Positions 1 to 64,000 of a stretch of 64,000 nt of DNA are shown here, one piece after another. The stretch spans positions 31,997-95,996 of the forward strand of contig JAFZVE010000072.1 of assembly GCA_017617995.1 (NCBI GenBank), written 5' to 3'. The notes beneath the pieces were generated by a model, which was not told where the DNA came from, did not search any database, and saw nothing but the letters and a program-made list of their open reading frames with translations. How positions within the stretch are numbered: the stretch's first letter is position 1; each line of letters opens with the position of its first letter. Both the position numbers and the translations under genes were made by a program. This stretch comes from Clostridiales bacterium. Lineage in GTDB: Bacteria > Bacillota > Clostridia > Saccharofermentanales > Saccharofermentanaceae.

Positions 1-572
1 TCCTTCTTCGTACATACCCAGGAGCCGCCGATCGCGAAGATACAATTCTCCTTAGCAAACTCCGAGAGGTTTTCGGAGTTTACACCTCCGGTCGGGAGAA
101 ACTTCACACCCCCGAAGACGGCCGAGAGCGCCTTGATCGCCTTCATGCCGCCATAAACATTCGCCGGGAAGAACTTGATGACCGAGAGCCCGAGTTTCAC
201 CGCCGCCATGATCTCCGTCGGCGTCACACAGCCCGGGCATACCGGGATTCCTCTTTCCTGACACCAGATCACCGTTTCCTCATCCAATCCCGGCGACACG
301 ATGAAATCCGCGCCTGCCTCGACAGCTTCTTCAGCCTGCCTGACCGAGAGCACGGTTCCCGCGCCTACTATCATGTCGGGAACCTCTTTCGAGACCGCAC
401 GAATCGCCTCGGCCGCACACGCCGTTCTAAACGTGATCTCCATGAAAGTGATTCCTCCCGCAAGGAGCGCTTGTGCCGTCGGCACAGCATCTTCCGCATT
501 CTCGATGACCACGACCGGGACGATCCCCGCGCGGCCCATCTTCTCCATTATGTCCTGTTTAGAAAAGTCCAT
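1..572 (-). CDS. eda: 2-dehydro-3-deoxyphosphogluconate (KDPG) aldolase, 3' end cut by window edge
   Basis: Hand translation of the minus strand from ATG 572-570 gives MDFSKQDIMEKMGRAGIVPVVVIENAEDAVP..., a typical Eda/KdgA N-terminus. The frame stays open to position 1. It is absent from the ORF track because there is no stop in the window. Confidence 0.8.
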   Translation of the reverse strand, partial: MDFSKQDIMEKMGRAGIVPVVVIENAEDAVPTAQALLAGGITFMEITFRTACAAEAIRAVSKEVPDMIVGAGTVLSVRQAEEAVEAGADFIVSPGLDEETVIWCQERGIPVCPGCVTPTEIMAAVKLGLSVIKFFPANVYGGMKAIKALSAVFGGVKFLPTGGVNSENLSEFAKENCIFAIGGSWVCTKK

Positions 573-792
573 GTCTTTCCCCTTCGTCTTTCATTTTCGT
601 CTGCTATTTTACCGCAAATTCTTCGCAAAAAACATAGTGGAACATCGTACACACCCTGTCATTCCCGCGCTCGATAAACCACGGCAGAAGGGCTGTCCCC
701 TTCGTGGACCCATCCGCGGCAACACACCTCCGCGTCAGGCATCCACATCCGAAAGACAGCCCCATCGGCATCAAACACCCACAAGTTATATC

Positions 793-2535
793 TTACTTAC
801 TTGCCTTATATACTTCGTTGTAGAGATTGACCAGGCCCTCGTAATCGTTAGACTTGATCGTCTCTATGTACGCTTCCCAATCCTTCTCCAGATCCTTCTG
901 TCCGATGATGAACTGCAGAGACCATTCATTGACCGCAGAGATAAGAGGAGTCGCGATCAGGTTGATCTGCTCGTTCTGATCTTCTGTCGGAGCCACACCC
1001 GGAGCAAGTCTCGGGATCTCACGATTCTGAACATCAGAGAATACATAGTGATTCAGTTCATCAGTATAGTTATCTGTCATTTCCGCGAGAGAGTGACCAT
1101 ACCAGAAGTTACCACCGGCATAACCCCACTGCAGACGGATATCCGTCAGAGTGCCCTCGGCATTGTTACCATAGCCCAGACCGCCGCAGCAGTAACCGTC
1201 CTTAAGGACCTTCTTGCCGTCCTTGATCTCATAGTACTCATCCTTCGGGCCCCACTTGCAGAGCGTGTATGCTTCCTCGGAATAGAACAGCCAGTCTACG
1301 AAACGCAGCATCTTGATGAAGTCTTCTTCTCCGAGCTCGTCGAGCGCTCTCTGGGAGATCATGACACCGTTCTCAAGACGGTTGCTGCCTGCTGTAGAGT
1401 AGTTATAGAGCTTCGATCTCGGCGGGATGGTGTAGTACAGTTCGAAATTTCCTTCGCCCAGATTCTCGGCGCACTTACTGTATGTCGTCGCCATCTGGCT
1501 CTGGTTGACGCTCTGGATCACAGTCTCACCGTTATAGAACTTCGTGGTCGCCTGGTCATCTTCCTGCGTAAATGTATCCGGATCGAGGATGCCTTCCTTG
1601 ATAAAAGCATTGACCATCGTCAGGTACTGCTTGTACTCATCTGTTGCCGGGCTGAAATACCACTCGTCTTTGTCGAAGTTGAAGCGCAGGCCGTTGCCCA
1701 TGCCCCAGCCGGCATTAACATCATAGGTCGTTGCGACGACATTCAGGAGGTTACCGCCGTTGCCCTGCGCGGAACCGCCGCCGCACCACAGGTCAGACCA
1801 GATATAATCGGACTCTTTGCACATGCCCTGGGAGACCATGTACGCCTTGACCGTCTTCAGTGCCTCGAGCAGATCTTCCCATGTCCATGTCGCTTCCATA
1901 CCTTCGACATCGACACCGGCCGCCTTAAAGATATCCTGGCGGATAACGAAGGTGTAGTTCAGCGCATTTTGCTCCTTCATGCCCGGGAGCTTGTAGTACT
2001 TACCGTTACTTCTGGTGATGGTACGTACGTCCGGAGCCAGGTCATACTTGTTATAGAAGTCCGTAAAATAGGGCATCTTGTCGACATAGTCGGAGATCGG
2101 AACGATCGCTCCGCCGTCTACAAAAGCACTGTCGTCGTAGATTTTCGGGATGATGTATGCAGACTCACCTGCGTTGATGTCCAGTGTGACGTTGTTCATG
2201 TAGTCACCGGAATCGTAGGAGATGATCTCGAGGTGTACATTCGTCATATCCTCGATCTTCTTGAAGACACCCTCCGTCTTCCATGTGTCCTGCAACGCAT
2301 ACCAGGATGCGTCGCTGAAGAACATCGTGTACGTGACCTTCTCGTCAGAATGGAAAGTCTTCCCGAGACCGTACTCGTATCCATCCTTCTTCTCGGCTTC
2401 AGAAGTCGTCTCGATCTTATCCGGGACCGTAGTCATCTCGGACGCAGTCGTCGATTCATCTTTCGACGCACATGCCGCGAGGGAAAAGATCATTGAGCCA
2501 ACCAGAGCCATGCTCAAAATTTTCTTCATCTTCAT
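793..2535 (-). CDS. ABC transporter extracellular solute-binding lipoprotein (LplA-type, oligosaccharide)
   Basis: ORF 793..2619 trimmed to ATG 2535, which is preceded by GAGGAGG. MKMKKILSMALVGSMIFSLAAC is a lipoprotein signal with a lipobox Cys. At about 580 aa it has the large sugar-binding protein size, and it lies downstream of two permease genes. Confidence 0.9.
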   Translation of the reverse strand: MKMKKILSMALVGSMIFSLAACASKDESTTASEMTTVPDKIETTSEAEKKDGYEYGLGKTFHSDEKVTYTMFFSDASWYALQDTWKTEGVFKKIEDMTNVHLEIISYDSGDYMNNVTLDINAGESAYIIPKIYDDSAFVDGGAIVPISDYVDKMPYFTDFYNKYDLAPDVRTITRSNGKYYKLPGMKEQNALNYTFVIRQDIFKAAGVDVEGMEATWTWEDLLEALKTVKAYMVSQGMCKESDYIWSDLWCGGGSAQGNGGNLLNVVATTYDVNAGWGMGNGLRFNFDKDEWYFSPATDEYKQYLTMVNAFIKEGILDPDTFTQEDDQATTKFYNGETVIQSVNQSQMATTYSKCAENLGEGNFELYYTIPPRSKLYNYSTAGSNRLENGVMISQRALDELGEEDFIKMLRFVDWLFYSEEAYTLCKWGPKDEYYEIKDGKKVLKDGYCCGGLGYGNNAEGTLTDIRLQWGYAGGNFWYGHSLAEMTDNYTDELNHYVFSDVQNREIPRLAPGVAPTEDQNEQINLIATPLISAVNEWSLQFIIGQKDLEKDWEAYIETIKSNDYEGLVNLYNEVYKASK

Positions 2536-2702
2536 AGGTTTCCTCCTCATATAGTGGATGTTTATTTCTGCCCCTCCCCGGAAACGATCCTCTACTTTAC
2601 CGTTCCCGAGAGGTAACATACTGATTTACCGTTGCGGAAGATCTGTCCTCCGCCACTTCCTTTTGGCGGAAAGCCCGCCTTCTTCCGATGTCTTTCGGAA
2701 GA

Positions 2703-3623
2703 TCACTCCTTTACGCCGCCGAGCATCATACCCTGCACGTAATACTTCTGAATAAAGGGATACACACAGATGATCGGAAGCACCGTCAGCACCATGCTGC
2801 ACGAGCGGATATTCATCGAGACCTTCTGCGCATCCTGATCGTTGGCACCGGAACCGCGGATGATCGTCTGCAGATAATAGGCGACCGGCCACTTCTCCTT
2901 ACGCAGATACAGGAAAGCCTGATACCAGTTATTCCAGTACATACATGCGTAGAACAGTGTCATCGTCGCGATGATCGGTTTCGACAGCGGAATGACGATC
3001 CTCGCAAAAACACCGAACTTCGACAGGCCGTCGAGCTCGCCCGCTTCTTCGAGATCCTTCGGTGTGCCGGCGAAGAAAGACTTCATCAGGAGCACATAGT
3101 AGGTACTGATCATCATCGGCAGGATAAAGGCCGCCATTGTGTTCTTCAGTCCCAGCTTTACGACGAGCACATAGTTCGGGATCAGACCGCCGCCGAAGTA
3201 CATCGTGAAGATGATAAACGGCGTCAGGAACTTCGTGAGTTTCAGTTCTTTTTTACTGAGCGGATACGCCAGGAAAGAAGAGAAAACGAGAGACAGGACA
3301 GTTCCGATAAATGAGTACACGATCGTGTTCTTGTAGTACTTCAGAAAATCGCCCATCGAGAGCACATACTTATACGTACTGACATTGAAATCCTTCGGGA
3401 AGAGCTTGACTTCCCCTGCCATGATCGCTTTCTCCGAGGAGAATGACTGCGCCACCAGATACAGGAACGGATACAGTGTCGCGACTGCGATCATTGCCAT
3501 CAGGATCGTATTGAAAACGAGGAACACTTTGTATCCTGTATTCTCGCGCACACCGATCGTCCGGCTGCTTGTGACTTTGTCCTCGCTCTTCTTCCGGAAG
3601 GAAGGAATACTCATCTTTAACAT
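2703..3623 (-). CDS. carbohydrate ABC transporter permease (LplC/MalG-type)
   Basis: ORF 2703..3776 trimmed to ATG 3623 (MLKMSIPSFRKK...). It is multi-TM with the permease loop DLEEAGELDGLSKFGVFARIVIPLSKP, and it starts 14 nt after the stop of the upstream permease. Confidence 0.9.
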   Translation of the reverse strand: MLKMSIPSFRKKSEDKVTSSRTIGVRENTGYKVFLVFNTILMAMIAVATLYPFLYLVAQSFSSEKAIMAGEVKLFPKDFNVSTYKYVLSMGDFLKYYKNTIVYSFIGTVLSLVFSSFLAYPLSKKELKLTKFLTPFIIFTMYFGGGLIPNYVLVVKLGLKNTMAAFILPMMISTYYVLLMKSFFAGTPKDLEEAGELDGLSKFGVFARIVIPLSKPIIATMTLFYACMYWNNWYQAFLYLRKEKWPVAYYLQTIIRGSGANDQDAQKVSMNIRSCSMVLTVLPIICVYPFIQKYYVQGMMLGGVKE

Positions 3624-3636
3624 CGCTTCTCCCTCC

Positions 3637-4590
3637 TTAGAACAGACTGCTGTCCGTGATCTTCTTCGACGCGAAGTTCGCGATCGACAGCAGAACCAGA
3701 TTGATGAGGCCTTCGAAGAGTCCGACGGCCGTCGCATAACTGTAGTTACCTGATCCGATACCCATTCGGTACACATACGTCGATACGATGTCAGCCGAAG
3801 AGTAGATCATCGGATTGTAAAGCAGGAATACCTTTTCAAAAGCACCGCCCGATCCGACGAGTCCGCCGATGTCGAGGATCAGGAGTGTCGTGATCGTCGG
3901 AAGGATACTCGGGATCGTGATATGCCAGACACGCTGGAAATGACCGGCGCCATCGACAGCCGCCGCTTCATACAGATTCGGGTTGATGTTGGCCATCGCG
4001 GCAAGATAGAGGATCGTGCCCCAGCCGAGACCCTGCCAGAGTCCCGAGATCGTAAATATCGCACTGAAGTATTTCGCGACCGCCAGGAACTGGATGCGGG
4101 AACCGCCAAGTGCCTCGAGAAAACCATTGATCGGACCGGATGTCGCAGTCAGTTCCTTGATGATACCGCACACGATAACCATCGAGATGAAGTGCGGAAG
4201 ATAGGACACGGTCTGCACGAACTTCTTCCAGTGAAGATTGCGGATCTCATTGATGAGAAGTGCGAAGATCAGTGTCAGCGGGAAGCGGAAAAGAAGATAT
4301 GTGATGTTCAGGGTCAGTGTATTTCGGAAGGCTCTCCAGAAAGTCTTATCTCTGGTGAACTGCTTGAAATACTTCAGTCCGCTGTTTTCTGAACCGAAGA
4401 TATTACCGCCGGCTCTATATTTTCGGAAAGCGATGATGTTACCGAACATAGGGACATAACGGAATACGATGTAGTACACCACCGGCACCAGCAGCATCAG
4501 ATAGATCTGCCAGTAAAGACCGATATGCCGGCTCATGCTGAAGTGCTTCTTCGAAGGTGTCCACTCCGATTTCATTTGATTACTGCTCAT
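3637..4590 (-). CDS. carbohydrate ABC transporter permease (LplB/YteP, MalF-type)
   Basis: 317 aa and multi-TM, with the EAA-like loop YEAAAVDGAGHFQRVWHITIPSILP. The N-terminus resembles LplB-family permeases. Confidence 0.9.
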   Translation of the reverse strand: MSSNQMKSEWTPSKKHFSMSRHIGLYWQIYLMLLVPVVYYIVFRYVPMFGNIIAFRKYRAGGNIFGSENSGLKYFKQFTRDKTFWRAFRNTLTLNITYLLFRFPLTLIFALLINEIRNLHWKKFVQTVSYLPHFISMVIVCGIIKELTATSGPINGFLEALGGSRIQFLAVAKYFSAIFTISGLWQGLGWGTILYLAAMANINPNLYEAAAVDGAGHFQRVWHITIPSILPTITTLLILDIGGLVGSGGAFEKVFLLYNPMIYSSADIVSTYVYRMGIGSGNYSYATAVGLFEGLINLVLLSIANFASKKITDSSLF

Positions 4591-4710
4591 ACTAGACCCT
4601 CTTTTTTCCTGATTTCACCTGCATAGTGGGAAGTGTCGCACATGGCTTGGGGGTAATCAGGAGGCGTTGTTCAAACCATGCTCCATGTGCGCCTTCTCTT
4701 ACTTCCACAC

Positions 4711-4757
4711 TTGTATGCTAGTTGTCTACGCCCAAAGAATACCACCATACTAGTAAT
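4711..4757. promoter_or_regulatory. candidate GntR-regulator operators upstream of the ABC importer operon
   Basis: TTGTATGCTAGTTG (4711-4724) and ATACTAGTAAT (4747-4757). The same ATRCTAGT core occurs at three other promoters in the locus. Confidence 0.45.
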
Positions 4758-4810
4758 CTGTCAACACTCGTCTTTTGTTTTTTCGTGATTCTTTAGCCAA
4801 CATGCACAAA

Positions 4811-4844
4811 CGCCCGACTGAACGGCATTTCGTTCAATCGGGCG
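4811..4844 (-). terminator. predicted Rho-independent terminator after the esterase gene
   Basis: CGCCCGACTGAACG / CGTTCAATCGGGCG form a 14-bp stem (1 mismatch) with a 6-nt loop. The T-tract is weak on both strands. Confidence 0.45.
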
Positions 4845-4922
4845 TCTTTGTCGCCAAATATACCAGGCAGGTCCTTTATCCGATCATTCTCGGTGATAGA
4901 GAAGTTTTATGTTGGAAAACGG

Positions 4923-6557
4923 TCAGTGATAGAAGAGCTCTTCCGCCTTCTCGGCCATGCGCGCGCCGAGTTCGCTCTTCCTCTGTGGGTGAAGTTCGAG
5001 CGGCGTAAAAAGATCACGCGCATAGACGACCGCACAGCCGGGCACTTCTTGCTCCGCCTCGCGCTGCTGCTCCTGGATGCTCGTCCAGCCCTCCGGCATC
5101 TCTCCCGAAATCGGGTCCTGATAGTCCGGCATCTCGACAGCAAGGACCGGAATATCGTCCTTAAGAACAGATCTCCATGCATCGATCATACTCGCGAACT
5201 TCTCGTGATACCGCGCGGGCTGCTCCGTATTCGATTCACCCTGATACCACCAGATCCCGCGGAAGGAATAGTCTCTTAAAGGAACGACCGTCGATCGGTA
5301 AAGTGAGGTCGGGATCGTCTGCCCCATCAGGAAAGCCGTCTGCGGACACGCCGCTTCTCTTCCCCACTTTCTCTTCCATTCTCCCTCGAGAAGAACCACT
5401 TCGTCGCCGGATCTCAGATAATACGGATGGCTACTCACGAAGCCGCCGGCGCCGCCCTCGATGATCAGGCGTACCGTGATGACGTTACGCCCTTTTCGGA
5501 GAATCGTACCGTCGAAGGGGTATTTTCTCGGTGGATATCTATACTCGGTCCGACCGACCTGTACACCGTTTATGTACGTCACATCGGCATCGATCAGATC
5601 TCCGACGTATAAGAAAGCATCCGGAACCGGATCATTCTGAAGTTCGAATTCTTTATAGAACCACACCACTCCGCGGTATGGTCTGACTGCTTTTTCCTTC
5701 TCATCCTCTGTGCCGGAATCTCCACCGCAGGAAATCTCCTCAGGCATTTCCGTCGAAGTATCGCTGCCGGACAGAAGTGTTTTTCCGTAAAGGATCGAGG
5801 GCACAGCGAAGCTCTCCGCATCCTCCGGGATCTGTTCCGGTGTCCCGGCGGGAAATTCCGCATCGTCCCCGGACTCGAGTGCTGCGCGCCAGGATGCAAT
5901 ATGCTCTTCTCTTCTTCTCAGGTATTCCTGCACGGCCCCGTCCGGAAGGAAATCCGCGATCACCTCATCAAAATCCCCGAATCCCCGGAGCACCTCGCGC
6001 GGCATCCAGGACTCGATCGTCGATCCTCCCTGTGCGCCGAGCACCAGTCCGACCGGAATCTTCATCTTATCGTAGAGGCGCTTCGCACAGTAAAAACCGG
6101 CGGCACTCATCTGCCCGATCTCCTCCGGTACCGCTCTCGTCCACGGCAGGCGCGGAAGCTCCGCGATCTTATCCTCCGCCAGGCGGAACTGTGGCGTCAC
6201 GCGGTACTGCCGGATATACGGATAGTCAGACGCGTCGACCTCTTCCTGCGATACGTCCAACGTCCGCGAGACCGGAAGCTCCATATTCGACTGACCCGTA
6301 AGGAAGAAAACGTCGCCGAAGCAGACATCATGAAGTACGATCTTCTCACTTCCCGTGATGGTAATCATGACATCCCGTGCTTCTTCCTGTGCCGGTATCT
6401 CCACGGCAAAAGCACTGTCTTTTACTTCTGTCCGATAGGTCCTGCCGAAAAGTTCGACCGTAACTTCGCGCGATTGATCTTCGTGCCCGAAGATCGTGCA
6501 CGTCTTCCCACGCTGAAGGATCATCCCATCTGAGAAAATACCGGCCAGTTCTAACAT
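4923..6557 (-). CDS. sialate O-acetylesterase-like (SASA/DUF303) carbohydrate esterase
   Basis: 544 aa. The motifs GDVFFLTGQSNME and GAQGGSTIESW are typical of this SGNH-type esterase family. Confidence 0.8.
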   Translation of the reverse strand: MLELAGIFSDGMILQRGKTCTIFGHEDQSREVTVELFGRTYRTEVKDSAFAVEIPAQEEARDVMITITGSEKIVLHDVCFGDVFFLTGQSNMELPVSRTLDVSQEEVDASDYPYIRQYRVTPQFRLAEDKIAELPRLPWTRAVPEEIGQMSAAGFYCAKRLYDKMKIPVGLVLGAQGGSTIESWMPREVLRGFGDFDEVIADFLPDGAVQEYLRRREEHIASWRAALESGDDAEFPAGTPEQIPEDAESFAVPSILYGKTLLSGSDTSTEMPEEISCGGDSGTEDEKEKAVRPYRGVVWFYKEFELQNDPVPDAFLYVGDLIDADVTYINGVQVGRTEYRYPPRKYPFDGTILRKGRNVITVRLIIEGGAGGFVSSHPYYLRSGDEVVLLEGEWKRKWGREAACPQTAFLMGQTIPTSLYRSTVVPLRDYSFRGIWWYQGESNTEQPARYHEKFASMIDAWRSVLKDDIPVLAVEMPDYQDPISGEMPEGWTSIQEQQREAEQEVPGCAVVYARDLFTPLELHPQRKSELGARMAEKAEELFYH

Positions 6558-6659
6558 ATGTACCTCGACAAAACCACTTTAAAAGAAAAAGTATCACGAA
6601 CGGAAGTACTCTTTCTGAAGATAGAGTATCACAAACTGAAGTGCTTTTCCATAGTGAGC

Positions 6660-6669
6660 ATACTAGTAT
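6660..6669. promoter_or_regulatory. candidate GntR-regulator operator between the esterase and yesL genes
   Basis: Perfect 10-bp palindrome ATACTAGTAT in the divergent intergenic region. Confidence 0.45.
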
Positions 6670-6741
6670 TTAAGTTTTCTTTTTTCTCTTGTTTTTTCGT
6701 TCTCTTCCGTCTAATATATTGTGACAGGAGGAGGAATACCG

Positions 6742-7581
6742 ATGAACCAGTCTTCTTTTGAACGCTTCACAAACAGCCGGCTGTATGCCCTCGGCGATAA
6801 GCTCGGGGACGTCTTCCTGCTTAGTTTCTTCTGGCTAATCTGCAGTATCCCTCTCGTTACGATGGGCCCCGCAACGAGTGCCCTGTACTACGCGATCAAC
6901 AAACGCTATGCGGACAAATCCGAGACGCCGCTGGCCGACTACTGGAGATCCTTCCGGCAGAACCTCGGTCAGGGGATCGCGCTGACCGTGATCCTACTTC
7001 TCTATCTCGGCGCGACCATCTTCAACGTATACGTCGCTTTTTCCGGATGGAACGGCATACGGCTTCCGTCCTGGTACGGTCCGGTCGCGATCTTGCTTCT
7101 GCTGCCGTTCCTCTTCACGGCGCTCTACGTCTTCCCGTATCTGGCGCGCTTCAAGAATTCTGTCGGAAGTATACTCTTCCACAGTTTCACCTTCTCGACG
7201 ATGTATACCGGGAATACTTTCATCATGTGGCTGTATGTCATCCTTTCCGTCGCCGTTATGATCTTCTTCTTCCCGGCCCTGCTCTTCATGCCGTTCATCT
7301 GCTGTTACCTCTGCTGGCGCCGCATCGAGCGCGACTTCGGCTATGCACTGCTCCTCAAGAAGAAGCGCGAGGAGGCTGCAATGGAAGAAGCGTCTGCCAA
7401 CGAAGAAGATGCGTCAGAGGACGAATCAGACGAGGATTCAGGGGACTCAGCGGAAGATCAATCAGACGACGCATCGGAAGAAGAGTCCGAGGACGAAATG
7501 GAAGAGGGCTCGGAGGATGCTTCGGAAGAAGAATCGGACGACGAAGAAGATACAGACGAAGTTGAGGAAGCCGACGAATAA
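6742..7581 (+). CDS. YesL-family (DUF624) membrane protein with acidic C-terminal tail
   Basis: ATG 6742 follows AGGAGGAGG. FERFTNSRLYALGDKLGDVFLLSFFWLICSIPLVTMGPATSALYY matches the YesL pattern. The last ~65 aa are D/E/S-rich. Confidence 0.8.
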   Translation: MNQSSFERFTNSRLYALGDKLGDVFLLSFFWLICSIPLVTMGPATSALYYAINKRYADKSETPLADYWRSFRQNLGQGIALTVILLLYLGATIFNVYVAFSGWNGIRLPSWYGPVAILLLLPFLFTALYVFPYLARFKNSVGSILFHSFTFSTMYTGNTFIMWLYVILSVAVMIFFFPALLFMPFICCYLCWRRIERDFGYALLLKKKREEAAMEEASANEEDASEDESDEDSGDSAEDQSDDASEEESEDEMEEGSEDASEEESDDEEDTDEVEEADE

Positions 7582-7773
7582 AGTTGTGTAGATTATCGGT
7601 ATTATTCGTTGAGATTATCGGTTGACAGTATTTTTATCAAAGTATAGAGTTCTAATGTACGCTTGTGGAGGGGGAATCGCGAACGGAAAACGTGCGGGTC
7701 CACAACGATCACGTGCAGGATTACAGTGCTTTTCCCGACACAAAGACGCAGAAAAATGATTTGTCTAATTCGC

Positions 7774-7805
7774 TTGACTTTATGCTAGTTTGCTAGTATT
7801 CTAGT
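7774..7805 (+). promoter_or_regulatory. candidate uxuA promoter with overlapping CTAGT repeats
   Basis: TTGACT-17 nt-TATTCT. The spacer and -10 carry TATGCTAGTTTGCTAGTATTCTAGTT, which is three CTAGT cores. Confidence 0.4.
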
Positions 7806-7846
7806 TGCAGGCTTGTGAATTGATGCGGAAAAGAGGCAATTGAATT

Positions 7847-8920
7847 ATGAAGATGGTTTTCCGTTGGTGGCCAAATGGAGATGATACTGTAACCCTTTCC
7901 CAGATCCGGCAGATCCCGGGTGTGTCCGGCGTGGCAACGATGTTCGCCGATATCCCGGCCGGTGAAGTCTGGCCGAAGGAGACGATCCTCGCGCTTCGTG
8001 ACCAGGTGCACGAGGCGGGACTGGAGATGGAAGTCATCGAGAGTGTGAATATTCACGAGGATATCAAGAAGGGACTTCCCACCAGAGACGAGTATATCGC
8101 CAATTACATCACCACCATGAAGAACTTGAGCGAAGCGGGTGTAAAGTGCATCTGCTACAACTTCATGCCGGTCATGGACTGGTTCAGAAGTAATCTCGAG
8201 ACCCCTCTTTCTGACGGAAGCTTCGCGATGGGATATGAGCATGCGAAGGCGGAAGGGCTGACGCTTCCGAAGATGATCGCCTCCATGATGGATGGCTCAC
8301 ACGATCTGACACTTCCGGGCTGGGAGCCGGAGCGCTTCCCTGCTATGGCAAAGGATATCGAGTTCTATCAGAATGTCTCTGCGGAAGAGTACTTCAAGAA
8401 CATCTCGTATTTCTTGTCGGCCGTGATGCCGTATGCCGAGGAGTATGATCTCGATTTCGGTGTGCATCCGGATGATCCGCCGTGGCCACTGTTCGGCCTT
8501 CCGAAGGTGATCGGCAATGCCGAATCGATCCGTACTTTCCTCTCGCTTCATGACAGCAAAAGAAACGGTCTGACACTCTGTACCGGAAGTCTCGGCGCCA
8601 ATCCCGAAAATGACGTACCCGCCATGGCCAGGGAGTTTGCCTCCATGGGTCGCGTGCCCTTCGTACATCTGCGGAACGTCAAGCACACCAGCGAGCGCGA
8701 TTTCCACGAGAGCGCCCACCTGTCTTCAGACGGAGATCTGGATATGTTCGCCATCGTATCGGCGCTGCACGACAGTGGTTTTGACGGGTATATCCGTCCG
8801 GATCACGGAAGACGCATCTGGGACGAAGTATCCCGTCCGGGCTATGGACTGTATGACCGTGCACTCGGCGCTGCATACATCCAGGGACTGTGGGAAGCGG
8901 TAGAAAAGTCTTCCACTTGA
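7847..8920 (+). CDS. uxuA: mannonate dehydratase
   Basis: 357 aa. MKMVFRWWPNGDDTVTLSQIRQIPGVSGV... and overall length are typical of UxuA. It is followed directly by a mannitol-dehydrogenase-family gene. Confidence 0.9.
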   Translation: MKMVFRWWPNGDDTVTLSQIRQIPGVSGVATMFADIPAGEVWPKETILALRDQVHEAGLEMEVIESVNIHEDIKKGLPTRDEYIANYITTMKNLSEAGVKCICYNFMPVMDWFRSNLETPLSDGSFAMGYEHAKAEGLTLPKMIASMMDGSHDLTLPGWEPERFPAMAKDIEFYQNVSAEEYFKNISYFLSAVMPYAEEYDLDFGVHPDDPPWPLFGLPKVIGNAESIRTFLSLHDSKRNGLTLCTGSLGANPENDVPAMAREFASMGRVPFVHLRNVKHTSERDFHESAHLSSDGDLDMFAIVSALHDSGFDGYIRPDHGRRIWDEVSRPGYGLYDRALGAAYIQGLWEAVEKSST

Positions 8921-8988
8921 TCCGTTCAGGACAATAGTCAATTCGACGAGCTGTTGAAAAATCTTCGAACTAAAGGAGATCCTGCACT

Positions 8989-10608
8989 ATGCAATCGGTT
9001 TCTCTTACTTCCGAATCACTTAAAGATACGTGCTTCTGGGAGAGCAACAAAATCGCTCTTCCCCACTTTGACATGGGCGCCGTCGCCGATGCGACAGCCA
9101 GCTGTCCGAGATGGCTCCACTTCGGTGCCGGTAATATCTTCCGCGGCTTTATCGCGCGTCTCTCCCAGGATCTTCTGAATCAGGGTCTGACCGGCGAGGG
9201 TGTGATCGCAGCGGATACCTTTGACTATGAGATCATCGACCGGATCTACCGCCCGCACGATAACCTGACTCTGATGGTCGATCTCAAGCCCGATGGCAAC
9301 GTCGGCTACGAGGTCATCGGAAGCATCACTGAAGCGGTCAAGGCCGACCCTTCCGATTCTTCGGAGATGGAAAGACTTCGCGAGATTGCAAGATCTTCTA
9401 CGCTTCAGATCATCAGCTTCACGATCACCGAGAAAGGGTATGCGCTTCGCGATATGTCGGGTGCACTTCTTCCTGTCGTGACCCGCGATATCGAGGAAGG
9501 CCCCTCTTCTTCTAGACATGCGATGAGTATCGTCTGTGCACTTCTTCTGGAGCGTTTCCGGAACGGGGCGGCCCCACTGGCGCTTGCTTCGATGGATAAT
9601 TGCAGCCATAACGGCGAGAAGCTCCGCTCCAGTATCCTCGAGATCGCCAAGGCCTGGGAGAGCCGTGGTTTCGCAGAACCGGAGTTTATCACCTACATCG
9701 AAGATGAGTCGCGCGTCGCTTTCCCCTGGAGTATGATCGATAAAATCACACCCAGACCGGATGCCTCCGTACAGGCGATGATCGAGCAGATGGGTATCTC
9801 CGATATGGCGCCGATCACGACCAGCCGGGGAACTTTTATCGCGCCCTTCGTCAACGCGGAAGTCCCGCAGTATCTCGTGATGGAGGATGCTTTTCCGAAC
9901 GGACGCCCGCCCTTCGAGAGAGCCGGCGTCTACATGACCGATCGGCAGACAGTCAATAAATCCGAGAAAATGAAGGTCACGACGTGCCTCAATCCCCTTC
10001 ACACCTGCCTTGCGGTGTTCGGCTGCCTTCGCGGCTACACGCGGATCTCCGACGAGATGAAGGACCCGCTTCTGGTGTCGCTCATCACGAAGATGGGCTA
10101 CGAAGAAGGGCTCCCGGTCGTGACGGATCCGAAGATACTCGACCCGAAGGAATTCATCCGCGAAGTCATCGTGGAGCGTCTCCCGAATCCGTATATCCCG
10201 GATGCACCTCAGCGTATCGCGACGGATACGAGCCAGAAGATGCCGATCCGTTTCGGAGAGACGATCAAGGCCTATATCGCAGACCCCAAGCTCGATGTTA
10301 CTTCTCTTAACTACATCCCGCTGACCATTGCCGGATGGCTCCGTTATCTGCTCGGCGTGGACGATAACGGCGAGCCGATGGAGCTCAGTTCCGACCCGCT
10401 GCTTCCGTCTCTTCAGGAGCAGCTTCGCGCGATCCAGTTCGGTAATCCCGACAGCGTCGACGGAAATCTCACGGATCTTCTTAAGAACGAATCGGTCTTC
10501 GGAGCCGATCTCGTCGCATGCCGCCTCGCGCCGAAGATCGAGTTTATGCTGTCGGAGATGCTCTCGGGACCCGGAGCCGTCAAGAGGACCCTTCAGAAGT
10601 TTATCTAA
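8989..10608 (+). CDS. uxuB: mannitol dehydrogenase family oxidoreductase (fructuronate/mannonate oxidoreductase)
   Basis: 539 aa with the N-terminal Rossmann motif WLHFGAGNIFRGFIA. The RBS AAAGGAG precedes the ATG. It pairs with uxuA in an operon. Confidence 0.8.
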   Translation: MQSVSLTSESLKDTCFWESNKIALPHFDMGAVADATASCPRWLHFGAGNIFRGFIARLSQDLLNQGLTGEGVIAADTFDYEIIDRIYRPHDNLTLMVDLKPDGNVGYEVIGSITEAVKADPSDSSEMERLREIARSSTLQIISFTITEKGYALRDMSGALLPVVTRDIEEGPSSSRHAMSIVCALLLERFRNGAAPLALASMDNCSHNGEKLRSSILEIAKAWESRGFAEPEFITYIEDESRVAFPWSMIDKITPRPDASVQAMIEQMGISDMAPITTSRGTFIAPFVNAEVPQYLVMEDAFPNGRPPFERAGVYMTDRQTVNKSEKMKVTTCLNPLHTCLAVFGCLRGYTRISDEMKDPLLVSLITKMGYEEGLPVVTDPKILDPKEFIREVIVERLPNPYIPDAPQRIATDTSQKMPIRFGETIKAYIADPKLDVTSLNYIPLTIAGWLRYLLGVDDNGEPMELSSDPLLPSLQEQLRAIQFGNPDSVDGNLTDLLKNESVFGADLVACRLAPKIEFMLSEMLSGPGAVKRTLQKFI

Positions 10609-10613
10609 AAAAC

Positions 10614-10628
10614 TTGTATACTAGTTTG
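10614..10628. promoter_or_regulatory. candidate autoregulatory operator upstream of the GntR gene
   Basis: TTGTATACTAGTTTG matches the site at 4711 at 13 of its 14 positions and contains the GTATAC core typical of GntR-family sites. Confidence 0.45.
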
Positions 10629-10683
10629 AAGTACGGTATAGTTAATCTGATAATTGTTAAAGATCCTTGAAGGAGCAGTATAT

Positions 10684-11367
10684 ATGGTCATCACACCGAA
10701 GAATCCCAGTGAATCCAACCGCGAGTATGCTTTTCGCACGATAAGCGAGAATATCATCAGCCTGGATATCGAGCCCGGCAGCATGATCGGCGAGCAGGAG
10801 ATCGCCACGATGCTCGGATTGTCGAGAACGCCTGTACACGAGGCACTTCTTGAACTGTCCAAGTCCAAGATCGTCGACATCCTTCCGCAGAAGGGCTGTC
10901 TGGTCTCCATGATCGATTCCGAGCTCATCCGTGAGGCGAGGTTCCTGCGTATCACCGTCGAGACGGCGTTGGTCGAGGATGCCTGCGAACTGGCTAAGGA
11001 AGAAGACCTCAAGTATCTCGAGGATAATCTCGAGCTTCAGGAGTTCTATCTGTCTAAGGATCCGGACAAGCTCCTCGCGCTGGATAATGAATTCCACAAG
11101 AGTATCTACCGCATCTGTAACAAGATGCAGTGTCACTATATGGTCAGCCTCATGAGCATGCACTTCGACCGTGTCAGAAGTCTGAGTCTGCACTCGGTAA
11201 AAGACCTGAAGATCGTGTCCGACCACAGAGCGATTTTCGAGGCGATCAAGAAGAAAGATCCGGCTGCGGCGAGATCCGCCTTCCAGAAACACATGGCGCG
11301 TTTCGAGCTGGATTGGAACATCATCTGCCGCGAATACAAGAAGTATATCGCCGAGCCGTCCCGCTGA
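10684..11367 (+). CDS. GntR-family (FadR/FCD subfamily) transcriptional regulator
   Basis: ATG 10684 lies 8 nt after AGGAG (the track start 10654 is a TTG). It has the winged-helix segment YAFRTISENIISLDIEPGSMIGEQEIATMLGLSRTPVHEAL plus a helical C-terminal domain. Confidence 0.85.
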   Translation: MVITPKNPSESNREYAFRTISENIISLDIEPGSMIGEQEIATMLGLSRTPVHEALLELSKSKIVDILPQKGCLVSMIDSELIREARFLRITVETALVEDACELAKEEDLKYLEDNLELQEFYLSKDPDKLLALDNEFHKSIYRICNKMQCHYMVSLMSMHFDRVRSLSLHSVKDLKIVSDHRAIFEAIKKKDPAAARSAFQKHMARFELDWNIICREYKKYIAEPSR

Positions 11368-11430
11368 AGATAAGTAGACAGCAGGATCCTCTCCGGATCG
11401 ATCCGGAAGATTCCCGCCCATCGCCAGAAT

Positions 11431-11480
11431 GAAAAAAAGAAGCACATCGTCGTATCTGTACACGGTGTGCTTCTCTGTTT
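11431..11480. terminator. bidirectional terminator between the GntR gene and the SGNH hydrolase gene
   Basis: AGAAGCACATCG / CGGTGTGCTTCT stem, flanked by GAAAAAAA on the left and CTGTTTT on the right. Confidence 0.6.
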
Positions 11481-12187
11481 TAACCTTTGTTCTCGTCAAA
11501 GGAGATGTTCCGTCTCGTGACGTGGTCTTTTATCGCCTGCGCGATGAGCCTGTGCCCCTTGACGTTCGGATGGATCCCGTCCTCGCAGAGGTAGTAGGAA
11601 TAGTTCTTCTTCTCGAGGAAAACCGACGTAATATCGATGACCGGAACTTCGTTTGCGATCGCGAGCTTGAAGATCTCGATGTTGTAGCGCTCGTGCCAGT
11701 TGGTGATGTACTGGCGGTCTTCGCGCATCCACCGCATGATGTTCTCCCCGTTAAGCCCACGGCTGATTTGCTTGAAATACCTCGCCGAGTCGATCGGAGG
11801 CAGCGAAAGCAGTACCGGGATCTTCCCCATCTCTTTGATCTCCTTGATGATGGCTGAATATGTGGCGGTGAAGTTCTCGATCGTGCTCATCGGGAGATGT
11901 TCTTCGTCCGGCGTCTCGGCGACTTCTTTCCAATTGAAGTCGCAGTCGTTCCCGCCAAATTCCAGTACGACATACTTGCCGGAAGAATGGCGGATCGTGT
12001 CGAGATTTCTCTCGAAGATGCTCTCTCCCTTGGAAATGGTGCTGCCAAACTTGGCCTTGTTCTCGATAACGATCCCGAAGGATTCTTCGCAGATCTTCTG
12101 AAATGAGGAGTCCGAGACCTTATAGTGCTCGTCCTCGTAGATAACACCTTTTAATACCGAATCTCCAAATGCGGTAATCGTTTCCAT
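11480..12187 (-). CDS. SGNH/GDSL hydrolase
   Basis: Block I FGDSVLKG, block II EFGGNDC and block V DGIHPN are all present. Confidence 0.85.
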   Translation of the reverse strand: METITAFGDSVLKGVIYEDEHYKVSDSSFQKICEESFGIVIENKAKFGSTISKGESIFERNLDTIRHSSGKYVVLEFGGNDCDFNWKEVAETPDEEHLPMSTIENFTATYSAIIKEIKEMGKIPVLLSLPPIDSARYFKQISRGLNGENIMRWMREDRQYITNWHERYNIEIFKLAIANEVPVIDITSVFLEKKNYSYYLCEDGIHPNVKGHRLIAQAIKDHVTRRNISFDENKG

Positions 12188-12352
12188 ACCTCTTCTCCTA
12201 CTTCTCCAAAAGCACTTGTCCCCGAATCATTATACCACGCCTTTCGAATACCGCCATGTACGTAGCATTGTCGAGTAAAGACAGGAATGATACAATCTGT
12301 GCTGAGGATGATCCACCATAGGGAACAGCGCATTTGCCGAGGAATATCTTAT

Positions 12353-13735
12353 ATGATTGAACGTTCATTCTTTCATAAACCCACTGCTGAAGAGCATGAA
12401 CGCGTGCTCAAGGAGGCGGAGAAATACTATCTCAGCAGAAAACACACCGCCATCGCGCTCTACATTTTCTCCGGCGCACTTCTTCTCGGTTCCATCGCAG
12501 CACTCATATTCTTACGCGGCCATGCCGAAGAATCGATCCTTTGCATCTTCCTTTCCGTGATCCTCTTTCTCATCGCCATCAGCACTTCCCTGACACCTGC
12601 GACGCAGTTTGAAGATTACAGCAACGAGAAGTACACCGTCGCTCATGTCGAGATCATCGACATCCGGAGCAATCCCAACAGCGTGGTCGAGCCTACCACC
12701 CTCACACTACGTCAAGATGACGGCAGGACTTCCGAGATCCCGATGTCCCACGAACTCAGCAGCGAAGTATACTGCGGACTCAGGGGACTTCTCGCGATCC
12801 TTCCCGGAGAAGACGGACTCACGAAAGCCGGTGCATTTCAATTCGTTCCGGACGACGACTGCAGTGATGAAAGCAGCGCACTCTCTTCGGTGGGAAGTGC
12901 ATTTCACATGAGAGGAATGGACATCCCGAAGGACGTGGAGACCGCATTCTCTAACCGGCTTCGCATCAGCGGAAAAGTGATGATGTATCTTCTTCCGACA
13001 CTCATCGTCGCCGCCGTAGTATTCGGGATCGCATGGTTCGCATCCGGTCGCGACAGTGATTTTTCGTTTCTTATGACCTGCGCCATCGCACCGTTTTTCC
13101 TCTTTCTGTTTACGATGGGAGAAGCGATACTTCCGGTCCACATCTATAAGAACCGCTGGAGCGTGGCACTTTTCATAATGTGGATCTTAATGCCCACACT
13201 GATTCTCCTGACCTCGGTGCTCGGGCTTCGCCTCACCGGAAGCCCGCTTCTTTATCTGCTTCTACTCCCGATCTTCATCATCGTGACGTTGTTCTTCTTC
13301 ATGATGTGCCATCGCGAAAGAGCGGCGGCGCGAGCCTGGCAGGAGTACCGCTGGCTAAAAGAATCGATGGGGCCCGATGCGGAACTGAAGTTCCGTCCGG
13401 TCGATCCCCGGCCACGCGCGATCGATGCCGTAAAGGCCGAGGTCGGAAAGCTCGGCGAGAAGAAATACCGTGTCTACAAAAACTACAGCACCGTGCCTTT
13501 CGTGACGATCCATCTGGGAAACGGAAGCACGCTGTATTTCGCAATTTCCGACAAACAAGCCCAGCAGCTAAAGGAGGGCACGCCGGGCTATGTCTTCCGT
13601 GTCCGGGACACGTTTATGGGTGAAACAACGAACTATTTCTTCTTCGAGGCTTTGCCGGAAGCGGCGCCCGAATCGGAGTCGTCGGATGAGGCCGTCGCGA
13701 AAGATGCGCCGGCTTCCGAAGAAGCGGAATCCTGA
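12353..13735 (+). CDS. hypothetical multi-pass membrane protein
   Basis: The long ORF is trimmed to ATG 12353 after GAGGA. It has several hydrophobic segments and an acidic/Ser-rich tail. I recognise no family. Confidence 0.65.
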   Translation: MIERSFFHKPTAEEHERVLKEAEKYYLSRKHTAIALYIFSGALLLGSIAALIFLRGHAEESILCIFLSVILFLIAISTSLTPATQFEDYSNEKYTVAHVEIIDIRSNPNSVVEPTTLTLRQDDGRTSEIPMSHELSSEVYCGLRGLLAILPGEDGLTKAGAFQFVPDDDCSDESSALSSVGSAFHMRGMDIPKDVETAFSNRLRISGKVMMYLLPTLIVAAVVFGIAWFASGRDSDFSFLMTCAIAPFFLFLFTMGEAILPVHIYKNRWSVALFIMWILMPTLILLTSVLGLRLTGSPLLYLLLLPIFIIVTLFFFMMCHRERAAARAWQEYRWLKESMGPDAELKFRPVDPRPRAIDAVKAEVGKLGEKKYRVYKNYSTVPFVTIHLGNGSTLYFAISDKQAQQLKEGTPGYVFRVRDTFMGETTNYFFFEALPEAAPESESSDEAVAKDAPASEEAES

Positions 13736-14370
13736 TCTCCCACAGTCAGAATCGTCTTTTTCATCTTCATGCCGCGGGTGTCGATACCTGCATCTGTGAG
13801 GAGCTGCTTGCCCATGTCGAAGATCATCTGACATGCGGTCTCTTTCGGCATGCGGAAATCGTCCCACATCATCATAACTGCCAGGCCGTGCGTGTAGATA
13901 ACGGTATTCTGCACCGCCTCGCCGATCTTCTTCTTCGGTACCTTATATTCCTTCGCGAGAATATCGACGGCGATCTCGTCCATCTGCTGGGAGAAAATAC
14001 TATTCTCCGCGATAGCACTGGCGCTTGCGCCGATCGTCTGTTTCGGATCGTCCACGCTCAGGAAACGGAATACATTCGGGTGGTCGCACGCCATCGAGAT
14101 GTAGTGTACGCCCGTCGCAAAAAATGCATCGAGTGCGTTCATATCTGCGAGGTATTTATCGAAATTCCCCCACATGCGTGCGCCGGCATAGAACAGCAGC
14201 TCCTTCTTCAATTCCGTCATGCTGCCGAAGTGCCAGGAGATCGGCTGAGTCGAGCAGCCCAGTTTCGCAGCGATGGACTTAATCGCGACCGCGCCGATGC
14301 CCGCCTCGTCCAGAAGCTGGTACGCGGCATCGAGAATCATGTCCTTGCTGATGACTGTTTTTCTGCCCAT
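13633..14370 (-). CDS. TetR/AcrR-family transcriptional regulator
   Basis: N-terminal HTH ILDAAYQLLDEAGIGAVAIKSIAAKLGCSTQPISWHFGS, with RBS GGGAG. The last ~35 aa are low-complexity and overlap the convergent gene. Confidence 0.85.
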   Translation of the reverse strand: MGRKTVISKDMILDAAYQLLDEAGIGAVAIKSIAAKLGCSTQPISWHFGSMTELKKELLFYAGARMWGNFDKYLADMNALDAFFATGVHYISMACDHPNVFRFLSVDDPKQTIGASASAIAENSIFSQQMDEIAVDILAKEYKVPKKKIGEAVQNTVIYTHGLAVMMMWDDFRMPKETACQMIFDMGKQLLTDAGIDTRGMKMKKTILTVGDQDSASSEAGASFATASSDDSDSGAASGKASKKK

Positions 14371-14437
14371 TTTTCTCCCTGTTCGTATGTTGCGTGGCCA
14401 CGCGCCGGCTCGGCGAGCACTCGCGCGAGGTCACAGT

Positions 14438-15163
14438 TTATTTCGATTCGTACGGACGGTCGGTCAGAGGTCTTGTGCAGCCCCAGTCCGCCGCCATTTT
14501 GTTGAAGCCCTTTTTCACCACGGTCTTAAAGAGCACGCCCACCAGAAGGCGGATGTACGCCGGGAAGATCTCCGGTCCCGTGAATGCCTTACATTCCTCT
14601 GATTCAAAAGCACTGTCGCGTCCGTAGATCCGTCCCATCTCACGATAAGGCTTCGCGACGCGATCACGCTGCGTCTCATCAAATCTTATACTAAAGTTGT
14701 CCCCTTTTACAAGAGTTCCGCCGTAATTGCAGCCGAGTTTTCCGGCTAGGATCTTAAGGTACGCTTCGCCGCAGCGGAGCTGCGCGCCTTCGCCGAATCC
14801 GCCCTGCAGGATGAAACTCATCGTGGGCTTCTTTGCGGCCGCGCATTCATCTACAAGTTCGGATGGTTTTTTCGAAACATCTCCGGGAACAGTGCTTTTC
14901 GAGAGGGAGCGTGGTGTCAGGGTCTCGAGAAACTCCACGAGAAGTCCGGGGATACACTCGAAGTAAAGCGGGATCGCGATGAGGATGTGCTCCGCGGTTT
15001 CGAACTTCTCGCGGATCGTGTCCCACTGCCTTCGGTTCGATACTTCGAACTGCTCGAAGGTCGCACCGCTCTCGCGCATGCCTTCCGTGAATTCAGAAAG
15101 AATCTTGTCGGTGTTACTGTATTTCTTGATTCTCGGGCTTCCGTTAATGATCAGTGCATGCAT
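14438..15163 (-). CDS. flavodoxin-like fold NAD(P)H-dependent oxidoreductase
   Basis: Trimmed to ATG 15163 after AGGAGG. MHALIINGSPRIKKYSNTDK is a typical N-terminus of FMN-reductase-like proteins. Confidence 0.75.
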   Translation of the reverse strand: MHALIINGSPRIKKYSNTDKILSEFTEGMRESGATFEQFEVSNRRQWDTIREKFETAEHILIAIPLYFECIPGLLVEFLETLTPRSLSKSTVPGDVSKKPSELVDECAAAKKPTMSFILQGGFGEGAQLRCGEAYLKILAGKLGCNYGGTLVKGDNFSIRFDETQRDRVAKPYREMGRIYGRDSAFESEECKAFTGPEIFPAYIRLLVGVLFKTVVKKGFNKMAADWGCTRPLTDRPYESK

Positions 15164-15714
15164 GCGATCGCCTCCTTTATTTCTTCTACCGGGAACACGC
15201 CGAGCGAGCGGCTGTCTAGGTTCAGTGTGACTCTCTGGTTCCATCTGTCGAGATACTCACGCTCTCCGTCGCCGCGATAGATCAGGCCGACGTCGGTTCT
15301 ATGCTTATAGCGCGGGACATGGCGCATCTGCTTCTTTTTAAATCTCAGGTACATCGTCGCCAGCGGGATCATGCGGTCGATGATGTTCTTACCTTTATGG
15401 TCGACCATTCCGAGCGACGTATCGGAGATGAGCCACATCTGGTCGGCGTGGACGAGCTTACTGAAGATCTGCTCGTAGTCATCTTTCAGCGCGCAGATGC
15501 CGGGCGTCTTCAGCCAGCATTCGTTACAGCCGACGCAGTGGCTGATGCGCATCGTGCCGGCTTCAATGATTTCAAATTCAGTCGCGGCAGAGGACGTACT
15601 CTTCCCTATGGATTTCGCGCCCGCCGCGGAGGAAAGTGCTCCGCGAGATGTAAGCGCTTCGCGGATCTTAGCCGTGATCGAAGTGTCTGTTGTCGTATTC
15701 ACAATAAGGATCAT
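15151..15714 (-). CDS. flavodoxin-family / iron-sulfur flavoprotein-like protein
   Basis: MILIVNTTT... with the Cys cluster HCVGCNECWLKTPGIC. It overlaps the next gene by 13 nt. Confidence 0.75.
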   Translation of the reverse strand: MILIVNTTTDTSITAKIREALTSRGALSSAAGAKSIGKSTSSAATEFEIIEAGTMRISHCVGCNECWLKTPGICALKDDYEQIFSKLVHADQMWLISDTSLGMVDHKGKNIIDRMIPLATMYLRFKKKQMRHVPRYKHRTDVGLIYRGDGEREYLDRWNQRVTLNLDSRSLGVFPVEEIKEAIACMH

Positions 15715-15861
15715 TTTTTTACTTCCTTTCTATCTGATGTGTTTTTTCGTGTTCGTCGTTTTATATAAACCTGTTTATGTAAACACGTTTATATTATACC
15801 CGAAAGAAAACTTTGTCAACAGATTTCATCCGATGATTTAGGAAGAGAAGAAAAGAAAGGA

Positions 15862-16497
15862 TCAGTACCCGAGCTCGTCGTTCACGAGGATCACGGAGAT
15901 GCGGCCGACGTGCCTGGAATAACGCGTGATCAGGAACTGGCAACAGATGGTGTCCGGCGACTTGCAGTTAAAGCAGGAGCCGGTCTTCGCGCATGGCGTT
16001 TCGAGGCCGAAGCGCTGGGCATTTACAGGAGCAGCGACATTCCGCGCGCGCTTCATGGCGTGGTCGATGTCCTTGCAGACCTTATTCATGCCGACCACGA
16101 AGAGCACATGTTTCGGGCCCTGTGCGATCGCGGAAACGCGGTTGGAGTTGCCGTCGATATTGACCAGGACGCCGTCCTCGGTCATCGCATTTACGCTCGA
16201 AAGGAAGAAATCCGCATCGTAAGCCATAAGCATCGCCGCACGCTTATCCTCGTACGCATCGCGGTCGATGAAATTGTAGTTGCCGTCCTTCAGCGCCTGT
16301 GACAGGCCGATCGCATGCACACTCATGGAACCGCCCATCGAGATCGAGCTGCCCTCCGGAATCAGCTCCAGTGCTTTTGCCAAAGCTTCTTCCTTATTGG
16401 CCGCATAGAAGCCTTCCATATTGCGGGACTTAAGGCCCGCGATCACCTTCTGCGCCAGCAGTGCATTGCGCTTAGTAACCATTTCTTCCATAGTCAA
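15862..16497 (-). CDS. LUD-domain (lactate utilisation protein B/C-like) protein
   Basis: 211 aa. The pattern NALLAQKVIAGLKSRNMEGFYAANKEEALAKALELIPEGSSISMGGSMS, with a C-terminal Cys-rich end, is typical of the YkgG/DUF162 family. Confidence 0.75.
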   Translation of the reverse strand: MTMEEMVTKRNALLAQKVIAGLKSRNMEGFYAANKEEALAKALELIPEGSSISMGGSMSVHAIGLSQALKDGNYNFIDRDAYEDKRAAMLMAYDADFFLSSVNAMTEDGVLVNIDGNSNRVSAIAQGPKHVLFVVGMNKVCKDIDHAMKRARNVAAPVNAQRFGLETPCAKTGSCFNCKSPDTICCQFLITRYSRHVGRISVILVNDELGY

Positions 16498-16554
16498 CCT
16501 CCTGCGTTCCCCGCCGCCCTTTCCGCTCGAAAAGCACTGTCACGGGTTCTTTGT

Positions 16555-17286
16555 TTACGTCTGCGTCAGATAGATCTTCACCTTCCGGCACGCATGCTCC
16601 ATCGCGTATCTATACGACTTCGAGCCTCGTATATGGTCGAAGAAATCGCCGCGCACTTTGTCGCTGTTCATATGCTCGAAGATCTTGAAGTTTTCCTTAT
16701 TCGGCTCGAAGTGCATCTCCACTATGAACTGGAAGAATTCCCCTTCTCCGTCGGGATACTGGCGCGTCAGCGAAATCGTGAAATCATCGTTGATGCTGCG
16801 GAACGTACCGCACTCGTACATCAGAAGATCCCGCTCGAGAAGCTCCTCTTCGGAAAGCCCCGCCGTTACGCGGCCGGTCAGGATGCCGTCAAATTTCATA
16901 TCCTCGCAGAGGTCCTCGAAAGCCTTCACGACTTCCTCGACCGTACTTTCGTCATTTAATATATCCTGGAACTTCGAGACCCACATCCGGCCGCGGATGC
17001 TCTGCGGATTGTCCGCGTCGTAAAACGATTCCGGATCGGCTTCCTTGTCATTTATCGCATGCGCGCGATCACCGTGGCTTCTATTCATGTAGTAGACCAG
17101 TTTTCCCGCGTCGATCAGTGACGCGATAACCGCAAAGAGAAGAAATGCGAGGCTCAGCGGCAGGAAGAACGAATCAGCTGCAGCAAGCAACAGGAAAAGG
17201 AGCGCGAGAAGAAGCGCCCATCCGAACTTGAAAATGACGCAGAAAACGAAATGAAAAACGATGAATTTGGCGTATAGTTTTTTCAT
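16555..17286 (-). CDS. hypothetical membrane-anchored protein
   Basis: GGAGG RBS, two N-terminal TM segments and a soluble acidic domain. No family recognised. Confidence 0.6.
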   Translation of the reverse strand: MKKLYAKFIVFHFVFCVIFKFGWALLLALLFLLLAAADSFFLPLSLAFLLFAVIASLIDAGKLVYYMNRSHGDRAHAINDKEADPESFYDADNPQSIRGRMWVSKFQDILNDESTVEEVVKAFEDLCEDMKFDGILTGRVTAGLSEEELLERDLLMYECGTFRSINDDFTISLTRQYPDGEGEFFQFIVEMHFEPNKENFKIFEHMNSDKVRGDFFDHIRGSKSYRYAMEHACRKVKIYLTQT

Positions 17287-17388
17287 CTCATATCCTCCTC
17301 ATAATGTCATTTGCCGTCCGGATCCACACCCGGTTCTGTCATATCATCTTCGTTGTTTTTCGTAGTAATTGTGGAAGCGCTTCCTCAA

Positions 17389-18261
17389 TCAGATTCCCAG
17401 TTCGAACTTGAGCTGCGGCTGCATCGGCTCGTAGTTCAACATCTCGAAATCCTCGACCCGTATCTCTTCCAGACTGCAAAAGCGCTCTTTGTGAAGGACC
17501 AGCATCGGCGTCGCATCTACGCTCGCATCTGCTGCCTTCGCCGCCTCGGCTTTCTCCTCCGCGCGGCGCAGCATCTCGTGTGCGTTATCGATGTGGCGGT
17601 CGTAGATCTGCTCATTGGCCACGAAATGCGTGAACACGCCGGGTTCGTAACCCGTGGCACGTGCGATCATGATCAGAAGCGCCGCGTACTGGATCTCGTT
17701 GATGCCGCCCGCGCCGGATGCCGTCAGCATATCGCCGGATCTCTGGATCATGCACATATCGAGATATTCCCCGCGCACGTTCCAGATCGTAAGGAATGCG
17801 CAAGGCGCGAGGCCGGGTGTCTCACGAAGGTCTGTCTCCTGCCACAGAGACATGATCTTTCTTCTTCCGTACGGATCTTTCTTGATGTTCTCGATAAGTC
17901 CGTTTACGAGATCGTAGCGCTTGACCGTCGCGCCGTAGCGCTGGCCGATCGTGCCGTCACCGATATCCCATGGAGTCCACCACGTGACGCCCATCTCCTC
18001 CATCTCGGAGAGAACATTCGTCGGGTTCTTATAGATCGTGAAGATCTCACGGATGCCCGTCTTCCACGCCTGCTTACGAAGCGTGCAGATCGGGAACTCG
18101 CCCTTACTTAAGTCGTACTTACGCGTCACGTGATTAACGCTGATCGTGTGCGCCGGTGTCCCGTCCTCATACTTCGGGCGGGGATCGATATCCTTATAGC
18201 CATTTTCGAGAATATTCTTAATATCCGAAACCAGATACTGGTCTGCTTTGGTCATGCTCAT
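17389..18261 (-). CDS. thyA: thymidylate synthase (B. subtilis ThyA-type)
   Basis: DGTPAHTISV, QAWKTGIREI, DGTIGQRYG, GRRKIMSLWQ, LAPCAF (catalytic Cys), QRSGD and a C-terminal ...KFELGI parallel the 279-aa Bacillus ThyA subfamily. Confidence 0.9.
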   Translation of the reverse strand: MSMTKADQYLVSDIKNILENGYKDIDPRPKYEDGTPAHTISVNHVTRKYDLSKGEFPICTLRKQAWKTGIREIFTIYKNPTNVLSEMEEMGVTWWTPWDIGDGTIGQRYGATVKRYDLVNGLIENIKKDPYGRRKIMSLWQETDLRETPGLAPCAFLTIWNVRGEYLDMCMIQRSGDMLTASGAGGINEIQYAALLIMIARATGYEPGVFTHFVANEQIYDRHIDNAHEMLRRAEEKAEAAKAADASVDATPMLVLHKERFCSLEEIRVEDFEMLNYEPMQPQLKFELGI

Positions 18262-18378
18262 CGTCTGAAGACTCCTTACTGTGCGCGGCTCATCACGTGC
18301 ACCTGTATCTCAGCGCACCGGATCCTTCCCGGGACCCTCGCGCTGACTTTCTATCATTATACCAAACTTCGCCCCGTC

Positions 18379-20208
18379 TTAATCGTAATAGAATACTTTT
18401 CCCTTCGGACGGAAAGGCAGGCGTTTTCCCTTCGGGATCAGGAAAGCGTGCGACCTCTTGACCACGAGGTCATTCTCGATCTCTCCGTCCGTGATGATGA
18501 GGATCGGGCCGTCCTTCGGGAAGGTTTTCGAGGTTTCCAGCAGGTCCACACCGGGCTGTAACACTGTTCCACCACGGCCCTTCACCTCTACTCTCCCGGC
18601 CACATCCTCCGGTGAGAGGTATCCGGCGTCATATGCCTCCGCATCGCAGAATACCACACGCATCTTCGGGACATCTTTCGCGTCGGCATAGCTCGCGATA
18701 GCCCCGAGCGCGATACCGATATCGTGCGCACTCATCGAGCCGGACGTGTCGATGACCACGCCGAAAGTTCTTCCGTCCGTGGCGCTCTCGGAGAGGTAGT
18801 ACCGAGGCCTCGGGATATCCGGGGTGCTGGCCTGACGGCGGCTCGGCCGTGCATACGTCCTGACCTTCTCGACCGGCGCGAAATAATCGTCGAACCACTT
18901 GGCAAGCTCGACATCCCAGGGGATCGGCGGCATCGCAAGTGCGCGGATCTCCTCGATCAGCCCCGCCGGGATGCGTCCGCGCGAGGAGGTCAGATGGTAC
19001 TCGAGGCCCTGCATCAGGGCACTCTTACAGTATTCGTCGAGCGTGACGGTACCGACCATCACATCGCCTTTTCCGATGATATCGCCCTTTCCGTAGCCAC
19101 GGAGGGTCTGAAGCTTTCTCGACACGCGGAGATTCCGCACGAGCTCGTCGTAGATCTCTTCGGCAGACATCCCGGCAAGCGACTCATCGTAGAGCGTCCC
19201 GTTCTGCGGCTGGGTGCCGATGTGCATCTCCGTGAGCCAGCTGTTGATGACGAAGTCGCAGGCCACATTCCAGAGTTCGGGATCTCTACCCGTCCGTCTT
19301 CTCGCATGCCCGAGTCCGGCATGCAGATACTCGTGTGCGAGCACGAACTTCAGTTCATCGGGCTTTAATCCCGCGGCCGGATTCACGTAGATCTCGCCGG
19401 CATCGATGTCGATGGCCGCGATCGAGATCTCGTTTCTCATGCAGAAAAGCGCATCCTCTTTCACCTTAAAATGCGCGGCGAGTCCGCCGAGGAGCGGGTA
19501 GCTGTTGATGAACCACAGCGCCGCGCGCTTCGCCTCGGTGTCGACGTTCTCCGCGGGTCCCTCGTCCGAAGAAGGGGTCCCCGCAGTGCGAAGTACTTTT
19601 CGCACGGAACCTTGCAGTGCCCGAGAAAAGGATTTCTCGAAGTGATCGCGGCTCTGCCAGCGGTACGTGAATTCATCCCAGATCGTGTCGAGCTCGTCGA
19701 TATCGCATTTGTCCGCGCCAAAAACACTGAAGCACGTGTACTGATCGATCTCCTCGCGGTGTTCGCAGAGATATTCGTAGATGGTTTTTTCGTTACGAAG
19801 ACTACCCTTGAAATCGTCAAGGCGCACGACAATATCCGGCTCACCCGGGAACTTCACGTCGTGCAGAAACTTCGTCACGAAGATATCGCACGCGACGTTC
19901 CAGATGCGGATGTCGACGCCCTTGCTGACGTGGTCGGGATTGGCCTGGCCGAGGCAGAGATGGAGCATCAGGTGCGCGAAGATATACGCCCACTCATGCG
20001 GCTCGCGGTGCGCGGTCTTGTTGTACTTGATGTTTCCATGGGGGGTGACACAGGCGGCGCCGGGGAATCCCTTCGCGCACTCGATCGGGCGGAAGTAGAA
20101 ATCCCTTCCGTTCACAAGCGGACCGAAGAGCGCGTGATTCTCGATGATCTCCCGCCCCGCCATGACATTCTGCTCCACTATGGAAGGTTGTTTTGATTTC
20201 TTTCCCAT
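18379..20208 (-). CDS. VWA-domain protein with duplicated DUF2201_N-like putative metallopeptidase domain
   Basis: The C-terminal VWA has a MIDAS-like VVIDTSGSMS. There is an intact HEYLH (VLAHEYLHAGLGH ... WNVACDFVIN) and an upstream degenerate copy (FAHLMLHLCLGQ ... WNVACDIFVT). Confidence 0.8.
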   Translation of the reverse strand: MGKKSKQPSIVEQNVMAGREIIENHALFGPLVNGRDFYFRPIECAKGFPGAACVTPHGNIKYNKTAHREPHEWAYIFAHLMLHLCLGQANPDHVSKGVDIRIWNVACDIFVTKFLHDVKFPGEPDIVVRLDDFKGSLRNEKTIYEYLCEHREEIDQYTCFSVFGADKCDIDELDTIWDEFTYRWQSRDHFEKSFSRALQGSVRKVLRTAGTPSSDEGPAENVDTEAKRAALWFINSYPLLGGLAAHFKVKEDALFCMRNEISIAAIDIDAGEIYVNPAAGLKPDELKFVLAHEYLHAGLGHARRRTGRDPELWNVACDFVINSWLTEMHIGTQPQNGTLYDESLAGMSAEEIYDELVRNLRVSRKLQTLRGYGKGDIIGKGDVMVGTVTLDEYCKSALMQGLEYHLTSSRGRIPAGLIEEIRALAMPPIPWDVELAKWFDDYFAPVEKVRTYARPSRRQASTPDIPRPRYYLSESATDGRTFGVVIDTSGSMSAHDIGIALGAIASYADAKDVPKMRVVFCDAEAYDAGYLSPEDVAGRVEVKGRGGTVLQPGVDLLETSKTFPKDGPILIITDGEIENDLVVKRSHAFLIPKGKRLPFRPKGKVFYYD

Positions 20209-20326
20209 CTTCTCTTACGTTCTTGCCTCGCCGCGCGCCCTCGGTGCAAATCTTCCTTAATCGCCACGCGCCGTAATCGCAAGATGCGCAAATGCGCGAC
20301 GCATGTCGTCCGCGCGGCGGCGCGTG

Positions 20327-21385
20327 TTACTTCGATATCAGACGCGGCAGATCGCGGACGATCTCCACCATAAACCAGTCAGGAAGTGCTTTGCCATCCT
20401 CATCGGAAACCACCAGCTGCGCCATCTCGAAATTGATCGCCGCGAGATCCTTCATGAGGGCCTTCGCGCGGTGCGTGAAGAACTGCGTATTTGCATCCAT
20501 CTTCTCCTTATCCTTCGGAAGTTCAAGAAGGAGACGGTCGCGGAAGGACTGCGCCAGGAAATACAGAACGTCTCTTTCCTCCGGCGCGGCCGGCCAACGC
20601 GCTTCGCCCTTGATGATCTCCGACAGGAGATTCTTATTCCCGAGCTGCTTGGTAAAGGCGACGAACATACCGGCGTGGCTCGGACTGACTGTACCATATG
20701 CCAGCATCTTCAGTGTCTCCGACTTCGGCGAGATGCCGGTCTTATCGTATTCCTTCAGAAGGTCGCTCAGTGTGTGCCACGAACGCGGCGTCGAGAACGG
20801 CTCCTCCGTTTTCGGAGGATTGCTGAAGAGGTGATCCGGACGGATCGTGATGTACTCCGTCACCCACGGATGAACCTCCGCTTCGTACGCCCACTGCAGC
20901 CACTTCTCCGCATCGACCTTCAGCTGGACGTGGAACATCCTGTTGATGAGGGCCGAGGACATGGTCTTTACGATCGCGCTGTCCTGCGCACGGTTGCCCG
21001 CGCCGATGACGACGCTTCCCTTCGGCAGGTGATACTCACCGATCCTGCGCTCGTAGATCAGACTGTAGAAGGCCTTCTGCACCTCCTGCGAGCAGGCATT
21101 CAGCTCGTCGAGGAAAAGGACGTAAGGTTCTTTTCGTGCGATCATCTTCGGCGGCAGAAATTCCGACACATCCTCGCTGATACGCGGGATGCCGATGATG
21201 TCCTCCGGCGCGAGCTGGCTTCCGAGAAGCGAGACGCAGTCCATGCCCACATCCTTACTGAACTTCTCGACCAGAGCGGATTTGCCGATACCCGGCGCGC
21301 CCCAGATGAACACCGGCCGCACCGGCGCCACCGTAAGCAGGACCTCCGAAAGTTCCTCCTGATTTACCGAAATGGGAAGATTCAT
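20327..21385 (-). CDS. MoxR-like AAA+ ATPase (AAA_5)
   Basis: Walker A GAPGIGKS, Walker B LFLDELN, and single-AAA MoxR/CbbQ-like length. It lies immediately upstream of the VWA gene. Confidence 0.85.
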   Translation of the reverse strand: MNLPISVNQEELSEVLLTVAPVRPVFIWGAPGIGKSALVEKFSKDVGMDCVSLLGSQLAPEDIIGIPRISEDVSEFLPPKMIARKEPYVLFLDELNACSQEVQKAFYSLIYERRIGEYHLPKGSVVIGAGNRAQDSAIVKTMSSALINRMFHVQLKVDAEKWLQWAYEAEVHPWVTEYITIRPDHLFSNPPKTEEPFSTPRSWHTLSDLLKEYDKTGISPKSETLKMLAYGTVSPSHAGMFVAFTKQLGNKNLLSEIIKGEARWPAAPEERDVLYFLAQSFRDRLLLELPKDKEKMDANTQFFTHRAKALMKDLAAINFEMAQLVVSDEDGKALPDWFMVEIVRDLPRLISK

Positions 21386-21528
21386 ATTGACCCCCTTTTC
21401 CTTTCATCGCTTATGCTTTTTCAGTATAAAAGTATGCTTTTACGTTATACTTTTTCTTGTAAGTGAATCATGCTTCTCATATTTCCATGTTGCTTTCATG
21501 TTATGCATTTTTCGGGAAAGAATCAAGA

Positions 21529-21557
21529 ACCGCCCGGTATACGGAATACCGGACGGT
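21529..21557 (-). terminator. predicted terminator after the lipoprotein gene
   Basis: ACCGCCCGGTAT-ACGGA-ATACCGGACGGT lies 30 nt past stop 21587. The minus strand continues TCTTGATTCTTTCC. Confidence 0.55.
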
Positions 21558-21586
21558 CCTTTCGTAATATGTACGGTTTAGGAGGA

Positions 21587-23161
21587 TCAGGTTTTGTGCT
21601 GAAGCGAGAAGAAATAGGTGTTCTCACGGATATAGACGCCACCGCCGAAATACTCGGATACATCTGTTTCCAACTCGCGCGGACCATCGAGTTCTTCGAT
21701 CAGTAACTGAACGCCATATTCCTGAAGTTCGATCGTGGCCTTTCTATAGAAGGTCTCGCCCGGATCGACCTGACCGTTGTAGTTTCTGTCATCCCAGCCA
21801 TGATACCAGAAGTTCGTGACATTCTGATTCAAAGGAAGGATGACCGGATCCAGTTCTGCCGTTCTGTAGAACCACAGATAGACCTCGATATTCTCACCGT
21901 CCTCATCCGCTAAGAGGAAAAGCTCGATACTGCCTTCGTTGATGGAATACCTACCGTTGTAAAGGGAGTAATCGCTGATCTCGCGGTACTCCGGCGTGTA
22001 ACCGAACTGCATGCCGATAAAATCATCATCTGTCGGGAGGTAACAGTTTCGCAGGTAATAGAGCGCCCTGTTGCAGTTGACGTATCCCCGGATCTCATGA
22101 TACGGAGTCGATGCTGTTGTTTCGCCCCACGGACCGGCATCTCCGACGATCATATCATAGAGTGTGAATTCTCTTGCTATAAAGTCCATGTGATTCTCCG
22201 TTCTCAGCTCAGCGATACGGTTCGAATATGGTATATAGGTGAAATAATCACTGGAGTCGCAGTACAACTGCTCAAGAACGGGACATGGTTCCCCATCTAA
22301 GTATGTATAGATACTTAAGTAATAGCCATCGTCCACTTCGGACATATCGGAGATAATGAGCTCAGGGATATCATCGGTATTCAGATGCATGAAAGAAGCT
22401 CTCACTTTATAGTTTCCGTCGTACTGCTGCAGGATCGTCCGGTAGTAGTAATCATTTAATGTGTCAAGCGTGATGTATCCGTACTGACATAGACTCGGAT
22501 CCGAATAAGATGTTTCCGATTCATAGGTATCTTCGTCATATGCATCCTCTTCATATTCATATACATCGTCTGCATTTGCATCTTCTGCCGGAGCCTGCGA
22601 CTCTTGCGGCTGCTCTACCTGCCTCTCTGCCGGGGCGGTTTCCGATGATTCCGCCGGGGCCTGTTCCTGAGTCGCTGCCGGAGCCTGGGTTTCGCTCTGT
22701 GCAGGTGCCTGGTTCACGCCCTGTGCAGGTGCCTGGTTTCCTGACGCGGCCGGAGCCTGGTCATCAGCCTTCGCAGGGTCCTGTGTCGCAGCCGGAGCCT
22801 GGTCAGATGAGTTCGCTTTCCCACTGTTTCCGCTTCCTGCATCTACGCTCTTCCCCGCCTGACCGCCTGCATTTGCGGTTGCTGTTCCATTATTGGTCTC
22901 AGCAGAAGAACGATTTCCTGAAAGAACATTCTTTCCGCTTCCGTCATCCTGCGGAGAGATAACATTGCCGTCCTCATCCGTGACAACAGGCTGGGACCCG
23001 TTCTGTTTTTCCGAACCGTTCAGATACGTATCCGCGATTCCCGAGACCAGCGATTCGATCTGCTTTTCATCACCATCAATTTCCAGAGTGCATCCGGATG
23101 CGCCGAGCGCTACGGAAACCGTAAGTGCCAATACCGCTGCCATCGCCTTCATCTGTTTCAT
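21587..23161 (-). CDS. secreted lipoprotein with QAPA-rich linker and C-terminal domain paralogous to the BlaR1-like sensor domain
   Basis: MKQMKAMAAVLALTVSVALGASGC is a lipobox, with a GGAGG RBS. The C-terminal ~300 aa align by eye with the C-terminus of 23512..25983. Confidence 0.8.
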   Translation of the reverse strand: MKQMKAMAAVLALTVSVALGASGCTLEIDGDEKQIESLVSGIADTYLNGSEKQNGSQPVVTDEDGNVISPQDDGSGKNVLSGNRSSAETNNGTATANAGGQAGKSVDAGSGNSGKANSSDQAPAATQDPAKADDQAPAASGNQAPAQGVNQAPAQSETQAPAATQEQAPAESSETAPAERQVEQPQESQAPAEDANADDVYEYEEDAYDEDTYESETSYSDPSLCQYGYITLDTLNDYYYRTILQQYDGNYKVRASFMHLNTDDIPELIISDMSEVDDGYYLSIYTYLDGEPCPVLEQLYCDSSDYFTYIPYSNRIAELRTENHMDFIAREFTLYDMIVGDAGPWGETTASTPYHEIRGYVNCNRALYYLRNCYLPTDDDFIGMQFGYTPEYREISDYSLYNGRYSINEGSIELFLLADEDGENIEVYLWFYRTAELDPVILPLNQNVTNFWYHGWDDRNYNGQVDPGETFYRKATIELQEYGVQLLIEELDGPRELETDVSEYFGGGVYIRENTYFFSLQHKT

Positions 23162-23241
23162 CGTTTTATCCTCCGATAATCCTTTTTCTTTTCTTGTTGT
23201 TTTTGTCTTGTTTTCGATATCTTTTGCAACATTGCAAGGTC

Positions 23242-23270
23242 ATTCTACACATGTAGTATCTCCATGTCAA
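23242..23270 (-). promoter_or_regulatory. sigma-A-type promoter of the lipoprotein gene (TTGACA-17-TAGAAT)
   Basis: The minus strand reads TTGACA (23270-23265), a 17-nt spacer and TAGAAT (23247-23242). It is almost identical to the blaI promoter. Confidence 0.6.
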
Positions 23271-23314
23271 TAGATTTTTCTACATTTGTAGAAATTTTTT
23301 CTATATTTGTAGAA
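23243..23314. promoter_or_regulatory. three BlaI/MecI-type operator dyads (TTCTAC-N4-GTAGAA)
   Basis: TTCTACACATGTAGTA at 23243-23258 overlaps the -10. TTCTACATTTGTAGAA is at 23278-23293 and TTCTATATTTGTAGAA at 23299-23314. All carry the TACA..TGTA core known for BlaI/MecI. Confidence 0.65.
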
Positions 23315-23511
23315 TTTCTTTCAGGGAAAAGTGCTTTTCGCGCGGTAAAAAGCCATCCCCGAAAGGCATTTCGCCTTCCGGTGACGGTTTTCTACAAATT
23401 TAGAATAATAACAGAAGAAGCCGGGTTCTGTCCCGGCCCGGAGATGTCGCACGTCGTAGAATCAGACCCGCACGCCGCCAGCAGGATCAGACAGTTCTTT
23501 CGCCGGCAGGA

Positions 23512-25983
23512 TCAGGTCGTTCTGTCGTCGAAGGTATAGTACTGTGTCTGCGCGGAGATATAGTCACTCCTATAGAACTTGCTGATCACATTCAGGTCCC
23601 ACACGAACTCCTCCCGGGAAATATCCTCGAGCGTGACCTTGATCCCGTCAGACAGAAGTTCGACAGTGCCTTTGCGGAAGAGCAGCTCGTCATCTTCGAC
23701 TATGTTATTGTAGTTCCGATCTACAACGATCTCATCATAGAATACGCAGATATTGTCTTCTATAGGAAGTGTGACCTCATGAAGTTCGGCCCCGGCAAAG
23801 AAATACCAGCTGATCGTGATCCTCTGATCGCCTTCATAACGGAACGTGAACTTCGTATATCCGTTTGCAGTTGTATAAGTACCATCGTACTTGCTGTAAT
23901 CATCGATCGTCATGCGGGTCGGCTGATACCGCCCCGGTGTCGTCTCGGACGGTGTCTCGTAAGGATCGGTATCCGAAGGGGTCTCATAAGGAGTTTCGTA
24001 AGGAGTCTCATACGTGGACTCGTACGGGGTCTCATAAGGGGGCTCGTAAGGCGTCTCGTACGGATCCGAAGTATCGTACGGCTGCTCGTAGATGTCCGTG
24101 GCCGTAGCCATACCGTCCGAAGTCGGCGCCATCGGGTCGGCCGTCGCATCCGTGAGATCCGTCACATCTGTCGTATACTCATCTGGATCCCGTAGCATCC
24201 GGTACGGGTGTCGTTCATAGAGCGCATCGATCGGGATGTTACCGAGTTCCAGGTGCTCGATCGTCTGTTTCGCACTCTCATAACCGACCACCACCCACGA
24301 AGGTGCATTTTTATCATAAGGAATCGCCGTCCCATCCTGCTCACCAGAATAATCCATCATCCAGAACCGGTAGATGAAGTACTGCGGCGTGCTGTTCTCG
24401 TCGCTACCGGGCGGAACAATGTAGCTACAGAAGGCATTGCTGTAAGGACAGTAACAGTAGAACCAGTCCTCTATCTCGTTCACATACGACGACTCGATCA
24501 CCGTATACAACTGGCCGTTCTTAAAGGTGTAAACCGAGAGTACGTATTCCCATGTTTCGTAACTGTTTGTGTAGTCCGAGATCACCAGCTCCGGGTAGAA
24601 ATCGTCGTCGATGTGCGGGAGGAAATACAGAATATTGTCATTATCCCTTCCGTATGAATCGATGATTTCGATATAAGCCTGCGCGCATTCATCCATGAGA
24701 TAATCCGTCGTCTCCGATGTGGACGGGGATGTGGACTCGGATGTAGCCGATGTTTCCGACTCCGGAGTAGTCTCGGATGTGCTTTCCACTGCCGGCGCCG
24801 TCGTGCTTTCCGAGCCTTCCGTCGCCGAAGAGGGTACACTCTCCTCTGTCTTCTCCGTCTCTTCACTCTCCAGCGACCTTCCCGCTTTTTCGAGGAAATC
24901 CTCCAAGGAAGTACCGTACGAACGCGACGACATGAGGAGCACGACACTGCAAGTGACGATGACGGAGATAAGCATCATGTACTTCGAGTGCTTCCTGTTC
25001 TTAAGAAGATTCTTGATGCGCATCTTCGTCTCCATCCCGCCGAAGCCGAGGCCGCTGAATGCCGTCTGCTGCAGGAACGATCCCCTTCGCTCGAAACGCG
25101 CATGCTCGACCAGTGAACGGCAGTACTCCTTGACCATCTCCATATCGAAAGCAAGCGTCGTCTCTTCGTCCACGCGCATCTCGATGTCGGCGCAGAGGAT
25201 GACGAACGACAGCCATACGAGGGGGTTGAACCAGTGGAGGCAGAGCACGAAATAGCTGAAGAGCTTGGTGATGCCGTCCTTATTCTTGATGTGCGTCCAC
25301 TCGTGGTTGAGGATGTATTCTTTCTCATCGTCATCGAGATGGACCGGGATAAAGATCTTCGGTCTTATGAATCCGATGACGAACGGGGTCTCGATATTCG
25401 TGGTGAAGTACCGCCCGTCGTAGGCGCGCGAGTTCCATCTCGCCTTCGAATAAAAGAGGATATACCGGACGGTAAAGAGGATGACCAGTCCGACTACGAC
25501 GACAAGCCAGATGATCGCGAAGACGCGGAATACCCGGGCTTCGGACTTACTGAGTGTTTCTTTTTCTTCTGCAAATGCACTTGTCCCCGCATCTTTTGTT
25601 TTTGCGGTTTTTCCCGTGCGTGCCTCTTCCGCTTCCGGATCTGTGATTTCTTTTCCTTTCGATATCGATTCAACTTCGTCTGCGTCATTCTTGATTAGAC
25701 CGGAGTCTGCACCATTTTTGAGATCGGCCGCGCCCGAGTGCTTTTCGAGCGTGACAGACTCAGCAGCCTCGCTCGACCCGCTCCAGAGCCGGCTTATATT
25801 CAGCACACTCGTCGGCATAGCCAGATTAAAGGGGCAGATCAGGCGGAACGCGACGACCAGCCAGAAGAGGATCAGGATCCGCTTCGGGCATTTTCTGAAA
25901 ATGAGCCGGAACAGAAGCACGATCAGGATCGCGATGCTCCCGTAGAGGCTCATTTCGAGAATCTTTGCAAACACTGCGTTCAT
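23512..25983 (-). CDS. BlaR1/MecR1-like M56 peptidase signal transducer with non-canonical extracellular domain
   Basis: The HEWTHIKNKD zinc motif sits in a multi-TM N-terminal half. The start is taken as ATG 25983 (MNAVFAKILE...), while the track start 25998 is a TTG overlapping the blaI stop. The C-terminal half has a Ser/Thr/Glu linker, PYET repeats and a domain shared with the lipoprotein. Confidence 0.8.
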   Translation of the reverse strand: MNAVFAKILEMSLYGSIAILIVLLFRLIFRKCPKRILILFWLVVAFRLICPFNLAMPTSVLNISRLWSGSSEAAESVTLEKHSGAADLKNGADSGLIKNDADEVESISKGKEITDPEAEEARTGKTAKTKDAGTSAFAEEKETLSKSEARVFRVFAIIWLVVVVGLVILFTVRYILFYSKARWNSRAYDGRYFTTNIETPFVIGFIRPKIFIPVHLDDDEKEYILNHEWTHIKNKDGITKLFSYFVLCLHWFNPLVWLSFVILCADIEMRVDEETTLAFDMEMVKEYCRSLVEHARFERRGSFLQQTAFSGLGFGGMETKMRIKNLLKNRKHSKYMMLISVIVTCSVVLLMSSRSYGTSLEDFLEKAGRSLESEETEKTEESVPSSATEGSESTTAPAVESTSETTPESETSATSESTSPSTSETTDYLMDECAQAYIEIIDSYGRDNDNILYFLPHIDDDFYPELVISDYTNSYETWEYVLSVYTFKNGQLYTVIESSYVNEIEDWFYCYCPYSNAFCSYIVPPGSDENSTPQYFIYRFWMMDYSGEQDGTAIPYDKNAPSWVVVGYESAKQTIEHLELGNIPIDALYERHPYRMLRDPDEYTTDVTDLTDATADPMAPTSDGMATATDIYEQPYDTSDPYETPYEPPYETPYESTYETPYETPYETPSDTDPYETPSETTPGRYQPTRMTIDDYSKYDGTYTTANGYTKFTFRYEGDQRITISWYFFAGAELHEVTLPIEDNICVFYDEIVVDRNYNNIVEDDELLFRKGTVELLSDGIKVTLEDISREEFVWDLNVISKFYRSDYISAQTQYYTFDDRTT
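23941..24090 (-). repeat. coding 12-nt tandem repeats (PYET repeats) inside the BlaR1-like gene
   Basis: The protein reads PYETPYEPPYETPYESTYETPYETPYETPSDTDPYETPSETTP. The DNA shows reiterated GTCTCGTAAGG/GTCTCATAAGG-like units. Confidence 0.8.
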
Positions 25984-25994
25984 CGGGGCAGGCC

Positions 25995-26372
25995 TCAATC
26001 TTCCGTGTGGTTCTCGATCATCTCGATCAGTTTTGCGGCGTCATCTTTGCTCAGGCTCTTCTTGCCGCCGCTTCCGAGAAATGCACTTACGAAGCTCGGC
26101 AGCGATCCTTTGAAGTTCTTCTCCACCACTTCATTACTCTGCTGGTGCTGGACTTCCTCGCGGCGCACGAGATACGTGATCTTCGCCTTGTTGCTCGCGA
26201 CAAAGCCCTTATCGGACAGGCGCTTGATCATGGTATAGACGGTCGTCTTCTTCCATCCGTGCAGCTCCGCACAGATGTCCGACAGCTCGCCGGAAGAAAT
26301 CGGAGCACGATCCCAGATCAACTCCATCAGTTTAAATTCACTATCACCTATCGAATTGTCTTTCATGGGCAT
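25995..26372 (-). CDS. BlaI/MecI/CopY-family transcriptional repressor
   Basis: 125 aa. The winged helix EFKLMELIWDRAPISSGELSDICAELHGWKKTTVYTMIKRLSDKGFV is present, with an AAGGAG RBS. It lies directly upstream of the M56 gene. Confidence 0.9.
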   Translation of the reverse strand: MPMKDNSIGDSEFKLMELIWDRAPISSGELSDICAELHGWKKTTVYTMIKRLSDKGFVASNKAKITYLVRREEVQHQQSNEVVEKNFKGSLPSFVSAFLGSGGKKSLSKDDAAKLIEMIENHTED

Positions 26373-26394
26373 ACTCCTTTCACATTACGCGTCT

Positions 26395-26423
26395 ATTCTA
26401 CCCATGTAGAACTCCGATGTCAA
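26395..26423 (-). promoter_or_regulatory. sigma-A-type promoter of the blaI-blaR1-like operon (TTGACA-17-TAGAAT)
   Basis: The minus strand reads TTGACA (26423-26418), a 17-nt spacer and TAGAAT (26400-26395). Confidence 0.6.
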
Positions 26424-26445
26424 GAATCATTCTACTTTTGTAGAA
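26396..26445. promoter_or_regulatory. two BlaI/MecI-type operator dyads
   Basis: TTCTACCCATGTAGAA at 26396-26411 overlaps the -10. TTCTACTTTTGTAGAA is at 26430-26445. Confidence 0.65.
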
Positions 26446-26612
26446 GAGCATCACAGTTCTGCGAAGAGCAACGCCTGATGGTAGTTTCATCCGAGGTCAC
26501 GAGGTTTCCCTTATTCTGTTGATAACTCGTGATACAGATACGAAAAAGCGTCATGAGGTATTTCTCATTTCGATGAAACCTCGTGTCTTCGAATTCGAGA
26601 GTCCGCTTGAAT

Positions 26613-26974
26613 GCAAGAGGTCAGCGCTTTTCCGGCTTGACCTCTTGTATCGGGGCGAAGAAAAATACAAGAGGTCGACAGAATTTCGACTTGACCTCTT
26701 GTATCGGGGCGAAGAAAAATACAAGAGGTCGACAGGATTTCGACTTGACCTCTTGTATCGGGGCGAAGAAAAATACAAGAGGTCGACAGGATTTCGACTT
26801 GACCTCTTGTATCGGGGCGAAGAAAAATACAAGAGGTCGACAGGATTTCGGCTTGACCTCTTGTATCGGGGCGAAGAAAAATACAAGAGGTCGACAGGAT
26901 TTCGACTTGACCTCTTGTATCGGGGCGAAGAAAAAAACAAGAGGTCGACAGGATTTCGACTCGACCTCTTGTAT
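26613..26974. repeat. tandem array A: one degenerate plus six near-identical 54-bp units, each built from a 12-bp inverted repeat
   Basis: GACCTCTTGTAT starts at 26639, 26693, 26747, 26801, 26855, 26909 and 26963, an exact 54-bp period. ATACAAGAGGTC starts at 26665 and every 54 bp thereafter. The linkers alternate between CGGGGCGAAGAAAA (14 nt) and GACAGGATTTCGACTT (16 nt). Confidence 0.95.
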
Positions 26975-27003
26975 CAGCATCATTCTCGTTTTCCGTTTAG
27001 TAT

Positions 27004-28419
27004 TCAGATCCTCGTTCCGCACTCCTGGCAGAAAGCGCCTGTAGGCGGAAGCGGTTTTCCGCAGTTCATGCAGAACTTCGGACGTGCTGCCTGCGGTGCT
27101 GCCGGAGCCGCTGCCTGGGCGGGCGCTGCCGGTGCTGCTGCCGCGCCAGCATCCGCGCCTTCCCACAGTTCCTTCGGATAGCCGCTGTTCTTAAGGAAGT
27201 TCACCGCATTTACCTCGGAGCCGTCCGGGTATGTCGGGCCGAACATCTTCTTAGCTTTTTCCGCCTCGATCGCCGCGCCCTGAAGCGGAGTCAGACCCTG
27301 AGCTTTCCAGTTCGCGAGCTGCTGCTGACGGGCCGCTTCCATCGCAGCCTGCATTTGTGCCGCCATCTTCGCCGGATCGCTGGCGAGTTCCATCTTCTGC
27401 GTCATGCTATCGAGCTTCATCTTTTCCTTGCCGTCCATCGTGATACTACCGATCGTGATCTCGAGTACATTGTCGCCGGAATTACGAAGTTCCTCGGCTG
27501 CCTTCTGTGCGATCTCATCGGCCTTGCTTCCGAGATCCAGCACCGATACATCGCGCAGATTCATCAGCTGCATATTGATATTCATCACGACCATGTCCGC
27601 CATCATCGAGAGTTTCTTCTCATAGTAATCCGGCTCGAACTTGGTCATATCGATCGTATACGTACCGCTCATGTCGATCTTGCAGGTCATTTTTGTCTTC
27701 GCATCACGCATCGCCAGTGTCGCTGTTCCACCTACCGAAGAAAAAGCGGCGGTGATCCGGTCGACCTTCGCCGTCGGAACCGGGCCTACAGGCGCAAGTG
27801 CTTTTTCAAAGATAACAAAAGGCTTCTCATACTGTGCAGCACCGCCGAGCTGGCTCGCCATTTTTGCTTCTTCGACCTTCTCCCGCTCTGCTCTCGCCTG
27901 CTGCTTCGCGGCTCTTGACGCATCGCTCTCTCTTAAAGAAATGTGCGAGATATCTGTTCTTACCTGCAGTCCCAGCGCCTCGATCTTCGGGAAAAGCACC
28001 GGATCGAATTCCTTGTCGCGCATCATGATCGAGGTCGCGCCGAGCATCGTGCCCTTCGCCTGCTCTTCTTCCTTGATCTTCAGGATGAATGCCTTCGCCT
28101 CCGGGACCACGGTCTGGTAGATCTTCCCCATCACTTCCTGCTCTGTGCGGAAGGGAGCACCCTCGACAGGGATGACGTTGAGGACGCCGTTCGGGACGAT
28201 GGTCTCCTTGCCCATCATCGACTCGATTTCCACGCCGACTTCTGTTTTCACGCGGATCGCGATCGTCTTACCGGGTGTGATCGGCGTGCCCTGGGGCTGT
28301 GCCATCGGCTGCTGCATCGGCATGCCCTGCTGACCTTGCATTGGAGCCCCTGCCTGGCCCTGGAACGGAGCCGGCTGACCCTGCATATTGTTACCATTCG
28401 GATTCTCGAAATATCCCAT
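27004..28419 (-). CDS. hypothetical protein with Q/P/M-rich N-terminus and C-terminal zinc ribbon
   Basis: Trimmed to ATG 28419 (MGYFENPNG) after GGGAGGAAG. The C-terminus FCMNCGKPLPPTGAFCQECGTRI is a CxxC..CxxC motif. The central part is charged and helical. Confidence 0.7.
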   Translation of the reverse strand: MGYFENPNGNNMQGQPAPFQGQAGAPMQGQQGMPMQQPMAQPQGTPITPGKTIAIRVKTEVGVEIESMMGKETIVPNGVLNVIPVEGAPFRTEQEVMGKIYQTVVPEAKAFILKIKEEEQAKGTMLGATSIMMRDKEFDPVLFPKIEALGLQVRTDISHISLRESDASRAAKQQARAEREKVEEAKMASQLGGAAQYEKPFVIFEKALAPVGPVPTAKVDRITAAFSSVGGTATLAMRDAKTKMTCKIDMSGTYTIDMTKFEPDYYEKKLSMMADMVVMNINMQLMNLRDVSVLDLGSKADEIAQKAAEELRNSGDNVLEITIGSITMDGKEKMKLDSMTQKMELASDPAKMAAQMQAAMEAARQQQLANWKAQGLTPLQGAAIEAEKAKKMFGPTYPDGSEVNAVNFLKNSGYPKELWEGADAGAAAAPAAPAQAAAPAAPQAARPKFCMNCGKPLPPTGAFCQECGTRI

Positions 28420-28484
28420 GTTTCTTCCTCCCTTGTTCCACAAATCTACTTGAGAATATTATATCAGAAAAGCACTTCTCCCGG

Positions 28485-29861
28485 TCACGATTCCGTCTCT
28501 TTTGCCACACGCGCGGCACACCAGTTCTCGAATTCCTGTTGCTTGGCATAGGACTCGAAATAGTACTCCTGAAACTCCGCCATCTCACTATCAGCGGCAT
28601 CTTCCTTCCAGTAAAGATACAGCCACGGTCCATCGCCGCCGGCCTCGAGTGATTCCTTCCGGCGCATCACTTTGCCACCTGAGATCAACTCCCATATCTT
28701 GTCGCACTCCTCGGCCGTGAGCTCGATCTTTCCGGAGTCTGTCACATCGGACTCCTCCAGCGGCCAGTGATCGCCCTCCCTTTTCTCGTGATAGAGGAAC
28801 CATTTCCCGTCCTCGCAGAGGATCTCGTAGCGCTGGAAGGTCGGCGGATCTGTCGAGTCCGAGCGGGTGAACCGGAATTCCTTCATCTGCTCGCGCGTCA
28901 CTTCGTCACCCACCACATACTCATATTTCGGAGTATTCTTCGCCATGAGCGATTCTCCATTTTTAATCGCATCCGTCATTACAGTGGCCGCCGTGAGGCC
29001 GAAGCCACCGAAAAACATGGCCGCCGAAAGCCCGCCCGCGATGGCAAACTTCGTAGCTTTATGGTGTTCGGGATCGATAAGCATCATGCCGGTCACGAGA
29101 AGGATCGGTGCGGCAAACGCGAAAAACATATATGCACCGAGCGCCGCGACGCCGTTGATTTCCATCACCTGCTCTGCCGAGCTCTCGGTGTTGATGAACT
29201 GATTGCCGAGATAGCTCAGCGTCGCCGCCGCGAAGTTATTGAGGAAATGCATGAGCATCGGAAGAAGAATATTGTTTTTCTTAACAAGAAGGTACGACAT
29301 GATCGCACCAGCCGTCGCCGTACTCAGAAACCGAAGCGGCGACCAGTGCATGATACCGAAGAACACGCCCATGATGAGGACGATCACCCAGTCTTTCTTA
29401 ATCGACCGGAAATGGGACAGCACGCAGCCACGCTCCATCGACTCTTCACAGATCGCCGGCAGAAGCGCTACGACGAGCACCATCTCGAGGTAATTCATCT
29501 TTCCGTAGAGGAAATCCGACAGTCCCGTCACTTCGCTTCGGACGGACTTCGGAAGGACTGCGAGCGAGATACCGACACCCACCATACTGAAGAGAAATCC
29601 GGTCACCGCGAGAATCACGACACCCCAGAATTCTCTGCCCGTGATTTTCTTTACCGGGAACATCTCACGGAGTTTGACACGGCGGATGAGGCAGTACAGT
29701 ACCGAAACGACCAGGAACATCAGCTCGGATCCGATGAGTCCGGGGATGCCGTATGTTCTCTGCATCCACGCGCCCGCCGTGAGAAATAGTCCGAGAAAAC
29801 CCGCCTGTACCACAAATCCCATCCATGGGCGGAGTTTCTTCTGATTCGATACCTGTTCCAT
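28485..29861 (-). CDS. CPBP-family intramembrane glutamic endopeptidase with soluble C-terminal extension
   Basis: Motifs EESMERG, FGIMHWS and HFLNN lie in a multi-TM protein. An extra soluble domain of about 170 aa follows. Confidence 0.8.
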   Translation of the reverse strand: MEQVSNQKKLRPWMGFVVQAGFLGLFLTAGAWMQRTYGIPGLIGSELMFLVVSVLYCLIRRVKLREMFPVKKITGREFWGVVILAVTGFLFSMVGVGISLAVLPKSVRSEVTGLSDFLYGKMNYLEMVLVVALLPAICEESMERGCVLSHFRSIKKDWVIVLIMGVFFGIMHWSPLRFLSTATAGAIMSYLLVKKNNILLPMLMHFLNNFAAATLSYLGNQFINTESSAEQVMEINGVAALGAYMFFAFAAPILLVTGMMLIDPEHHKATKFAIAGGLSAAMFFGGFGLTAATVMTDAIKNGESLMAKNTPKYEYVVGDEVTREQMKEFRFTRSDSTDPPTFQRYEILCEDGKWFLYHEKREGDHWPLEESDVTDSGKIELTAEECDKIWELISGGKVMRRKESLEAGGDGPWLYLYWKEDAADSEMAEFQEYYFESYAKQQEFENWCAARVAKETES

Positions 29862-29968
29862 ACGTCTCTCCTGTTGTTTTACCTATGCTAAAATAGTACC
29901 ATATTCACTCGGGTTTCGGTAATCCGAAGCCCCCGAGAAAACAAGATCCGAGAATCGAGGAACACGTC

Positions 29969-30817
29969 ATGACTATACCGATCGAGACTGTAAAAACATC
30001 CGAATTTGAGATGGATTATTTCCGCTTCGGAAACGGAAAGAAGACCGCGGTCATTCTTCCCGGGATCAGCGTCAAGTCCGTGATGGACTCAGCCAGCTCA
30101 GTGGTCAAACAGTACTCGCTCTGGGAGGAAGAATTCACGACGTATCTTTTCGACAGAAGGAAGAATCTCCCCGAGAAGTACTCGGTCCCCGATATGGCGC
30201 GTGATACTGCCTCCGCGATGCGTGCGCTCGGCCTTTCCGGCGTATGTCTTTTCGGCGCCTCTCAGGGCGGCATGATCGCTCTTGCCTTAACGATCGACAA
30301 CCCCGATCTCGTAAGTAGACTCGCCCTCGGTTCCACCACCGCCCGGGTCACTTCGGACGACACTTCGGGCTGCACTTCTGAAGATGGAGAAGAATCTTCC
30401 GGTGCTCTCGGCTGCATCGACAACTGGATCGACCTCGCCAGATCTGGCGACGCGCGGACACTTTATCGCGAATTCGGAAGACACATCTACCCTGAAGCGG
30501 TTTTCGAGCGATATAAAAATATCCTCGAAGGACTAAGTAACTTCGTCACGAAGGAGGACCTCGACCGATTCATCACACTCGCCGAAGGGACTTACGGATT
30601 CGACGTCAGCGCCTCACTCGACAGAATCACCTGCCCCGTTTTCGTCATCGGCTCAAACGACGATGAGGTGGTCCCTCCTGCATACTCTCTCGAGCTCAAA
30701 GAAGGTCTCACCTCATCTTCTGATTGTAAGCTTTATATGTATGACGGCTGCGGTCACGCGGCATTTGACACCGCGCCCGACTACCAGAAACGCCTCCTCG
30801 ATTTCTTCACCGCTTAA
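29969..30817 (+). CDS. alpha/beta hydrolase
   Basis: Nucleophile elbow GASQGG and a C-terminal GCGH motif, in 282 aa. Confidence 0.8.
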   Translation: MTIPIETVKTSEFEMDYFRFGNGKKTAVILPGISVKSVMDSASSVVKQYSLWEEEFTTYLFDRRKNLPEKYSVPDMARDTASAMRALGLSGVCLFGASQGGMIALALTIDNPDLVSRLALGSTTARVTSDDTSGCTSEDGEESSGALGCIDNWIDLARSGDARTLYREFGRHIYPEAVFERYKNILEGLSNFVTKEDLDRFITLAEGTYGFDVSASLDRITCPVFVIGSNDDEVVPPAYSLELKEGLTSSSDCKLYMYDGCGHAAFDTAPDYQKRLLDFFTA

Positions 30818-30848
30818 CCGAGGCGTATATTCTGCACATCTTCACTAC

Positions 30849-31070
30849 TTAGCCCAGCAGCGCCTCGACGGCTTTTCTAACCTCGTCCATATCAACGGTC
30901 GGCTCGAATCGAGCGACGACATTCCCCTCACGGTCGATCAGGAACTTCGTGAAATTCCAGCGGATATACGCCTTGTCGCCAAAGGTCTTGTTGTTCATGT
31001 CCGAGAACTTCTTCAGCGCCATGCTCTTGATGCCATTTCCGAATCCTCCTTTTTGATTCTGTTTTCTCAC
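30849..31070 (-). pseudogene. glutathione peroxidase C-terminal fragment
   Basis: Only the last ~70 aa of a Gpx remain (..IRWNFTKFLIDREGNVVARFEPTVDMDEV..). The N-terminal catalytic part is missing, and the upstream sequence reads as an unrelated short ORF. Confidence 0.6.
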
Positions 31071-31374
31071 GAAATTCCATCTTAATGAATCCGTTTCACG
31101 AATTCTGTTCCATATTCCGAAGTGCCTTGTACGTCAGTTCATAGAGCACCTGAAATTCCTCGAGCGTAAGACCCATACACTTCGCGATCGCCGGGGGGAT
31201 GTGCACGGCTCCGATGTCAATCCTTTCCTTTATGAAAAAAACACGAAAACAAAAGGCGGGTAGTTGACAGTGACATCGACCCGTGGTATCATGATTCACG
31301 ACGATATCATTTTGATATCACTTCAACATCACACGAGGGCTCATGCCCATGACAAGAAAGAAAAGGTGAAACTT

Positions 31375-32430
31375 ATGAAAGACACAAACATCAATGAGAA
31401 AATCCTTAAGGGAAGAAAGATCGGAGGTCTCGTCCTCTTCCTGTACATCATTCTGACCTGTGCTTCGATCGCAGGCATCATCTACAGCGGAATCAACGCT
31501 ACCAACGACAACCCGGATCCGCTATGGATGTTCATCGTAAGTATCGTCTTCATCTGTATCGGTTGGTTCCCGCTCTGCGGTCTTAAAGTCCTTAAGCCGA
31601 ACGAAGCCCTCGTACTGACACTCTTCGGTAAATACATCGGCACCCTGAAGGGCGACGGATTCTTCTGGGTCAACCCCTTCTGCACAGCCTTTAATCCGGC
31701 AGCAGGTACTCACCTCGGTCAGAGTGGAGATGTTTCCCAGAAAGGATCTTCCATCCTGGTAGCTGCCGCTGCGGCAAGCACCGGAACATCTGCAACAACG
31801 ACAGCAGAGATGGTCTCCAGAAAGATCTCCCTTAAGGTCATGACCCTCTCGAACTCTAAGCAGAAGGTCAACGACGTACTCGGTAATCCGGTCGAGATCG
31901 CAGTCGCCGTTATGTGGAAGGTCAACGATACAGCGAAGGCAGTATTTAATGTAGATAACTTCAAGGAATATCTCTCCCTGCAGTGCGACACCGCAGTCAG
32001 AAATGTAGTTAAGGTTTATCCTTATGACGTAACAGATAACGTAGATACCACAGGCGACGGCGAGGCCGATGACGGGTCCCTCAGAGGTTCCACCGAGGTC
32101 GTCGCCAACCGTATCAAAGAAGAGATCCAGAGCAAGGTTTCCGATGCGGGTCTTGAGATCGTCGATGCACGTATCACCTACCTGGCCTATGCACCGGAGA
32201 TCGCTGCGGCGATGCTGCAGCGTCAGCAGGCTTCCGCGATCGTAGACGCGAGAAAGCTCATCGTAGACGGCGCCGTCGGCATGGTCGAGATGGCTCTGGA
32301 AAGATTGTCCGAGAAGAACACAGTCGAACTGGATGAGGAGCGCAAGGCGGCAATGGTTTCCAATCTCCTGGTCGTACTGTGCGGCAATAAGGAAGCGCAG
32401 CCGGTCGTAAACTCCGGCAGCCTCTACTAA
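31375..32430 (+). CDS. SPFH/Band-7 domain membrane protein
   Basis: Trimmed to ATG 31375 (MKDTNINEK..). It has two N-terminal TM segments followed by an SPFH-like core ending ..AAMLQRQQASAIVDARKLIVDGAVGMV. Confidence 0.8.
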   Translation: MKDTNINEKILKGRKIGGLVLFLYIILTCASIAGIIYSGINATNDNPDPLWMFIVSIVFICIGWFPLCGLKVLKPNEALVLTLFGKYIGTLKGDGFFWVNPFCTAFNPAAGTHLGQSGDVSQKGSSILVAAAAASTGTSATTTAEMVSRKISLKVMTLSNSKQKVNDVLGNPVEIAVAVMWKVNDTAKAVFNVDNFKEYLSLQCDTAVRNVVKVYPYDVTDNVDTTGDGEADDGSLRGSTEVVANRIKEEIQSKVSDAGLEIVDARITYLAYAPEIAAAMLQRQQASAIVDARKLIVDGAVGMVEMALERLSEKNTVELDEERKAAMVSNLLVVLCGNKEAQPVVNSGSLY

Positions 32431-32442
32431 GGGACGGAAGAA

Positions 32443-32652
32443 ATGGCGGATAAGATGCCTGAGAAGAAACAAGTCCCTCTCCGGCTCTCGGCGAAGCTTT
32501 ATGACGCCATCGCCGCGTGGGCAGAAGACGACTTCCGTTCCGTCAACGGACAGATCGAATACCTCCTGACCGAGTGTGTCAAGCAGAGAAAGAAAAACGG
32601 AAAATACGTATCTGATGAACTGGACAAACCGCTCGATCTGGACATCAAGTAA
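32443..32652 (+). CDS. ribbon-helix-helix (Arc/MetJ-like) small protein
   Basis: 69 aa. KKQVPLRLSAKLYDAIAAWAEDDFRSVNGQIEYLL has the RHH pattern. It starts 12 nt after the SPFH gene. Confidence 0.7.
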   Translation: MADKMPEKKQVPLRLSAKLYDAIAAWAEDDFRSVNGQIEYLLTECVKQRKKNGKYVSDELDKPLDLDIK

Positions 32653-32713
32653 TCCTTCTTCGCGAAAAGCACTAGCACATCGAGTGACTGCTAAAAGAAG
32701 AAAAAGCAAGCGC

Positions 32714-32760
32714 AAAAAGAACGGTGACGAGCATCTGCCCGTCACCGTTCTTCAGCTTCT
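32714..32760. terminator. bidirectional terminator between the RHH gene and the response regulator gene
   Basis: GAACGGTGACG (32719-32729) pairs with CGTCACCGTTC (32740-32750). AAAAA precedes the stem and TTCAGCTTCTTTTCC follows it. Confidence 0.65.
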
Positions 32761-32850
32761 TTTCCTTTTCTACGAAATAAACTGACTTCTCTTTCCTTCT
32801 TCTTCACCCGACTTTTTACTCATTCATATATCCTTCGTTTCAACGACCAT

Positions 32851-33510
32851 TTACTCGTCATGCAAACGCTCTTTGTCATTCACAACCAGCCCGAGAAGCT
32901 TCGCATGCGCCGCCAGTGTGAGCCGGCTCTCAAATCCCGTTTTCTCCATGATGTTCTGTATATGTCTTTTGACCGTATTGACAGAGATCTGGAGTTTCTC
33001 GGCGATCTCTTCATTTGTCATGCTGGCCGTCAGTTCACGGAGGATCTCCAGTTCCCGCTCCGTAAGGTCGGCGCGAGTGACTCTGCCAAAAGGAACCTTC
33101 GGCGACTCTTCCGGATAGACCGACACACCACTTATCGTACGGTCCATAATCTCCAGAAGTCCGTGCTCATCGTATTCCTTATACCAGAAGCTCTCGATGC
33201 CGGCGGCTCTCGCCTTTTCTTCCCAGCTCGTCTCCGAGGTGGAGGTCGTCAGGATGATCTTGATCTCAGGATGACTCTTCTTGATTCTTTCCGCTGCCGT
33301 CAATCCGTCGATCCCGTCCTGCATCATAACATCGAGGATCAGAAGGTCGACCTCATGCGTATCGACGAAGGCCACCGCTTCTTTCGCCGTTCGAAGTCCG
33401 GCGATCAGTTCATAGTTCGCCGCAGCACGCACGTACATCTCAAAGAAGCCACGGGAAATATTCTGATCATCAACAACGACCACTTTGGCTCGGGATGTCT
33501 TCTCTTGCAT
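32851..33510 (-). CDS. LuxR/NarL-family response regulator
   Basis: Receiver VVVVDDQ...LLILDVMMQDGIDG...KIILTTS plus the HTH LTERELEILRELTASMTNEEIAEKLQISVNTVKRHI. ATG 33510 gives 219 aa (the track start 33603 is a GTG). Confidence 0.85.
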   Translation of the reverse strand: MQEKTSRAKVVVVDDQNISRGFFEMYVRAAANYELIAGLRTAKEAVAFVDTHEVDLLILDVMMQDGIDGLTAAERIKKSHPEIKIILTTSTSETSWEEKARAAGIESFWYKEYDEHGLLEIMDRTISGVSVYPEESPKVPFGRVTRADLTERELEILRELTASMTNEEIAEKLQISVNTVKRHIQNIMEKTGFESRLTLAAHAKLLGLVVNDKERLHDE

Positions 33511-33728
33511 ATATTTCAAATCCTTCTTCGTTTCCTGATTCGACCCTGATGAGGACTGTTTTCTCTTCGCTGGAGGGAATATCCGCTCTTTTTGTGTTTC
33601 CACAAATAAATCTTACAAAAATTAAGAAGTCTTGAGAATCACCTTTTTGTACCATTTTTGAAATGCCGAGCTCTCGCCGCAAGAAGCACTTCACTTGCCC
33701 AAAGCATACGCTACAGAATGAGATTCCC

Positions 33729-35033
33729 TTATCCCGGCATCCGCACGGAAAGAACGAATTCCGGATCGCTCTTGATCGTCATCACGCCGCCCTTTTCTTC
33801 CACCGTCCTTCGAAGCGACAAAAGGCCTCCGCTCTCGGCAATCTTCCCCTTCGGTGGTTTTCCGTTATTCCGGATCGAAAAGACGAGTTCCTCTCCATCG
33901 GAAAGGATCAGATCGCCCGCGCATTTTCTTTTCTCGACCATCACGCGGATCGTGTCCCCCTCGGCATGCTTGACCGTATTTGCCGCACACTCCGTGATGG
34001 CCTGTGACAGAAGATCCCGGAACGTCTCATTTTCCGGCATACCTCCAGTAAGCTCGACATGCACTCCGATACTGTTGGCCATGGCGATGGAAGAAGTGAT
34101 TGCATCTTCTTCTCCCTGATAAGGTTCTTCCGACTCTCCCAGAAGGAAAAGGTTCATCTGGTGCGTCGCCACATAGACCACCTTCGGATCCGTGACATCT
34201 TTGTGATTAAGATAGTGCCGTCCCATCAGAAGCACCTGACCGAGCTGGTTATGGAGCGCTGCACGCGCATCGGCTTCCTCCTGCGCGACGAACATATCTC
34301 CGGACAGATCCGAGACGGCCTTCATACGACGCTGGATATCGAGAAGAAGCTCGTTCTTCTCCCGAAGGATCTCGATGATCTCATACCGCTCCGTCACATC
34401 CGTCGCCGTGATCTGCTCATACTCCGTCTCATTGACCAGTACTCCCGTCTTCTCGAAGAGCCACGTCCCTGCGTTCTTCGTGCGCACCAGGAACTGTCCG
34501 TTCTGCTCTTCTCCCGTCTCGGAAACCTGCGACCAGAAACGTGCCCCGTCGACAAGAAGATCGCCTGTCATCTGCTTACTCAGTTCATTGATACGAAGGT
34601 TCGACAGGCGCACCGTTCCATCCCTGTCACAGATAGCGATCCCCTCCGGAAGGATATCGATGGTCTGACAGATCGCATCTGATGTCAGGAAGCTCTTGCG
34701 AAGCAGGACACCGTCGCGGATGCAGACGAGGAGCAGCACCAGCGAGAGGATCTCGATCCCGGCAAAGACAAGATACGGTACATCGAACAGCGCCAGCTCG
34801 AACGACGAGAAAACTGCTTCGCCCACATAGTCTACGCGTGCGCAGTCCATCAGGATCAGGAACAAAGCGAAAGACAGGATCATATTGATCCACGAGAGCA
34901 GAAGCAGCCGCTTCTTACGTGTCTCATCGAGCGTGCGGAGGAGCACCGCAAATGCACCGGATATGAGGAAGAATGCGGCGGCGCAGATGACAAACCACAG
35001 GCCGGTATTGAGGATCGAACGGATGGAATTCAT
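33729..35033 (-). CDS. membrane sensor histidine kinase (HisKA_3-type)
   Basis: N-terminal TMs, a PAS-like middle and the H-box AALHNQLGQVLL, with a C-terminal ATPase (NNGKPP, GGLLSL). Its ATG overlaps the upstream stop (ATGA). Confidence 0.85.
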   Translation of the reverse strand: MNSIRSILNTGLWFVICAAAFFLISGAFAVLLRTLDETRKKRLLLLSWINMILSFALFLILMDCARVDYVGEAVFSSFELALFDVPYLVFAGIEILSLVLLLVCIRDGVLLRKSFLTSDAICQTIDILPEGIAICDRDGTVRLSNLRINELSKQMTGDLLVDGARFWSQVSETGEEQNGQFLVRTKNAGTWLFEKTGVLVNETEYEQITATDVTERYEIIEILREKNELLLDIQRRMKAVSDLSGDMFVAQEEADARAALHNQLGQVLLMGRHYLNHKDVTDPKVVYVATHQMNLFLLGESEEPYQGEEDAITSSIAMANSIGVHVELTGGMPENETFRDLLSQAITECAANTVKHAEGDTIRVMVEKRKCAGDLILSDGEELVFSIRNNGKPPKGKIAESGGLLSLRRTVEEKGGVMTIKSDPEFVLSVRMPG

Positions 35034-36670
35034 GTGCTCTCCCCTCCCTTTCTGCGGATGGTGAAGAAGAAAACACCGTCACTTTCTTTCACTTCGACCG
35101 GCAACACGGTTTCCGGGATCTCCCGTTCTTCTTTCGCCTCTGCCGCGATGCGGATGCCTTCGGGAAGGATCGACACCGTCATTCCCGTAAGGACCGGAAG
35201 ATACGCCTCGACGACCATTTCAAAGGTATCGTAGAGATCGTTGAGATCCGAAAGAGGCATATCCGAGTATTCCTCGCCCACCGTAGCCGCCTCGATCCCG
35301 CAGCACTTCATGAATCGGCACGATTCCGACAAGGCAAGGTAGAGTTCCCTGTTTCTTCCCGTGAGGGTCTCCTCGGACAGAAGAAGAAGATTCGTCTTTC
35401 TCTTCGAGTATGCATTTAGAACACAGACTTTTCCGAGCGCCTCGCCAAAAGAACTGTCCTCCGGATCGATATCCATAAGGAGCGTCTCGATTCTCTTCTG
35501 CTTCGGACGGATCGCCGCCGCGATACGTGCGTAAACCTGATTCTGCGCATCAAGACGGGCTTTCTGCTCACGAAGATGATTCTCCACCGCGATCAGATCG
35601 TTCTCTTCGTTGAGGATCTCGTTTGCCTCCGCAAGACTCCTTCTCTTCTCGAGAAGCTCGTGTTCGTTCTCCGTCCAGAACGCATATCCTGCGGGAATCG
35701 GCATACACATGAGACGTGTCTCTTCATCGAGATAGACCGGATGATCCTTGCACTCCTGAAGCTGGACGCGGGTCGCTCCGATCGGCGCGACCGTCTTATG
35801 CACGACATTCAGATCCGCATCCGTGATCAGAGCCGGAAGCCGGAACTTCTTGAAGAAGTTCCCGTGGTTCTGGTTATACGGGATCAGGCGGCTTCGGATA
35901 CAGCACTCGAAAATCAGAAGCAGGACGAAGACGTCGATCTCCGGCTTATTGTACATGCGAATGGAATCATGCTTCTCGAGAAACAGTGTCATACCGGCCA
36001 CCGAGACGATCCAGAATCCGATGATCCACACCAGTGCGACAACCACATTTTTCTTCTTCCTTCCGACCACGTTGAAAAGGATAGCGAGTGCGATCAGAAG
36101 CGTCAGGATGACCCATGCATATGCAGCAAAGAAAGCCGGTCCCCACGAATAGGAAGAGGAGTCCAGATCAAAAGCATTTCCTTCTACAGGACGATAGACC
36201 AGATGATGAAGATCATTCGTCATGACCAGCAGGAAAACAGCCAGTGAAGAAAAGATCACGGCTCTTTCCCTCTTTCTTCCGCGGTTCTTCTCCCCAAACA
36301 GAAGACTCAGCGCCGTGGTAAGGAGCATCGTCGGCACCATGATGATCGGCAGAAAATAGAAATAGGTGATGTGTCGCGAGATGATATCGGATGACGTGAC
36401 CGCACGGTACTTAAAGCCCCGGGCGATAATATAGGTCAGCATCAGGGCCGCCGCGAAGAAGATATACGAGCGCGTCCTCGTCGGGAGAAGTCTCGTGCGG
36501 ATCGTATCCGCCCAGAATACGATCAGTCCGATGAAGATCATGAGGTTACAGGAGAACATCAGCGCCCGAAACATCATGCTGCCCGTACGGGTCAGAAGAT
36601 TACATACCCCGGCGAGAAGAAACAGTGTGATGAAGACACTGGAGATCTTATGATTCAGTATTACTTTCAT
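35030..36670 (-). CDS. 7-TM membrane protein with coiled coil and degenerate kinase-like C-terminus (pseudo-kinase)
   Basis: The N-terminus has about 7 TM segments. It is followed by LLEKRRSLAEANEILNEENDLIAVENHLREQKARLDAQNQVYARIAAAI, with no His at the expected phospho-acceptor position and no obvious N/G boxes. Confidence 0.7.
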   Translation of the reverse strand: MKVILNHKISSVFITLFLLAGVCNLLTRTGSMMFRALMFSCNLMIFIGLIVFWADTIRTRLLPTRTRSYIFFAAALMLTYIIARGFKYRAVTSSDIISRHITYFYFLPIIMVPTMLLTTALSLLFGEKNRGRKRERAVIFSSLAVFLLVMTNDLHHLVYRPVEGNAFDLDSSSYSWGPAFFAAYAWVILTLLIALAILFNVVGRKKKNVVVALVWIIGFWIVSVAGMTLFLEKHDSIRMYNKPEIDVFVLLLIFECCIRSRLIPYNQNHGNFFKKFRLPALITDADLNVVHKTVAPIGATRVQLQECKDHPVYLDEETRLMCMPIPAGYAFWTENEHELLEKRRSLAEANEILNEENDLIAVENHLREQKARLDAQNQVYARIAAAIRPKQKRIETLLMDIDPEDSSFGEALGKVCVLNAYSKRKTNLLLLSEETLTGRNRELYLALSESCRFMKCCGIEAATVGEEYSDMPLSDLNDLYDTFEMVVEAYLPVLTGMTVSILPEGIRIAAEAKEEREIPETVLPVEVKESDGVFFFTIRRKGGEST

Positions 36671-36772
36671 TTTCCCAGATCCTCTGCCCCCATCGTTTCT
36701 TTCTTATCAGATATCCTATTTCATTTCATCATGACAATTCTTAAAAATCAAGACGCGAAGCCGGGGGCCACC

Positions 36773-38686
36773 TCAGAACCCGATCGGCTTTTTCAGCGTC
36801 GTCTCCTCTTCTTCCTTTGCCATCTCCGGAAGAGAAAAATCTTCCGAAAGGAGATGTAAGCGCACCTCCTCGTCCGGAGCCTCCGGGGAATCTGCCTTCT
36901 TCGTCTTGGGATGCGATTCTTCGGGAACCGGTGTTTCTTGACAAGAGACATCTCCGTTTCCGTAGACCCGCATCGCGTAGTTCATGATCGCGTTCTCGAC
37001 GAGGTTTCTGCAGAAACGTCCGTTGCCGTTCTCACCATTACCGCACGCCTCTCTACAGAGCTCGATGATTCTTCCTTCGGCAGACTTACTGATTCTGAAA
37101 CCGCGCCCTTCAGCGGTCTTCTCCGTGATCGCCAGAAGCTCTTCTTCTGTGTAATCCGGGAAGGAGAGATGGAACGGAACTCTCGACCGAAGCCCCGGAT
37201 TTCTTCTCATAAATTCCGCCATCTTATCGGGGTATCCCGCGAAGATCACGATGGTATTCTCCCTGTTGTTCTCCATCTCCTGAACGATCGTGTTGATGGC
37301 CTCATCGCCGTAGGAATTAGTCCACCTGTCCAGAAGAGAATACGCCTCGTCGATGAAGAGTACTCTTCCTCTGGCACGCGAGAAAACCTCTTTCACTTTC
37401 ACGGCCGTATGTCCGGTATACTCACCGACCAGATCCGCACGGCCGACCTCGATGACCTCGGAGAACTTGAGGAGGCCTACCTCGTGAAAAAGTCTGCTCA
37501 TGATGCGTGCGACAGTGGTTTTCGCGGTGCCGGGATTACCGGTGAATTCCATGTTCATCACGATCGGAGAGGTAGAAAGATGCCGCGCCTGTATGTCCTT
37601 CTGCATACGTGCAAAGGCGATGATCTTTTTCGCCTGCATCTTGATCCCGGAAAGCCCGATCAGATTATCCAGTTCTTCCATCGCCGCCACCGGGGCAGGT
37701 TTGTCCGGCAGTGCCAGCACTCTGCACTTCGGGAGGACGCCCTTCTTGCGAAGTGAATCAAGTACCTTGTGAATCTCCCTGACACAACTCTGTGACATAT
37801 TTCGCATCTCCCAAAGGTCATCGTCACTCAGATTCACCAGTTCCGAAAGAGTCGAGACACCGGCTCTCTTCAGGACGTTATAGGCACGAACGGAGAGGTG
37901 GAGAGACTCGATCGGCATGCATGCCAGTTCCTCTTCTCTTTCCTCCTCCGTCTGCGGAATCACCATGCTCCGATAGAGCATCACGCCGATTTCTCTTCTG
38001 AGAAATGTGCTCGGGATCAGCGTGGCTTCCTTCTCTTCGCTGTTCATGTTTTTCAGCTCATCGAAATCCCTGATTCTGCCATGGCGAAAGAAGATCGAAA
38101 GGACACTTCTCAATCGAAGAGATATGGGCCTGGGCGTACTCACCATGAGCAGAAGTCCGGGGTTTTTGTCCTTGCAGGGAAATGCCGTGATGCGCAGGAT
38201 CGCCCGCTCCGCGGCAATCTCCCGATAGACTTCTTTCATACTCACATTGGGAAGAAGCGTTTCTTCATCGCTATAGGCGATCTCGATAAAATCGCATTCA
38301 TCCTGATCGAGTTCCTCCTGCGTCGTCGGGCGATCAAAGAAATACATGTACCGATCCTTCGAGAACTCCATCGCTACTTCATTCGCTTTCTCCAGAGGTT
38401 CAACTCCATTGGCCGGAAACGCCCATCGGACGGTATCGGGATGTACAGCAGTATCGTTACTGAAGACCTGAAGATCCGGGATACATCTGTCTCCCGGAGT
38501 CCACTGGAAACCTACGAATCTGTCCGGCTTCATCGCTTCGAGCAGAAAGAGGAAACGCTCATATGCGATCGTTCCGACGGAATCGTCCCGATCACGGAAT
38601 TTCTCTGCGTGAGCGTGATCGGTAATCGCGATGTTAGCCATCACCTTAATCAGTTCTTCTCTTACATTTGTGTTTTTTCTAGTCAT
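36773..38686 (-). CDS. SpoVK/CbbX-type AAA+ ATPase fused to RpoA-alphaCTD-like HhH domain and an unknown N-terminal domain
   Basis: ATG 38686 follows GTGAGG. Walker A GNPGTAKTT, Walker B VLFIDEAY and the CbbX-like tail are present. The central segment PIESLHLSVRAYNVLKRAGVSTLSELVNLSDDDLWEMRNM resembles the RNA polymerase alpha C-terminal domain. Confidence 0.8.
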   Translation of the reverse strand: MTRKNTNVREELIKVMANIAITDHAHAEKFRDRDDSVGTIAYERFLFLLEAMKPDRFVGFQWTPGDRCIPDLQVFSNDTAVHPDTVRWAFPANGVEPLEKANEVAMEFSKDRYMYFFDRPTTQEELDQDECDFIEIAYSDEETLLPNVSMKEVYREIAAERAILRITAFPCKDKNPGLLLMVSTPRPISLRLRSVLSIFFRHGRIRDFDELKNMNSEEKEATLIPSTFLRREIGVMLYRSMVIPQTEEEREEELACMPIESLHLSVRAYNVLKRAGVSTLSELVNLSDDDLWEMRNMSQSCVREIHKVLDSLRKKGVLPKCRVLALPDKPAPVAAMEELDNLIGLSGIKMQAKKIIAFARMQKDIQARHLSTSPIVMNMEFTGNPGTAKTTVARIMSRLFHEVGLLKFSEVIEVGRADLVGEYTGHTAVKVKEVFSRARGRVLFIDEAYSLLDRWTNSYGDEAINTIVQEMENNRENTIVIFAGYPDKMAEFMRRNPGLRSRVPFHLSFPDYTEEELLAITEKTAEGRGFRISKSAEGRIIELCREACGNGENGNGRFCRNLVENAIMNYAMRVYGNGDVSCQETPVPEESHPKTKKADSPEAPDEEVRLHLLSEDFSLPEMAKEEEETTLKKPIGF

Positions 38687-38880
38687 ACTGTGCCTCACTT
38701 TCACGGCGGGCTTTGCCGCCACTTAAAGACTTGTCGTTCATTCGCCGGGATGCCTCACGGGACTTTCCCCACGGATCGCTCGCTGCGGAGTTCGCAGGTC
38801 CTCGCAAACCGTTTTGTCGGGGCCGGCCGCCCCGTGAGTATCCGGGCCGATTGTCAAGGTACGGTTCGTCTCGGACACAG

Positions 38881-38974
38881 CAAAAATGCCGTGGAAACGA
38901 GATCTTTCGGTGTCATGAGCAGGGCACAAATCCCCCAGCCCAATGACTTTCGATAAACCTCGTTTCCACGGCAT
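38881..38974 (-). terminator. large stem-loop plus T-tract (terminator/attenuator) inside the leader of the AAA+ gene
   Basis: ATGCCGTGGAAACGAG (38886-38901) pairs perfectly with CTCGTTTCCACGGCAT (38959-38974). The minus strand continues TTTTTG. Confidence 0.5.
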
Positions 38975-39035
38975 GAAACCGCGAAACCAAAGTCACAATA
39001 TGAATACAAAACTAAATCATCCACCTATCGGATGT
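38881..39035 (-). ncRNA. candidate ~155-nt small RNA or attenuating 5' leader element
   Basis: It runs from the predicted promoter (39070-39042) to a 16-bp perfect stem (38974-38959 / 38901-38886) with a structured 57-nt loop, followed by a T-run on the minus strand. Confidence 0.3.
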
Positions 39036-39041
39036 GAGGTC

Positions 39042-39070
39042 ATTCTACTACGCTCTTTGCTTCCGCGCAA
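39042..39070 (-). promoter_or_regulatory. candidate promoter (TTGCGC-17-TAGAAT) driving the leader/sRNA upstream of the AAA+ gene
   Basis: The minus strand reads TTGCGC (39070-39065), a 17-nt spacer and TAGAAT (39047-39042). Confidence 0.35.
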
Positions 39071-39109
39071 GAGGGTAAACCAGAAGGCTAATGCCAACGC
39101 ATGCGCCTA

Positions 39110-39118
39110 TGTTATAAT
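39110..39118 (+). promoter_or_regulatory. extended -10 promoter element (TGTTATAAT) for the phosphatase-family gene
   Basis: TGnTATAAT lies 24 nt upstream of ATG 39142, followed by AAGGAG. Confidence 0.45.
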
Positions 39119-39141
39119 GAGCAAAAACAAGGAGCCCGCTT

Positions 39142-40323
39142 ATGCAGAAGATCCCGCCACTTCCCAACTATGACGAATGTCTCGTCAACCTTGCAAATTC
39201 CATGCTCGTGAATTTCGGCGCCAAGCCAAGTGCGAAAACACTGCCGTTGGCCGACCGTTATCTTTCGAAAAACTATAAGAACGTGGTGGTCCTTCTTCTC
39301 GATGCGATGGGAACATCGATCATCGAGAAACATCTTGCGCCGGACGGACTTTTCCGTTCGCACCTCGCCGGCAGTTACAGCTCGGTTTTCCCACCGACGA
39401 CTGTGGCCGCGACGACAGCGGTGATGACCGGAAACTACCCTTGTGAGACCGGATGGCTCGGCTGGGACTGCTACTTCCCGCAGCTTGGCAAAAATGTCAC
39501 GGTATATCAGAACGCCGATCAGCTCCTGGAAAAAGGTTCACCTTTTGCCCGCACGTCGGAGATAACACTCGACGAAGATGGCATTCCGGCACTCGAAGAG
39601 CCGCTACCTGCCGCAGACTATAATGTCGCTTTTACATACATCCCTTACGCGAGCCTCTATGACAAGATCAAGGAAGCCGGTGGCCAGGCGCACTTCGTCA
39701 CGCCTTTCGTACCACCCTTCCCGCAGACGCTCGACGAGATCTTCGCGCGCATCAAGGAGATCTGCACCTTCTCAGGGCGCAACTTCATCTACTCCTACTG
39801 GTCCGAGCCGGACCACACGATGCACCTGACCGGCACGAAGAGTGACGACACACACGCGGTCATCACCGAGCTCGAGAAGCGCGTCGCCGAACTGGTCGAC
39901 GATCTCTCCGACACGCTCGTTTTCGTCACGGCCGACCACGGACACATGGACAGTAAAAACCTCTGCATCCTCGATTATCCGGAGATCATGAAGTGCCTCG
40001 TCCGCATGCCCTCGATCGAGCCGCGTGCACTGAACCTGTTTGTCAAAGAAGAATATAGGGCCGAGTTCCCGGCGCTTTTCGAGAAGACTTTCGGCGACAA
40101 ATTCCAGGTGATTCCGAAAGAAGAAGTCATCGAGCGGAAACTCTTCGGCCCCGGCACAGAGCACCCGCTCTTCCGCGACATGCTCGGGGATTTCCTCGCC
40201 ATCTCGATCGCGGAGGTTTCGCTCTTTAACACGCATAAGGAAGCTGCGCTCATGCCCGGCGGCCACGCAGGACTCACGAAAGAAGAACTCGAGATCCCAT
40301 TGATCGTGATTGAGAAAAGCTGA
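39142..40323 (+). CDS. alkaline phosphatase family protein (type I phosphodiesterase/nucleotide pyrophosphatase-like)
   Basis: VVVLLLDAMG and VTADHGHMD metal-ligand motifs, with RBS AAGGAG. Confidence 0.8.
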   Translation: MQKIPPLPNYDECLVNLANSMLVNFGAKPSAKTLPLADRYLSKNYKNVVVLLLDAMGTSIIEKHLAPDGLFRSHLAGSYSSVFPPTTVAATTAVMTGNYPCETGWLGWDCYFPQLGKNVTVYQNADQLLEKGSPFARTSEITLDEDGIPALEEPLPAADYNVAFTYIPYASLYDKIKEAGGQAHFVTPFVPPFPQTLDEIFARIKEICTFSGRNFIYSYWSEPDHTMHLTGTKSDDTHAVITELEKRVAELVDDLSDTLVFVTADHGHMDSKNLCILDYPEIMKCLVRMPSIEPRALNLFVKEEYRAEFPALFEKTFGDKFQVIPKEEVIERKLFGPGTEHPLFRDMLGDFLAISIAEVSLFNTHKEAALMPGGHAGLTKEELEIPLIVIEKS

Positions 40324-40369
40324 GTTGTTCCAGTGAAGAATGCAGGTCTGGTTGATGCCGTCCTGTCTT

Positions 40370-40596
40370 CAGTCTGATTTCTGTCTAATTTCACCCCTTT
40401 GATTAGACAGATATCAGACCAGAAATCGCTTCAGTCAGATAAATGCCCTTTCTTTCGCTGATCATCTGACTGGAAAAGCACTTCAGTCTGATTTTCCGTC
40501 AGATAGGGCACAAAATCAGACAAATCATCAGAATAATAAACACACAGTCTGATATTTGTCAGATGGCACCCCTTTCATCAGACAGATATCAGACTG
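40370..40596. repeat. hairpin-repeat cluster B1 (CAGTCTGAT / ATCAGACTG family, four hairpins)
   Basis: Left arms start at 40370, 40432, 40484 and 40545. The outer hairpins are ~52 bp (20-bp arms, 12-nt loop containing CACCCCTTT). Confidence 0.9.
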
Positions 40597-40620
40597 GCTT
40601 CATATTCAAACAAAATCAAG

Positions 40621-40854
40621 TTAATAAATCGTCCGGATCTTCCCCGGCTCCACGCCGACTTCCTCACAGAAAAGCGCGATCTCCGCGGGCGACGTGACCT
40701 TCCTCACATCGTGGTACTTCCCCGTCGCGCGGTCCACAAATCCCACCGTCGTCTCGCCCGTGCAGATGCTCTTGTGCACGACCGGTTCTTCCTTCTCCGG
40801 GTCCCACTTTAGCGCCTCTTTCGCGGCGTCTTTCTTACCGAATAATCCGAACAT
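40621..40854 (-). CDS. small conserved hypothetical protein (77 aa)
   Basis: Trimmed to ATG 40854 (MFGLFGKKDAAKE...SICTGETTVGFVD...). It resembles a small protein family common in Clostridia, with no assigned function. Confidence 0.55.
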   Translation of the reverse strand: MFGLFGKKDAAKEALKWDPEKEEPVVHKSICTGETTVGFVDRATGKYHDVRKVTSPAEIALFCEEVGVEPGKIRTIY

Positions 40855-40928
40855 CGCGCACCTTCCTTTCCCTGCAACTATCGCAGCCGCTTCCTTGCTT
40901 TCCTCGCGAAATGCACTTTCCCCAGGGA

Positions 40929-41468
40929 TTACATCTTCTCGCACAGCGCGAGTATCTCCTCCCGATGCGCGGCGACGTCCTCCTTATACTCCACCGAAAC
41001 CATACCGAGATTTCCCGCGCACTCGATCTCGAGGTGCCCGTAGAAATGCTCGATGCTGCCGATGAGCCGCTCACACTCTTTCATGTTCGGACCCGTCCGC
41101 AGCGCGACCGCAAAACCACGTTTGCTGGAAGAGAGTTTCGCATGCGGCTCATGCGTATTGCACCACGGCGTCACGCGGTCGATGAAGGCCTTAAACTGAC
41201 CCGGAATATCCGCCCAGTACGACGGCGCCACACAGACGATCACGTCAGCATTTTCGAACTCTTCCATCAGAAGATCGACATCGTCGTGCTGCACACATTT
41301 TGCCGTCTTATGACAGCTCCGGCACCCCAGACAGAAACTGAATTTGTAGTCATCGATACAGACGCTCTTGGTTTCATATCGACTCCCGAGTTCCCCCGCG
41401 ATGATCCCGACGATCTCCGCCGTCGCTCCGTTTCTCACCGGACTGCAATTAATCACCAAAGCCTTCAT
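40929..41468 (-). CDS. flavodoxin-family / iron-sulfur flavoprotein-like protein
   Basis: ATG 41468 follows GGGAGG. MKALVINCSPVRNG and the Cys cluster CLGCRSCHKTAKC are present. Confidence 0.75.
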   Translation of the reverse strand: MKALVINCSPVRNGATAEIVGIIAGELGSRYETKSVCIDDYKFSFCLGCRSCHKTAKCVQHDDVDLLMEEFENADVIVCVAPSYWADIPGQFKAFIDRVTPWCNTHEPHAKLSSSKRGFAVALRTGPNMKECERLIGSIEHFYGHLEIECAGNLGMVSVEYKEDVAAHREEILALCEKM

Positions 41469-41508
41469 CCAAAATCCTCCCAAGTATGTGTTTCTATATT
41501 TTCCGATC

Positions 41509-44500
41509 TCATCGGATGTCTTTTCCGCACTGATTACAGAATATCGAGTCGACCGGGATCTTTGATCCGCAATACCTGCAGAAAAGCACTGTTCTCGCGG
41601 GTTCCTGCGCGGCCTGTACCGGCTGCGTTTCCTGCGTTGGCTGTACGGCCTGCACTGGCTGCACTTGCTGTACCGGCTGCGCTTCCTGGACTGCCGGCTG
41701 AACCTGCGGCACGACGACCTGAGGCTCTGCCTCCACGACCTGCGGCGCAGCTTGTACCGTTTCTTCTATTGTCTGCTGCGGCACCGCTTGAGGCGCCGCT
41801 TCCATAGCTGTGACCTGCTCAACTGCTGCGGCCGGAGCCGCAACAGGAGTCGTAACCACCGAAGTTTCCGGCACTGCCTGAGCCTGCACTGGAGCCGCAT
41901 TCATCTGCGCCTCGCGCTTAGCGAGAATTCTCGCCTTCTCATCTGCGAATATCTTATTGAGGCTCGCCTGATCAAGTTCCGCTCGTTCGGAAGCCGAAGT
42001 GGAAGATGGCGCCCCACCAGCGGCCTGCCCTGCACCTGCCGTCGCACCCGAGGCTACCGCGCCATCCGCACCAGCCACAGATCCTTCTCCACCAGCAGCA
42101 ACAGCGGCCGCGGCCCCTGCAATACCTGCCGCAGCAGTCTCACCGACGATGACGCCCTGGTTTACATCGACACCGCTCTTCTCGAGATCCGCGTCGCGCT
42201 CAGCCGCACTCGACTCATCCGCAAATGTATCAAACTCCGCCTGCTTGGCTTCGACCAGCTCGAGCATCCTCTCATCGACCGTATCCGGGCAGAGAAGCCG
42301 GTGCACCATAACATCGCGCGTCTGCCCCATTCGGTGCGCACGCCCGATCGCCTGGTTCTCCGTCGACGGCTTGTACTGCGGCTCACAGAGCACGACCACG
42401 CTGGCCGACTGGATATTAAGGCCCGTACCTCCCGACTGGATCTGCGCCGCGAGGACCGATCCCGCCGGTGCCGCTTCAAATGCATCGACGATGTTTTGTC
42501 TTTCTTCTACCGGCACGGCGCCGTTGATCACGCCGATGCAGCGCTCACCGAAGACCGTCTTCACCTTCTCAAGGGTATCGAGGAAGAACGAGAACACCAG
42601 TACTTTTCGCGCATCCTCGGCCGCATCCTCCACGATCTCGCGAAGACGCGTCACCTTCGCCGACGTATTGAGGTAGTCCTCATTACGCCACGAGACGCGA
42701 CGGACGTCCATGAACGACCCCGAAAGCACGTCGTTCTCGTAGGCCTGCTCATCCTGCTGCGTCATGTCACACCACTCCTTGATGTCGGTCAGTTCCGGCA
42801 ACTCGGAGAGCACATCGTTCCTGCGGCGGCGGTAATAAACTGGCGAGATCTTCCGCTTGAAATCATCCGCATACGCGGTCACGCTCACGGACTTAGCCGA
42901 CTCGGCGACCTCGTGCTGCAGGTGCCCCATCAGACCGACCATCTCGTCGACGCGATTCTCGAGCGGAGTACCGGTCATGAAGAGGATGCGGTCGGTGTGA
43001 TCGCACAGTTTCAGCACATTCTGGCTGCGCTTGGCCGCGATATTCTTGATGTAGTGCGCTTCATCGACGATGACCATGTCAATGTCGAAATCGTCGTCCA
43101 CGCGGAAACGGTTCTCGAGGCTTTCGAAGTTCGTGACTGCGACGCCGCCGTCCTTTTCCCATGCTTGAAATGCACTTTCCCTATTGGCGTCGTGCATGTT
43201 GTAAGATTTGAGATCACTTTTCGCCTCGACCTCACGGCACCAGTTGACGATAACGCTCGCGGGGCAGATAACGAGGAAGCGCTTCGGCCCCACTTCTTCT
43301 TTTTCTTCGGGTTGCTGCGTAGCAGGCGCTTCGGCAACAGGCATTTCTGCCGTCGGCGGCTGAACAGATGCTTCAGGTGTCGAAGGTTGCTGCGCGACCG
43401 CTACGGGAGCCATAGGCTGCACTGTTTCCTGAACCTGCGCCGCGACCTGTTGAATCGGGTTCATCGGCTCCGGCTTCTCGGACGGGACCCCGTTTCGCAG
43501 TGAGACCATCGCAGCAAGTGCCTGGATCGTTTTTCCAAGACCCATCTCATCACCGAGAAGCACACGCTTCTGGCGGAGGATATACTTCACGCCCCAGATC
43601 TGGTAACCACGGAGCGTACACTTCAGGCCCGTCAGATCAACCGGTGTGTTTTCGACACTTTCACGGATCTCGTCGCTCAGGCCGTAGCCGTCTTCGGAGC
43701 TGTCGAAACGGTCCGGAGCGATGCCTTCGAGGATACTATAGTACTCGACCGGACGCTTGGCGAAGTCTGCCCAGGCATCCGCGATCGTGATCGGAGCAAG
43801 TCCGAGGACTGCCTTCGCAGAGGGCATCGCGCCAGCTGCCCCGGATGCCGCCGCTCCTGTACCGGCAGCACCGGCTCCTGAAGATGCCGAACTGCCGATC
43901 CCCTCGACTCGTCCACCGACGAGGCCGGTGCCGTTGATCTGCATCAGAAGCCCGCTCGCATCGATCGCATCGGCAGAAGCTTTCAGGCGGGTATAGGCAT
44001 CGTTCGCAGCATCTTTCTTCGCGCCGCCGGTGAAAAACCACTTCACCCCGTTCTTCGCACAATCGAGCTTATCCAGTTCATTTTCCGCATCAGAAGGAAT
44101 CATCGCGAGGACCTGCTCACACTTCGGCAGGATCTCCTTCGCACGCATATGTTCATTGACCGCCGCGACCAGACGCGAATACTCCTCGGTCTTATGGTCA
44201 GTGCTGATCTTGAGTTTAACACTGTTACAAACCTCGGTGGCAACGGCATTTGAGATCTCTTTGGCGCGGGCGGCCATCTGATCGCCGATGCCGTAGATAT
44301 GCGCCAGCGTATCCGTACTCGCACCGCAGATCGCCTGCATATCTCCATAGCCCGCATCCTTCAGAAGCTGGATGCGGATACCCGCTTTTCGCGCATTGAG
44401 TTCATCCACGGGGATGGTCTTGAGCTTACGCCAGCCCTCCGGCTTCGACACCGCATCGATGGCCGACTCGATATCCGCCACCGACTCCGACATCAGGCGC

Positions 44501-44586
44501 ACACCGGCATTACCGATGTCCCGCGCACGCAGAAGGCGCTGTTTCAGTGCTTTTATATCGGAATTACGACAAACACGCTCTTTCAT
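41509..44586 (-). CDS. SNF2-family helicase with N-terminal HhH region, low-complexity inserts and C-terminal zinc ribbon
   Basis: LRGYQIWGVKYIL...LGDEMGLGKTIQ (motif I), DEAHYIKN (II) and the helicase-C motifs QSGGTGLNIQ and AIGRAHRMGQ are all present. The C-terminus is FCRYCGSKIPVDSIFCNQCGKDIR. Confidence 0.9.
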   Translation of the reverse strand: MKERVCRNSDIKALKQRLLRARDIGNAGVRLMSESVADIESAIDAVSKPEGWRKLKTIPVDELNARKAGIRIQLLKDAGYGDMQAICGASTDTLAHIYGIGDQMAARAKEISNAVATEVCNSVKLKISTDHKTEEYSRLVAAVNEHMRAKEILPKCEQVLAMIPSDAENELDKLDCAKNGVKWFFTGGAKKDAANDAYTRLKASADAIDASGLLMQINGTGLVGGRVEGIGSSASSGAGAAGTGAAASGAAGAMPSAKAVLGLAPITIADAWADFAKRPVEYYSILEGIAPDRFDSSEDGYGLSDEIRESVENTPVDLTGLKCTLRGYQIWGVKYILRQKRVLLGDEMGLGKTIQALAAMVSLRNGVPSEKPEPMNPIQQVAAQVQETVQPMAPVAVAQQPSTPEASVQPPTAEMPVAEAPATQQPEEKEEVGPKRFLVICPASVIVNWCREVEAKSDLKSYNMHDANRESAFQAWEKDGGVAVTNFESLENRFRVDDDFDIDMVIVDEAHYIKNIAAKRSQNVLKLCDHTDRILFMTGTPLENRVDEMVGLMGHLQHEVAESAKSVSVTAYADDFKRKISPVYYRRRRNDVLSELPELTDIKEWCDMTQQDEQAYENDVLSGSFMDVRRVSWRNEDYLNTSAKVTRLREIVEDAAEDARKVLVFSFFLDTLEKVKTVFGERCIGVINGAVPVEERQNIVDAFEAAPAGSVLAAQIQSGGTGLNIQSASVVVLCEPQYKPSTENQAIGRAHRMGQTRDVMVHRLLCPDTVDERMLELVEAKQAEFDTFADESSAAERDADLEKSGVDVNQGVIVGETAAAGIAGAAAAVAAGGEGSVAGADGAVASGATAGAGQAAGGAPSSTSASERAELDQASLNKIFADEKARILAKREAQMNAAPVQAQAVPETSVVTTPVAAPAAAVEQVTAMEAAPQAVPQQTIEETVQAAPQVVEAEPQVVVPQVQPAVQEAQPVQQVQPVQAVQPTQETQPVQAAQEPARTVLFCRYCGSKIPVDSIFCNQCGKDIR

Positions 44587-44692
44587 ATCCCCTCCGAATT
44601 CTCATCCCCCGCAAGCGTGGGATGCTGATATAATCACTTATCCGGCTGATGCAACCACGGGAATTCTTATCTGATTGCAGCCATCAAGCCCG

Positions 44693-45868
44693 TCAGCCCA
44701 GATAACTGTACTCCGCCATCGACGAATCCAGCACGCCATCCGGGAAATTCTCTCTCAATATCTCGATATACGTATCCATAGAAACAAAGTTGAGTGTGTC
44801 AAACTTGTCGATGATCTGGTGTACTTCGGCACTGACGTCCGGATCGTCGGTCCGGCCGAGGAGGTATGTGTATGTAGTCGCGGTATAGATCGGCTCGAGG
44901 TCGACGATATTCATACGCGCCACGACGATATTCCCCTGCTCATCCGGATGGGAATCGGTATAGTCAGTAAGCTCCTGAAGTTCCTCTTCGAGCGTAGCAT
45001 ACGCGTCGTTGCAGAATGCCTGCTTGGCGACGAGCGAGTATTTGCCGTTCGCATCGATGAGACCTCTGTCCTGAAGCGTCATGTTAAAACCCTCGGAACC
45101 ATCAGTCTCGACAAGGCCCGTGCGGAAGATGGAAACGTCGTTTCGGGACCAGGCATCGAATACGGCCGTGAGATAAAGCTCGCCGTCGATGCACTTGATG
45201 ATCATCTCCATTCTGAAATCGCCTAGTCCCATGATCTCGCAGACGAGCTCCGGATCACCGTCGAGCCCCGCATCGATAAAGGCATAGGAAACATAGGGGT
45301 TGATGTCATCACGCTGCGAATCGAGGTGCATGTGGACAAAGTGGACGACCTCGTCGAGTGAGAGTTTCTCTGTCGGGACCTCCGCACCCGGGATCGCAAG
45401 CATGTAAGAGTAATCTTTATATTCGCCGAAAAAACTCGCGTCGACCTTCTCGTTTCCTAGGAGGAATTGTTCGTAAAGATCGCGGGAGATCTTGCCCTGC
45501 GAGGAATCGCGGCAAGGCGCGCCCGGAAGGTTCGGATCGTTCGGACCCGGATCGATGCCGTTACTGCCGGATGTCCCGGAAGTGTCATCCGTATCGGATG
45601 TATCTGTGGGCACGAGATCCGTATTGCTCGAAGAGTCAGAGGTGTCGGAAGGATCGGTATCGGACGGCGCCGTGGTCATGTCCGGATCTTCATCAGAGGT
45701 AGACTCGCCCGGATCTTCCGTAGGCGGATCGATCTCCTCTTCCGTAGTCGTTTTCTTTGCAGGTTTCTTCGTGGGTTTCTTCGTGGTTTCCTTGCTCGTG
45801 CATCCGGCCATTCCCGCCAGGATACTAAGCGACAGTGCCACCGCCAGGATGCGGATCTTCTTACTCAT
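44693..45868 (-). CDS. secreted lipoprotein, D/T/S-rich linker, unknown domain
   Basis: MSKKIRILAVALSLSILAGMAGC is a lipobox. The domain contains IDAGLDGDPELVCEI, reminiscent of the ..D.PEL.ISD.. motif in the two proteins at 21.6-26 kb. Confidence 0.7.
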   Translation of the reverse strand: MSKKIRILAVALSLSILAGMAGCTSKETTKKPTKKPAKKTTTEEEIDPPTEDPGESTSDEDPDMTTAPSDTDPSDTSDSSSNTDLVPTDTSDTDDTSGTSGSNGIDPGPNDPNLPGAPCRDSSQGKISRDLYEQFLLGNEKVDASFFGEYKDYSYMLAIPGAEVPTEKLSLDEVVHFVHMHLDSQRDDINPYVSYAFIDAGLDGDPELVCEIMGLGDFRMEMIIKCIDGELYLTAVFDAWSRNDVSIFRTGLVETDGSEGFNMTLQDRGLIDANGKYSLVAKQAFCNDAYATLEEELQELTDYTDSHPDEQGNIVVARMNIVDLEPIYTATTYTYLLGRTDDPDVSAEVHQIIDKFDTLNFVSMDTYIEILRENFPDGVLDSSMAEYSYLG

Positions 45869-45935
45869 CAGTAATTCCCAACTTTCTTTGACTAATTACA
45901 GAAAGTATATCACAAATAAGAGAAGGCGCGTGAGG

Positions 45936-46559
45936 TCAGTTCCAGTACAGCTCCCTCTCCGCCATTTCGGTGATGAACGAATAGACTGCGAGCTGCTCGG
46001 GCGTGATCTGATGGCGGATGCTGACCGGGATCAGTAGGTTCTCGTCCGCGATGTTCGCCGCCCCTCCTCGTTTCGTCATGGAGTGATACACGAGATAACT
46101 CATCGTTCCCTCCTTCGGGATATTGTCGATGATGCCGGCGTCCTTGAGCATGCCGTACTTAAGTTCGCCGATATAGACAAAGTAGACATTATTCATTTCC
46201 AGAAGTTCCTTAAGGACCGTGAACTCCTCCGGCTCGATAAACTGTCCGGAGCCCTGGTCGCAGAGGACGATCATGCGCCCTGCAAATCCGGATCCGCTCA
46301 CCTTCGCGTCTTCCATATTATCGATTCTTCTGGCGACGAGGTTACGCGGTGCGACCGTCTCGGGATCCACTCGGTAGAACATCACGTCGAATTTTCTGTC
46401 GTTAAACTCCGCCGTGTATTCGTCCATCTTCTCGAATCCGCGCTCCATATTCTCTTCTTTATCGACCCATGGATCAAACAGTCTCAGAAAAACTACGAAA
46501 ACGAATACCACTGCAAGCAGGCACAAAACTGCGATGGTGGCGTGTCTTCTTGTCAACAT
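45936..46559 (-). CDS. hypothetical membrane-anchored protein
   Basis: ATG 46559 follows GGGAGG. It has a single N-terminal TM, and no family is recognised. Confidence 0.6.
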   Translation of the reverse strand: MLTRRHATIAVLCLLAVVFVFVVFLRLFDPWVDKEENMERGFEKMDEYTAEFNDRKFDVMFYRVDPETVAPRNLVARRIDNMEDAKVSGSGFAGRMIVLCDQGSGQFIEPEEFTVLKELLEMNNVYFVYIGELKYGMLKDAGIIDNIPKEGTMSYLVYHSMTKRGGAANIADENLLIPVSIRHQITPEQLAVYSFITEMAERELYWN

Positions 46560-46865
46560 ATACGTACCTCCCGAATCCGTCCGCGTGTCCGTGATGTCCC
46601 CGTCCGGACACAAATTCTCTACTATGATTATATGCCAGGCATACCTTTCCTTCTACGCCACAAACACGGAAATAGACCCCTCCTTTTTCTCATTCTGTGC
46701 AAGAAGACCTCCCGCCCCTATCGTCAGTTTTCCATCCTACACGCCTCCTTTTGCGGCTTTACTCTTTCTTTATTCTTTCCCGCGAATCTTTGAAAAGTAT
46801 TAGCGATTTCCCGAAGGGGTGTGTTGTAAGATAAGACCATCAGGAACGAAAAGGAGCTTTCGGAA

Positions 46866-47540
46866 ATGGTAGAAGAGAACAACAGAATCGAAGGAAAGGA
46901 TGCAGAGACCATGACAGAAATGACAACAGAAGAAATCAAAGACATCGAAGCAACATGTGACGAGATAGAAGTCGAGGGCGAAGATACCGGCATCTGTGCA
47001 GACGGATACGGCATGATCGAGATCACGACCAAGAAACTCACCAAAGAGAAGTTCCGGGCAAAGTTTGCTTTTCACGCGGACTTCCAGATGCTCCAGGATG
47101 TACTCGCATCCGGCGGAAAAGCATTCGGACTTCGGAAGAGTGGTTTCTTTAAAGATGGCCCGATCGAGGTCGTCTTCACGATCCGCGTCTCCGAGAACAG
47201 CTATAACTGCGAACAGCTCCTCTTCTCCGACGGCATCGCGGAAGCCTCGCGTGACAACATCCGCAGACATGTACGCCTCGAGGTCGCTCGTCTCGCCCTG
47301 TCCGCCAACTGCCACGACAACACTTTTCTCGGGGAGGCGCTCCCTGAACTTGTACGCGAAGTCGGCGCCCCCAACTGGATCATGGGCGTTGCCTTTGCCA
47401 TCCTATACGGCATCTGTCTGAGATCGGCATTTGGCGACTACATCACGAGCATGTGCGTCGGCGTTTCGATGGGCATCGCGATGAGCTTCTGCTTCCGCTC
47501 CGTCAAGTATCACTTCCAGACCGCTTCCGAACAGAAGTAA
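46866..47540 (+). CDS. hypothetical protein with C-terminal TM segments
   Basis: AAGGAG RBS, 224 aa, acidic N-terminus. No family recognised. Confidence 0.6.
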   Translation: MVEENNRIEGKDAETMTEMTTEEIKDIEATCDEIEVEGEDTGICADGYGMIEITTKKLTKEKFRAKFAFHADFQMLQDVLASGGKAFGLRKSGFFKDGPIEVVFTIRVSENSYNCEQLLFSDGIAEASRDNIRRHVRLEVARLALSANCHDNTFLGEALPELVREVGAPNWIMGVAFAILYGICLRSAFGDYITSMCVGVSMGIAMSFCFRSVKYHFQTASEQK

Positions 47541-47612
47541 AAAGAAAGTACGGCGAAATTTGCAGAAACGAATGATCTGTCCGTAAAGACCCGGATACTT
47601 TGAAATAGCCAC

Positions 47613-48296
47613 TCAGGTTCGGATACTCATCGTGCAGCGGCAGATCGGGAAACTCAGGCACCCCCAGAATCCGCCCATCGATCCCTGCCGGACGACCATC
47701 GGACTTCCGCACTGCGGGCAGATCCGCATGAGACCCTCTTTCACCCGTTGCTCCTGCTCGCCGCGCAGTTTCTCATAGACCTTCTGCGTCATGTAGCAGT
47801 CCGCCAGCGCACGGTGAGCGCCGGCCGTGCTGATTCCGTAGTGGCCCGCCAGACTCCCGAGACCGTATCCTCTTTGACCGGGCAGGCATATCCTCGCCAT
47901 CTGAAGCGTGTCGACATAATCGTTGCCGATCGTCTGTCCCCAGAACTCCGTCGCATCGCGATACAGAAACGGAAGGTCGAACCTGTGGATGTTATGTCCC
48001 ACCAGCACCATTTCTTCTGCAAAAGCACTGAAGTCCTGTAGTACCTGCCGAAATCCCGGGGCATCCGATACCATGTCGTCCGTGATCCCGTTTACATCGG
48101 TCGCGACCTCCGGGATATGCTGACCCGGATTCACAAGCGAGGAAAATTCCTCCACCACTTCGTGATTTCGCACCTTCAATGCGGAGATTTCGATTACTTT
48201 ATCATAATGGCTCGATAGCCCCGTCGTCTCGAGGTCGAACACCACATAGTTTTCTACAAAAGACTTCTTGTTTCTACCAGGCTGCTGCGCTAACAT
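47613..48296 (-). CDS. DnaQ-like 3'-5' exonuclease with C-terminal C4 zinc finger
   Basis: Exo I VVFDLETTGL, Exo II LVGHNIHRFDLPFL and Exo III HRALADCYMT are present. The tail is CPQCGSPMVVRQGSMGGFWGCLSFPIC. Confidence 0.85.
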   Translation of the reverse strand: MLAQQPGRNKKSFVENYVVFDLETTGLSSHYDKVIEISALKVRNHEVVEEFSSLVNPGQHIPEVATDVNGITDDMVSDAPGFRQVLQDFSAFAEEMVLVGHNIHRFDLPFLYRDATEFWGQTIGNDYVDTLQMARICLPGQRGYGLGSLAGHYGISTAGAHRALADCYMTQKVYEKLRGEQEQRVKEGLMRICPQCGSPMVVRQGSMGGFWGCLSFPICRCTMSIRT

Positions 48297-48441
48297 ATGT
48301 CATCTACTTTCTAATACCAAGTCCGGATTTCACTGACTCAGTTTTGCTTTTTCCACATTATACCACGGGCTGTCTCACATCGATCATGGCAGCATCTCTC
48401 AGCGATCACGGAAGGACATCACTTATCAAACACGAGCGACA

Positions 48442-48900
48442 TCACTCATCGATCACAAGTCCGGAAGAACGCACATTTACAGCGAGCTCCACACGATTCT
48501 TAAATCCCGTCTTCTGCATGAGGCTGTTGACGTGGGAACGCACGGTCCATCGGCTCATGTTAAGCGCATCGGCGATCTCCTGATCGGTATAACCATAGAC
48601 GACCTTTCGAAGAACATCGAGTTCTCGTGCGGTAAAGTCCGTGCTCGATGCATCCCCGATCTTAAGTACCGGCGTCGATTCCGGGATGATCTTCTCACCA
48701 CTGAGGACGCGCTCGATGACCTTGACGAGCGGCATGACTTCGTATTCCTTATACCACATGCCTTCCACACCGGCTTCCTTCGCCTTTTCCACATACGACA
48801 CTTCCGGCATACTCGTCACGAGGATGATCTTGATATCCGGGTGATCTTTCTTGATACGCGCGGCTGCCTCGATCCCATTCAGACTGATCGTAGTCGATAT
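48442..48900 (-). pseudogene. 5'-truncated LuxR-family response regulator remnant
   Basis: The frame is open only from 48900 (in-frame TAG at 48903-48901). It reads ..ISLNGIEAAARIKKDHPDIKIILVTSMPEV...LTARELDVLRKVVYGYTDQEIADALNMS.., so it lacks the first ~85 aa of the receiver including the phospho-acceptor region. It is a paralogue of 32851..33510. Confidence 0.7.
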
Positions 48901-49219
48901 CTACGAAGCGGTATGTCTCGAGGAGCCAGAAATACTCGTCGTCCGTGATCTTCTCGAGGTCCGCGATCTCCGCCATCTCGAGGAGTTCTTCCGCCGTCAT
49001 GCTCTCATACTTTTCTTTCGTGAGGCCTTCCTCGACGGGTTCTGTGGTTTCTTCGGTCGTCGGCGCGGCAGTTGTGGTATCCTCCGTCGCCTCCGTCTTC
49101 GGTTTTGTCGCATCCGGCGACTTCGTCGCTCTCGTCGTCTCTTCATCCTTCTTGCCGCAGGCCGCCAGAGAGCCGAGCATCGAAATCGTCAGAACCGTTG
49201 CAATCAGTTTCTTTTTCAT
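48749..49219 (-). CDS. small lipoprotein whose 3' end runs out of frame into the response-regulator remnant
   Basis: ATG 49219 follows AGGAGGAAG. MKKKLIATVLTISMLGSLAAC is a lipobox. From about 48900 downstream, the frame is the wrong-frame reading of the regulator remnant. Confidence 0.6.
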   Translation of the reverse strand: MKKKLIATVLTISMLGSLAACGKKDEETTRATKSPDATKPKTEATEDTTTAAPTTEETTEPVEEGLTKEKYESMTAEELLEMAEIADLEKITDDEYFWLLETYRFVDIDYDQSEWDRGSRAYQERSPGYQDHPRDEYAGSVVCGKGEGSRCGRHVV

Positions 49220-49376
49220 ATTCTCTTCCTCCTGTTTTGTGTTTCTCCTTACTGGAAGATTATCATGAAAACCTAACATTTCGCATCGCTATAAATAGCG
49301 ATTTTGAGGTGGGTGGGGGTGCGGATCTGGTCTGATTTTCTCTCTTTTTTCCTTGGATAGGGTTCGCTCTGAGGCT

Positions 49377-49602
49377 CAGTCTGATTTTTGTCTGATGGCA
49401 CCCTCTTCATTAGACAGAAATCAGACTGAAAACTCTCCCAGTCTAACAGAACCGGCTTTTTCAAGATTCGTCTGACCAGAGTGGCGTCCCAGTCAGATAA
49501 ACAGTCTGATACGAGCTCAAATCAGACAGATCGTCAGACTGGCTGACTCCCAGTCTGATATCTGTCTAATGTCACACCCTTTATCAGACAAATATCAGAC
49601 CA
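49377..49602. repeat. hairpin-repeat cluster B2 (same family and same internal spacing as B1)
   Basis: Left arms start at 49377, 49439, 49490 and 49551 (spacing 62/51/61, versus 62/52/61 in B1). The outer hairpins have loops GGCACCCTCTTC and GTCACACCCTTT, in the same orientation as B1. Confidence 0.9.
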
Positions 49603-49723
49603 GGAACATGCTCTTCAGTAATTCAGTCAGATGCACCGCGTATTATCCCGATATTTCTGACTCAGTCACTTTTTCAGTCAATTTCCGGCGCCAAAAGTGA
49701 CAGTTCAGTGAGCAGTCCACCCC

Positions 49724-49762
49724 AAAAAAGCCGCCCCCGAAGTTTTTCACTTCCGGGACGGC
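49724..49762 (-). terminator. predicted terminator after the SPFH/zinc-ribbon gene
   Basis: The minus strand reads GAGCCGTCCCGGAAGT-GAAAAA-ACTTCGGGGGCGGCT followed by TTTTTT. Confidence 0.7.
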
Positions 49763-49818
49763 TCATTCTTCTTTTTCTTCGTGAAATGCACTGTAGCCGC
49801 GGCTACCTGCCTCTACTC

Positions 49819-51312
49819 TCAGTTCTTAGGTGCCACACACGGGCTTCCGCAATCCGGGCAGAATCTTGATACGATTCCGGTCTTACCGCAGTTCGGGCAA
49901 TTCCAGGTCGCTACTACCGGAGATGTATGCTCAGCCGGAGCCGGAGTTGCAACAGGAGCTGCATCGACAGGTGCTGCCGGAGCAGAAACTGTACCCGCAA
50001 CGACACCGGCGGTTGCGCCGGCAACCACACCGGCCGTAGCCGGATCAACAGGAGCACCCGCCACAGGAACGCCTGCGACCGGAGCGCCAGCTACAGGAGC
50101 TGCACCAGGAACACCGGCACCAGGAACCGTACCTGCCGGTGCGCCGGTATTTCCTGCGACCACTCCGCCGAAGCCCTGTCCGAGCTGTGCGGAAGTGCCC
50201 ATGATCGGATTCAGCGCATCCTTCGTCATATTGATCACGCCGCCCATCGCACCGAGCGCCACACCAAGACCTGCGACCTCGCCGATACCGCCGGCTGCTC
50301 CGCCACCTGCACCACCACCGGTGATACCGTTCTGCATCGCTTCCATGCCGACCTTTCTCGCGGTCTCGTCCTGATAGGAGTAACCCTTCATTCTCATCTC
50401 CTGGGCCTCCGCCTCAGCCTGCATACGATACGCATCCGCTTCCGCCTGCGCCTTGATACGGATCGCCTCGGCATCTCCCTGCGCACTGACCATCTTCAGC
50501 TGTGCCTCTGTCTGCGCCTCGACGATTTTTCTGCCCTGCGCGGCCTCAGCCTCAGCACGTCTGACTTCCTCTTCACGAACCTTAAGAGTACGATCCGCGA
50601 ACTGCTGCTTCAGTCTTTGGAAGTTCGGGTCATCGTCCGGCGTCATCACGGTCGTGATGTAGAACTCCGGCATGAAAAGACCATACTCGACGAGCGACTC
50701 ATTGATGACCGCCTGCATCTGCGCAGAGAGGACATCGAGGTACGCATCGACTTCGAGGATATTGATATTCTGTTCTTTAATAACACGAGCCAGGTTCGTC
50801 TTCACGCGGTTGATGATGAGCGCTCTAAACTTACTTGTGCCGTATTCGAGTCCTTCGCTCGGATCCGCGATCTCGCTTCTGAGAAGTCCATCTGTCGTAC
50901 CGACGATCTTCACGATGAGCTTACGGGAATCGACGACCTTCAGGTTAAAGGTACCGCTCGCGCCCACCTCGATATGAAGTCCCGATGCCGGATCGAAGAG
51001 ACGGACCTTGCTGTCCGTACCCCAGCGGATACCCATCTGGGTGGTCATGTTGATGAAGTAGACCTCCGCGTGGAAGACATTCTCTCCACCGGTACCGAGC
51101 TTCATCAGGTCACGCAGGAGCGGGATGTTATAAGTCGTTAAGGTATGACGGCCTGCCTGGAAAAGGTCCAGCGCTTTACCATCTCGGAAAAAGAGCGCCT
51201 CCTGCGACTCATGAACGATCAGCTGAGATCCGATCGTGATGTCTTCCTTCGGATGCTTGTACGCAAATACCTCATTACTGCCTTCGTACTTGATTACACT
51301 AATAATTTCCAT
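49819..51312 (-). CDS. SPFH-domain protein (YdjI-like) with Gly/Ala/Pro-rich linker and C-terminal zinc ribbon
   Basis: MEIISVIKYEGSNEVFAYKHPKEDITIGSQLIVHESQEALFFRDGK is typical of YdjI-type SPFH proteins. The C-terminus is WNCPNCGKTGIVSRFCPDCGSPC. Confidence 0.8.
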   Translation of the reverse strand: MEIISVIKYEGSNEVFAYKHPKEDITIGSQLIVHESQEALFFRDGKALDLFQAGRHTLTTYNIPLLRDLMKLGTGGENVFHAEVYFINMTTQMGIRWGTDSKVRLFDPASGLHIEVGASGTFNLKVVDSRKLIVKIVGTTDGLLRSEIADPSEGLEYGTSKFRALIINRVKTNLARVIKEQNINILEVDAYLDVLSAQMQAVINESLVEYGLFMPEFYITTVMTPDDDPNFQRLKQQFADRTLKVREEEVRRAEAEAAQGRKIVEAQTEAQLKMVSAQGDAEAIRIKAQAEADAYRMQAEAEAQEMRMKGYSYQDETARKVGMEAMQNGITGGGAGGGAAGGIGEVAGLGVALGAMGGVINMTKDALNPIMGTSAQLGQGFGGVVAGNTGAPAGTVPGAGVPGAAPVAGAPVAGVPVAGAPVDPATAGVVAGATAGVVAGTVSAPAAPVDAAPVATPAPAEHTSPVVATWNCPNCGKTGIVSRFCPDCGSPCVAPKN

Positions 51313-51315
51313 CGA

Positions 51316-52113
51316 TTAACTCCTTTCCGGCAACGCTGCCAAGCCTATAATAACTGCTATCGGAATGCCCACGGCCAGAGCCGCCGCAGGGCCTGTGTCC
51401 ATATTAAAACCATACGCCAGCACCATGAAGAGGATGAGCGGTACCGCACACACGAACGACAGGACCATGATCACTGTCGCCAGTGTCCCTTCGAGGTACA
51501 CGGCATAGGCCATCGCCGCGGTGAGCACCACAAAAATCGGGATGCATGCCGCGATCGGAAAATTCAGTTTCTCACGCAGGACGATCGCGATGATCGCCGG
51601 AAGGATCGTGCCGATGATGATCGCCAGCGGGATGTGCTTGCGTCTCGAGATGAGGATCTCTTTATCACAGACCTGGATCAATTCTTCGGTGTCCCGCGCG
51701 CCCTTGATCTTCACGAACTCTTTTCGTGCCTGGCGGAAGTTTTTCTTGTCAAAGAAATTCTTGCCCTTCGCATAGGTCGCACACTGATCTGCCTGCACGA
51801 TGCCCGATTCGCAGACCTTCAGGATCTCCGAAGAGATCGCATCCGGGTGCTGCGTGCACTCCAGCGCGGCCGTCTTATAGACAAGCCTCGCCTGTCCTGC
51901 ACTCGCCACGTCGGGCTTACCGGAGAGCATCTCCTTCGCCTTCGCGACCAGCTCGATCGTGTGTGCGTGCTTGCCGTAGTCCGGGATCATGTCCTTCATG
52001 TCCCACTTGTTTCCGCAGTGCGCGCAGACACAGGTACCCGCGAAGTAGTCGTTCCGGATATCCCCGCCGCAAATCTTGCATTTTAACGAAACTGATGTGG
52101 CTCCCTCTGGCAT
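51316..52113 (-). CDS. zinc-ribbon membrane protein (YdjG/YdjH-like partner of the SPFH protein)
   Basis: The N-terminal LKCKICGG...CVCAHCGNKW is followed by TM segments. Its stop lies 3 nt before the SPFH start. Confidence 0.7.
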   Translation of the reverse strand: MPEGATSVSLKCKICGGDIRNDYFAGTCVCAHCGNKWDMKDMIPDYGKHAHTIELVAKAKEMLSGKPDVASAGQARLVYKTAALECTQHPDAISSEILKVCESGIVQADQCATYAKGKNFFDKKNFRQARKEFVKIKGARDTEELIQVCDKEILISRRKHIPLAIIIGTILPAIIAIVLREKLNFPIAACIPIFVVLTAAMAYAVYLEGTLATVIMVLSFVCAVPLILFMVLAYGFNMDTGPAAALAVGIPIAVIIGLAALPERS

Positions 52114-52336
52114 TTCTTACTCCTATCGAGAAAAACTGTCCTCCGGCGTGAGAGATCCTCCGGAAGGTCCATCCCCTCGGGCTACTCTCAACACCAAGAA
52201 ATATATTAGCATAATTTTACTTTTTAGTCAGCACAGCACTTTCCGAAGATATGCCGATTTACGCCGGCCTATTCCCGTCAGGATATCGCCTAACACGAGG
52301 AATCCTCTTTCCCGGGGCTCGTCTTTCGAAGTTCCT

Positions 52337-54766
52337 CTACTCGTGCGGCAGGAACTCGATGACATCGTCCTCACCCGGCGTGAACTCCATGATATCGTCT
52401 TCTATAGAAGATGTACCACGCTCGGGGACCACGGACCGGATCGCACCGGCTACTGCTTCGTACTCCGCCATCATCACATCGTGCCCGCGCTTGATCGTCG
52501 CCGCATCTCCCGCATTCGCCGCCGCTTCCAGTCCGGCCGCCATCTCACTTAGAGTGGATGCACCGATCATCTTGGAAGTGCTTTTCAAGGCGTGGACATA
52601 GATCGCATAATCGTGCCAGTTCTCCCCGGCAAAACTTGTCCGGATACTCTCGGTCTTCTCTGCATTCTCACTCGCATACTCTGCAAGAAGGGACCGGTAG
52701 AAATTCTCATCTTTCTGGCAGTAGAGAAGTCCGATATCCGGATCGATGCCCGCCGCACGAAGCGTCGCAAATCCATCCTCTGCCGCGTCCGCTTTTTCCG
52801 AGTCTGATTCTTCCGCGTCCGACATCGAAGTACTTCCTCCCGTCTCCTCACGGACACTCTCCACCTTCTCCTGCGGCAGATACCGGATCAGGAGTTTCTC
52901 GAGCGCGAAGCTGTCGATCGGCTTGGTCAGGTAATCCGAGAAACCCTCCGCCAGGTAGTGCTCTTTAGCTCCGACCACCGCATCCGCCGTCAGGCAAACG
53001 ATCGGCGCATCCTTACTCGCGCCGCTTTCAGTCGAACGGATCTTGTGGAGTGCCTCGGTCCCGTCCATCTCCGGCATGCGCTGATCCATGAGGATCACAT
53101 CGTATCTCGTCTTCTCCGCCATCGCCACGGCATTGGCCCCGCTGGTGGACGTATCGATCTGCATCCTCGTATCTTTCAGGAGGTTGACCACTACATTCAG
53201 ATTGATTCTCGTGTCATCGACGATCAGGATCCGGGCATCCGGCGCACGGAAGGATTCCCTGTACGCTCTGGCCTCGAGAAGATTCACTTCGAAACGCTCC
53301 TGGAAATTCCCGACCGGGACCGCCGACAGGATCTTCTGCGGGATCGTGACGGTAAAGACCGACCCCTTCCCGTATTCGCTCTCCACGTCGATCGTGCCGT
53401 GCATCATCTCGAGGAGACGCTGCGTGATGACAAGTCCGAGACCTGTGCCCTCGACGGTACTGTTTCTCTCCATTTCCAGACGCTGGAACCGCTCGAAAAG
53501 CTTCTCCTTATCTTCTTCCCGGATTCCGATTCCCGTATCCTCCACCGTCGCATGAAGGATCAGATATTCATCCGTCATCTTCTCGCCGCGGATCGTCAGC
53601 TTCACCGAGCCCTTCTCGGTATACTTGACCGCATTGTTCAGAATATTCGTCAGGATCTGGCGCACACGCACCTCGTCTCCCTGAAGCTCGTCCGGCAGGT
53701 TCTCATCCACATCGATGATGAAGTCCAGTTTCTTGTCCTGTGCCTTGTACAGCACCATGTTACTGATATTGTTAAGAAGCGAGCCGAGCTTGTACGGCGC
53801 CTCCACCAGATCCATCCGTCCCTCCTCGATCTTGGAAAAGTCGAGGATATCGTTGACGATCGCGAGAAGATTGTGGCCCGCATTCTCGACATCGCCCGCA
53901 TACACGACGATGTTGCGGAGCGTCTCGCGGATATCCTGCGTACTGGACTTCGTGAGGTCCTGCGCCTTTCGTCCTTCACGCATGATCATCTCATTCATGC
54001 CGAGTACCGCATTGATCGGGGTACGGATCTCGTGTGACATATTCGCGAGAAAATCACTTTTGGCGTGGTTGGCACTCTCGGCGCGGATCTTCTCCTCCAT
54101 CAGCTCGCCCTGCATCTTCACAAAAGGACTTACGGTGAAGAGCGCCAGCAGCGCCGCCACGAGAAGCGAGAAAATGAGGATAATGACATAACTGATAATC
54201 GTCGATTTTGTCTGCGCGGAGAGCTGCCCTTCGAACCATTCGACGGAGAAGTCAACGGCCACGATGCCCGCCACGTTTCCGTGCGAATCTTTGACCGGGC
54301 TGTACGCACTGTAGAACTCGCCCCACTGGTCGGTGTAGGGAACCTCGTCTACGGCAGCCTCACCACGTCCTGCTCTTGCGAGCGCATCCGTGTACTCGAC
54401 GCTGTCGCCGTAGCTCGCCGGCGTATACTGGTCGAGGTCCATCGTGAAGATGAAGTTCCCGGGACTCGCTTCCTTGATGCAGTACACATATTCAAGTTCG
54501 ACATTGTCACGGAAAACCGCCAGAGTATCGTATACATTGTTATATTCGGCACTTCCGACCTTATCTTCGTCCAGGCCCCCGAGCACATCGCCGTTGACCG
54601 AGCCCGACGCACAGTTGGCGATATCGAGCATACGCTGCTGGATCGCCTTACGGATACCGACCCTAGCCCTGTAAATAGAAACGGTGCAGAAAAGTATACT
54701 GGAGATCAGGATGATCCCCTCTACCATCAGGATGATCTTGGTGGAAAGATTATTCTTCGCCCCCAC
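52337..54766 (-). CDS. hybrid sensor histidine kinase / response regulator with HPt domain
   Basis: Periplasmic Cache-like domain, H-box SHEIRTPINAVLGMNEMI, ATPase, receiver ILIVDD...LMDQRMPEMDG and C-terminal HPt HALKSTSKMIGA. GTG start follows GAGGGGGG. Confidence 0.9.
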   Translation of the reverse strand: MGAKNNLSTKIILMVEGIILISSILFCTVSIYRARVGIRKAIQQRMLDIANCASGSVNGDVLGGLDEDKVGSAEYNNVYDTLAVFRDNVELEYVYCIKEASPGNFIFTMDLDQYTPASYGDSVEYTDALARAGRGEAAVDEVPYTDQWGEFYSAYSPVKDSHGNVAGIVAVDFSVEWFEGQLSAQTKSTIISYVIILIFSLLVAALLALFTVSPFVKMQGELMEEKIRAESANHAKSDFLANMSHEIRTPINAVLGMNEMIMREGRKAQDLTKSSTQDIRETLRNIVVYAGDVENAGHNLLAIVNDILDFSKIEEGRMDLVEAPYKLGSLLNNISNMVLYKAQDKKLDFIIDVDENLPDELQGDEVRVRQILTNILNNAVKYTEKGSVKLTIRGEKMTDEYLILHATVEDTGIGIREEDKEKLFERFQRLEMERNSTVEGTGLGLVITQRLLEMMHGTIDVESEYGKGSVFTVTIPQKILSAVPVGNFQERFEVNLLEARAYRESFRAPDARILIVDDTRINLNVVVNLLKDTRMQIDTSTSGANAVAMAEKTRYDVILMDQRMPEMDGTEALHKIRSTESGASKDAPIVCLTADAVVGAKEHYLAEGFSDYLTKPIDSFALEKLLIRYLPQEKVESVREETGGSTSMSDAEESDSEKADAAEDGFATLRAAGIDPDIGLLYCQKDENFYRSLLAEYASENAEKTESIRTSFAGENWHDYAIYVHALKSTSKMIGASTLSEMAAGLEAAANAGDAATIKRGHDVMMAEYEAVAGAIRSVVPERGTSSIEDDIMEFTPGEDDVIEFLPHE

Positions 54767-54857
54767 GAAGTGCCCCCCTCGAATTCTACTTACTTTTCAT
54801 AACACACAATACCCAATCATACTAACAGAAATGACCTTTCCCCTCAACCCTACTGCG

Positions 54858-55673
54858 TCACGAAAATTCGCCTTCGTGCTTCTTGAAGAACTCGTAGAAA
54901 TACCGCACATTACTAAGCTCGCTCCACTGCGCCACGTGGTAGTCTGATGAGTCGAGATCATAGATCTTCGCATTAAGAGTCCCGAGCATGAACGGCGAAT
55001 GCGTCGCGAGGATAAACTGGCACCCGAGGAGACGCGCCATCTCGTTGATCATGTTCGCAAGCTCGACCTGGTTTCCCGGCGACAGCGAGACCTCGGGTTC
55101 GTCGAGAAGATAGAGCGCATCGGGCCGGATATAGTCCTTGAAGTACATAAGCGCCGTCTCGCCGTTCGAGAACTTTTCCTGCGAGAACTCGATAAAGCCC
55201 TGCTGTTTCTTCCCGAGTTTCGTCTCGAGAAACGCCTGCGCCGCATCGACGCTCTCGCCCGCTTTCACGCGGTCATAGACCATCCCGTCTGAGAGCACCT
55301 GCCGCTGCTGGATCTTCTTGATCTCGTAGAGGATGTCTTCGCTCTTGATGTACCGGCTCTCGCGCGGCAGGCCCTTGATGGTCCTTCCGGACTCATCCTC
55401 GCCCAACCCCGCCGCGCAGCCGTTACTAAACCTCGCGCAGTAGTTATCGTTTCCGAACGTATTCGGCGTCGCCAGTTCTTTTCCCTTAATATCGAGTGTA
55501 TCCGCAATCACATTGAGAAGCGTCGACTTCCCCGAGCCGTTGTTCCCGTAGAGGACCGTGATCGGCTCGAAATAGAAAGCCAGTCCCTCCCGTCCACGGA
55601 AGACATTGAACGGATAGATATTCGGGCATTTCAGTTTCTCGTCACTCAGTTTGAAACTCTTAAGATAGATCAT
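54858..55673 (-). CDS. stand-alone ABC/SMC-like AAA ATPase (AAA_21-like)
   Basis: Walker A YGNNGSGKST, signature-like FSNGE, Walker B LYLLDEPE and H-loop LATHSP. At 271 aa it has no fused effector domain. Confidence 0.8.
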   Translation of the reverse strand: MIYLKSFKLSDEKLKCPNIYPFNVFRGREGLAFYFEPITVLYGNNGSGKSTLLNVIADTLDIKGKELATPNTFGNDNYCARFSNGCAAGLGEDESGRTIKGLPRESRYIKSEDILYEIKKIQQRQVLSDGMVYDRVKAGESVDAAQAFLETKLGKKQQGFIEFSQEKFSNGETALMYFKDYIRPDALYLLDEPEVSLSPGNQVELANMINEMARLLGCQFILATHSPFMLGTLNAKIYDLDSSDYHVAQWSELSNVRYFYEFFKKHEGEFS

Positions 55674-55731
55674 GTCGCACCACAGTTCTTCTCACCAATC
55701 CTGACTTTGTGTTTTCGCCACGCCACAGGAC

Positions 55732-56112
55732 TTAGCCCGGGAAACCGTTGACGATCACATAGATAATGAAAGAAATAATATCAATCGTGAGGATCCCGGC
55801 GAGTCCGATGAGGACCCACTTCAGGACGCCTTTGACGCGCGAACCGTTCTTCTCGGTCAGGACCTTCTGGTCGATCACGTCGCCGATGGTTTTATGGTCA
55901 TTATCCGGAAGCGGTTCGATTCCTTTTAAGATATAGTCCGTCGTCACGCCGAAAAGCTCGCTCATGATGACCACCTTATCGATATCCGGTGTTGCCTGCT
56001 CGCTCTCCCATTTCGAAACGGCCTGGCGGGATACACCGATCGCGTCAGCCAGCTGCTCCTGAGACATACCCTTGGCTTTACGAAGTGATAAAATTCTGTC
56101 TGCAATTGTCAT
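55732..56112 (-). CDS. XRE-family HTH protein with C-terminal TM segment
   Basis: ILSLRKAKGMSQEQLADAIGVSRQAVSKWESEQATPDIDKVVIMSELFGV and a hydrophobic tail, with AGGAGG RBS. Confidence 0.85.
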   Translation of the reverse strand: MTIADRILSLRKAKGMSQEQLADAIGVSRQAVSKWESEQATPDIDKVVIMSELFGVTTDYILKGIEPLPDNDHKTIGDVIDQKVLTEKNGSRVKGVLKWVLIGLAGILTIDIISFIIYVIVNGFPG

Positions 56113-56337
56113 GTTGTTTGACCTCCTGTCGTTTTGGTAGCCTCACTATACCTTTTCCCGTCATAACATCTCTACCAACTGGGGCTTGAACTTTGTCAAC
56201 CTGAGGTTGCGATACGTATTTTTCAGGGGTTTTCGCGTTTTTTCGGGCGAGTCGGTCCTTCTCATGGATATTGTATCACTTTCTCCTCCGGAGTGTTTCC
56301 GCCGGGTATTTTTCTTCTCCAAAAGCACTTGCCCGGA

Positions 56338-56346
56338 TGGTATAAT
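56338..56346 (+). promoter_or_regulatory. extended -10 element (TGGTATAAT) upstream of the 773-aa lipoprotein gene
   Basis: TGGTATAAT lies ~85 nt upstream of ATG 56432. Confidence 0.4.
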
Positions 56347-56431
56347 CAGATGTGTGTCGTATGTCTACGCCGCCGCAGGATCGTATATAGTTGGGGAAGA
56401 TCTTCGAGGATGGATCAGATAGGACAGGGTT

Positions 56432-58753
56432 ATGGCAAAGAGAAGAGAATTCAGGGATGTAGTTGTTCGGCTCGAGTGCGCCATTTTTATCGTGGCACTG
56501 CTGTTCAGTTCGCTCGCATTTAGCGGATGCACCAGCGGAAAGAAAGAGACGACGAAGAAGGGTAAAAATTCGAAGTCGAAAGATACAAAAGAGTACGTCG
56601 AGACCGAGGACGACGAAACAGAGCCTTCCGATGCGGAAGCGCCGACTGAGTCCGAAACGGAAGCGGAGACGGAGCCTGAAGAGGAGGAAGAGAAGGAACC
56701 GGAAGAAGATCCGGAGCCTCGCGCGCTCGAGATCGCGGCCGAAGTCGGACTCAGCGAGGAGGACCTGCGTGGCGAATATGCGCTTTTCCTGAAGTATGCG
56801 GCTGCCGTTGCAAGTAACCCCGATCTTCACGAATATAGAGGATACATCTATAGTCTCTTCCCGCTTGTCGCCGATCACCTCGAAAGCGAAAACGAAGAAT
56901 ACTTCCTCAAGCAGGTCAACACCCTCTTTTTCATGAACGTCGAGACCGAAGATTTCTGGGGTGGCTTCTCCCCCGACGCCAACGGGATCTTCATCGGAAT
57001 CGATCAGTTTCAATCCTGTACAGCCGGCCAGCAGGCCACAGGGCTTTATCACGAGCTCATGCACTTCATCGACAACTGCATCGACGGACCATATACATCC
57101 ATCTGTTTACTCGATGACGGAAGCTTCGCCAACACCCTCGATTATCCCGAAGAAGAATGGGAGAATATGACGATCATCGAATCGCCGTACTGGGCCGAGG
57201 GCGGCTCCGAGAAGTACTACGCCCGGTATTTCACCTATGCGCCGGAGACGGGCGCCTACCGCGTCGCCGAGCAGTTCCTCGTCGGACTCGAGTATATCTT
57301 CGGAAGTGAGATAATCGACGAGATGTTCTTCGCCCACGACACGGATCTCCGCTTCGTACATCTCCTTCAGGATAATGGTTTCACGAACGACGAGATCGTC
57401 AGGTTCTATAACGTGATGCAGCTGATGCTTGCGCGCGAAGACTCCGGTTTTAGTAATGACGAGCTTCTTGATCCGCAGGAGACACTGATCCGACTCTATA
57501 TCAACAACGTCGGGCCGGACTTCGAGAGTGACGCCCCCTTCTGCCGCATCCTGGCCTCGATGGAGGATCCGGTTCTAAAGCCGATCCCGTCCGAGTACCG
57601 CGATTTCACGAATACGCTCCGTCTCTTCACTGCGAAAGAGGAGGCGAACATGATGCAGAAGATCAGCAGCACCGGCCAGTATTTCGCCATCACACCGGCA
57701 CCGCTTTTCGTAGACGGCGAACTGAAGTTAGTCGCCATCTTTTTCGATTATGTAGATAGCGAAACCGTCGCCAAAGCAGTCATCATGAACTATGATTTCG
57801 AAGAGAACGAGATCGTAGACTTCGAGATCTACGATGACTGGATCCCCGAGACTCTTTACGTCACCCTTCCTTCCGACGACACGCCGGAGGCGCAGGAACT
57901 GATCGAGAGCCTGACCGCCGACAATTCAGAGGCACATACCAAGAAGATAAAAGGCAAGCAGAACGATCTTCAGGATCAATATGCCCGGGCTGAGGAGATC
58001 GGAAACAAGTACGGCATCCGTTTCTGGTTCGGTGATCTGACCCCGGACGGCGTACTCTTCTTCGACGATGTCAAGGCCTGGGATCCCGCTTACATCGACG
58101 ATGCACTCGATCAGATCGAAAATGTGCTTTCGCTCTATCCGGAGGACTATTTCGACCACTTCCTTTTCGAGTATTATTCGGGTATCGCGATCTGTCTTTA
58201 TGATGGAAACTACGAGTTTGCCTATCCCTACCGGAACCTTGTCAAGAACAAAAACTACCTGACACTCTATGTCGATGTGAGTAAGGAAGCGGTAGAGGGC
58301 CATCCCGGCGCGAATGATCTTAGCGTCCAAAACTTCAGGACAGTCCATCCGATCGCAGCTGAACTGATCTGCGATATCTGGATGATGACGGAACAGATCA
58401 TGAAAGACCGGGATGAACATTTCGACGAGGTGACCTTCACCGAGGAAGCCTGGCAGGCACTAAACCCATCGGACTTCGAGTATCTCGAGACCGATTACTG
58501 GGACGAACTCGACACGTACTCGGCTGAGGTCGACATGCAGTATTTCCTCTACACTGGATCACTTCATTCTGCAAAGAACGACCGCATGCTTTTCTATGAG
58601 TACCTGATGCTTGCTGCCCTAACCGGTGAGAACCCTCTGGAGTTCACGCCCGAGTGCCAGGCGAAGATGGACGAGCTACTTTCCATGATCCGCTTCTATT
58701 TCGAGACAGACCAGTGGCCGGATCAGACAACCTGGGAAGCAGCCATCGGATAA
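56432..58753 (+). CDS. large secreted lipoprotein with HExxH motif (putative metalloprotease-like)
   Basis: The N-terminus contains IVALLFSSLAFSGC (lipobox) and an acidic linker. There is a GLYHELMHFIDNC motif. 773 aa, no family recognised. Confidence 0.7.
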   Translation: MAKRREFRDVVVRLECAIFIVALLFSSLAFSGCTSGKKETTKKGKNSKSKDTKEYVETEDDETEPSDAEAPTESETEAETEPEEEEEKEPEEDPEPRALEIAAEVGLSEEDLRGEYALFLKYAAAVASNPDLHEYRGYIYSLFPLVADHLESENEEYFLKQVNTLFFMNVETEDFWGGFSPDANGIFIGIDQFQSCTAGQQATGLYHELMHFIDNCIDGPYTSICLLDDGSFANTLDYPEEEWENMTIIESPYWAEGGSEKYYARYFTYAPETGAYRVAEQFLVGLEYIFGSEIIDEMFFAHDTDLRFVHLLQDNGFTNDEIVRFYNVMQLMLAREDSGFSNDELLDPQETLIRLYINNVGPDFESDAPFCRILASMEDPVLKPIPSEYRDFTNTLRLFTAKEEANMMQKISSTGQYFAITPAPLFVDGELKLVAIFFDYVDSETVAKAVIMNYDFEENEIVDFEIYDDWIPETLYVTLPSDDTPEAQELIESLTADNSEAHTKKIKGKQNDLQDQYARAEEIGNKYGIRFWFGDLTPDGVLFFDDVKAWDPAYIDDALDQIENVLSLYPEDYFDHFLFEYYSGIAICLYDGNYEFAYPYRNLVKNKNYLTLYVDVSKEAVEGHPGANDLSVQNFRTVHPIAAELICDIWMMTEQIMKDRDEHFDEVTFTEEAWQALNPSDFEYLETDYWDELDTYSAEVDMQYFLYTGSLHSAKNDRMLFYEYLMLAALTGENPLEFTPECQAKMDELLSMIRFYFETDQWPDQTTWEAAIG

Positions 58754-58756
58754 ACC

Positions 58757-58810
58757 GAAAAAAGTCAGACTAAAGCTTAGGAAACAAGGGGGATGCTTTA
58801 GTCTGACTTG
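58757..58810. terminator. 15-bp perfect hairpin between convergent genes (T-run on minus strand)
   Basis: AAGTCAGACTAAAGC (58762-58776) pairs with GCTTTAGTCTGACTT (58795-58809). An A6 run precedes it on the plus strand, which is a T6 run after it on the minus strand. Confidence 0.6.
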
Positions 58811-58862
58811 AGGGGGGTGTTCAGGAAATATCCTGAACAGCTACGGAAATGAAATCTGCGGA

Positions 58863-59438
58863 TCAGTAGTACATATCAAATCCGCTTTCGAGGGTATTCG
58901 CATATGTTTTTCCGGCTTCTTCCAAAGCAGGAAGGATATAGTCTTTGTTATATCGGACCACAGAGATGCGGTCGTAAACACGCATGCCCATGTGAGAAAG
59001 TCCGCGCTCGAACTGTGTCAAGCACTCGAGTGTGCCGCGTCCCGTTCCACCCGCGCAGGCGACGAGCACACAGCGCTTCTCGGCAAGAAGGCGGTTATGC
59101 GTGGCATCGCATCTGCGAAGCCGGTCGAAGAATGCCTTGAAACACTCGGTCATATCCGACCAGTACACCGCACTGATGAAAACGATGCCATCGGCGGAGG
59201 CGAGCTTACCATAGATCTCGGCAAAGTCATCACCGATCACGCAGGAACCGGTCTTATTGCAGGTACCCCAGCCGTTCCCGCAGGCACGGCAGTGCTCGAT
59301 ATGCTTACTATTGAGATGGATCTCTTCCACCTCGACCTTCGTCTCGCTTTCCAAAAGTCCGGCAAGAATCTGATTTTTCGCCGTTGCGGTTAGTCCGTTA
59401 AGATTCGGACTTGACCAGATGATTACTACTTTTTTCAT
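58863..59438 (-). CDS. flavodoxin-family / iron-sulfur flavoprotein-like protein
   Basis: ATG 59438 follows GGAGG. MKKVVIIWSSPNLNG and the Cys cluster HCRACGNGWGTCNKTGSC are present. Confidence 0.75.
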   Translation of the reverse strand: MKKVVIIWSSPNLNGLTATAKNQILAGLLESETKVEVEEIHLNSKHIEHCRACGNGWGTCNKTGSCVIGDDFAEIYGKLASADGIVFISAVYWSDMTECFKAFFDRLRRCDATHNRLLAEKRCVLVACAGGTGRGTLECLTQFERGLSHMGMRVYDRISVVRYNKDYILPALEEAGKTYANTLESGFDMYY

Positions 59439-59606
59439 ACAGTCTGCCTCCATTTCCATACGTTTTTCTCTACATCCAAATCCCCGAGTAAAATCTACAC
59501 AGATTATAGTTTTTGCAACGTTTTAAACAAATAAGAGTTTTATCCTGTTTTGCGGAAAAATATCACTATTTTGCTCAATTCATTTCGAATGGTGTATAAT
59601 CCAGAT

Positions 59607-60884
59607 ATGAGAAGGCCGATCACAAAAAAAGATAAGAAGATCCTCGATAAGTACAGCAACCATATCCAGACGCTAATGATGTCCGGTACGGCTGGCTTTA
59701 GTTTTCTCGCGCTTTCCATCGGCACCGCTGTGGGCGGCATCCTCGGCGCTATTGTGGCATTCGGGATACTCGGCGAGCATCATCCGCTTTCCCTTTACAT
59801 CTTCCTGTTCTCTTTTCTTATCGGCGGTGCCCTGGCTGTTTTTTTCACTATGAAGATCGGCACGAGAAGCAAGCGGAATAAGCTCTTCCGCGTTGGCATA
59901 ACACTGTTAAATGGCGCGACGTGCGTAAATAATATCGATGACGAGGAGTTCACCTATACCGAGGACGATCTTCTCGACGAAAACGGGCATCCTTATAAGA
60001 TCCTGTTTACGGAACTCTATAGCAGACCGAAGAAAGGCGACCGGTTTATCGTCCTCGTAAACGGTGATGTGACCTTCCTCATGAAAGCCGAAAACGAAGA
60101 ACTTGCGAGTCTCATCCCGGAGAAAGCGCCACAGGAAGTGCATCCGGATTCCATCGTCATCGCTCACCAGAACGAGCTTCTAAAGAAAACTTCCGTGGCC
60201 CCGCAGGCCGCATCTGCAGCGCAGACCGTGGTGACTCCTACAGCTCAGGCACAGGCTGTGGCTCCTACAGTGCAGGCACAGACCGCCACTACATCTTCAC
60301 AGATCCAGTCGCAGATCCCCAGCGCGTCGGCGCCGACGCCTCTTTACCAGTCGCAGAACGAAGCGTACAGGATTGCGGCTTCAGCTTATGAGAAGCGCCA
60401 GATCGAGACCTTCTACAACCACTATCCGAACACTTCCCGATTCCGCCGTTCTCTGGCCATCCTCGGCACAGGCTTCTTCGGGTTCTGTTTCCTCACCATC
60501 ATTTTCTTCTCCTGTTACGGATTATTCTTCGATGGAACGGCTTACGAAGACCGCTACTTCCCGGTCGCCGTCCCGCTCATCTTCTTATTGACTCCGGTCT
60601 GCATCTGGGTGTGCATCCGCGTTTTCAAGAGGAGTCTTTATAAGAAATACGGTGAGATCAAGGCCGTAAAGCCTGTCCTGCTCGTAAGGACGAACGTCAA
60701 CATGATCGTACCCCATACCCGTGATTTCGTCATCTCGGAGGCTGACATCAACGGCAACATGGTCGTCAATCAGTACCGTGCGCATCCGAATTACGACTGC
60801 GCCGATTCCGATCACATGAAGCCCGGCCAGACGATCTTCAAGTACACCTTCGAAAACGGCGGCATCTTCTTCGGCTCAAAGTGA
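59607..60884 (+). CDS. hypothetical membrane protein
   Basis: The ORF is open from 59550 (TTG). ATG 59607 lies 7 nt after TGTATAAT, so the start is uncertain and the mRNA may be leaderless. It has TM segments and a Q/A/T-rich linker. Confidence 0.6.
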   Translation: MRRPITKKDKKILDKYSNHIQTLMMSGTAGFSFLALSIGTAVGGILGAIVAFGILGEHHPLSLYIFLFSFLIGGALAVFFTMKIGTRSKRNKLFRVGITLLNGATCVNNIDDEEFTYTEDDLLDENGHPYKILFTELYSRPKKGDRFIVLVNGDVTFLMKAENEELASLIPEKAPQEVHPDSIVIAHQNELLKKTSVAPQAASAAQTVVTPTAQAQAVAPTVQAQTATTSSQIQSQIPSASAPTPLYQSQNEAYRIAASAYEKRQIETFYNHYPNTSRFRRSLAILGTGFFGFCFLTIIFFSCYGLFFDGTAYEDRYFPVAVPLIFLLTPVCIWVCIRVFKRSLYKKYGEIKAVKPVLLVRTNVNMIVPHTRDFVISEADINGNMVVNQYRAHPNYDCADSDHMKPGQTIFKYTFENGGIFFGSK

Positions 60885-60902
60885 TTTCACGTCGATCGCC
60901 CA

Positions 60903-61256
60903 TTCCGTCCCTTTTGAAAGTATCATCAATTGGGGACGGAAGATTTCAACGTCCTTCAATGCCAATTCCGTCCTTTTCTCCCAAAATGGCGAAAAGGGAC
61001 GGAAATATAAACGAGGGTTCTTCCCCTTTTCCGTCCCTTTTGAGCAAAATCGCTATTTCGGACGGAATTTTAAGATTCTCGGAGAATCAGATTCCGTCCT
61101 TTTTTTGGAAAATCTTCATTCGGGACGGAAATGCGTATTCCCTCGCAAAGATAATTCCGTCCCTTTTCGACAAAAATACGAAAACAGACGGAAAGCCCTC
61201 AGAAGGCCACATCGGTTTTCCGTCCCTTTGAAAGTATTTGCAAATTGAGACGGAAT
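60903..61256. repeat. hairpin-repeat array C: six units, exact 63-bp period (TTCCGTCC ... GGACGGAA)
   Basis: TTCCGTCC starts at 60903, 60966, 61029, 61092, 61155 and 61218. GGACGGAA-like arms start at 60934, 60997, 61060, 61123, 61186 and ~61248. Loops and inter-unit spacers vary in sequence. Confidence 0.95.
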
Positions 61257-61259
61257 GGC

Positions 61260-61291
61260 AAAAAAAGACGCCCCCGAATCTCAGGAGCGTC
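61260..61291 (-). terminator. predicted terminator after the HerA-like gene
   Basis: The minus strand reads GACGCTCC-TGAGATTC-GGGGGCGTC followed by TTTTTTT (plus-strand A7 at 61260-61266). Confidence 0.55.
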
Positions 61292-61337
61292 CGATAATTC
61301 ATATGACTTGGAAACGAAATTCCGGTCTCCGCCGGCC

Positions 61338-62951
61338 TTACAGCATCGGCGTGTCGTTGTACTGCTTTCTGTCGCACTTGTTGACGTGGATGAAGACGTT
61401 GTGCAGGAGGTTGACGCTCGTCAGGATGACTTCGCCCTGATTGAGCTTACGGACATGCTTCATCGCATAATCGTCGAGGTGGTTCTCGACAGCGTGGATC
61501 TCGTCGTTAAGCATGAGACGGTGGATCAACATCGTACCGACCTGTCCGAAAAGCACTGGAGACACGTCTTTCGGATTCTGTGTCGTCAGGTAGAGGAACA
61601 CACCCTTACGACGGCCTTCTCTGGCGATCAGCGTCAGACCACCATGGAATTCTCTCTCGGAATATCTGGACTTCGCGTATCTGTGGACCTCATCGATGAA
61701 GAATACGAAGGGGTAAGTATCCTGCTGCGCCATAACGAAATTACTCAACAGGTCGATAACCATGCCGCCGACACCTTCCGCCGCACCGAGTGCAGATGTA
61801 TCGATGTACAGACTCTCCTCCGGACGGTGAACGAAATCATCCACAACATCGAGGAGATTATTCATACTCGGGTCATTGGAGAAGAACGTCAGGAATCGAG
61901 TGTTCGTCATCTGATACTGGATCTTCTTAACAAAAGAAGCATTGGCGTTCGCCTTCAGCGCATCGTAACGGAAACGGAAGTTATAGTCATTATCACGATC
62001 CGGCTCGCAGACTGCCTCCGCCTGGATCTGCTCCGGCAGAAGCTCGATATTGAAGTCGGTATCTTCATTGGAAACAGAAGCGAGATTCTCCTGAACTTCG
62101 TCGATATTCGCACCGACCTTATAGTAGTAGGAATCGTCGCCGATCTTCTTCATGAAGCGAAGCGAAGTAATCGCCTCTGCCAGAACCGCGCCCTGGCCGC
62201 TGTTCTCCGCCTCGAAAAGTTTCTCCCACTGTTCCATCGTGATCTTACTCGGAGAGATCGTCGTATCGATACCCAGAGTCAGCTTCATGACCTCATCGTC
62301 AGAAAACGCGTGGCGGTACTCACCGGTCGGATCGATGATCAGTGCCTTTCTTCTGGTACGGATCAATTTATCGAGGATCGCGAGCGCCGTAGTAGACTTA
62401 CCACTGTTCGTCGCACCGATACACATCAGGTGACGGTTAAAGAGCGTACTCGGCTTGAGTGACACCGAAGCCTGCGCGGAACGGTTAAGATATGTCGCGA
62501 ATGACGGGAGCGGCTGCTCGTCGTCCTGAGAGAACTCGAGCGACTGGATGAACAGCTGATAAGTAACATCCGGAGCAATGTAGACTTTATCGGTGATACC
62601 GAGCGTCTTAAATCCCGCAAGCTGGAAACGGTTGGAGTTCGGAGTCAGAACCGCGAGAGTATCGATGCAGATCTCGTGATAGCCCTGCGCCTTCCCATCG
62701 GCCTGCTCGGAGACATTCTTTCTTGAAGACTTATTCTCGAAAACCTCTCCGAGGAACACACCTACGGTCGATTCGACCAGTACGAAGTAGTTGATGGTGT
62801 TCGGGAGAAATGAACTGCTGAAATTGCTTCTGTTCGTCATCGCTTCGACGTTTTCGATCTGTGCGATACAGCTGCTTCGATAAACCTGCGTTACTTTTCC
62901 CAGATAATAGTCTTGGATGTTCAGCCCTTCAAATAGAGATTCGAGTGTCAT
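61338..62951 (-). CDS. HerA/FtsK-like (DUF87-type) ATPase
   Basis: Walker A IGATNSGKST, Walker B VFFIDEVHRY and the C-terminal LTTQNPKDVSPVLFGQVGTMLIHRL are present. An N-terminal barrel-like region and a GGAGG RBS are also present. Confidence 0.8.
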   Translation of the reverse strand: MTLESLFEGLNIQDYYLGKVTQVYRSSCIAQIENVEAMTNRSNFSSSFLPNTINYFVLVESTVGVFLGEVFENKSSRKNVSEQADGKAQGYHEICIDTLAVLTPNSNRFQLAGFKTLGITDKVYIAPDVTYQLFIQSLEFSQDDEQPLPSFATYLNRSAQASVSLKPSTLFNRHLMCIGATNSGKSTTALAILDKLIRTRRKALIIDPTGEYRHAFSDDEVMKLTLGIDTTISPSKITMEQWEKLFEAENSGQGAVLAEAITSLRFMKKIGDDSYYYKVGANIDEVQENLASVSNEDTDFNIELLPEQIQAEAVCEPDRDNDYNFRFRYDALKANANASFVKKIQYQMTNTRFLTFFSNDPSMNNLLDVVDDFVHRPEESLYIDTSALGAAEGVGGMVIDLLSNFVMAQQDTYPFVFFIDEVHRYAKSRYSEREFHGGLTLIAREGRRKGVFLYLTTQNPKDVSPVLFGQVGTMLIHRLMLNDEIHAVENHLDDYAMKHVRKLNQGEVILTSVNLLHNVFIHVNKCDRKQYNDTPML

Positions 62952-63053
62952 TATTTGCCTCCCGAGTTGTGAAAGAATTAAGTCGTGTCCGAGACGGACC
63001 TCTTATCATTATACCTAAATCTTATGAAATATGCTACTTATGAAATATGTTAC

Positions 63054-64000
63054 TTATGCTTTCTTACGAAAAATCAAAGTAATCTTCGTTCCCAGTCCGG
63101 GCTCACTCTCCATCGTCACCTTCGCCCCGTGGTGCTGGGCGCCGTGTTTGACGATCGAAAGGCCGAGGCCCGTGCCGCCGATCTCTTTCGAGTGGCTCTT
63201 ATCCACACGGTAGAAGCGCTCAAACACGCGCTTCTGGTGCTCCGGTGGGATACCGATTCCCGTATCCGCGACACTCAGGAAGACCTCGTCTCCCTTCGAA
63301 GAAACATCGACAGTGACCTTACCGCCGGGGGTATTGTATTTGACCGCGTTGTCGCAGAGATTATAGACCATCTCGTTGATGAGCTGGTACACACCCGGAA
63401 CCGTGTTCGGGCTTCCCGTCAGTTTCAGCGTGATCCCCTGCTTCGAGGCAACCGGCCTAAGTCCGTCGAGCACATCTGCGGAGAGCGCATAAAGATCGAC
63501 ATTCTCCCACTCCGGTTCCACCGCATCCTCATCGAGGCGCGACAGCTTGATGATGTCATCCACGAGCGCGATGAGGCGCTGGGATTCCTTATAGATATCG
63601 CGCGAAAACTCCTGCACCTTATCTCCGGAAACGACACCCTCGGACATCAGCTCCGCAAAACCGGAGATCGACGTCAGCGGCGTCTTCAGCTCGTGCGAGA
63701 CATTCGCCGAGAATTCCCGCCTCATCTGTTCTCGTCCGGCGACCTCTTCCTGGATCGTGATCTTCTGCTCCTCGATCTTCTCGATCAGAGGCTTCAGTTC
63801 CGGATACTTGTTCGTCTCCGGGTGGTCCAGATCGATATCGTTTATAGGATTTACGATCTGCTTCGCGATACGGAAGGACAGCACGCCCGAGATGACCACG
63901 ACGAGGACCAGTACCCATACGAAAGGTCTTACCGCGAGGAATCCTTCGCGCACGGCACTGATCGGCCGGCTCAGACGGATCACGGAGCCGTCCTTACACT
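63054..64000 (-). CDS. sensor histidine kinase (PhoR/WalK-like), 5' end beyond window
   Basis: H-box SHELKTPLTSISGFAELM and ATPase boxes (NAVKYNTPGG, DTGIGIP, GGTGLGLSIV). The frame remains open upstream of the track start (GTG 63983) to position 64000. Confidence 0.85.
   Translation of the reverse strand, partial: CKDGSVIRLSRPISAVREGFLAVRPFVWVLVLVVVISGVLSFRIAKQIVNPINDIDLDHPETNKYPELKPLIEKIEEQKITIQEEVAGREQMRREFSANVSHELKTPLTSISGFAELMSEGVVSGDKVQEFSRDIYKESQRLIALVDDIIKLSRLDEDAVEPEWENVDLYALSADVLDGLRPVASKQGITLKLTGSPNTVPGVYQLINEMVYNLCDNAVKYNTPGGKVTVDVSSKGDEVFLSVADTGIGIPPEHQKRVFERFYRVDKSHSKEIGGTGLGLSIVKHGAQHHGAKVTMESEPGLGTKITLIFRKKA

Follow-up and report, generated by a model that had tools for sequence, protein, structure and literature searches.

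The word AAAAGCACT as a possible DNA uptake signal in an uncultured lineage of rumen Clostridia

Uptake-signal words, 9-12 nt long, are a standard example of molecular drive and of how species barriers control gene exchange. The DUS of Neisseriaceae is GCCGTCTGAA, with its dialects, and has ComP as receptor; the USS of Pasteurellaceae is AAGTGCGGT / ACAAGCGGT; a further receptor, ComN, is predicted. DUS and USS typically include close inverted pairs that form terminators. In Bacillus and Streptococcus DNA is taken up without sequence preference, and we know of no case in which sequence-specific uptake has been shown in Gram-positive bacteria. Among other short chromosomal words, the known Chi and KOPS words are G-rich, modestly enriched and strongly co-oriented with replication, and the parS, Noc, SlmA and MatP systems have tens of sites per genome. 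A survey of 2025 still restricts uptake signals to Pasteurellaceae and Neisseriaceae. In two further sources the word HIP1 is described as 15-300-fold over-represented in genes and spacers, its function being debated and linked to methyltransferases (PMC5861425, PMC4390886). In a preprint of 2024 transformation was improved by HIP1 in a manner dependent on homology and methylation (10.1101/2024.09.10.611283).

The word AAAAGCACT was noticed in a sequence-only reading of a 64-kb window, by which the whole stretch of DNA analysed is meant, on a scaffold of a ruminant-gut metagenome from an uncultured Clostridia lineage. Full-text matches to the word were primers only, in keeping with the earlier remark that a word of this sequence is not known. 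The follow-up covered about 82 kb of the source genome (the extended scaffold, window included) and 13-21-kb pieces of relatives, which were rumen Clostridia MAGs; gene coordinates are the depositor's gene calls on a near-identical scaffold. As the best reading it is proposed, with a probability of about 45%, that AAAAGCACT may be a DUS/USS-like uptake or recombination-drive signal of a Gram-positive lineage, uptake and transformability being inferred from the analysis of sequence.

Over-representation of the word and its extended site

An exact string search of both strands returned 21 copies of AAAAGCACT in the window, 12 on the plus and 9 on the minus strand, with the same counts and coordinates as first reported. 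AAAWGCACT was found 27 times by the same kind of search; all six variant sites listed earlier exist and the orientation tally of 17:10 is correct, one coordinate (26089) being wrong by 10 and now given as 26079. AAAAGCACT is the top-ranked 9-mer of the window, where it occurs once per 3 kb. Its spread is uneven: the left flank of the window (9.2 kb) holds no site and the right flank (9 kb) only one. GAAGAA/CTTCTT words are also abundant in this genome.

Dinucleotide shuffles of the window contained 0.31 copies of AAAAGCACT on average (maximum 2), and Markov models of orders 0-4 predicted 0.29-1.01. The observed enrichment over these 0.3-1.0 expected copies is thus 20-70-fold. Orders 6-7 expect 9.8 and 18.1 copies. 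The sub-words AAAAGCAC and AAAGCACT, present 23 and 22 times in the window, are nearly all contributed by the motif itself, and for this reason the high orders seemingly 'explain' the count and a maximal-order Markov model is uninformative for AAAAGCACT. The mismatch spectrum is steep, with 21 perfect copies against about 0.5 expected, 34 with one mismatch against 13.1 and 154 with two mismatches against 150, the mismatches that are tolerated being concentrated at positions 4, 5, 6 and 8. A spectrum of this form is predicted by graded recognition preference together with decay.

The core was observed to be embedded in a weaker asymmetric site of about 24 bp, composed of T-9, C-7, C-4, G-1, AAAWGCAC, T, K and a C-rich tail, outside which conservation drops to background. 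The flank preferences are shared by intergenic and coding sites and are therefore part of the site itself, with no codon effect. AAAAGCACT is non-palindromic, being unlike its own reverse complement, and the flanks are asymmetric. The word could be read as the core of a protein-recognition site of this length, for which no binding has been shown.

Scatter over genes and spacers without polarity

Nine of the 21 copies are intergenic, against about 9% of non-coding DNA. Two of them are flanked by divergent genes (6640-6648, minus strand; 56321-56329, plus) and one by convergent genes, with a stop codon 13 nt before it (32665-32673, plus). The start codon of a GDSL lipase gene follows 21 nt downstream of the copy at 12208-12216 (plus), and that at 40474-40482 (plus) lies amid a cluster of unrelated hairpin repeats. 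The others are found at 7725-7733 and 23330-23338 on the minus strand and at 16530-16538 and 28468-28476 on the plus strand.

The 12 coding copies lie in unrelated genes, six sense and six antisense, and use five of the six frames. Antisense copies, all on the plus strand, correspond to SAF in a sugar-binding protein gene (2122-2130; gene 793-2535, minus), a SASA esterase gene (6408-6416), a flavoprotein gene (14606-14614; gene 14438-15163, minus) and an RNase_T-type exonuclease gene (48021-48029), and to VLF in an SNF2 helicase gene (41582-41590) and a HerA/DUF87-like ATPase gene (61549-61557). Sense copies, all on the minus strand, give KST in the same flavoprotein gene (14891-14899) and in the HPt region of a hybrid histidine kinase gene (52577-52585), and KAL in a LUD-domain gene (16370-16378), in the gene 27004-28419 (minus) at 27797-27805 and in the SNF2 helicase gene (44546-44554). 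These peptide readings agree with those first given, from which the sense copy in a BlaR1-like gene (25737-25745, minus), read as EKH (LEKHS), was missing.

The variant AAATGCACT is antisense in the gene 12353-13735 (plus) at 12896-12904 on the minus strand. Its plus-strand occurrences lie in the BlaR1-like gene (25573-25581), a BlaI-like gene (26079-26087; gene 25995-26366, minus) and the SNF2 helicase gene (43168-43176), and in spacers at 40909-40917 and 49784-49792. AAAAGCACC, in which the core AAAAGCAC lacks the final T, occurs on the plus strand within a permease gene (3838-3846; gene 3637-4590, minus) and within the gene 27004-28419 (27992-28000).

On the extended scaffold the coding copies number 7 sense and 6 antisense, and spacers hold 9 of 22 sites. 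The spacer enrichment is 3-5-fold; in relatives 30 of 86 sites fall in spacers, which make up 12% of the DNA (p = 4e-8). Uptake sequences are described likewise in the 2025 survey, in genes in many frames and enriched in spacers. No inverted pairs of AAAAGCACT were found at close range, the nearest pair being 160 bp apart; no overlap or association with predicted terminators was seen, nor any fixed placement with respect to promoters or terminators, and there were no Rfam matches.

The GC skew is negative across the whole window, which places it on one replichore. Relative to the GC-skew strand, the core pooled over five loci has a count of 29 for the G-rich and 38 for the C-rich strand, and a 75% bias is rejected both ways (p = 3e-8 and 8e-4); the 12:9 ratio in the window had already been taken as no strong polarity. 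This lack of replication-strand polarity argues against a Chi- or KOPS-type word. A Chi-type AddAB recombination hotspot, or a replication-oriented architecture word of KOPS/SRS type, would suit a short over-represented genic word in a window on a single replichore with uniformly negative skew. Besides the missing polarity, the enrichment is far beyond that of known Chi sites and the word is A/T-rich where the known Chi/KOPS words are G-rich, and this already disfavoured explanation retains very little credence. Of the likenesses suggested at the outset, those to Chi and to architecture words are disfavoured by the polarity result, and that to uptake sequences survives the tests run.

Sharing, dialects and turnover by substitution

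At least eight related contigs carry the word at equal or higher abundance, up to one per 1.2 kb. L048 has 17 and L056 16 copies per 20.7 kb (one per 1.2-1.3 kb). In L013, L019, L048 and L056 it ranks first among dispersed 8-mers, and its abundance is similar in L006, L058 and L059; these are independent assemblies. A dialect is observed in L016, with 10 copies of AAATGCAC against 3 of AAAAGCAC, and C or T is accepted at position 9 in L019, L006 and L056. The word is lacking in the pieces of the close relatives L017, L052 and L057, and it is found 0-2 times per 20 kb in non-carriers that resemble the carriers in GC content and codon usage. The string 'CGAAA[AG]' is frequent even among the non-carriers.

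In colinear three-way orthologue alignments of the window, L013 and L048, sites were seen to be gained and lost by base substitution, and no insertions or indels were found at lineage-specific copies. The changes are both synonymous and non-synonymous. L048 has the copy at 6408, which one G>A change has abolished in L013 (SVF); the copy at 14891 is in L048 and not in L013, and that at 14606 is in neither. The copy at 16370 is in L048, and L013 has CCGAGCGCT with mostly synonymous differences (position 16371, GCA AAA GCA CTG in the window, GCC CGA GCG CTG in L013). At 25573 L013 has AAAAGCACT where the window has the variant, a synonymous GCA/GCT difference, and at one site four residues are replaced (LKDTCF in the window, LLEKHF in L013). 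The copy at 25737 is kept in L013, that at 27797 in L006 and that at 28468 in L006 and L048. Together with the use of five of six frames, both orientations and spacers, this turnover upholds the initial view that the word is preserved as DNA and not for an encoded peptide.

A by-product origin, whether from composition or codon usage, from a repeated peptide or from the conserved tip of a MITE/REP element, could draw on the richness of the genome in GAAGAA/CTTCTT and on 'CGAAA[AG]' being common outside the carriers as well. It is refuted at the level tested and hardly to be entertained: orders 0-4 expect at most one copy, the frames and strands used are diverse, lineage-specific copies are colinear without insertions, conservation beyond the site is at background with no Rfam match, and non-carriers of similar composition nearly lack the word. 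A mobile REP/MITE repeat was rejected by itself: the conserved stretch spans no more than about 24 bp, genes hold over half of the copies, and lineage-specific copies show no indels.

Between the window and L013, five of nine motif sites are conserved, which is not clearly above the baseline of 0.40 for random 9-mers. The alignable intergenic copies are conserved in 4 of 4 cases (baseline 0.41), namely 6640, also kept in L048, 7725, 23330 and 16530, the last with identical flanks. This result, the spacer enrichment and the resemblance of the asymmetric site to a protein footprint would be expected if an abundant nucleoid-associated or architectural protein bound the word and each copy were selected for chromosome organisation or global regulation. 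Such an explanation is improbable, since parS, Noc, SlmA and MatP sites number tens per genome, not one per 1-3 kb, and there is no consistent promoter or terminator position; moreover, sister species live without the word, and the genic copies turn over fast and cost amino-acid changes, which is hard to square with selection per site.

Substitution turnover and dialects bear also on a methylation-linked origin, in which an orphan methyltransferase, or one linked to restriction, would target the word or a part of it. The word would accumulate through a bias of repair or recombination linked to methylation, as has been proposed for cyanobacterial GCGATCGC, without any specific uptake receptor. 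The abundance of HIP1, its methyltransferase link and its effect on transformation speak for such an origin, drive via point changes suits the turnover, and species dialects could also stem from changes of methyltransferase specificity. It is nevertheless considered unlikely: AAAAGCACT is a non-palindrome in an asymmetric site, unlike the palindromic HIPs and most targets of orphan methyltransferases, the enriched one-mismatch variants extend over four positions, and no methyltransferase gene is present in the 82 kb examined. A repair bias of the very-short-patch type hits one position and, by inference, could give about 2-3-fold, not 20-70-fold.

The uptake reading and known systems

According to the uptake reading, the site would serve an uncultured clade of rumen Clostridia as a 'self' signal, specific to the lineage and working like DUS/USS. 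Some part of the uptake machinery, with a competence or type IV pilus protein as the most plausible candidate, would bind preferentially to double-stranded DNA with the word, so that fragments bearing it would enter the cell and recombine with the chromosome more often. Mutations creating or improving the word would then spread via molecular drive until balanced by mutational decay and protein-coding cost. Binding of the word by an uptake protein, transformability of the hosts and biased uptake as the driving force are inferred; no competence genes were found among the annotated genes of about 82 kb of source genome and the 13-21-kb pieces of relatives. The absence of close inverted pairs and of an association with terminators, a site conservation not clearly above baseline, the uneven density and the lack of any known Gram-positive precedent also stand against the uptake reading.

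Somewhat more tentative is the wider claim that this may be the first signal for sequence-specific uptake of DNA ('self-recognition') outside Proteobacteria, by which a clade marks its chromosome with AAAAGCACT about once per 1-3 kb, in dialects AAATGCAC and C/T at position 9, and favours uptake and recombination of word-bearing DNA. If true, the competence or type IV pilus apparatus of a Gram-positive lineage must contain a word-specific receptor that is so far unknown, which would point to a new kind of DNA receptor; natural transformation would be active among uncultured rumen bacteria, and a Gram-positive gut instance would mean that the uptake-signal phenomenon evolves repeatedly. If uptake is not the cause, an asymmetric word with dialects and this enrichment would remain an unexplained genome-shaping force on a par with HIP1. 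The word may also be used as a marker for binning and for the detection of foreign islands in these MAGs, and in the design of DNA to transform them.

Among known systems, REP/MITE elements are longer imperfect palindromes, intergenic and present or absent by insertion, features which AAAAGCACT does not have. Chi (RecBCD/AddAB) and KOPS/SRS are likewise short over-represented genic words read as DNA, and differ in their strong co-orientation with replication and modest enrichment. HIP1 is similar in being a hyper-abundant word of octamer scale in genes and spacers, with lineage variants, an unresolved function and recent links to transformation; it is a palindrome embedded in methyltransferase targets, whereas AAAAGCACT and its extended site are asymmetric and no methyltransferase link has been shown. 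DUS/USS belong to proteobacteria, the Neisseriaceae and Pasteurellaceae, whereas the host of AAAAGCACT is an uncultured Clostridia lineage of Gram-positive type; the sequences are unrelated, only the pentamer AGTGC being common to the Haemophilus USS, probably by chance. DUS/USS also have inverted-repeat pairs acting as terminators, a competent host, pilus genes, a word-specific receptor and biased uptake, of which the pairs and the association with terminators are absent and the remainder not demonstrated for AAAAGCACT. The likeness to DUS/USS extends to a hugely over-represented core of 9-10 nt with weaker flanks at about one copy per 1-3 kb, to both orientations without replication or transcription polarity, to genic copies in many frames with spacer enrichment, and to species-level dialects shared by related species with outgroups lacking the word. 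As in DUS/USS, copies are born by point substitution, not by element insertion, and perfect copies greatly exceed near-matches relative to expectation.

Abundance and extent of the word

An exact search of the window returned 21 copies of the 9-mer AAAAGCACT (reverse complement AGTGCTTTT), 12 on the plus strand and 9 on the minus strand, all at the positions counted by eye in the sequence-only reading; its variant sites were also placed correctly, with the sole exception of one that starts at 26079 and not at 26089. The degenerate form AAAWGCACT is present in 27 copies. AAAAGCACT is the commonest 9-mer of the window, the expected number being 0.29-1.01 under Markov models of order 0-4, and shuffles preserving dinucleotides contained 0.31 copies on average and 2 at most. 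A maximal-order Markov test had been proposed as a possible refutation. When run, orders 6-7 'predicted' the observed count; the test is uninformative because the sub-words AAAAGCAC (23 copies) and AAAGCACT (22 copies) are made by the motif itself, nearly all of them being motif copies, and it is therefore unusable as a refutation.

The mismatch spectrum was steep: 21 sites matched perfectly where about 0.5 were expected, 34 had one mismatch (13.1 expected) and 154 had two (150 expected). The single mismatches gathered at positions 4, 5, 6 and 8, from which it was inferred that a repair bias acting at a single position cannot alone raise the frequency of a 9-mer 20-70-fold when mismatches are tolerated at four positions. 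The spacing of the copies (CV 0.74) was not significantly more even than random (p = 0.09).

When 80 AAAWGCAC sites, drawn from the source and from four relatives, were aligned, flank preferences emerged that were weaker than the core but clear. Upstream, these consisted of T at -9 (60%), C at -7 (60%), T at -6, C at -4 (56%) and G at -1 (60%); downstream, the core was followed by T, less often C, then by G/T, with a C-rich stretch at +12 to +14. Intergenic (n = 37) and coding (n = 68) sites, analysed separately, both showed this pattern, which is therefore part of the site and not a codon artefact. The drop of conservation to background past about 24 bp excluded a longer repeat element.

Placement, strand and turnover

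The proteins of the window matched exactly those of a 134-kb scaffold from a ruminant gastrointestinal metagenome (ENA ERZ28653445, XIEF21-1_SAMN15830093 scaffold_260), from which the window differs by one SNP and one additional 54-bp tandem repeat unit. The retrievable pieces of this scaffold, joined to 82 kb and carrying the depositor's gene calls, contained 22 exact copies of the word, 9 of them intergenic against roughly 9% of non-coding DNA. The 13 coding copies were spread over unrelated genes, 7 of them in sense and 6 in antisense orientation, and used five of the six frames; the word is free of stop codons in all six. The peptides SAF, VLF, KST and KAL, read from the coding copies in the sequence-only reading, were all correct. 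The copies were not consistently placed with respect to predicted promoters or terminators, and a role as either was rejected; Rfam and tRNA searches gave zero matches.

Four of the 12 coding copies in the window fall in DNA-processing genes (41509-44586, 47613-48296 and 61338-62951), two in the SNF2 helicase gene and one each in those of an RNase_T-type exonuclease and a HerA/DUF87-like ATPase. Together, the three genes occupy about 9% of the coding sequence (binomial test applied post hoc, p = 0.02). The uptake sequences of Neisseriaceae (DUS) and Pasteurellaceae (USS) are reported to be biased toward genome-maintenance genes.

The GC skew was negative throughout, which places the window on one replichore. 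When the sites of the source and of four relatives were combined, 29 cores fell on the G-rich strand and 38 on the C-rich one, and a 75% strand bias could be rejected either way (p = 3e-8 and 8e-4). This lack of polarity rules out a Chi- or KOPS-type word.

Two metagenome loci of relatives, L013 (87% nucleotide identity) and L048 (about 80%), were syntenic with the window. Five of the nine alignable window sites were kept in L013, namely all four intergenic sites and one coding site; as the baseline conservation of a random 9-mer between the two was 0.40, extra conservation of the word sites was not demonstrable. The three-way comparison showed gains and losses in every lineage within alignments that were always colinear, from which it follows that substitutions in the DNA create and remove the word, with some cost for the proteins. 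At 6408, the window and L048 encode SAF, and L013 encodes SVF through one G>A change. At 16371, GCA AAA GCA CTG of the window and L048 corresponds to GCC CGA GCG CTG in L013, the only effect on the protein being K to R; at 9026, L013 has CTCGAAAAGCACT (LLEKHF) and the window has LKDTCF. The inference that the DNA word and not a peptide is kept is thus supported by turnover at the level of substitutions, by the use of five of six frames and by the occurrence of both orientations.

In the same comparison, the block at 18500-27000, encoding a DUF2201/MoxR-type ATPase, a 524-aa protein and BlaR1/BlaI-like proteins and including the tandem repeat, was present in L013 and missing in L048 (1500-1900) between thyA and a 471-aa gene, which indicates an indel of ~8.5 kb. 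The block holds only two exact word copies.

Relatives, dialects and neighbouring repeats

With the thymidylate synthase of the window as query, matches were obtained only in uncultured rumen and gut Clostridia MAGs, labelled Clostridiales, Mogibacterium, Anaerovoracaceae and Lachnospiraceae, the best being RGIG7868 (94%). A second search, based on an alignment of the neighbouring GDSL lipase, gave 80 metagenome loci. Seven loci of relatives, from separate assemblies and with partly different gene neighbourhoods, carried many copies of AAAAGCAC: 9 in 20.9 kb examined (L013), 12 in 13.6 kb (L019), 12 in 13.0 kb (L006), 17 in 20.7 kb (L048), 16 in 20.7 kb (L056), 8 in 5.6 kb (L058) and 7 in 7.7 kb (L059). 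The word was the top dispersed 8-mer in L013, L019, L048 and L056, and C or T was tolerated at position 9 in L019, L006 and L056. Among the relatives, 30 of 86 copies were intergenic against 12% of intergenic DNA (p = 4e-8). In a single-gene tree the carriers fell within one subclade with a patchy distribution, the close relatives L017, L052 and L057 having 0-1 copies. The carrier MAGs include RGIG7868 (JAFZLF01), RGIG6040 (JAFWSW01) and, with T at position 4, RGIG10171 (JAGCVX01); RGIG7838 (JAFZKB01), Tb.RUG.474 (JAEEWG01) and Firm_16 (LVAV01) are relatives without the word. No competence genes were found in a Pfam scan of ten flank proteins of L019 and L016.

A species-level variant, or dialect, was recognised in L016, in which AAATGCAC occurs 10 times against 3 copies of AAAAGCAC, with the same flanks; the dialects are distinguished by A or T at position 4. 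The candidates CTTTGC[AC]C (L026), TCGAAAAC (L020/L031) and CGAAAGCA (L063/L069) remain tentative only, because the 8-mer scan had a background noise of about 6-7 copies per 20 kb. In L026 (Anaerovoracaceae ruminal_MAG_332), the different word pair CTTTGCAC and CTTTGCCC has 12 copies in 20.9 kb on both strands, which may represent a further dialect with TGCAC in common, each 8-mer alone being at noise level. Three candidates were rejected: ACCCAGTA (L014/L015) stems from repeats of paralogous genes, all of them on the same strand, AATGCACC (L078) is a clustered local repeat, and GCCGTTCA is the product of a ~64-bp tandem array (L050 13376-13644, L051 7969-8237) that holds it twice per 64-bp unit. 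The sequence (C)TCGAAA[AG], which forms the left portion of the extended site, was common in the non-carriers or weak carriers L049, L050, L020 and L066 (27-38 copies per 16-21 kb), even with the full word rare; this may reflect codon usage, the remnant of a dialect or an alternative one.

The ~64-bp array lies near the same lipase neighbourhood and is reminiscent of the 54-bp tandem repeat of the window (26636-26975; 6.3 units, 98% identity), each unit of which holds its own 12-bp inverted repeat (GACCTCTTGTAT / ATACAAGAGGTC). The latter array is situated at the ends of two called ORFs without Pfam matches, and its additional unit relative to scaffold_260 shows that the copy number is polymorphic. 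The L006 contig terminates within this array. A 5.8-kb tract (window 26872-32652, L006 7214-12990) is common to both at 98% identity; L006 is otherwise distinct, coming from another sample and species, with thyA 78% and a phosphodiesterase gene 72% identical and a different gene order. This suggests a recent transfer between two word-carrying species. The tract boundary did not clearly coincide with a word site. Two intergenic regions (40370-40596 and 49376-49605) each contain two copies, 174-175 bp apart, of a ~52-nt hairpin (CAGTCTGATwTyTGTCwrATG-GCACCCyTTy-ATyAGACArAwATCAGACTG), and the AAAAGCACT copy at 40474 sits between two hairpins. The next most enriched dispersed 9-mer was ATCAGACTG (9 copies against 0.5 expected).

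Comparison with known systems

The main rival explanation is a word tied to methylation, like the cyanobacterial iterated palindrome HIP1; no methylation data are available. HIP1 is similarly hyper-abundant and still unexplained, its function being debated (PMC5861425, PMC4390886), and is now linked to transformation efficiency (10.1101/2024.09.10.611283). HIP1 is, however, palindromic, whereas the present word is asymmetric, and the inference drawn above on a single-position repair bias also speaks against this rival.

The favoured reading is that AAAAGCACT is a DUS/USS-like signal, which would be kept by biased uptake and recombination; it is put forward by analogy, without competence-gene, pilus, methylation or experimental data. 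It is preferred because, of the systems described so far, we know only the uptake sequences in Neisseriaceae and Pasteurellaceae to combine these features: extreme over-representation, a density of about one copy per 1-3 kb, both orientations, location within genes together with enrichment in spacers, a site that is asymmetric and longer than the core, dialects that differ between species, turnover through substitution and a steep drop from perfect to near matches. We know of no sequence-specific uptake in Gram-positive bacteria, and a literature search for uptake sequences in Firmicutes found none; full-text queries with AAAAGCACT and AGTGCTTTT yielded nothing beyond primers and unrelated sequences. 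The DUS/USS-like reading makes a testable prediction, namely sequence-specific transformation in an uncultured Clostridia clade.

A 2025 survey still regards such signals as restricted to two families, Neisseriaceae and Pasteurellaceae, and describes for DUS and USS the same placement rules as were found here. DUS and USS typically also form inverted pairs that act as terminators; such pairs are absent here. AGTGCTTTT has the pentamer AGTGC in common with the Haemophilus USS AAGTGCGGT, which is probably a coincidence. The word does not belong to the known DUS/USS families, from which it differs in host as well as in sequence, but its behaviour is like theirs.

Follow-up and report, generated by a model that had tools for sequence, protein, structure and literature searches.

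What does a BlaR1-like sensor detect when its extracellular region resembles the lipoprotein encoded next to it rather than a penicillin-binding domain? This question is raised by a three-gene locus in a rumen Clostridiales bacterium, which we analyzed within a stretch of 64,000 nucleotides (hereafter the window). According to a 2026 survey (Kurtz et al., 2026; PMC13492132), beta-lactams are not the signal for the majority of proteins annotated as "BlaR".

Organization of the locus

An open reading frame (ORF) check placed the three genes (blaI-like, M56, and lipoprotein) on the minus strand at the positions that had been predicted. The genes and their parts are as follows:

25995..26372, minus strand, BlaI-like winged-helix repressor of the BlaI/MecI/CopY family, 125 aa (PF03965)
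23512..25998, minus strand, M56 gene, 828 aa counted from the TTG start (ORF)
24919..25998, minus strand, membrane zinc-protease half of the M56 protein, residues 1-360 (PF05569, HEWTH, BlaR1 alignment)
24706..24918, minus strand, Ser/Thr/Glu-rich extracellular linker of the M56 protein, residues 361-431 (sequence)
24214..24705, minus strand, sensor N-domain, residues 432-595 (family HMM, AlphaFold2)
23941..24213, minus strand, second low-complexity linker of the sensor (PYETPYE repeats), residues 596-686 (MAFFT alignment)
23515..23940, minus strand, sensor C-domain, all-beta, residues 687-828 (family HMM, AlphaFold2)
23418..23439, minus strand, terminator-like hairpin with T-rich tail, 3' of the M56 gene (sequence)
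21587..23161, minus strand, lipoprotein gene, 524 aa (ORF)
22493..23161, minus strand, lipoprotein signal peptide with lipobox (Cys24), then Ala/Pro/Gln/Glu-rich linker of ~200 aa
22013..22492, minus strand, lipoprotein N-domain, residues 224-383, paralog of the sensor N-domain (BLASTP, MAFFT, HMM)
21590..22012, minus strand, lipoprotein C-domain, residues 384-524, paralog of the sensor C-domain (BLASTP, MAFFT, HMM)
21525..21561, minus strand, terminator-like hairpin (16-pair stem), 3' of the lipoprotein gene (sequence)

The blaI-like and M56 genes abut or overlap, and the terminator-like hairpins set apart two predicted transcription units. In M56 homologs, the start is an ATG located five codons downstream of the TTG (MNAVFAK), and the lipoprotein signal peptide ends in LGASG-C24. 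Conserved neighbors outside the three genes were sought and rejected, as the flanking genes differ between related loci; the MoxR/DUF2201 genes come after the module in the window and in locus L001 only. The three-gene unit is therefore taken to be the module, and it is a signal-transduction module of the BlaI/BlaR1 family (BlaIR type) with two transcription units.

Repressor and membrane protease

The repressor matched Penicillinase_R (PF03965; E = 9.7e-24, 84.4 bits vs. a cut-off of 22.6) over residues 8-120, aligned with MecI (1OKR) along its full length (residues 4-116), and is 82% identical to its orthologs in L003 and L005. The scissile bond of BlaI/MecI is Asn-Phe (N101-F102) in the dimerization helix. 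The dipeptide aligned to it is Ala-Phe (SFVSA/FLG vs. SLVLN/FVE, with the slash at the bond), and cleavage of the repressor may still be possible.

The canonical metalloprotease half that had been claimed for the 828-aa protein is present. Peptidase_M56 (PF05569) covers residues 12-304 (Pfam; E = 8.7e-35), with the HEWTH zinc motif at residues 232-236 (nt 25291..25305), transmembrane (TM) helices at 16-34, 41-59, 159-177, and 340-358, and a re-entrant hydrophobic segment at 250-268. The protease core and the last TM helix align with residues 190-340 only of S. aureus BlaR1 (8EXP). The Ser/Thr/Glu-rich linker expected after the protease half spans residues 361-431, and its identity to the L001 counterpart is only 61%.

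A sensor without penicillin-binding features

The view that the sensor is not penicillin-binding-like was upheld by several searches. Neither S..K nor K[ST]G motifs occur anywhere in M56 residues 360-828. Pfam gave no transpeptidase (PF00905) match to the M56 protein at E<=1, and no match of any family on residues 360-828 or on the lipoprotein. The NCBIfam model blaR1_generic reached 78 bits (cut-off 400) and covered profile positions 166-326 of 585 only, and Foldseek returned no PBP-like match for the confident AlphaFold2 models of either domain. A known transpeptidase-like fold, named beforehand as contradicting this view, was thus found neither by HMM nor by Foldseek of the models.

A sensor of this kind is not unusual in itself, because a transpeptidase domain occurs in only ~6% of the ~15,000 M56 proteins surveyed in 2026 (PMC13492132) and is lacking in ~94%. 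An M56 protein without this domain within five genes of a BlaI-like repressor, as found here, is what the same source defines as an atypical BlaIR system. The distinctive trait of the module is the paralogy of sensor and output, not the absence of a PBP domain.

Paralogy of sensor and lipoprotein

The original prediction had aligned the two-part ectodomain by eye with the C-terminal ~300 aa of the lipoprotein, and formal alignment statistics agree with it. By BLASTP, M56 residues 691-827 matched lipoprotein residues 388-524 (31% identity, E = 1e-14), and residues 377-521 matched 171-314 (E = 7e-8). With the low-complexity linker removed, the N-terminal part matched the lipoprotein at E = 1.8e-5 when compared with all six translated frames of the window, where it had no other match. 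MAFFT aligned the ~400-aa ectodomain collinearly with the C-terminal 300 aa of the lipoprotein (29% identity). A single large gap marks the PYETPYE linker of the sensor, which is missing from the lipoprotein. The family HMMs matched both proteins at E<=1e-37.

Promoters and operators

The regulatory regions of the two transcription units contain the following elements:

26423..26395, minus strand, blaI-M56 promoter, TTGACA-17-TAGAAT (sigma-70 match)
26395..26443, minus strand, blaI-M56 promoter and operator region
26398..26409, minus strand, dyad CTACCCATGTAG inside the spacer and -10 of the blaI promoter
26432..26443, minus strand, second blaI-promoter dyad CTACTTTTGTAG, 34 bp upstream
23270..23242, minus strand, lipoprotein promoter, TTGACA-17-TAGAAT (sigma-70 match)
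23242..23312, minus strand, lipoprotein promoter and operator region
23245..23256, minus strand, dyad CTACACATGTAG in the spacer and -10 of the lipoprotein promoter
23280..23291, minus strand, upstream dyad of the lipoprotein promoter, exact
23301..23312, minus strand, upstream dyad of the lipoprotein promoter, one mismatch
23392..23403, minus strand, fourth site near the lipoprotein promoter, one mismatch
23162..23241, minus strand, lipoprotein leader with the conserved gaccTTGCAAtgTTGCAAaagatatc element (comparison of loci)

Both promoters have the architecture TTGACA-N8-CTACnnnnGTAG-AAT with at least one upstream dyad, and they are the top sigma-70 matches of the region (11/12 positions). 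The 64 kb contain four exact CTAC-N4-GTAG dyads vs. 0.23 expected, every one of them in these two promoters, and none of 100 shuffled sequences reached four. Likewise, the six sites in the window within one mismatch of CTACANNTGTAG all fall in these two intergenic regions (0.49 expected). Because the two promoters share this architecture and hold all four exact dyads, the lipoprotein is very probably the regulated output of the repressor. Of the roles proposed originally for this protein (decoy, co-receptor, or regulated output), the last one is directly backed by sequence, as the gene has a strong promoter of its own with the same dyads at the same positions; decoy and co-receptor are possible functions of the regulated protein. 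The scan covered the 64 kb of the window, within which the operator sites mark the lipoprotein gene as the predicted target. A search for RNA-seq runs containing this gene returned none. The two dyads at the promoter of blaI itself, in keeping with the operators of the family, predict autoregulation.

The TTGACA-N8-dyad-AAT arrangement with upstream dyads was found in 12/12 promoters of the window and L001-L005; in the same comparison, the coding ectodomains drop to 24-36% identity. The gaccTTGCAAtgTTGCAAaagatatc leader element, which is predicted to fold as a small hairpin, is kept in the window, L001, L003, L004, and the lipoprotein gene lipo2 of L005. No Rfam family was found in the lipoprotein leader or the 54-bp repeat array.

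A weaker resemblance to the sensor had also been noted for the lipoprotein at 44693..45868. This did not hold up: it consists only of a motif of 22-24 residues (hhalign probability 1.7% and 30%), and kinship was rejected on a family HMM E>1 and a six-frame search without a match. There are no dyads upstream of this gene.

Related loci and evolution

The three-gene layout recurs in 16/16 evaluable loci of this M56 clade. In every one, the downstream lipoprotein or lipoproteins, controlled by the predicted dyads, resemble the ectodomain of their own sensor, with E-values from 1e-17 to 1e-90 (1e-14 for the pair in the window). In the D-type loci, a domain unrelated to the C-domain, termed D, takes its place and occurs twice in the lipoprotein, and the match between sensor and lipoprotein is retained.

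In trees of either domain, the L003 and L004 sensors each group as sister to the lipoprotein of the same locus (bootstrap 100%); identity within these pairs is 44-49%, compared with 21-30% to the sensor and lipoprotein of the window. Sensors of the window, of L005, and of nine D-type loci share ~27% identity with their own lipoprotein vs. a median of 26% with foreign ones. General concerted evolution of the sensor with its own lipoprotein was therefore rejected, being seen in L003 and L004 only. As the sensor is otherwise no closer to its own than to foreign lipoproteins, there is no general co-evolution signal, and co-evolution lends no support to either a shared ligand or homotypic contact between the two proteins.

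Divergence of the ectodomains is ~5-fold that of the protease core (dN 0.63-0.93 vs. 0.16-0.17). Between L003 and L004, the C-domain is 73% and the N-domain 99% identical, a mosaic that reflects swapping between close strains, and lipoprotein copies have been repeatedly duplicated. Such fast-diverging, recombining ectodomains suggest a variable partner.

Comparison with known systems

The module resembles the BlaR1/BlaI-BlaZ and MecR1/MecI-PBP2a systems of Staphylococcus and Bacillus in several respects: a Penicillinase_R gene directly upstream of an HExxH M56 protease, a C-terminal extracellular sensor on that protease, an autoregulated operon (predicted here) whose target is transcribed from its own promoter, operators made of paired TACA/TGTA-type dyads that overlap the promoter, and a sensor evolutionarily related to the regulated effector (through the PBP/beta-lactamase fold in bla/mec). 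It differs in that the sensor does not have the class D beta-lactamase/PBP fold, the output is a lipoprotein rather than a beta-lactamase or PBP, the sensor and output are close two-domain paralogs (27-49% identity) rather than distant superfamily relatives, and the aligned cleavage dipeptide of the repressor is A-F instead of N-F. It represents a second example, beyond bla/mec, of a sensor that is a relative of the effector.

CenIR of C. difficile (Kurtz et al., 2026; PMC13492132) also combines a BlaI-like repressor with an M56 protein that lacks a transpeptidase domain, and it chiefly controls a downstream exported protein. However, CenR has a short C-terminal tail for which largely disordered structure is predicted, whereas the ectodomain here has ~400 aa and two confidently folded domains. 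The available text of that source reports no sequence relationship between the CenR tail and CDR_0474, whereas paralogy defines the present module.

In the RsgI/SigI systems of C. thermocellum (PMC6852018; PMC4711584), the extracellular module of the sensor (CBM3, PA14, or GH-like) matches the modules of the induced proteins, such that the cell senses what its output binds. Further likenesses are a signal passed by regulated proteolysis (proposed here) and a host group of Clostridia living on plant biomass. The machinery differs entirely, with an anti-sigma factor, site-1 autoproteolysis, and RseP there and an M56 protease cleaving a repressor proposed here. Pfam found no anti-sigma-I or CBM domain in the three proteins and no anti-sigma-I domain in 10 neighbors; the resemblance is one of logic only.

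BlaI-family regulators of C. thermocellum control their own blaI-blaR operon and hypothetical proteins, in regulons of small size (PMC8457756). BlaI_0696 and BlaI_1845 are similar to the present repressor in this small, autoregulated regulon (predicted here) and in the two ordered inverted repeats per target promoter, which are enough for four protomers. However, the half-site there is GTCTAT/GACTAT and here CTACA, and no sensor/output paralogy is described in that study.

Proposed mechanism and alternative explanations

The best reading, to which we assign a probability of roughly 0.55, is BlaI-type proteolytic derepression in which sensor and output recognize the same extracellular ligand. 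In the uninduced state, the repressor would bind the CTAC-N4-GTAG dyads over the -10 and upstream of the -35 of both promoters; given these positions, it would shut off its own blaI-M56 operon as well as the lipoprotein gene. By homology to BlaR1/MecR1, a signal reaching the ectodomain (N-domain, linker, and C-domain), displayed outside the last TM helix, would activate the cytoplasm-facing HEWTH zinc protease, proteolysis would inactivate the repressor, and both promoters would then fire. The predicted output is a lipid-anchored surface protein that carries paralogous copies of both sensor domains on a linker of ~200 aa. The most likely logic would be that sensor and output bind the same ligand, as the BlaR1 sensor and BlaZ/PBP2a do with beta-lactams, so that many copies of the binding module appear at the surface only when the ligand is present and may sequester, neutralize, or capture it. 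The A-F dipeptide at the aligned cleavage site is a point against this reading, and homotypic contact between sensor and lipoprotein fits the same data as a shared ligand.

Because the ectodomain copies a surface protein under its predicted control, the ligand of the soluble lipoprotein domains should reveal the signal. These domains are easily produced in soluble form, and the clade thus offers a handle on what atypical BlaR sensors might detect. The operator/promoter pair is compact and well defined, and could serve as a reporter. Should the ligand turn out to be a bacteriocin, a phage protein, or a polymer from plants, the module would be relevant to environmental sensing by rumen Clostridia.

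Homotypic contact, which we consider somewhat unlikely, would mean that the sensor ectodomain recognizes the lipoprotein itself by heterodimerization of like domains, with no shared external ligand. The circuit would then measure and stabilize the amount or state of the surface lipoprotein, or the lipoprotein would switch the sensor off in a negative feedback. The domain type of the sensor always equals that of the lipoprotein, even after the swap from C-type to D-type, and the sister relationship at 44-49% identity in L003 and L004 (100% bootstrap) speaks for such contact. BlaR1 itself is reportedly a dimer. The main CenIR target, an abundant exported protein thought to be structural (PMC13492132), fits as well. 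However, since own-pair similarity is ~27% vs. a foreign median of 26%, no maintained interface is visible in the sequences of the window, L005, and the nine D-type loci.

It is quite improbable, in our judgment, that the N-, C-, and D-domains are generic envelope-binding modules (for peptidoglycan, a secondary wall polymer, or the S-layer), shared only since sensor and lipoprotein must occupy the same place. The sensor would then monitor the state of the envelope, as proposed for CenIR (PMC13492132) and B. subtilis RsgI (PMC9732909), which serve as precedents. This would account for the C-domain occurring alone in many TM-anchored proteins of ~200 aa away from blaI/M56, for the N-domain in many unrelated lipoproteins, and for long linkers suited to wall spanning. 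Wall-binding modules are usually conserved, however, whereas the N- and C-domains show the ~5-fold faster divergence and the swapping between close strains described above, and none of the modules resembles the SLH, LysM, SH3b, CWB, or PG-binding families.

An equally doubtful proposal is that the module provides surface immunity through a matched sensor and decoy, with the C- or D-type cassette recognizing an attacking protein, for example a bacteriocin or the receptor-binding protein of a phage. Once bound by the attacker, the M56 sensor would induce large amounts of lipoproteins with the same cassette on long stalks, which would soak up the attacker away from the membrane; recombination between strains would renew the cassettes as the attacker changes. 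The ~5-fold faster ectodomain divergence, the mosaic C-domain of L003/L004, the lipoprotein duplications, and the long linkers are loosely consistent with this. PADLOC gave no match. If true, the module would represent a novel type of defense, inducible and based on receptor mimicry, on a BlaIR chassis.

Finally, the idea that the similarity is a chance or low-complexity artifact, or the lipoprotein a dead duplicate functionally unrelated to the module, has a negligible chance of being correct: both proteins have long low-complexity linkers, the source of one spurious database match, and the L001 ortholog of the lipoprotein has an in-frame stop, but this idea is already refuted by the significance that persists outside the linkers, the HMM matches to both proteins, purifying selection on both lipoprotein domains (dN/dS 0.09-0.19, window vs. 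L001), and the recurrence of arrangement and operators in 16/16 loci.

Domain families and a putative calcium-binding loop

The N-, C-, and D-domains represent three unannotated extracellular families, and the first two have confident models without a solved structural relative. The N- and C-domains are rare, with 72 matches among 1.84 billion representative proteins. When residues 430-828 of the sensor were searched against 5.8 billion proteins with a word index, one low-complexity match was the only result, and an exhaustive profile search was required. The N-domain (family HMM E = 1e-41 for the sensor copy; model pLDDT 91.4, pTM 0.88) has the motif AY..I...Y.L..D.D.IPELV...VYTY..G and consists of one helix followed by beta strands. 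The sensor C-domain has a family HMM E of 4e-42 and a model with pLDDT 95.2 and pTM 0.88.

Pfam, NCBIfam, and PADLOC annotated nothing on either ectodomain, 64 family members, domain D, or a lipoprotein family of 385-408 aa. A single family member (1/64) matched PliI at E = 9.7e-5, a match given no weight here. Sequence-profile searches against the PDB gave no significant match, the best being 4GUC (BA_2500; E = 0.12), KIF-binding protein (E = 0.55), and an SdrD B-repeat loop (E = 0.94). When Foldseek was used to compare both models with the PDB and the C-domain with BFVD as well, no match had an E-value under 0.03 or a TM-score over 0.42; faint similarities to avidin/lipocalin folds and to propeller blades were not accepted as assignments.

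The C-domain contains a loop, D-x-[DN]-x-N-[GN]-x-[VI]-x-x-x-E, that fits the 12-residue EF-hand-like pattern (positions 1, 3, and 5 acidic or amide, position 6 Gly/Asn, position 8 hydrophobic, and position 12 Glu). It reads DRNYNNIVEDDE in the sensor (residues 760-771, nt 23686..23721) and DRNYNGQVDPGE in the lipoprotein (residues 458-469, nt 21755..21790). This pattern is shared with the DxDxDG/EF-hand-like loops of beta-rich domains such as SdrD B repeats and dockerins; the match to SdrD B repeats is local and non-significant, and the surrounding C-domain fold differs in having no solved relative. Among 32-33 family members, the Glu at position 12 is the only invariant column and the Asp at position 1 is nearly invariant. 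Conservation of the EF-hand-like loop is suggestive of Ca2+ binding by the C-domain.

Organization of the Module

The module originates from an uncultured rumen bacterium and consists of three minus-strand genes, which the original prediction had placed exactly:

25995..26372, minus strand: blaI-like repressor gene, 125 aa
23512..25998, minus strand: M56 gene (sensor), 828 aa
21587..23161, minus strand: lipoprotein gene (predicted output), 524 aa

At the sequence level, the repressor and the protease can be assigned to known families. The 125-aa protein matches Penicillinase_R (Pfam PF03965, E = 9.7e-24) and residues 12-304 of the 828-aa protein match Peptidase_M56 (Pfam PF05569, E = 8.7e-35); Pfam gave no match on M56 residues 360-828 or on the lipoprotein. 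The called M56 ORF starts at a TTG that overlaps the blaI stop codon, and its homologues start five codons later at an ATG (MNAVFAK). The sensor and the lipoprotein are laid out as follows:

M56 residues 16-34, 41-59, 159-177, and 340-358: hydrophobic helices
M56 residues 232-236: HEWTH
M56 residues 250-268: hydrophobic segment
M56 residues 361-431: Ser/Thr/Glu linker
M56 residues 432-595: N-domain
M56 residues 596-686: PYETPYE linker
M56 residues 687-828: C-domain
Lipoprotein, N-terminus: signal peptide ending LGASG-C24
Lipoprotein, before the N-domain: Ala/Pro/Gln/Glu-rich linker of ~200 aa
Lipoprotein residues 224-383: N-domain, with the C-domain starting directly after
Lipoprotein residues 384-524: C-domain

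By homology with BlaR1, the M56 region past the last helix would be extracellular, in agreement with its paralogue being a secreted lipoprotein.

Paralogy of the Sensor and the Lipoprotein

The proposed kinship between the sensor and the adjacent lipoprotein was borne out by formal alignment. BLASTP aligned M56 residues 691-827 with lipoprotein residues 388-524 (31% identity, E = 1e-14) and M56 residues 377-521 with lipoprotein residues 171-314 (E = 7e-8). Without the low-complexity linker, the N-terminal part still matched at E = 1.8e-5 against a six-frame translation of the whole window, and this type of search found no other place in the 64 kb that matches either ectodomain part. Both regions are collinear in a MAFFT alignment (29% identity), in which the sole long gap corresponds to the sensor PYETPYE linker. 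Together, these comparisons argue for a real paralogy that spans two domains.

The sensor had also been claimed to be of a non-penicillin-binding type, lacking an SxxK/KTG pattern, and our results agree. A motif scan found S..K and K[ST]G absent throughout M56 residues 360-828. The NCBIfam BlaR1 model reached 78 bits, far below its cut-off of 400, and covered only profile positions 166-326 of 585, and Staphylococcus aureus BlaR1 (8EXP) could be aligned only over its residues 190-340, namely, the protease core and the last transmembrane (TM) helix. Thus, the 125-aa and 828-aa proteins qualify as a BlaI-family repressor and an M56 protease, whereas the penicillin-binding sensor that defines BlaR1/MecR1 is absent; also, the N-F cleavage site of BlaI/MecI is aligned with A-F in the module repressor. 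The module belongs among the "atypical BlaIR" systems. Kurtz et al. (2026; PMC13492132) attribute a transpeptidase domain to only ~6% of roughly 15,000 M56 proteins, and give a downstream exported protein as the chief target of CenIR.

Promoters and Predicted Operators

Of the two best sigma-70-type promoters in 21300..27100, one precedes blaI and the other precedes the lipoprotein gene. Both are TTGACA-17-TAGAAT (11/12 positions matched) and both have an embedded CTAC-N4-GTAG dyad, the 3' half of which forms the -10 element (TTGACA-N8-CTACnnnnGTAG-AAT). One more dyad is found 34 bp upstream in the blaI promoter, and two more are found 35 and 56 bp upstream in the lipoprotein promoter. In the operator scan, which covered 64 kb of genome, all four exact dyads lie in these two promoters (expected 0.23; none of 100 shuffles reached four), and the two intergenic regions contain all six sites that differ from CTACANNTGTAG at one position at most (expected 0.49). 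We take these dyads to be the TACA/TGTA-type operator known for BlaI, MecI, and CopY. Other elements of these regions are:

23439..23418, minus strand: terminator-like hairpin after the M56 gene
23200..23241, minus strand: leader element gaccTTGCAAtgTTGCAAaagatatc of the lipoprotein gene, immediately 3' of the -10
21561..21525, minus strand: terminator-like hairpin after the lipoprotein gene

The two promoters with their matching dyads, as read from sequence, and the terminator-like hairpins suggest two transcription units with matching operator sets. Judging from these operator sets, the BlaI-like repressor very probably acts directly on the lipoprotein gene and also controls its own operon, blaI-M56. 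Among the roles originally offered for the lipoprotein, that of a regulated output is the one favored by its own dyad-bearing promoter. Small regulons with autoregulation and paired dyads, as predicted here, are also described for the BlaI regulators of Clostridium thermocellum (PMC8457756).

The gaccTTGCAAtgTTGCAAaagatatc element is kept in the lipoprotein leaders of the window and four related loci (L001, L003, L004, and lipo2 of L005), despite coding regions that are down to about 25-50% identical. It is predicted to fold into a small hairpin and may act as an RNA element or as an additional site of regulation.

Distribution of the Module and Exchange of the C-Terminal Domain

In a genome scan, the module turned up in MAGs of rumen Clostridiales and Ruminococcaceae. 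Among these related loci, L001 is an 88% orthologue, overall identity is 40% for L003 and L004, and L002 is interrupted by a contig end. The rumen metagenome contig L005 has blaI, M56, and two lipoprotein paralogues. The same promoter architecture is present in 12/12 promoters of the window and L001-L005. Window-region DNA was detected in ruminant gut metagenomes, and a search for RNA runs containing the region found none.

In the more distant M56 relatives of L009 and L011, the N-domain precedes an unrelated C-terminal domain of ~235 aa (domain D), and the lipoproteins encoded downstream have two tandem copies of domain D (E = 8e-28 and 1.5e-23 in L009; 1e-17 and 4e-11 in L011). Three or four exact dyads lie directly upstream of the two-D lipoprotein gene in L009, and upstream of an intervening lipoprotein gene in L011.

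A metagenome scan that used the conserved protease half as query added 16 loci. Loci were considered evaluable if the M56 gene was complete and sufficient sequence followed it (n = 16: the window, L001, L003-L005, L009, L011, L015, L016, L019-L022, and L024-L026). The blaI-M56-lipoprotein arrangement recurs in all 16, each with exact dyads upstream of the downstream lipoprotein(s) and with lipoprotein(s) similar to its own sensor ectodomain (BLASTP E from 1e-17 to 1e-90, apart from the window pair at 1e-14), such that the paralogy itself is conserved. Because flanking genes vary between lineages, the conserved unit is limited to blaI-M56-lipoprotein(s). In the literature searched, we found no description of a sensor ectodomain paralogous to a regulated lipoprotein, with both switching domain type in step, which is a weak negative.

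A weaker resemblance to the sensor had been proposed for another lipoprotein (44693..45868, minus strand, closely behind another gene), but kinship was undetectable. This protein is homologous (31% over 172 aa, E = 2e-15) to 385-408-aa lipoproteins of D-type loci, which lie directly behind BlaI-type dyads (L011 9677..10837, L020 3362..4579, L024 5422..6579, and L025 12806..14032). No dyad was found upstream of it in the window.

In L001, the lipoprotein orthologue (3663..5207, 94% identical) is interrupted by an in-frame stop that separates the N- and C-domains (HEIR*YINCN, compared to HEIRGYVNCN in the window), meaning that the gene is a pseudogene or the MAG was misassembled here.

Domain Families

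An exhaustive profile search of 1.84 billion representative proteins yielded 72 matches at E ≤ 1e-3, and a second database search yielded 22 unnamed proteins. Lipoproteins and further M56 proteins also have the N-domain. The C-domain is present in N+C lipoproteins, M56 proteins, and many TM-anchored proteins of ~200 aa; for one of the latter (P0087), blaI/M56 genes are not adjacent in the three contigs examined (L006-L008). Given such single-C-domain proteins away from blaI/M56, the C-domain is a free-standing extracellular module family without a name. No Pfam match on these domains was found in any of 64 family members. The C-domain-only proteins are from AT-rich metagenomic Firmicutes-like contigs without nearby blaI/M56, and have a single copy, with two or three in some (e.g., P0018 and P0021).

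AlphaFold2 models based on family alignments were confident for both the C-domain (pLDDT 95.2, pTM 0.88; eight to nine beta strands) and the N-domain (pLDDT 91.4, pTM 0.88; a helix, then beta strands, then two C-terminal helices). Foldseek searches against PDB/BFVD found nothing significant (best E 0.15, 0.033, and 0.13; TM-scores ≤ 0.42), and PDB sequence-profile searches were empty. Across the C-domain family, a single column is invariant, a Glu located 11 residues past a nearly invariant Asp. This loop (DRNYNNIVEDDE in the sensor and DRNYNGQVDPGE in the lipoprotein) matches the 12-residue EF-hand-like Ca2+ loop pattern, such that a conserved metal site is likely.

Evolution of the Sensor and the Lipoprotein

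When the window is compared with L003 or L005, identity reaches 82% in the repressor and 76% in the protease core (157-360), but only 24-36% in the sensor domains (dN 0.63-0.93 vs. 0.16-0.17). Comparisons of close relatives show purifying selection on the domains (dN/dS 0.04-0.36). Divergence between the sensors of L003 and L004 is mosaic, with 99% identity in the N-domain, 96% in the protease half (dS 0.13), and 73% in the C-domain (dS 0.44). Compared to L001, the M56 gene of the window has a dS of 0.02-0.03 in the 3' third, and 0.34-0.44 in the 5' part and blaI. These patterns indicate recombination breakpoints inside the sensor gene.

In neighbor-joining trees, the window lipoprotein is orthologous to L005 lipo2 (C-domain, 98% bootstrap), and the L003 sensor and lipoprotein are sisters (both domains, 100% bootstrap). 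The latter grouping implies that the L003-lineage lipoprotein was re-derived from, or converted by, its own sensor. General concerted evolution was rejected; elsewhere, including nine D-type loci, a sensor is no closer to its own lipoprotein than to foreign ones (median identity 27% vs. 26%).

Proposed Mechanism

By homology with BlaR1/MecR1, a signal at the M56 ectodomain would activate the zinc protease, the protease would cleave the repressor, and cleavage would derepress both promoters. We consider this regulatory architecture likely. The design further suggests that the sensor and the output may bind one common extracellular ligand, as do the BlaR1 sensor and BlaZ/PBP2a. A similar sharing of ligands is found between RsgI sensor modules and cellulosomal modules (PMC6852018; PMC4711584). 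The shared ligand is a tentative proposal, and we place our confidence in the architecture and the shared ligand combined at 0.55. Alternatively, the paralogy may reflect homotypic feedback, in which the lipoprotein itself is what the sensor recognizes, or the domains may be generic envelope-anchoring modules.

Neighboring Genes and Repeats

Two minus-strand genes are located directly downstream of the lipoprotein gene:

20327..21385, minus strand: MoxR-like AAA ATPase
18379..20208, minus strand: DUF2201 metallopeptidase/VWA-like protein, paired with the MoxR-like gene

Only L001 shares this pair in synteny (L003, L004, and L005 do not), which makes a connection with the module improbable. Upstream, a tandem array (26636..26975; 6.3 copies of a 54-bp unit, 98% identical) lies between a zinc-ribbon gene (27004..28443) and the blaI promoter. 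On the minus strand, each unit folds into a strong hairpin (ATACAAGAGGTC.../...GACCTCTTGTAT) with a T-run behind it. The array has no second occurrence in the window or any related locus retrieved and no Rfam family match. It may represent a terminator in several copies or a repeat that expanded locally. The two upstream neighbors of the module are:

Within 27004..29861, minus strand: 479-aa protein with a Gln/Pro/Ala-rich N-terminus and a C-terminal zinc ribbon
Within 27004..29861, minus strand: 458-aa protein with a CPBP/Rce1-like intramembrane protease domain (PF02517)

Follow-up and report, generated by a model that had tools for sequence, protein, structure and literature searches.

A dispersed family of tandem 54-nt hairpin repeats at gene 3' ends in uncultured rumen Clostridiales

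Extragenic palindromic repeats and minisatellites are well-known kinds of bacterial element, and several described systems share part of the anatomy reported here. The REP, BIME and REPIN elements of Enterobacteria and Pseudomonas are extragenic, imperfect palindromes of about 35–40 nt, scattered over many loci, with a preference for gene 3' ends and the spaces between convergent genes, and frequently in clusters; a REP can stabilise the 3' end of an mRNA or terminate transcription weakly. MIRUs, the mycobacterial VNTR loci, are intergenic tandem repeats of 40–100 bp at many loci, with a strain-variable copy number and an uncertain function, and they often take the form of small ORFs that overlap the stop and start codons of the genes on either side. 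The sopC site of the F plasmid and other repeat-type centromeres are built of tandem direct repeats that each contain an inverted repeat, and the type III antitoxin RNAs (ToxI, CptI and TenpI) come as short tandem repeats of nearly fixed unit length—the ToxI-type units spanning some 34–45 nt and folding as pseudoknots complexed with the toxin. With CRISPR arrays, the present repeat shares a partly palindromic unit of about 36–40 nt set at a fixed interval, found only in arrays and ending in a degenerate terminal copy; with intrinsic terminators, it shares a stem-loop followed by a U-tract, directly past a stop codon and on the gene strand.

Here, we analyze a tandem hairpin array in a 64-kb stretch of DNA (the window, in what follows), together with its relatives in metagenome contigs. 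The repeat is a previously undescribed family, dispersed in an uncultured group of rumen Clostridiales. Its novelty lies in the strictly tandem, array-only arrangement, the 54-nt period and the host group.

Anatomy and setting of the array

The array lies in the 3' flank of a gene for a protein with a C-terminal zinc ribbon, and its far end falls about 170 nt short of the −35 box of blaI. Seven 54-bp units occupy positions 26597–26974 on the minus strand, with six of them near-identical (26651–26974; 0–2 bases apart) and one diverged (Table 1). Tandem Repeats Finder reported a repeat at 26636–26975 with a period of 54, 6.3 copies, 98% matches, no indels and a score of 652. The 12-mer GACCTCTTGTAT and its complement matched 14 times with zero or one mismatch between 26611 and 26974, the strand of the match switching every 26 or 28 nt, and no further matches were found in the array region. 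Only seven dispersed matches, each with two mismatches, occur in the rest of the 64 kb, bringing the total to 21 against 4.25 expected (none of 100 shuffles reached 21). On the plus strand, a unit reads 12-mer, CGGGGCGAAGAAAA, inverted 12-mer and GACAGGATTTCGACTT, which sum to 54; on the minus strand, the order is ATACAAGAGGTC, the loop AAGTCGAAATCCTGTC, GACCTCTTGTAT and the tail TTTTCTTCGCCCCG—that is, a 12-bp stem with a 16-nt loop and a U-rich tail, for which a folding energy of −16.3 kcal/mol was calculated. An earlier sequence-only reading had described the near-perfect array of seven units with an exact 54-bp period, its four-part units with alternating inverted 12-mers and a single degenerate copy, all of which these measurements bear out. 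The degenerate copy is the unit nearest blaI, with its hairpin at 26611–26650 and a unit-profile score of 22.8 bits.

Table 1. Positions of the array units, the neighbouring genes and the blaI promoter in the window.
Feature	Position	Strand	Description
Rce1-like gene	28485–29861		precedes the zinc-ribbon gene
Zinc-ribbon gene	27004–28443	−	479 aa as longest ORF; 471 aa from the called start
Unit 1	26921–26974	−	hairpin ACAAGAGGTC / GACCTCTTGT, then TTTTTTTCTT
Units 2–6	26651–26920	−	five near-identical 54-nt units, loop AAGTCGAAATCCTGTC, tail TTTTCTTCGCCCCG
Units 2–6, minus-strand starts	26920, 26866, 26812, 26758, 26704	−	
Unit 7 (diverged, terminal, blaI side)	26597–26650	−	loop AAGCCGGAAAAGCGCT, 3' arm GACCTCTTGCAT, without a U-tract
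Two decayed units of the same superfamily	26498–26586	−	arms CACGAGGTTT / AAATACCTCATG and CACGAGTTAT / AAACCTCGTG
blaI promoter	26395–26440	−	TTGACA-17-TAGAAT (−35 to −10: 26423–26395), overlapped by two TTCTAC-N4-GTAGAA palindromes
blaI	25995–26372	−	repressor of the Penicillinase_R family
blaR1-like gene	23512–25998		M56 peptidase; follows blaI

Unit 1, which begins 30 nt past the stop codon of the zinc-ribbon gene, is the most terminator-like, with a folding energy of −18.4 kcal/mol and the tail TTTTTTCT, containing seven U (nine T among the first 10 tail nucleotides); units 2–6 carry the tail TTTTCTTC after the stem. Next to the array on the blaI side lie two decayed units spaced 54 nt apart, in a region that gave a weak HMM match (26555–26586). 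No hairpin precedes the array after the zinc-ribbon stop codon, and as far as the blaI promoter region the array supplies the only one. The blaI promoter stands downstream of the array, so that blaI has its own start, and the palindromes overlapping this promoter are presumably BlaI operators, judging from the general features of BlaI/MecI operators. An exact look-up of the BlaI protein returned no record. The window as a whole looks chromosomal: its G+C content is about 53%, its GC skew is steadily negative, and neither a tRNA nor an Rfam match is present.

The same site could be followed in related contigs. One strain with 99.9% identical flanks (L001) carries six units where the window has seven; two contigs encoding an identical zinc-ribbon protein (L002 and L003) end inside the array. 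In a species with a 78% identical zinc-ribbon protein (L013–L016), eight units, all spaced 54 nt, stand at the site in L013 and L014, and the L015 and L016 contigs break after five units. Contigs L009–L012, at 87% identity, hold two units followed by unrelated sequence and the contig ends. Where the zinc-ribbon protein is only 45% identical (L049), no units are present at the site, and at 44% (L050) a different repeat, GGTCTGAAT/ATTCAGACC, is found there (period 61, 2.4 copies). The L013 array, with arms GCAAGAGG/CCTCTTGC, is composed of heterogeneous units that keep the 54-nt period with no indels despite their divergence. It likewise lies upstream of blaI, and the two decayed units are conserved in L013 as well. 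Only the first two or three units of the L013 array retain the U-tract; in both species, the best U-tracts at this locus belong to the first units. Moreover, unit 7 of the window resembles the L013 units and is probably the older unit type; the six homogeneous units are therefore a recent expansion. Recent amplification or homogenisation, proposed earlier from the near identity of the units, is borne out by the six units of the 99.9%-identical strain and the eight heterogeneous units of the other species at the same site.

A dispersed family of arrays

Metagenomes were scanned for two consecutive hairpins (the pattern CAAGAG-N20–24-CTCTTG, twice), and 32 stretches were recovered. Arrays of 2–13 related units, with a period of 54 and occasionally 53 or 55, were present in 24 of them; the other eight, all matches from hot springs (L020, L023, L029, L031, L032, L040, L041 and L046), were unrelated clusters of short CAAGAG/CTCTTG motifs and were set aside. 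When overlapping contigs and strain variants were collapsed, about 11 independent loci besides that of the window remained, with several arrays per contig. The sense-strand consensus of the family is GATTCAAGAGGTTTtctCGAAAAGcgCtaAACCTCTTGAaTttTTTCgccgcaGGA, with arms CAAGAGG/CCTCTTG, and the window unit can be aligned with the family units end to end. A second unit type (type B), with arms ACAAGAAyC/GrTTCTTGT and a period of about 53, adjoins some arrays; at one locus, beside an FtsH-like gene, the type-B block is inverted relative both to the adjoining block of the first type (type A) and to the genes. A profile of the family units scored 33 bits on the minus strand of the window array against 17 bits on the plus strand, and detected no unit elsewhere in the 64 kb, so the window represents one locus. 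Solo units were likewise not found in about 250 kb of flanking sequence, the units being seen only in arrays.

The neighbours of the arrays are unrelated housekeeping genes that differ at every locus. Sequence reading points to FtsH-like, BioY-like, aconitase-like and RNase J-like proteins, and Pfam adds a serpin, an SNF2 helicase, a secreted ribonuclease and a phosphodiesterase. Gene context was derived from codon-model gene calls (score above 8), as length-based calls are misleading in this G+C-rich DNA, and from a profile-based orientation of each array. Six loci are convergent, four tandem and co-oriented, one tandem and anti-oriented, and none divergent, the window adding a further tandem, co-oriented case. 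Every array adjoins at least one gene 3' end; that of L026 begins at a stop codon and fills the whole spacer between two convergent stop codons. The single anti-oriented array, at the BioY locus, is antisense to both flanking genes. A link between array orientation and the replication strand was considered and dropped, the sense strand being the G-rich one at seven loci and the C-rich one at four.

The locus represented by L026, L036 and L044 is syntenic with positions 33–52 kb of the window (proteins 44–84% identical; the two encoded on either side of the slot, about 73%), which identifies the hosts of these arrays as relatives of the window's organism. In the slot that holds the type-A array of L026, the window has a cluster of long GTCTGAT/ATCAGAC hairpins instead of a CAAGAGG array; distinct hairpin-repeat families hence share the same 3' intergenic slots among relatives. 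Such swapped families offer a handy system for studying the origin, spread and turnover of terminator-like palindromes, including the question of a dedicated enzyme. In addition, copy number varies at five or more loci among strains with 97.5–99.9% identical flanks: besides the window and L001 (seven and six units), the pairs are L034 and L038 (two and seven; flanks 97.5% identical), L026 and L044 (six and four; 98–99.9%), L024 and L028 (five and six) and L033 and L037 (seven and six). These numbers come from short-read assemblies, which can collapse tandem repeats, and several contigs break within an array. The arrays break short-read assemblies, and they could also be used as VNTR-type strain markers. 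Copy-number variability in close relatives had been named beforehand by the sequence-only reading as part of what would speak against it and for a neutral minisatellite, and it is what the strain pairs display.

Searches elsewhere returned no counterpart of the family. An exact-arm scan of 185,579 representative genomes yielded only five matches, all unrelated single hairpins; a scan of viral contigs gave no match, and blastn against plasmids and phages detected no similarity. Rfam 15 had no match at the gathering thresholds for the window and four related loci—the hits obtained in E-value mode (XIST_intron, MIR1031 and similar) being chance—and literature searches by topic and by arm sequence returned nothing relevant, the sequence matches being shRNA loop sequences.

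Set against the described systems, the family comes closest to REP/BIME elements and MIRUs. An extragenic palindromic unit of 20–40 nt occurs at many chromosomal loci (the window and the roughly 11 further loci in related metagenome contigs), as for REPs. BIMEs, however, alternate in orientation, whereas the units here are strictly direct tandem copies at a fixed period, with one orientation per array and the type-A/type-B inversion at the FtsH locus as the only exception. The absence of solo units from the flanks searched, the lack of a conserved 5' GTAG and the Clostridiales host also set the family apart. No RAYT (IS200/IS605-like Y1 transposase) was seen among the 19 neighbouring proteins scanned. 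In its copy-number differences between strains, it behaves like MIRU-type VNTRs, with the reservation on short-read assemblies given above; MIRUs lack a strong conserved hairpin core, whereas the present units are non-coding hairpins. Of the likenesses suggested by the sequence-only reading, that to REP/BIME clusters proved relevant, and those to sopC and type III antitoxins failed on the defining features of these systems, although the reading was correct in listing no par, RAYT or toxin gene next to the array. Instead of sopA/sopB (parA/parB) genes on a plasmid or prophage, the array has zinc-ribbon, Rce1-like, BlaI and BlaR1 neighbours, and the family occupies multiple chromosomal loci in each genome, always at gene 3' ends. 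No co-oriented toxin gene (ToxN, AbiQ, CptN or TenpN) follows the window array, which has blaI with its own promoter downstream; nor were toxin domains detected among the neighbours at other loci. Like the antitoxin repeats, the units could be transcribed as one RNA, but they are simple hairpins placed behind unrelated genes. Finally, the array is not a CRISPR, as had been stated, although such arrays could be mistaken for one: the 'spacers' are 14–18 nt long, near-identical in the window and consensus-bearing across loci, no cas domain was detected among the array neighbours, and many small arrays lie behind housekeeping genes in each genome.

Constraint on the hairpin arms

Covariation was assessed on a MAFFT alignment of 62 units drawn from all subfamilies, over a 13-bp stem. 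Paired cells amounted to 84.9%, against 76.5% in shuffles. The covariation score reached 0.247, where shuffles gave 0.118 and slid controls no more than 0.117; for both measures, none of the 500 shuffles reached the observed value. Because MAFFT places the type-B gap inside the stem, pairing of the type-B rows is undercounted in these figures. Changes on both sides were observed in seven of the 13 stem pairs; one pair, for instance, occurs as U-A, A-U and G-C, and another as G-C and A-U. The hairpin arms are under constraint, with compensatory changes. The L013 array, which was found by synteny and whose figures are therefore free of search-pattern bias, shows 95% identity between its units in the arms, 63% in the loops and 46% in the linkers.

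Beyond complementarity, parts of the unit are held in sequence. The stem core CAAGA/TCTTG is invariant across subfamilies, and position 7 of the 5' arm is frequently mismatched against an invariant C28. In the loop (12–16 nt across the family, with linkers of 14–18 nt that carry a consensus), a run of AAAA that formed no part of the search pattern is kept in 111–112 of 122 units at three positions and in 101 at the fourth. A conserved inner helix within the loop was considered as well and rejected, as the mutual information there reflects subfamilies and not pairing.

As for the strand, the earlier assignment of hairpin and U-tract to the minus strand is supported by the profile scores. Over the 8 nt past the stem, the sense strands of the 122 family units average 3.1 T and the antisense strands 1.0. 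G·U pairs outnumber A·C pairs on the sense strand at two stem positions when counted per unit (37 against 9, and 36 against 17), but the excess nearly disappears per locus (32 against 24), so that folding at the RNA level, as opposed to the DNA level, is not demonstrated by these counts; they point weakly to the minus strand as the one that folds.

Possible roles of the array

The reading we favor, to which we give about an even chance, is that the array is a locally amplified, copy-number-variable and clade-specific hairpin minisatellite of REP/BIME or MIRU kind, in which unit 1 terminates the upstream operon and the later units serve as back-up. From sequence and comparison, we infer that the array would be transcribed as the 3' end of the Rce1-like/zinc-ribbon operon, with the hairpin and seven U of unit 1 ending most transcripts. 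The remaining hairpin-plus-U units could then provide back-up termination and stop 3'-to-5' exonucleases, and the array may shield the separately promoted blaI–blaR1 operon from read-through; slipped-strand mispairing, or unequal recombination of one repeat with another, would account for the gain and loss of units. Membership of a family dispersed over many loci speaks against a role tied to blaI or the zinc-ribbon gene in particular. If this reading is right, an uncultured rumen Clostridiales clade possesses an extragenic hairpin minisatellite family that fills the role of the Proteobacterial REP/BIME elements with strictly tandem 54-nt units.

The interpretation of the array as tandem terminator hairpins, put forward by the sequence-only reading, holds in part. 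Unit 1 passes a scan for hairpins with a T-rich tail, and it scores like the terminator-like hairpins, several of them canonical and GC-rich, that the same scan detects after 13 other window genes; on the transcribed strand, unit 1 and units 2–6 have a stable stem-loop with a U-rich tract right after it. Canonical terminators, however, have a loop of 3–8 nt and a G+C-rich stem, whereas loops in the family measure 12–16 nt and the window unit has 16 nt and five G-C pairs in 12; a terminator scan restricted to loops of 3–8 nt picks just an inner 5-bp stem. Intrinsic terminators also differ in that seven near-identical copies stand in a row here, with the same sequence family behind unrelated genes and many units lacking a good U-tract. 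Most of the family has weaker U-tracts, the first units carrying 3–6 T in 10 nt at nine of 12 loci, and it is therefore not clear that termination is what defines the family. The antisense BioY array and the inverted type-B block at the FtsH locus also stand against the terminator reading, as do the invariant CAAGA/TCTTG core and the conserved AAAA of the loop, which are more than a plain terminator needs.

An alternative is a selfish or neutral hairpin minisatellite, in which palindromes at gene 3' ends do no harm and slip readily, or are mobilised by some enzyme, and confer no benefit beyond that of a single hairpin. In its favour, copy number is free to vary among near-identical strains, orthologous slots whose adjacent proteins are about 73% identical may or may not hold an array (the type-A array of L026 being replaced by another hairpin family in the window), decayed units adjoin young ones, U-tracts are weak in many arrays and one array is antisense to its neighbours. 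Yet the array at the zinc-ribbon locus persists in three lineages with a 78–100% identical neighbouring protein, and in both species its U-tracts are best in the first units. Furthermore, the contrast in L013 between arms at 95% identity and linkers down to 46% requires selection or continued conversion, and the 19 neighbouring proteins scanned include no transposase or RAYT-like gene. We regard this neutral or selfish alternative as possible, though doubtful. Array-only units of near-fixed length, the invariant CAAGA/TCTTG at the base of the stem and the A-rich run in the loop, would also fit cis-elements of an undescribed trans-acting system, in which a dedicated protein encoded elsewhere recognises each hairpin and makes or uses the arrays. 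Candidates would be nucleases, mobilising enzymes of HUH or other type, and factors that bind RNA or DNA, and the arrays might be used, for instance, as processed small RNAs or as a binding sponge; we consider a system of this sort unlikely. Recognition at the DNA level, with the array as a row of phased palindromes bound by a nucleoid-associated, partition-like or replication-related protein (F sopC and iteron arrays being the models), would explain the direct repeats with internal inverted repeats, the occurrence in arrays only, a core invariant beyond complementarity and the period of 54 (±1) held even in the diverged, indel-free L013 array, and it agrees with the weak per-locus asymmetry of wobble pairs between strands. 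We nevertheless think it quite unlikely: no par, rep or DNA-binding partner gene adjoins any array among the neighbours scanned, the housekeeping context is chromosomal and has no plasmid or phage similarity, and the many arrays per genome sit at gene 3' ends, with none in promoter-bearing divergent spacers. In addition, the frequent mismatch of position 7 of the 5' arm with the invariant C28 breaks the dyad symmetry expected for a dimeric binder, and the half-sites are spaced 26–28 bp centre to centre.

A processed small-RNA array—type III antitoxin-like, CRISPR-like or a protein sponge, with a nuclease or binding protein recognising each 54-nt unit—appears improbable to us. It draws on the nearly fixed length of units seen only in arrays, the conserved hairpin with its conserved A-rich loop, and orientation-defining features common to all loci. 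But genes for ToxN/AbiQ-type, Cas or other nucleases are missing downstream of the arrays and in their surroundings, the neighbours differing from locus to locus; the linkers of 14–18 nt carry a consensus and are not unique spacers; no Rfam family was matched at the gathering thresholds, with sub-threshold hits due to chance; and the family has no consistent GGA motif for CsrA. The window unit has AGGA in its plus-strand loop, which had raised the idea of a CsrA sponge; this was rejected, as the motif is not conserved in the family. Even less probable, and by a good measure, is a cis-regulatory element of blaI–blaR1, such as an upstream binding platform or an attenuator. The array stands about 170 nt upstream of the blaI promoter, an arrangement also seen in L013, but related arrays lie behind many genes with no blaI nearby, the operator-like TTCTAC-N4-GTAGAA palindromes are unrelated to the repeat arms, and the array is upstream of the promoter and outside the blaI transcript. 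A promoter-like TTGACC-18-AAAAAT on the plus strand of each unit was likewise discarded as window-specific, being missing from the family consensus. Lastly, as 54 nt equal 18 codons, the repeat might encode protein: four of the six frames are open, ORFs of 129–220 aa cross the window array and a gene caller annotated a 184-aa ORF across that of L001. This coding interpretation is effectively refuted, since no ORF overlapping any of the arrays exceeds the codon-model threshold (score above 8), the periods of 53 and 55 in related arrays break any frame and no gene was called across the L013 array; the arrays yield spurious ORF calls, of which the 184-aa ORF in L001 is an example.

Hairpin repeats beside and beyond array A

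The two decayed units that separate array A from the blaI promoter are almost the same in L013, a species in which the zinc-ribbon protein is 78% identical and an array occupies the same site, despite the divergence of the array itself. A second unit type, found in related stretches L034, L019 and L038, lies inverted and directly abuts 54-nt units 3' of an FtsH-like gene. In loop and linker this type is closer to the window unit than the type-A (CAAGAGG-type) units are.

Coordinates and layout of the repeat features (window positions unless a contig handle is given)
Feature	Position	Structure	Location
Two decayed units	26498-26586	Arms CACGAGGTTT / AAACCTCGTG, spaced 54 nt	Between array A and blaI promoter
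Second unit type	L034 11819-12122 (= L019 2394-2700); L038 10554-10752	Arms ACAAGAAyC/GrTTCTTGT, period about 53	
GTCTGAT/ATCAGAC cluster	40330-40600	About four long hairpins	
TTCTAC-N4-GTAGAA palindromes	26395-26440	Two copies	Overlapping blaI promoter
TTCTAC-N4-GTAGAA palindromes	23275-23322	Two copies	Upstream of 524-aa gene 21587-23161 (-)
12-nt coding repeat	23976-24060	x7, PYET-type peptide repeat	In blaR1-like gene 23512-25998 (-)

The GTCTGAT/ATCAGAC hairpins, flanked by convergent genes at 39142-40323 (+) and 40621-40944 (-), are a second hairpin-repeat family of this genome, distinct from that of array A. L026, L036 and L044 have a CAAGAGG-type array in the orthologous slot instead. 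Dense clusters of short CCAAGAG/CTCTTGG motifs, spaced 10-11, 44-45 and 53-55 nt apart in hot-spring metagenome contigs (L020, L023, L029, L031, L032, L040, L041 and L046), were rejected as family members and are unrelated.

Zinc-ribbon slot in other lineages

In contig L050, from a relative whose zinc-ribbon ortholog is 44% identical, the blaI-blaR1 module is missing and the intergenic position of array A holds hairpins with arms GGTCTGAAT/ATTCAGACC (4269-4491; period 61, 2.4 copies). In the lineage with an 87% identical zinc-ribbon ortholog, unrelated sequence interrupts the array within the 3' arm of unit 2, in L010 (7534-7662) and likewise in L009, L011 and L012. All four contigs stop 135-246 nt from the zinc-ribbon gene, and the interruption may represent the insertion of a repeated mobile element.

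Open frames and promoter-like matches across array A

The 54-nt period corresponds to exactly 18 codons, which leaves four of the six frames open across the array, with ORFs spanning 26519-27181 (+) and 26621-27166 (-). A 184-aa ORF that a gene caller annotated over the array of L001 (7239-7793), a strain with 99.9% identical flanks, was dismissed as a spurious gene, a trap set by these open frames. Each unit also contains a weak plus-strand promoter-like match (TTGACC-18-AAAAAT, 9/12; 26637-26882), which shows no conservation in the hairpin-family consensus.

Palindromes at the blaI promoter and the BlaR1-like protein

The palindromes common to the blaI promoter and the region upstream of the 524-aa gene suggest, from sequence, that this gene belongs to the BlaI regulon. 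In the BlaR1-like protein, the Peptidase_M56 match covers the N-terminal 300 aa only, and the PYET-type repeat is located in the long C-terminal extension.
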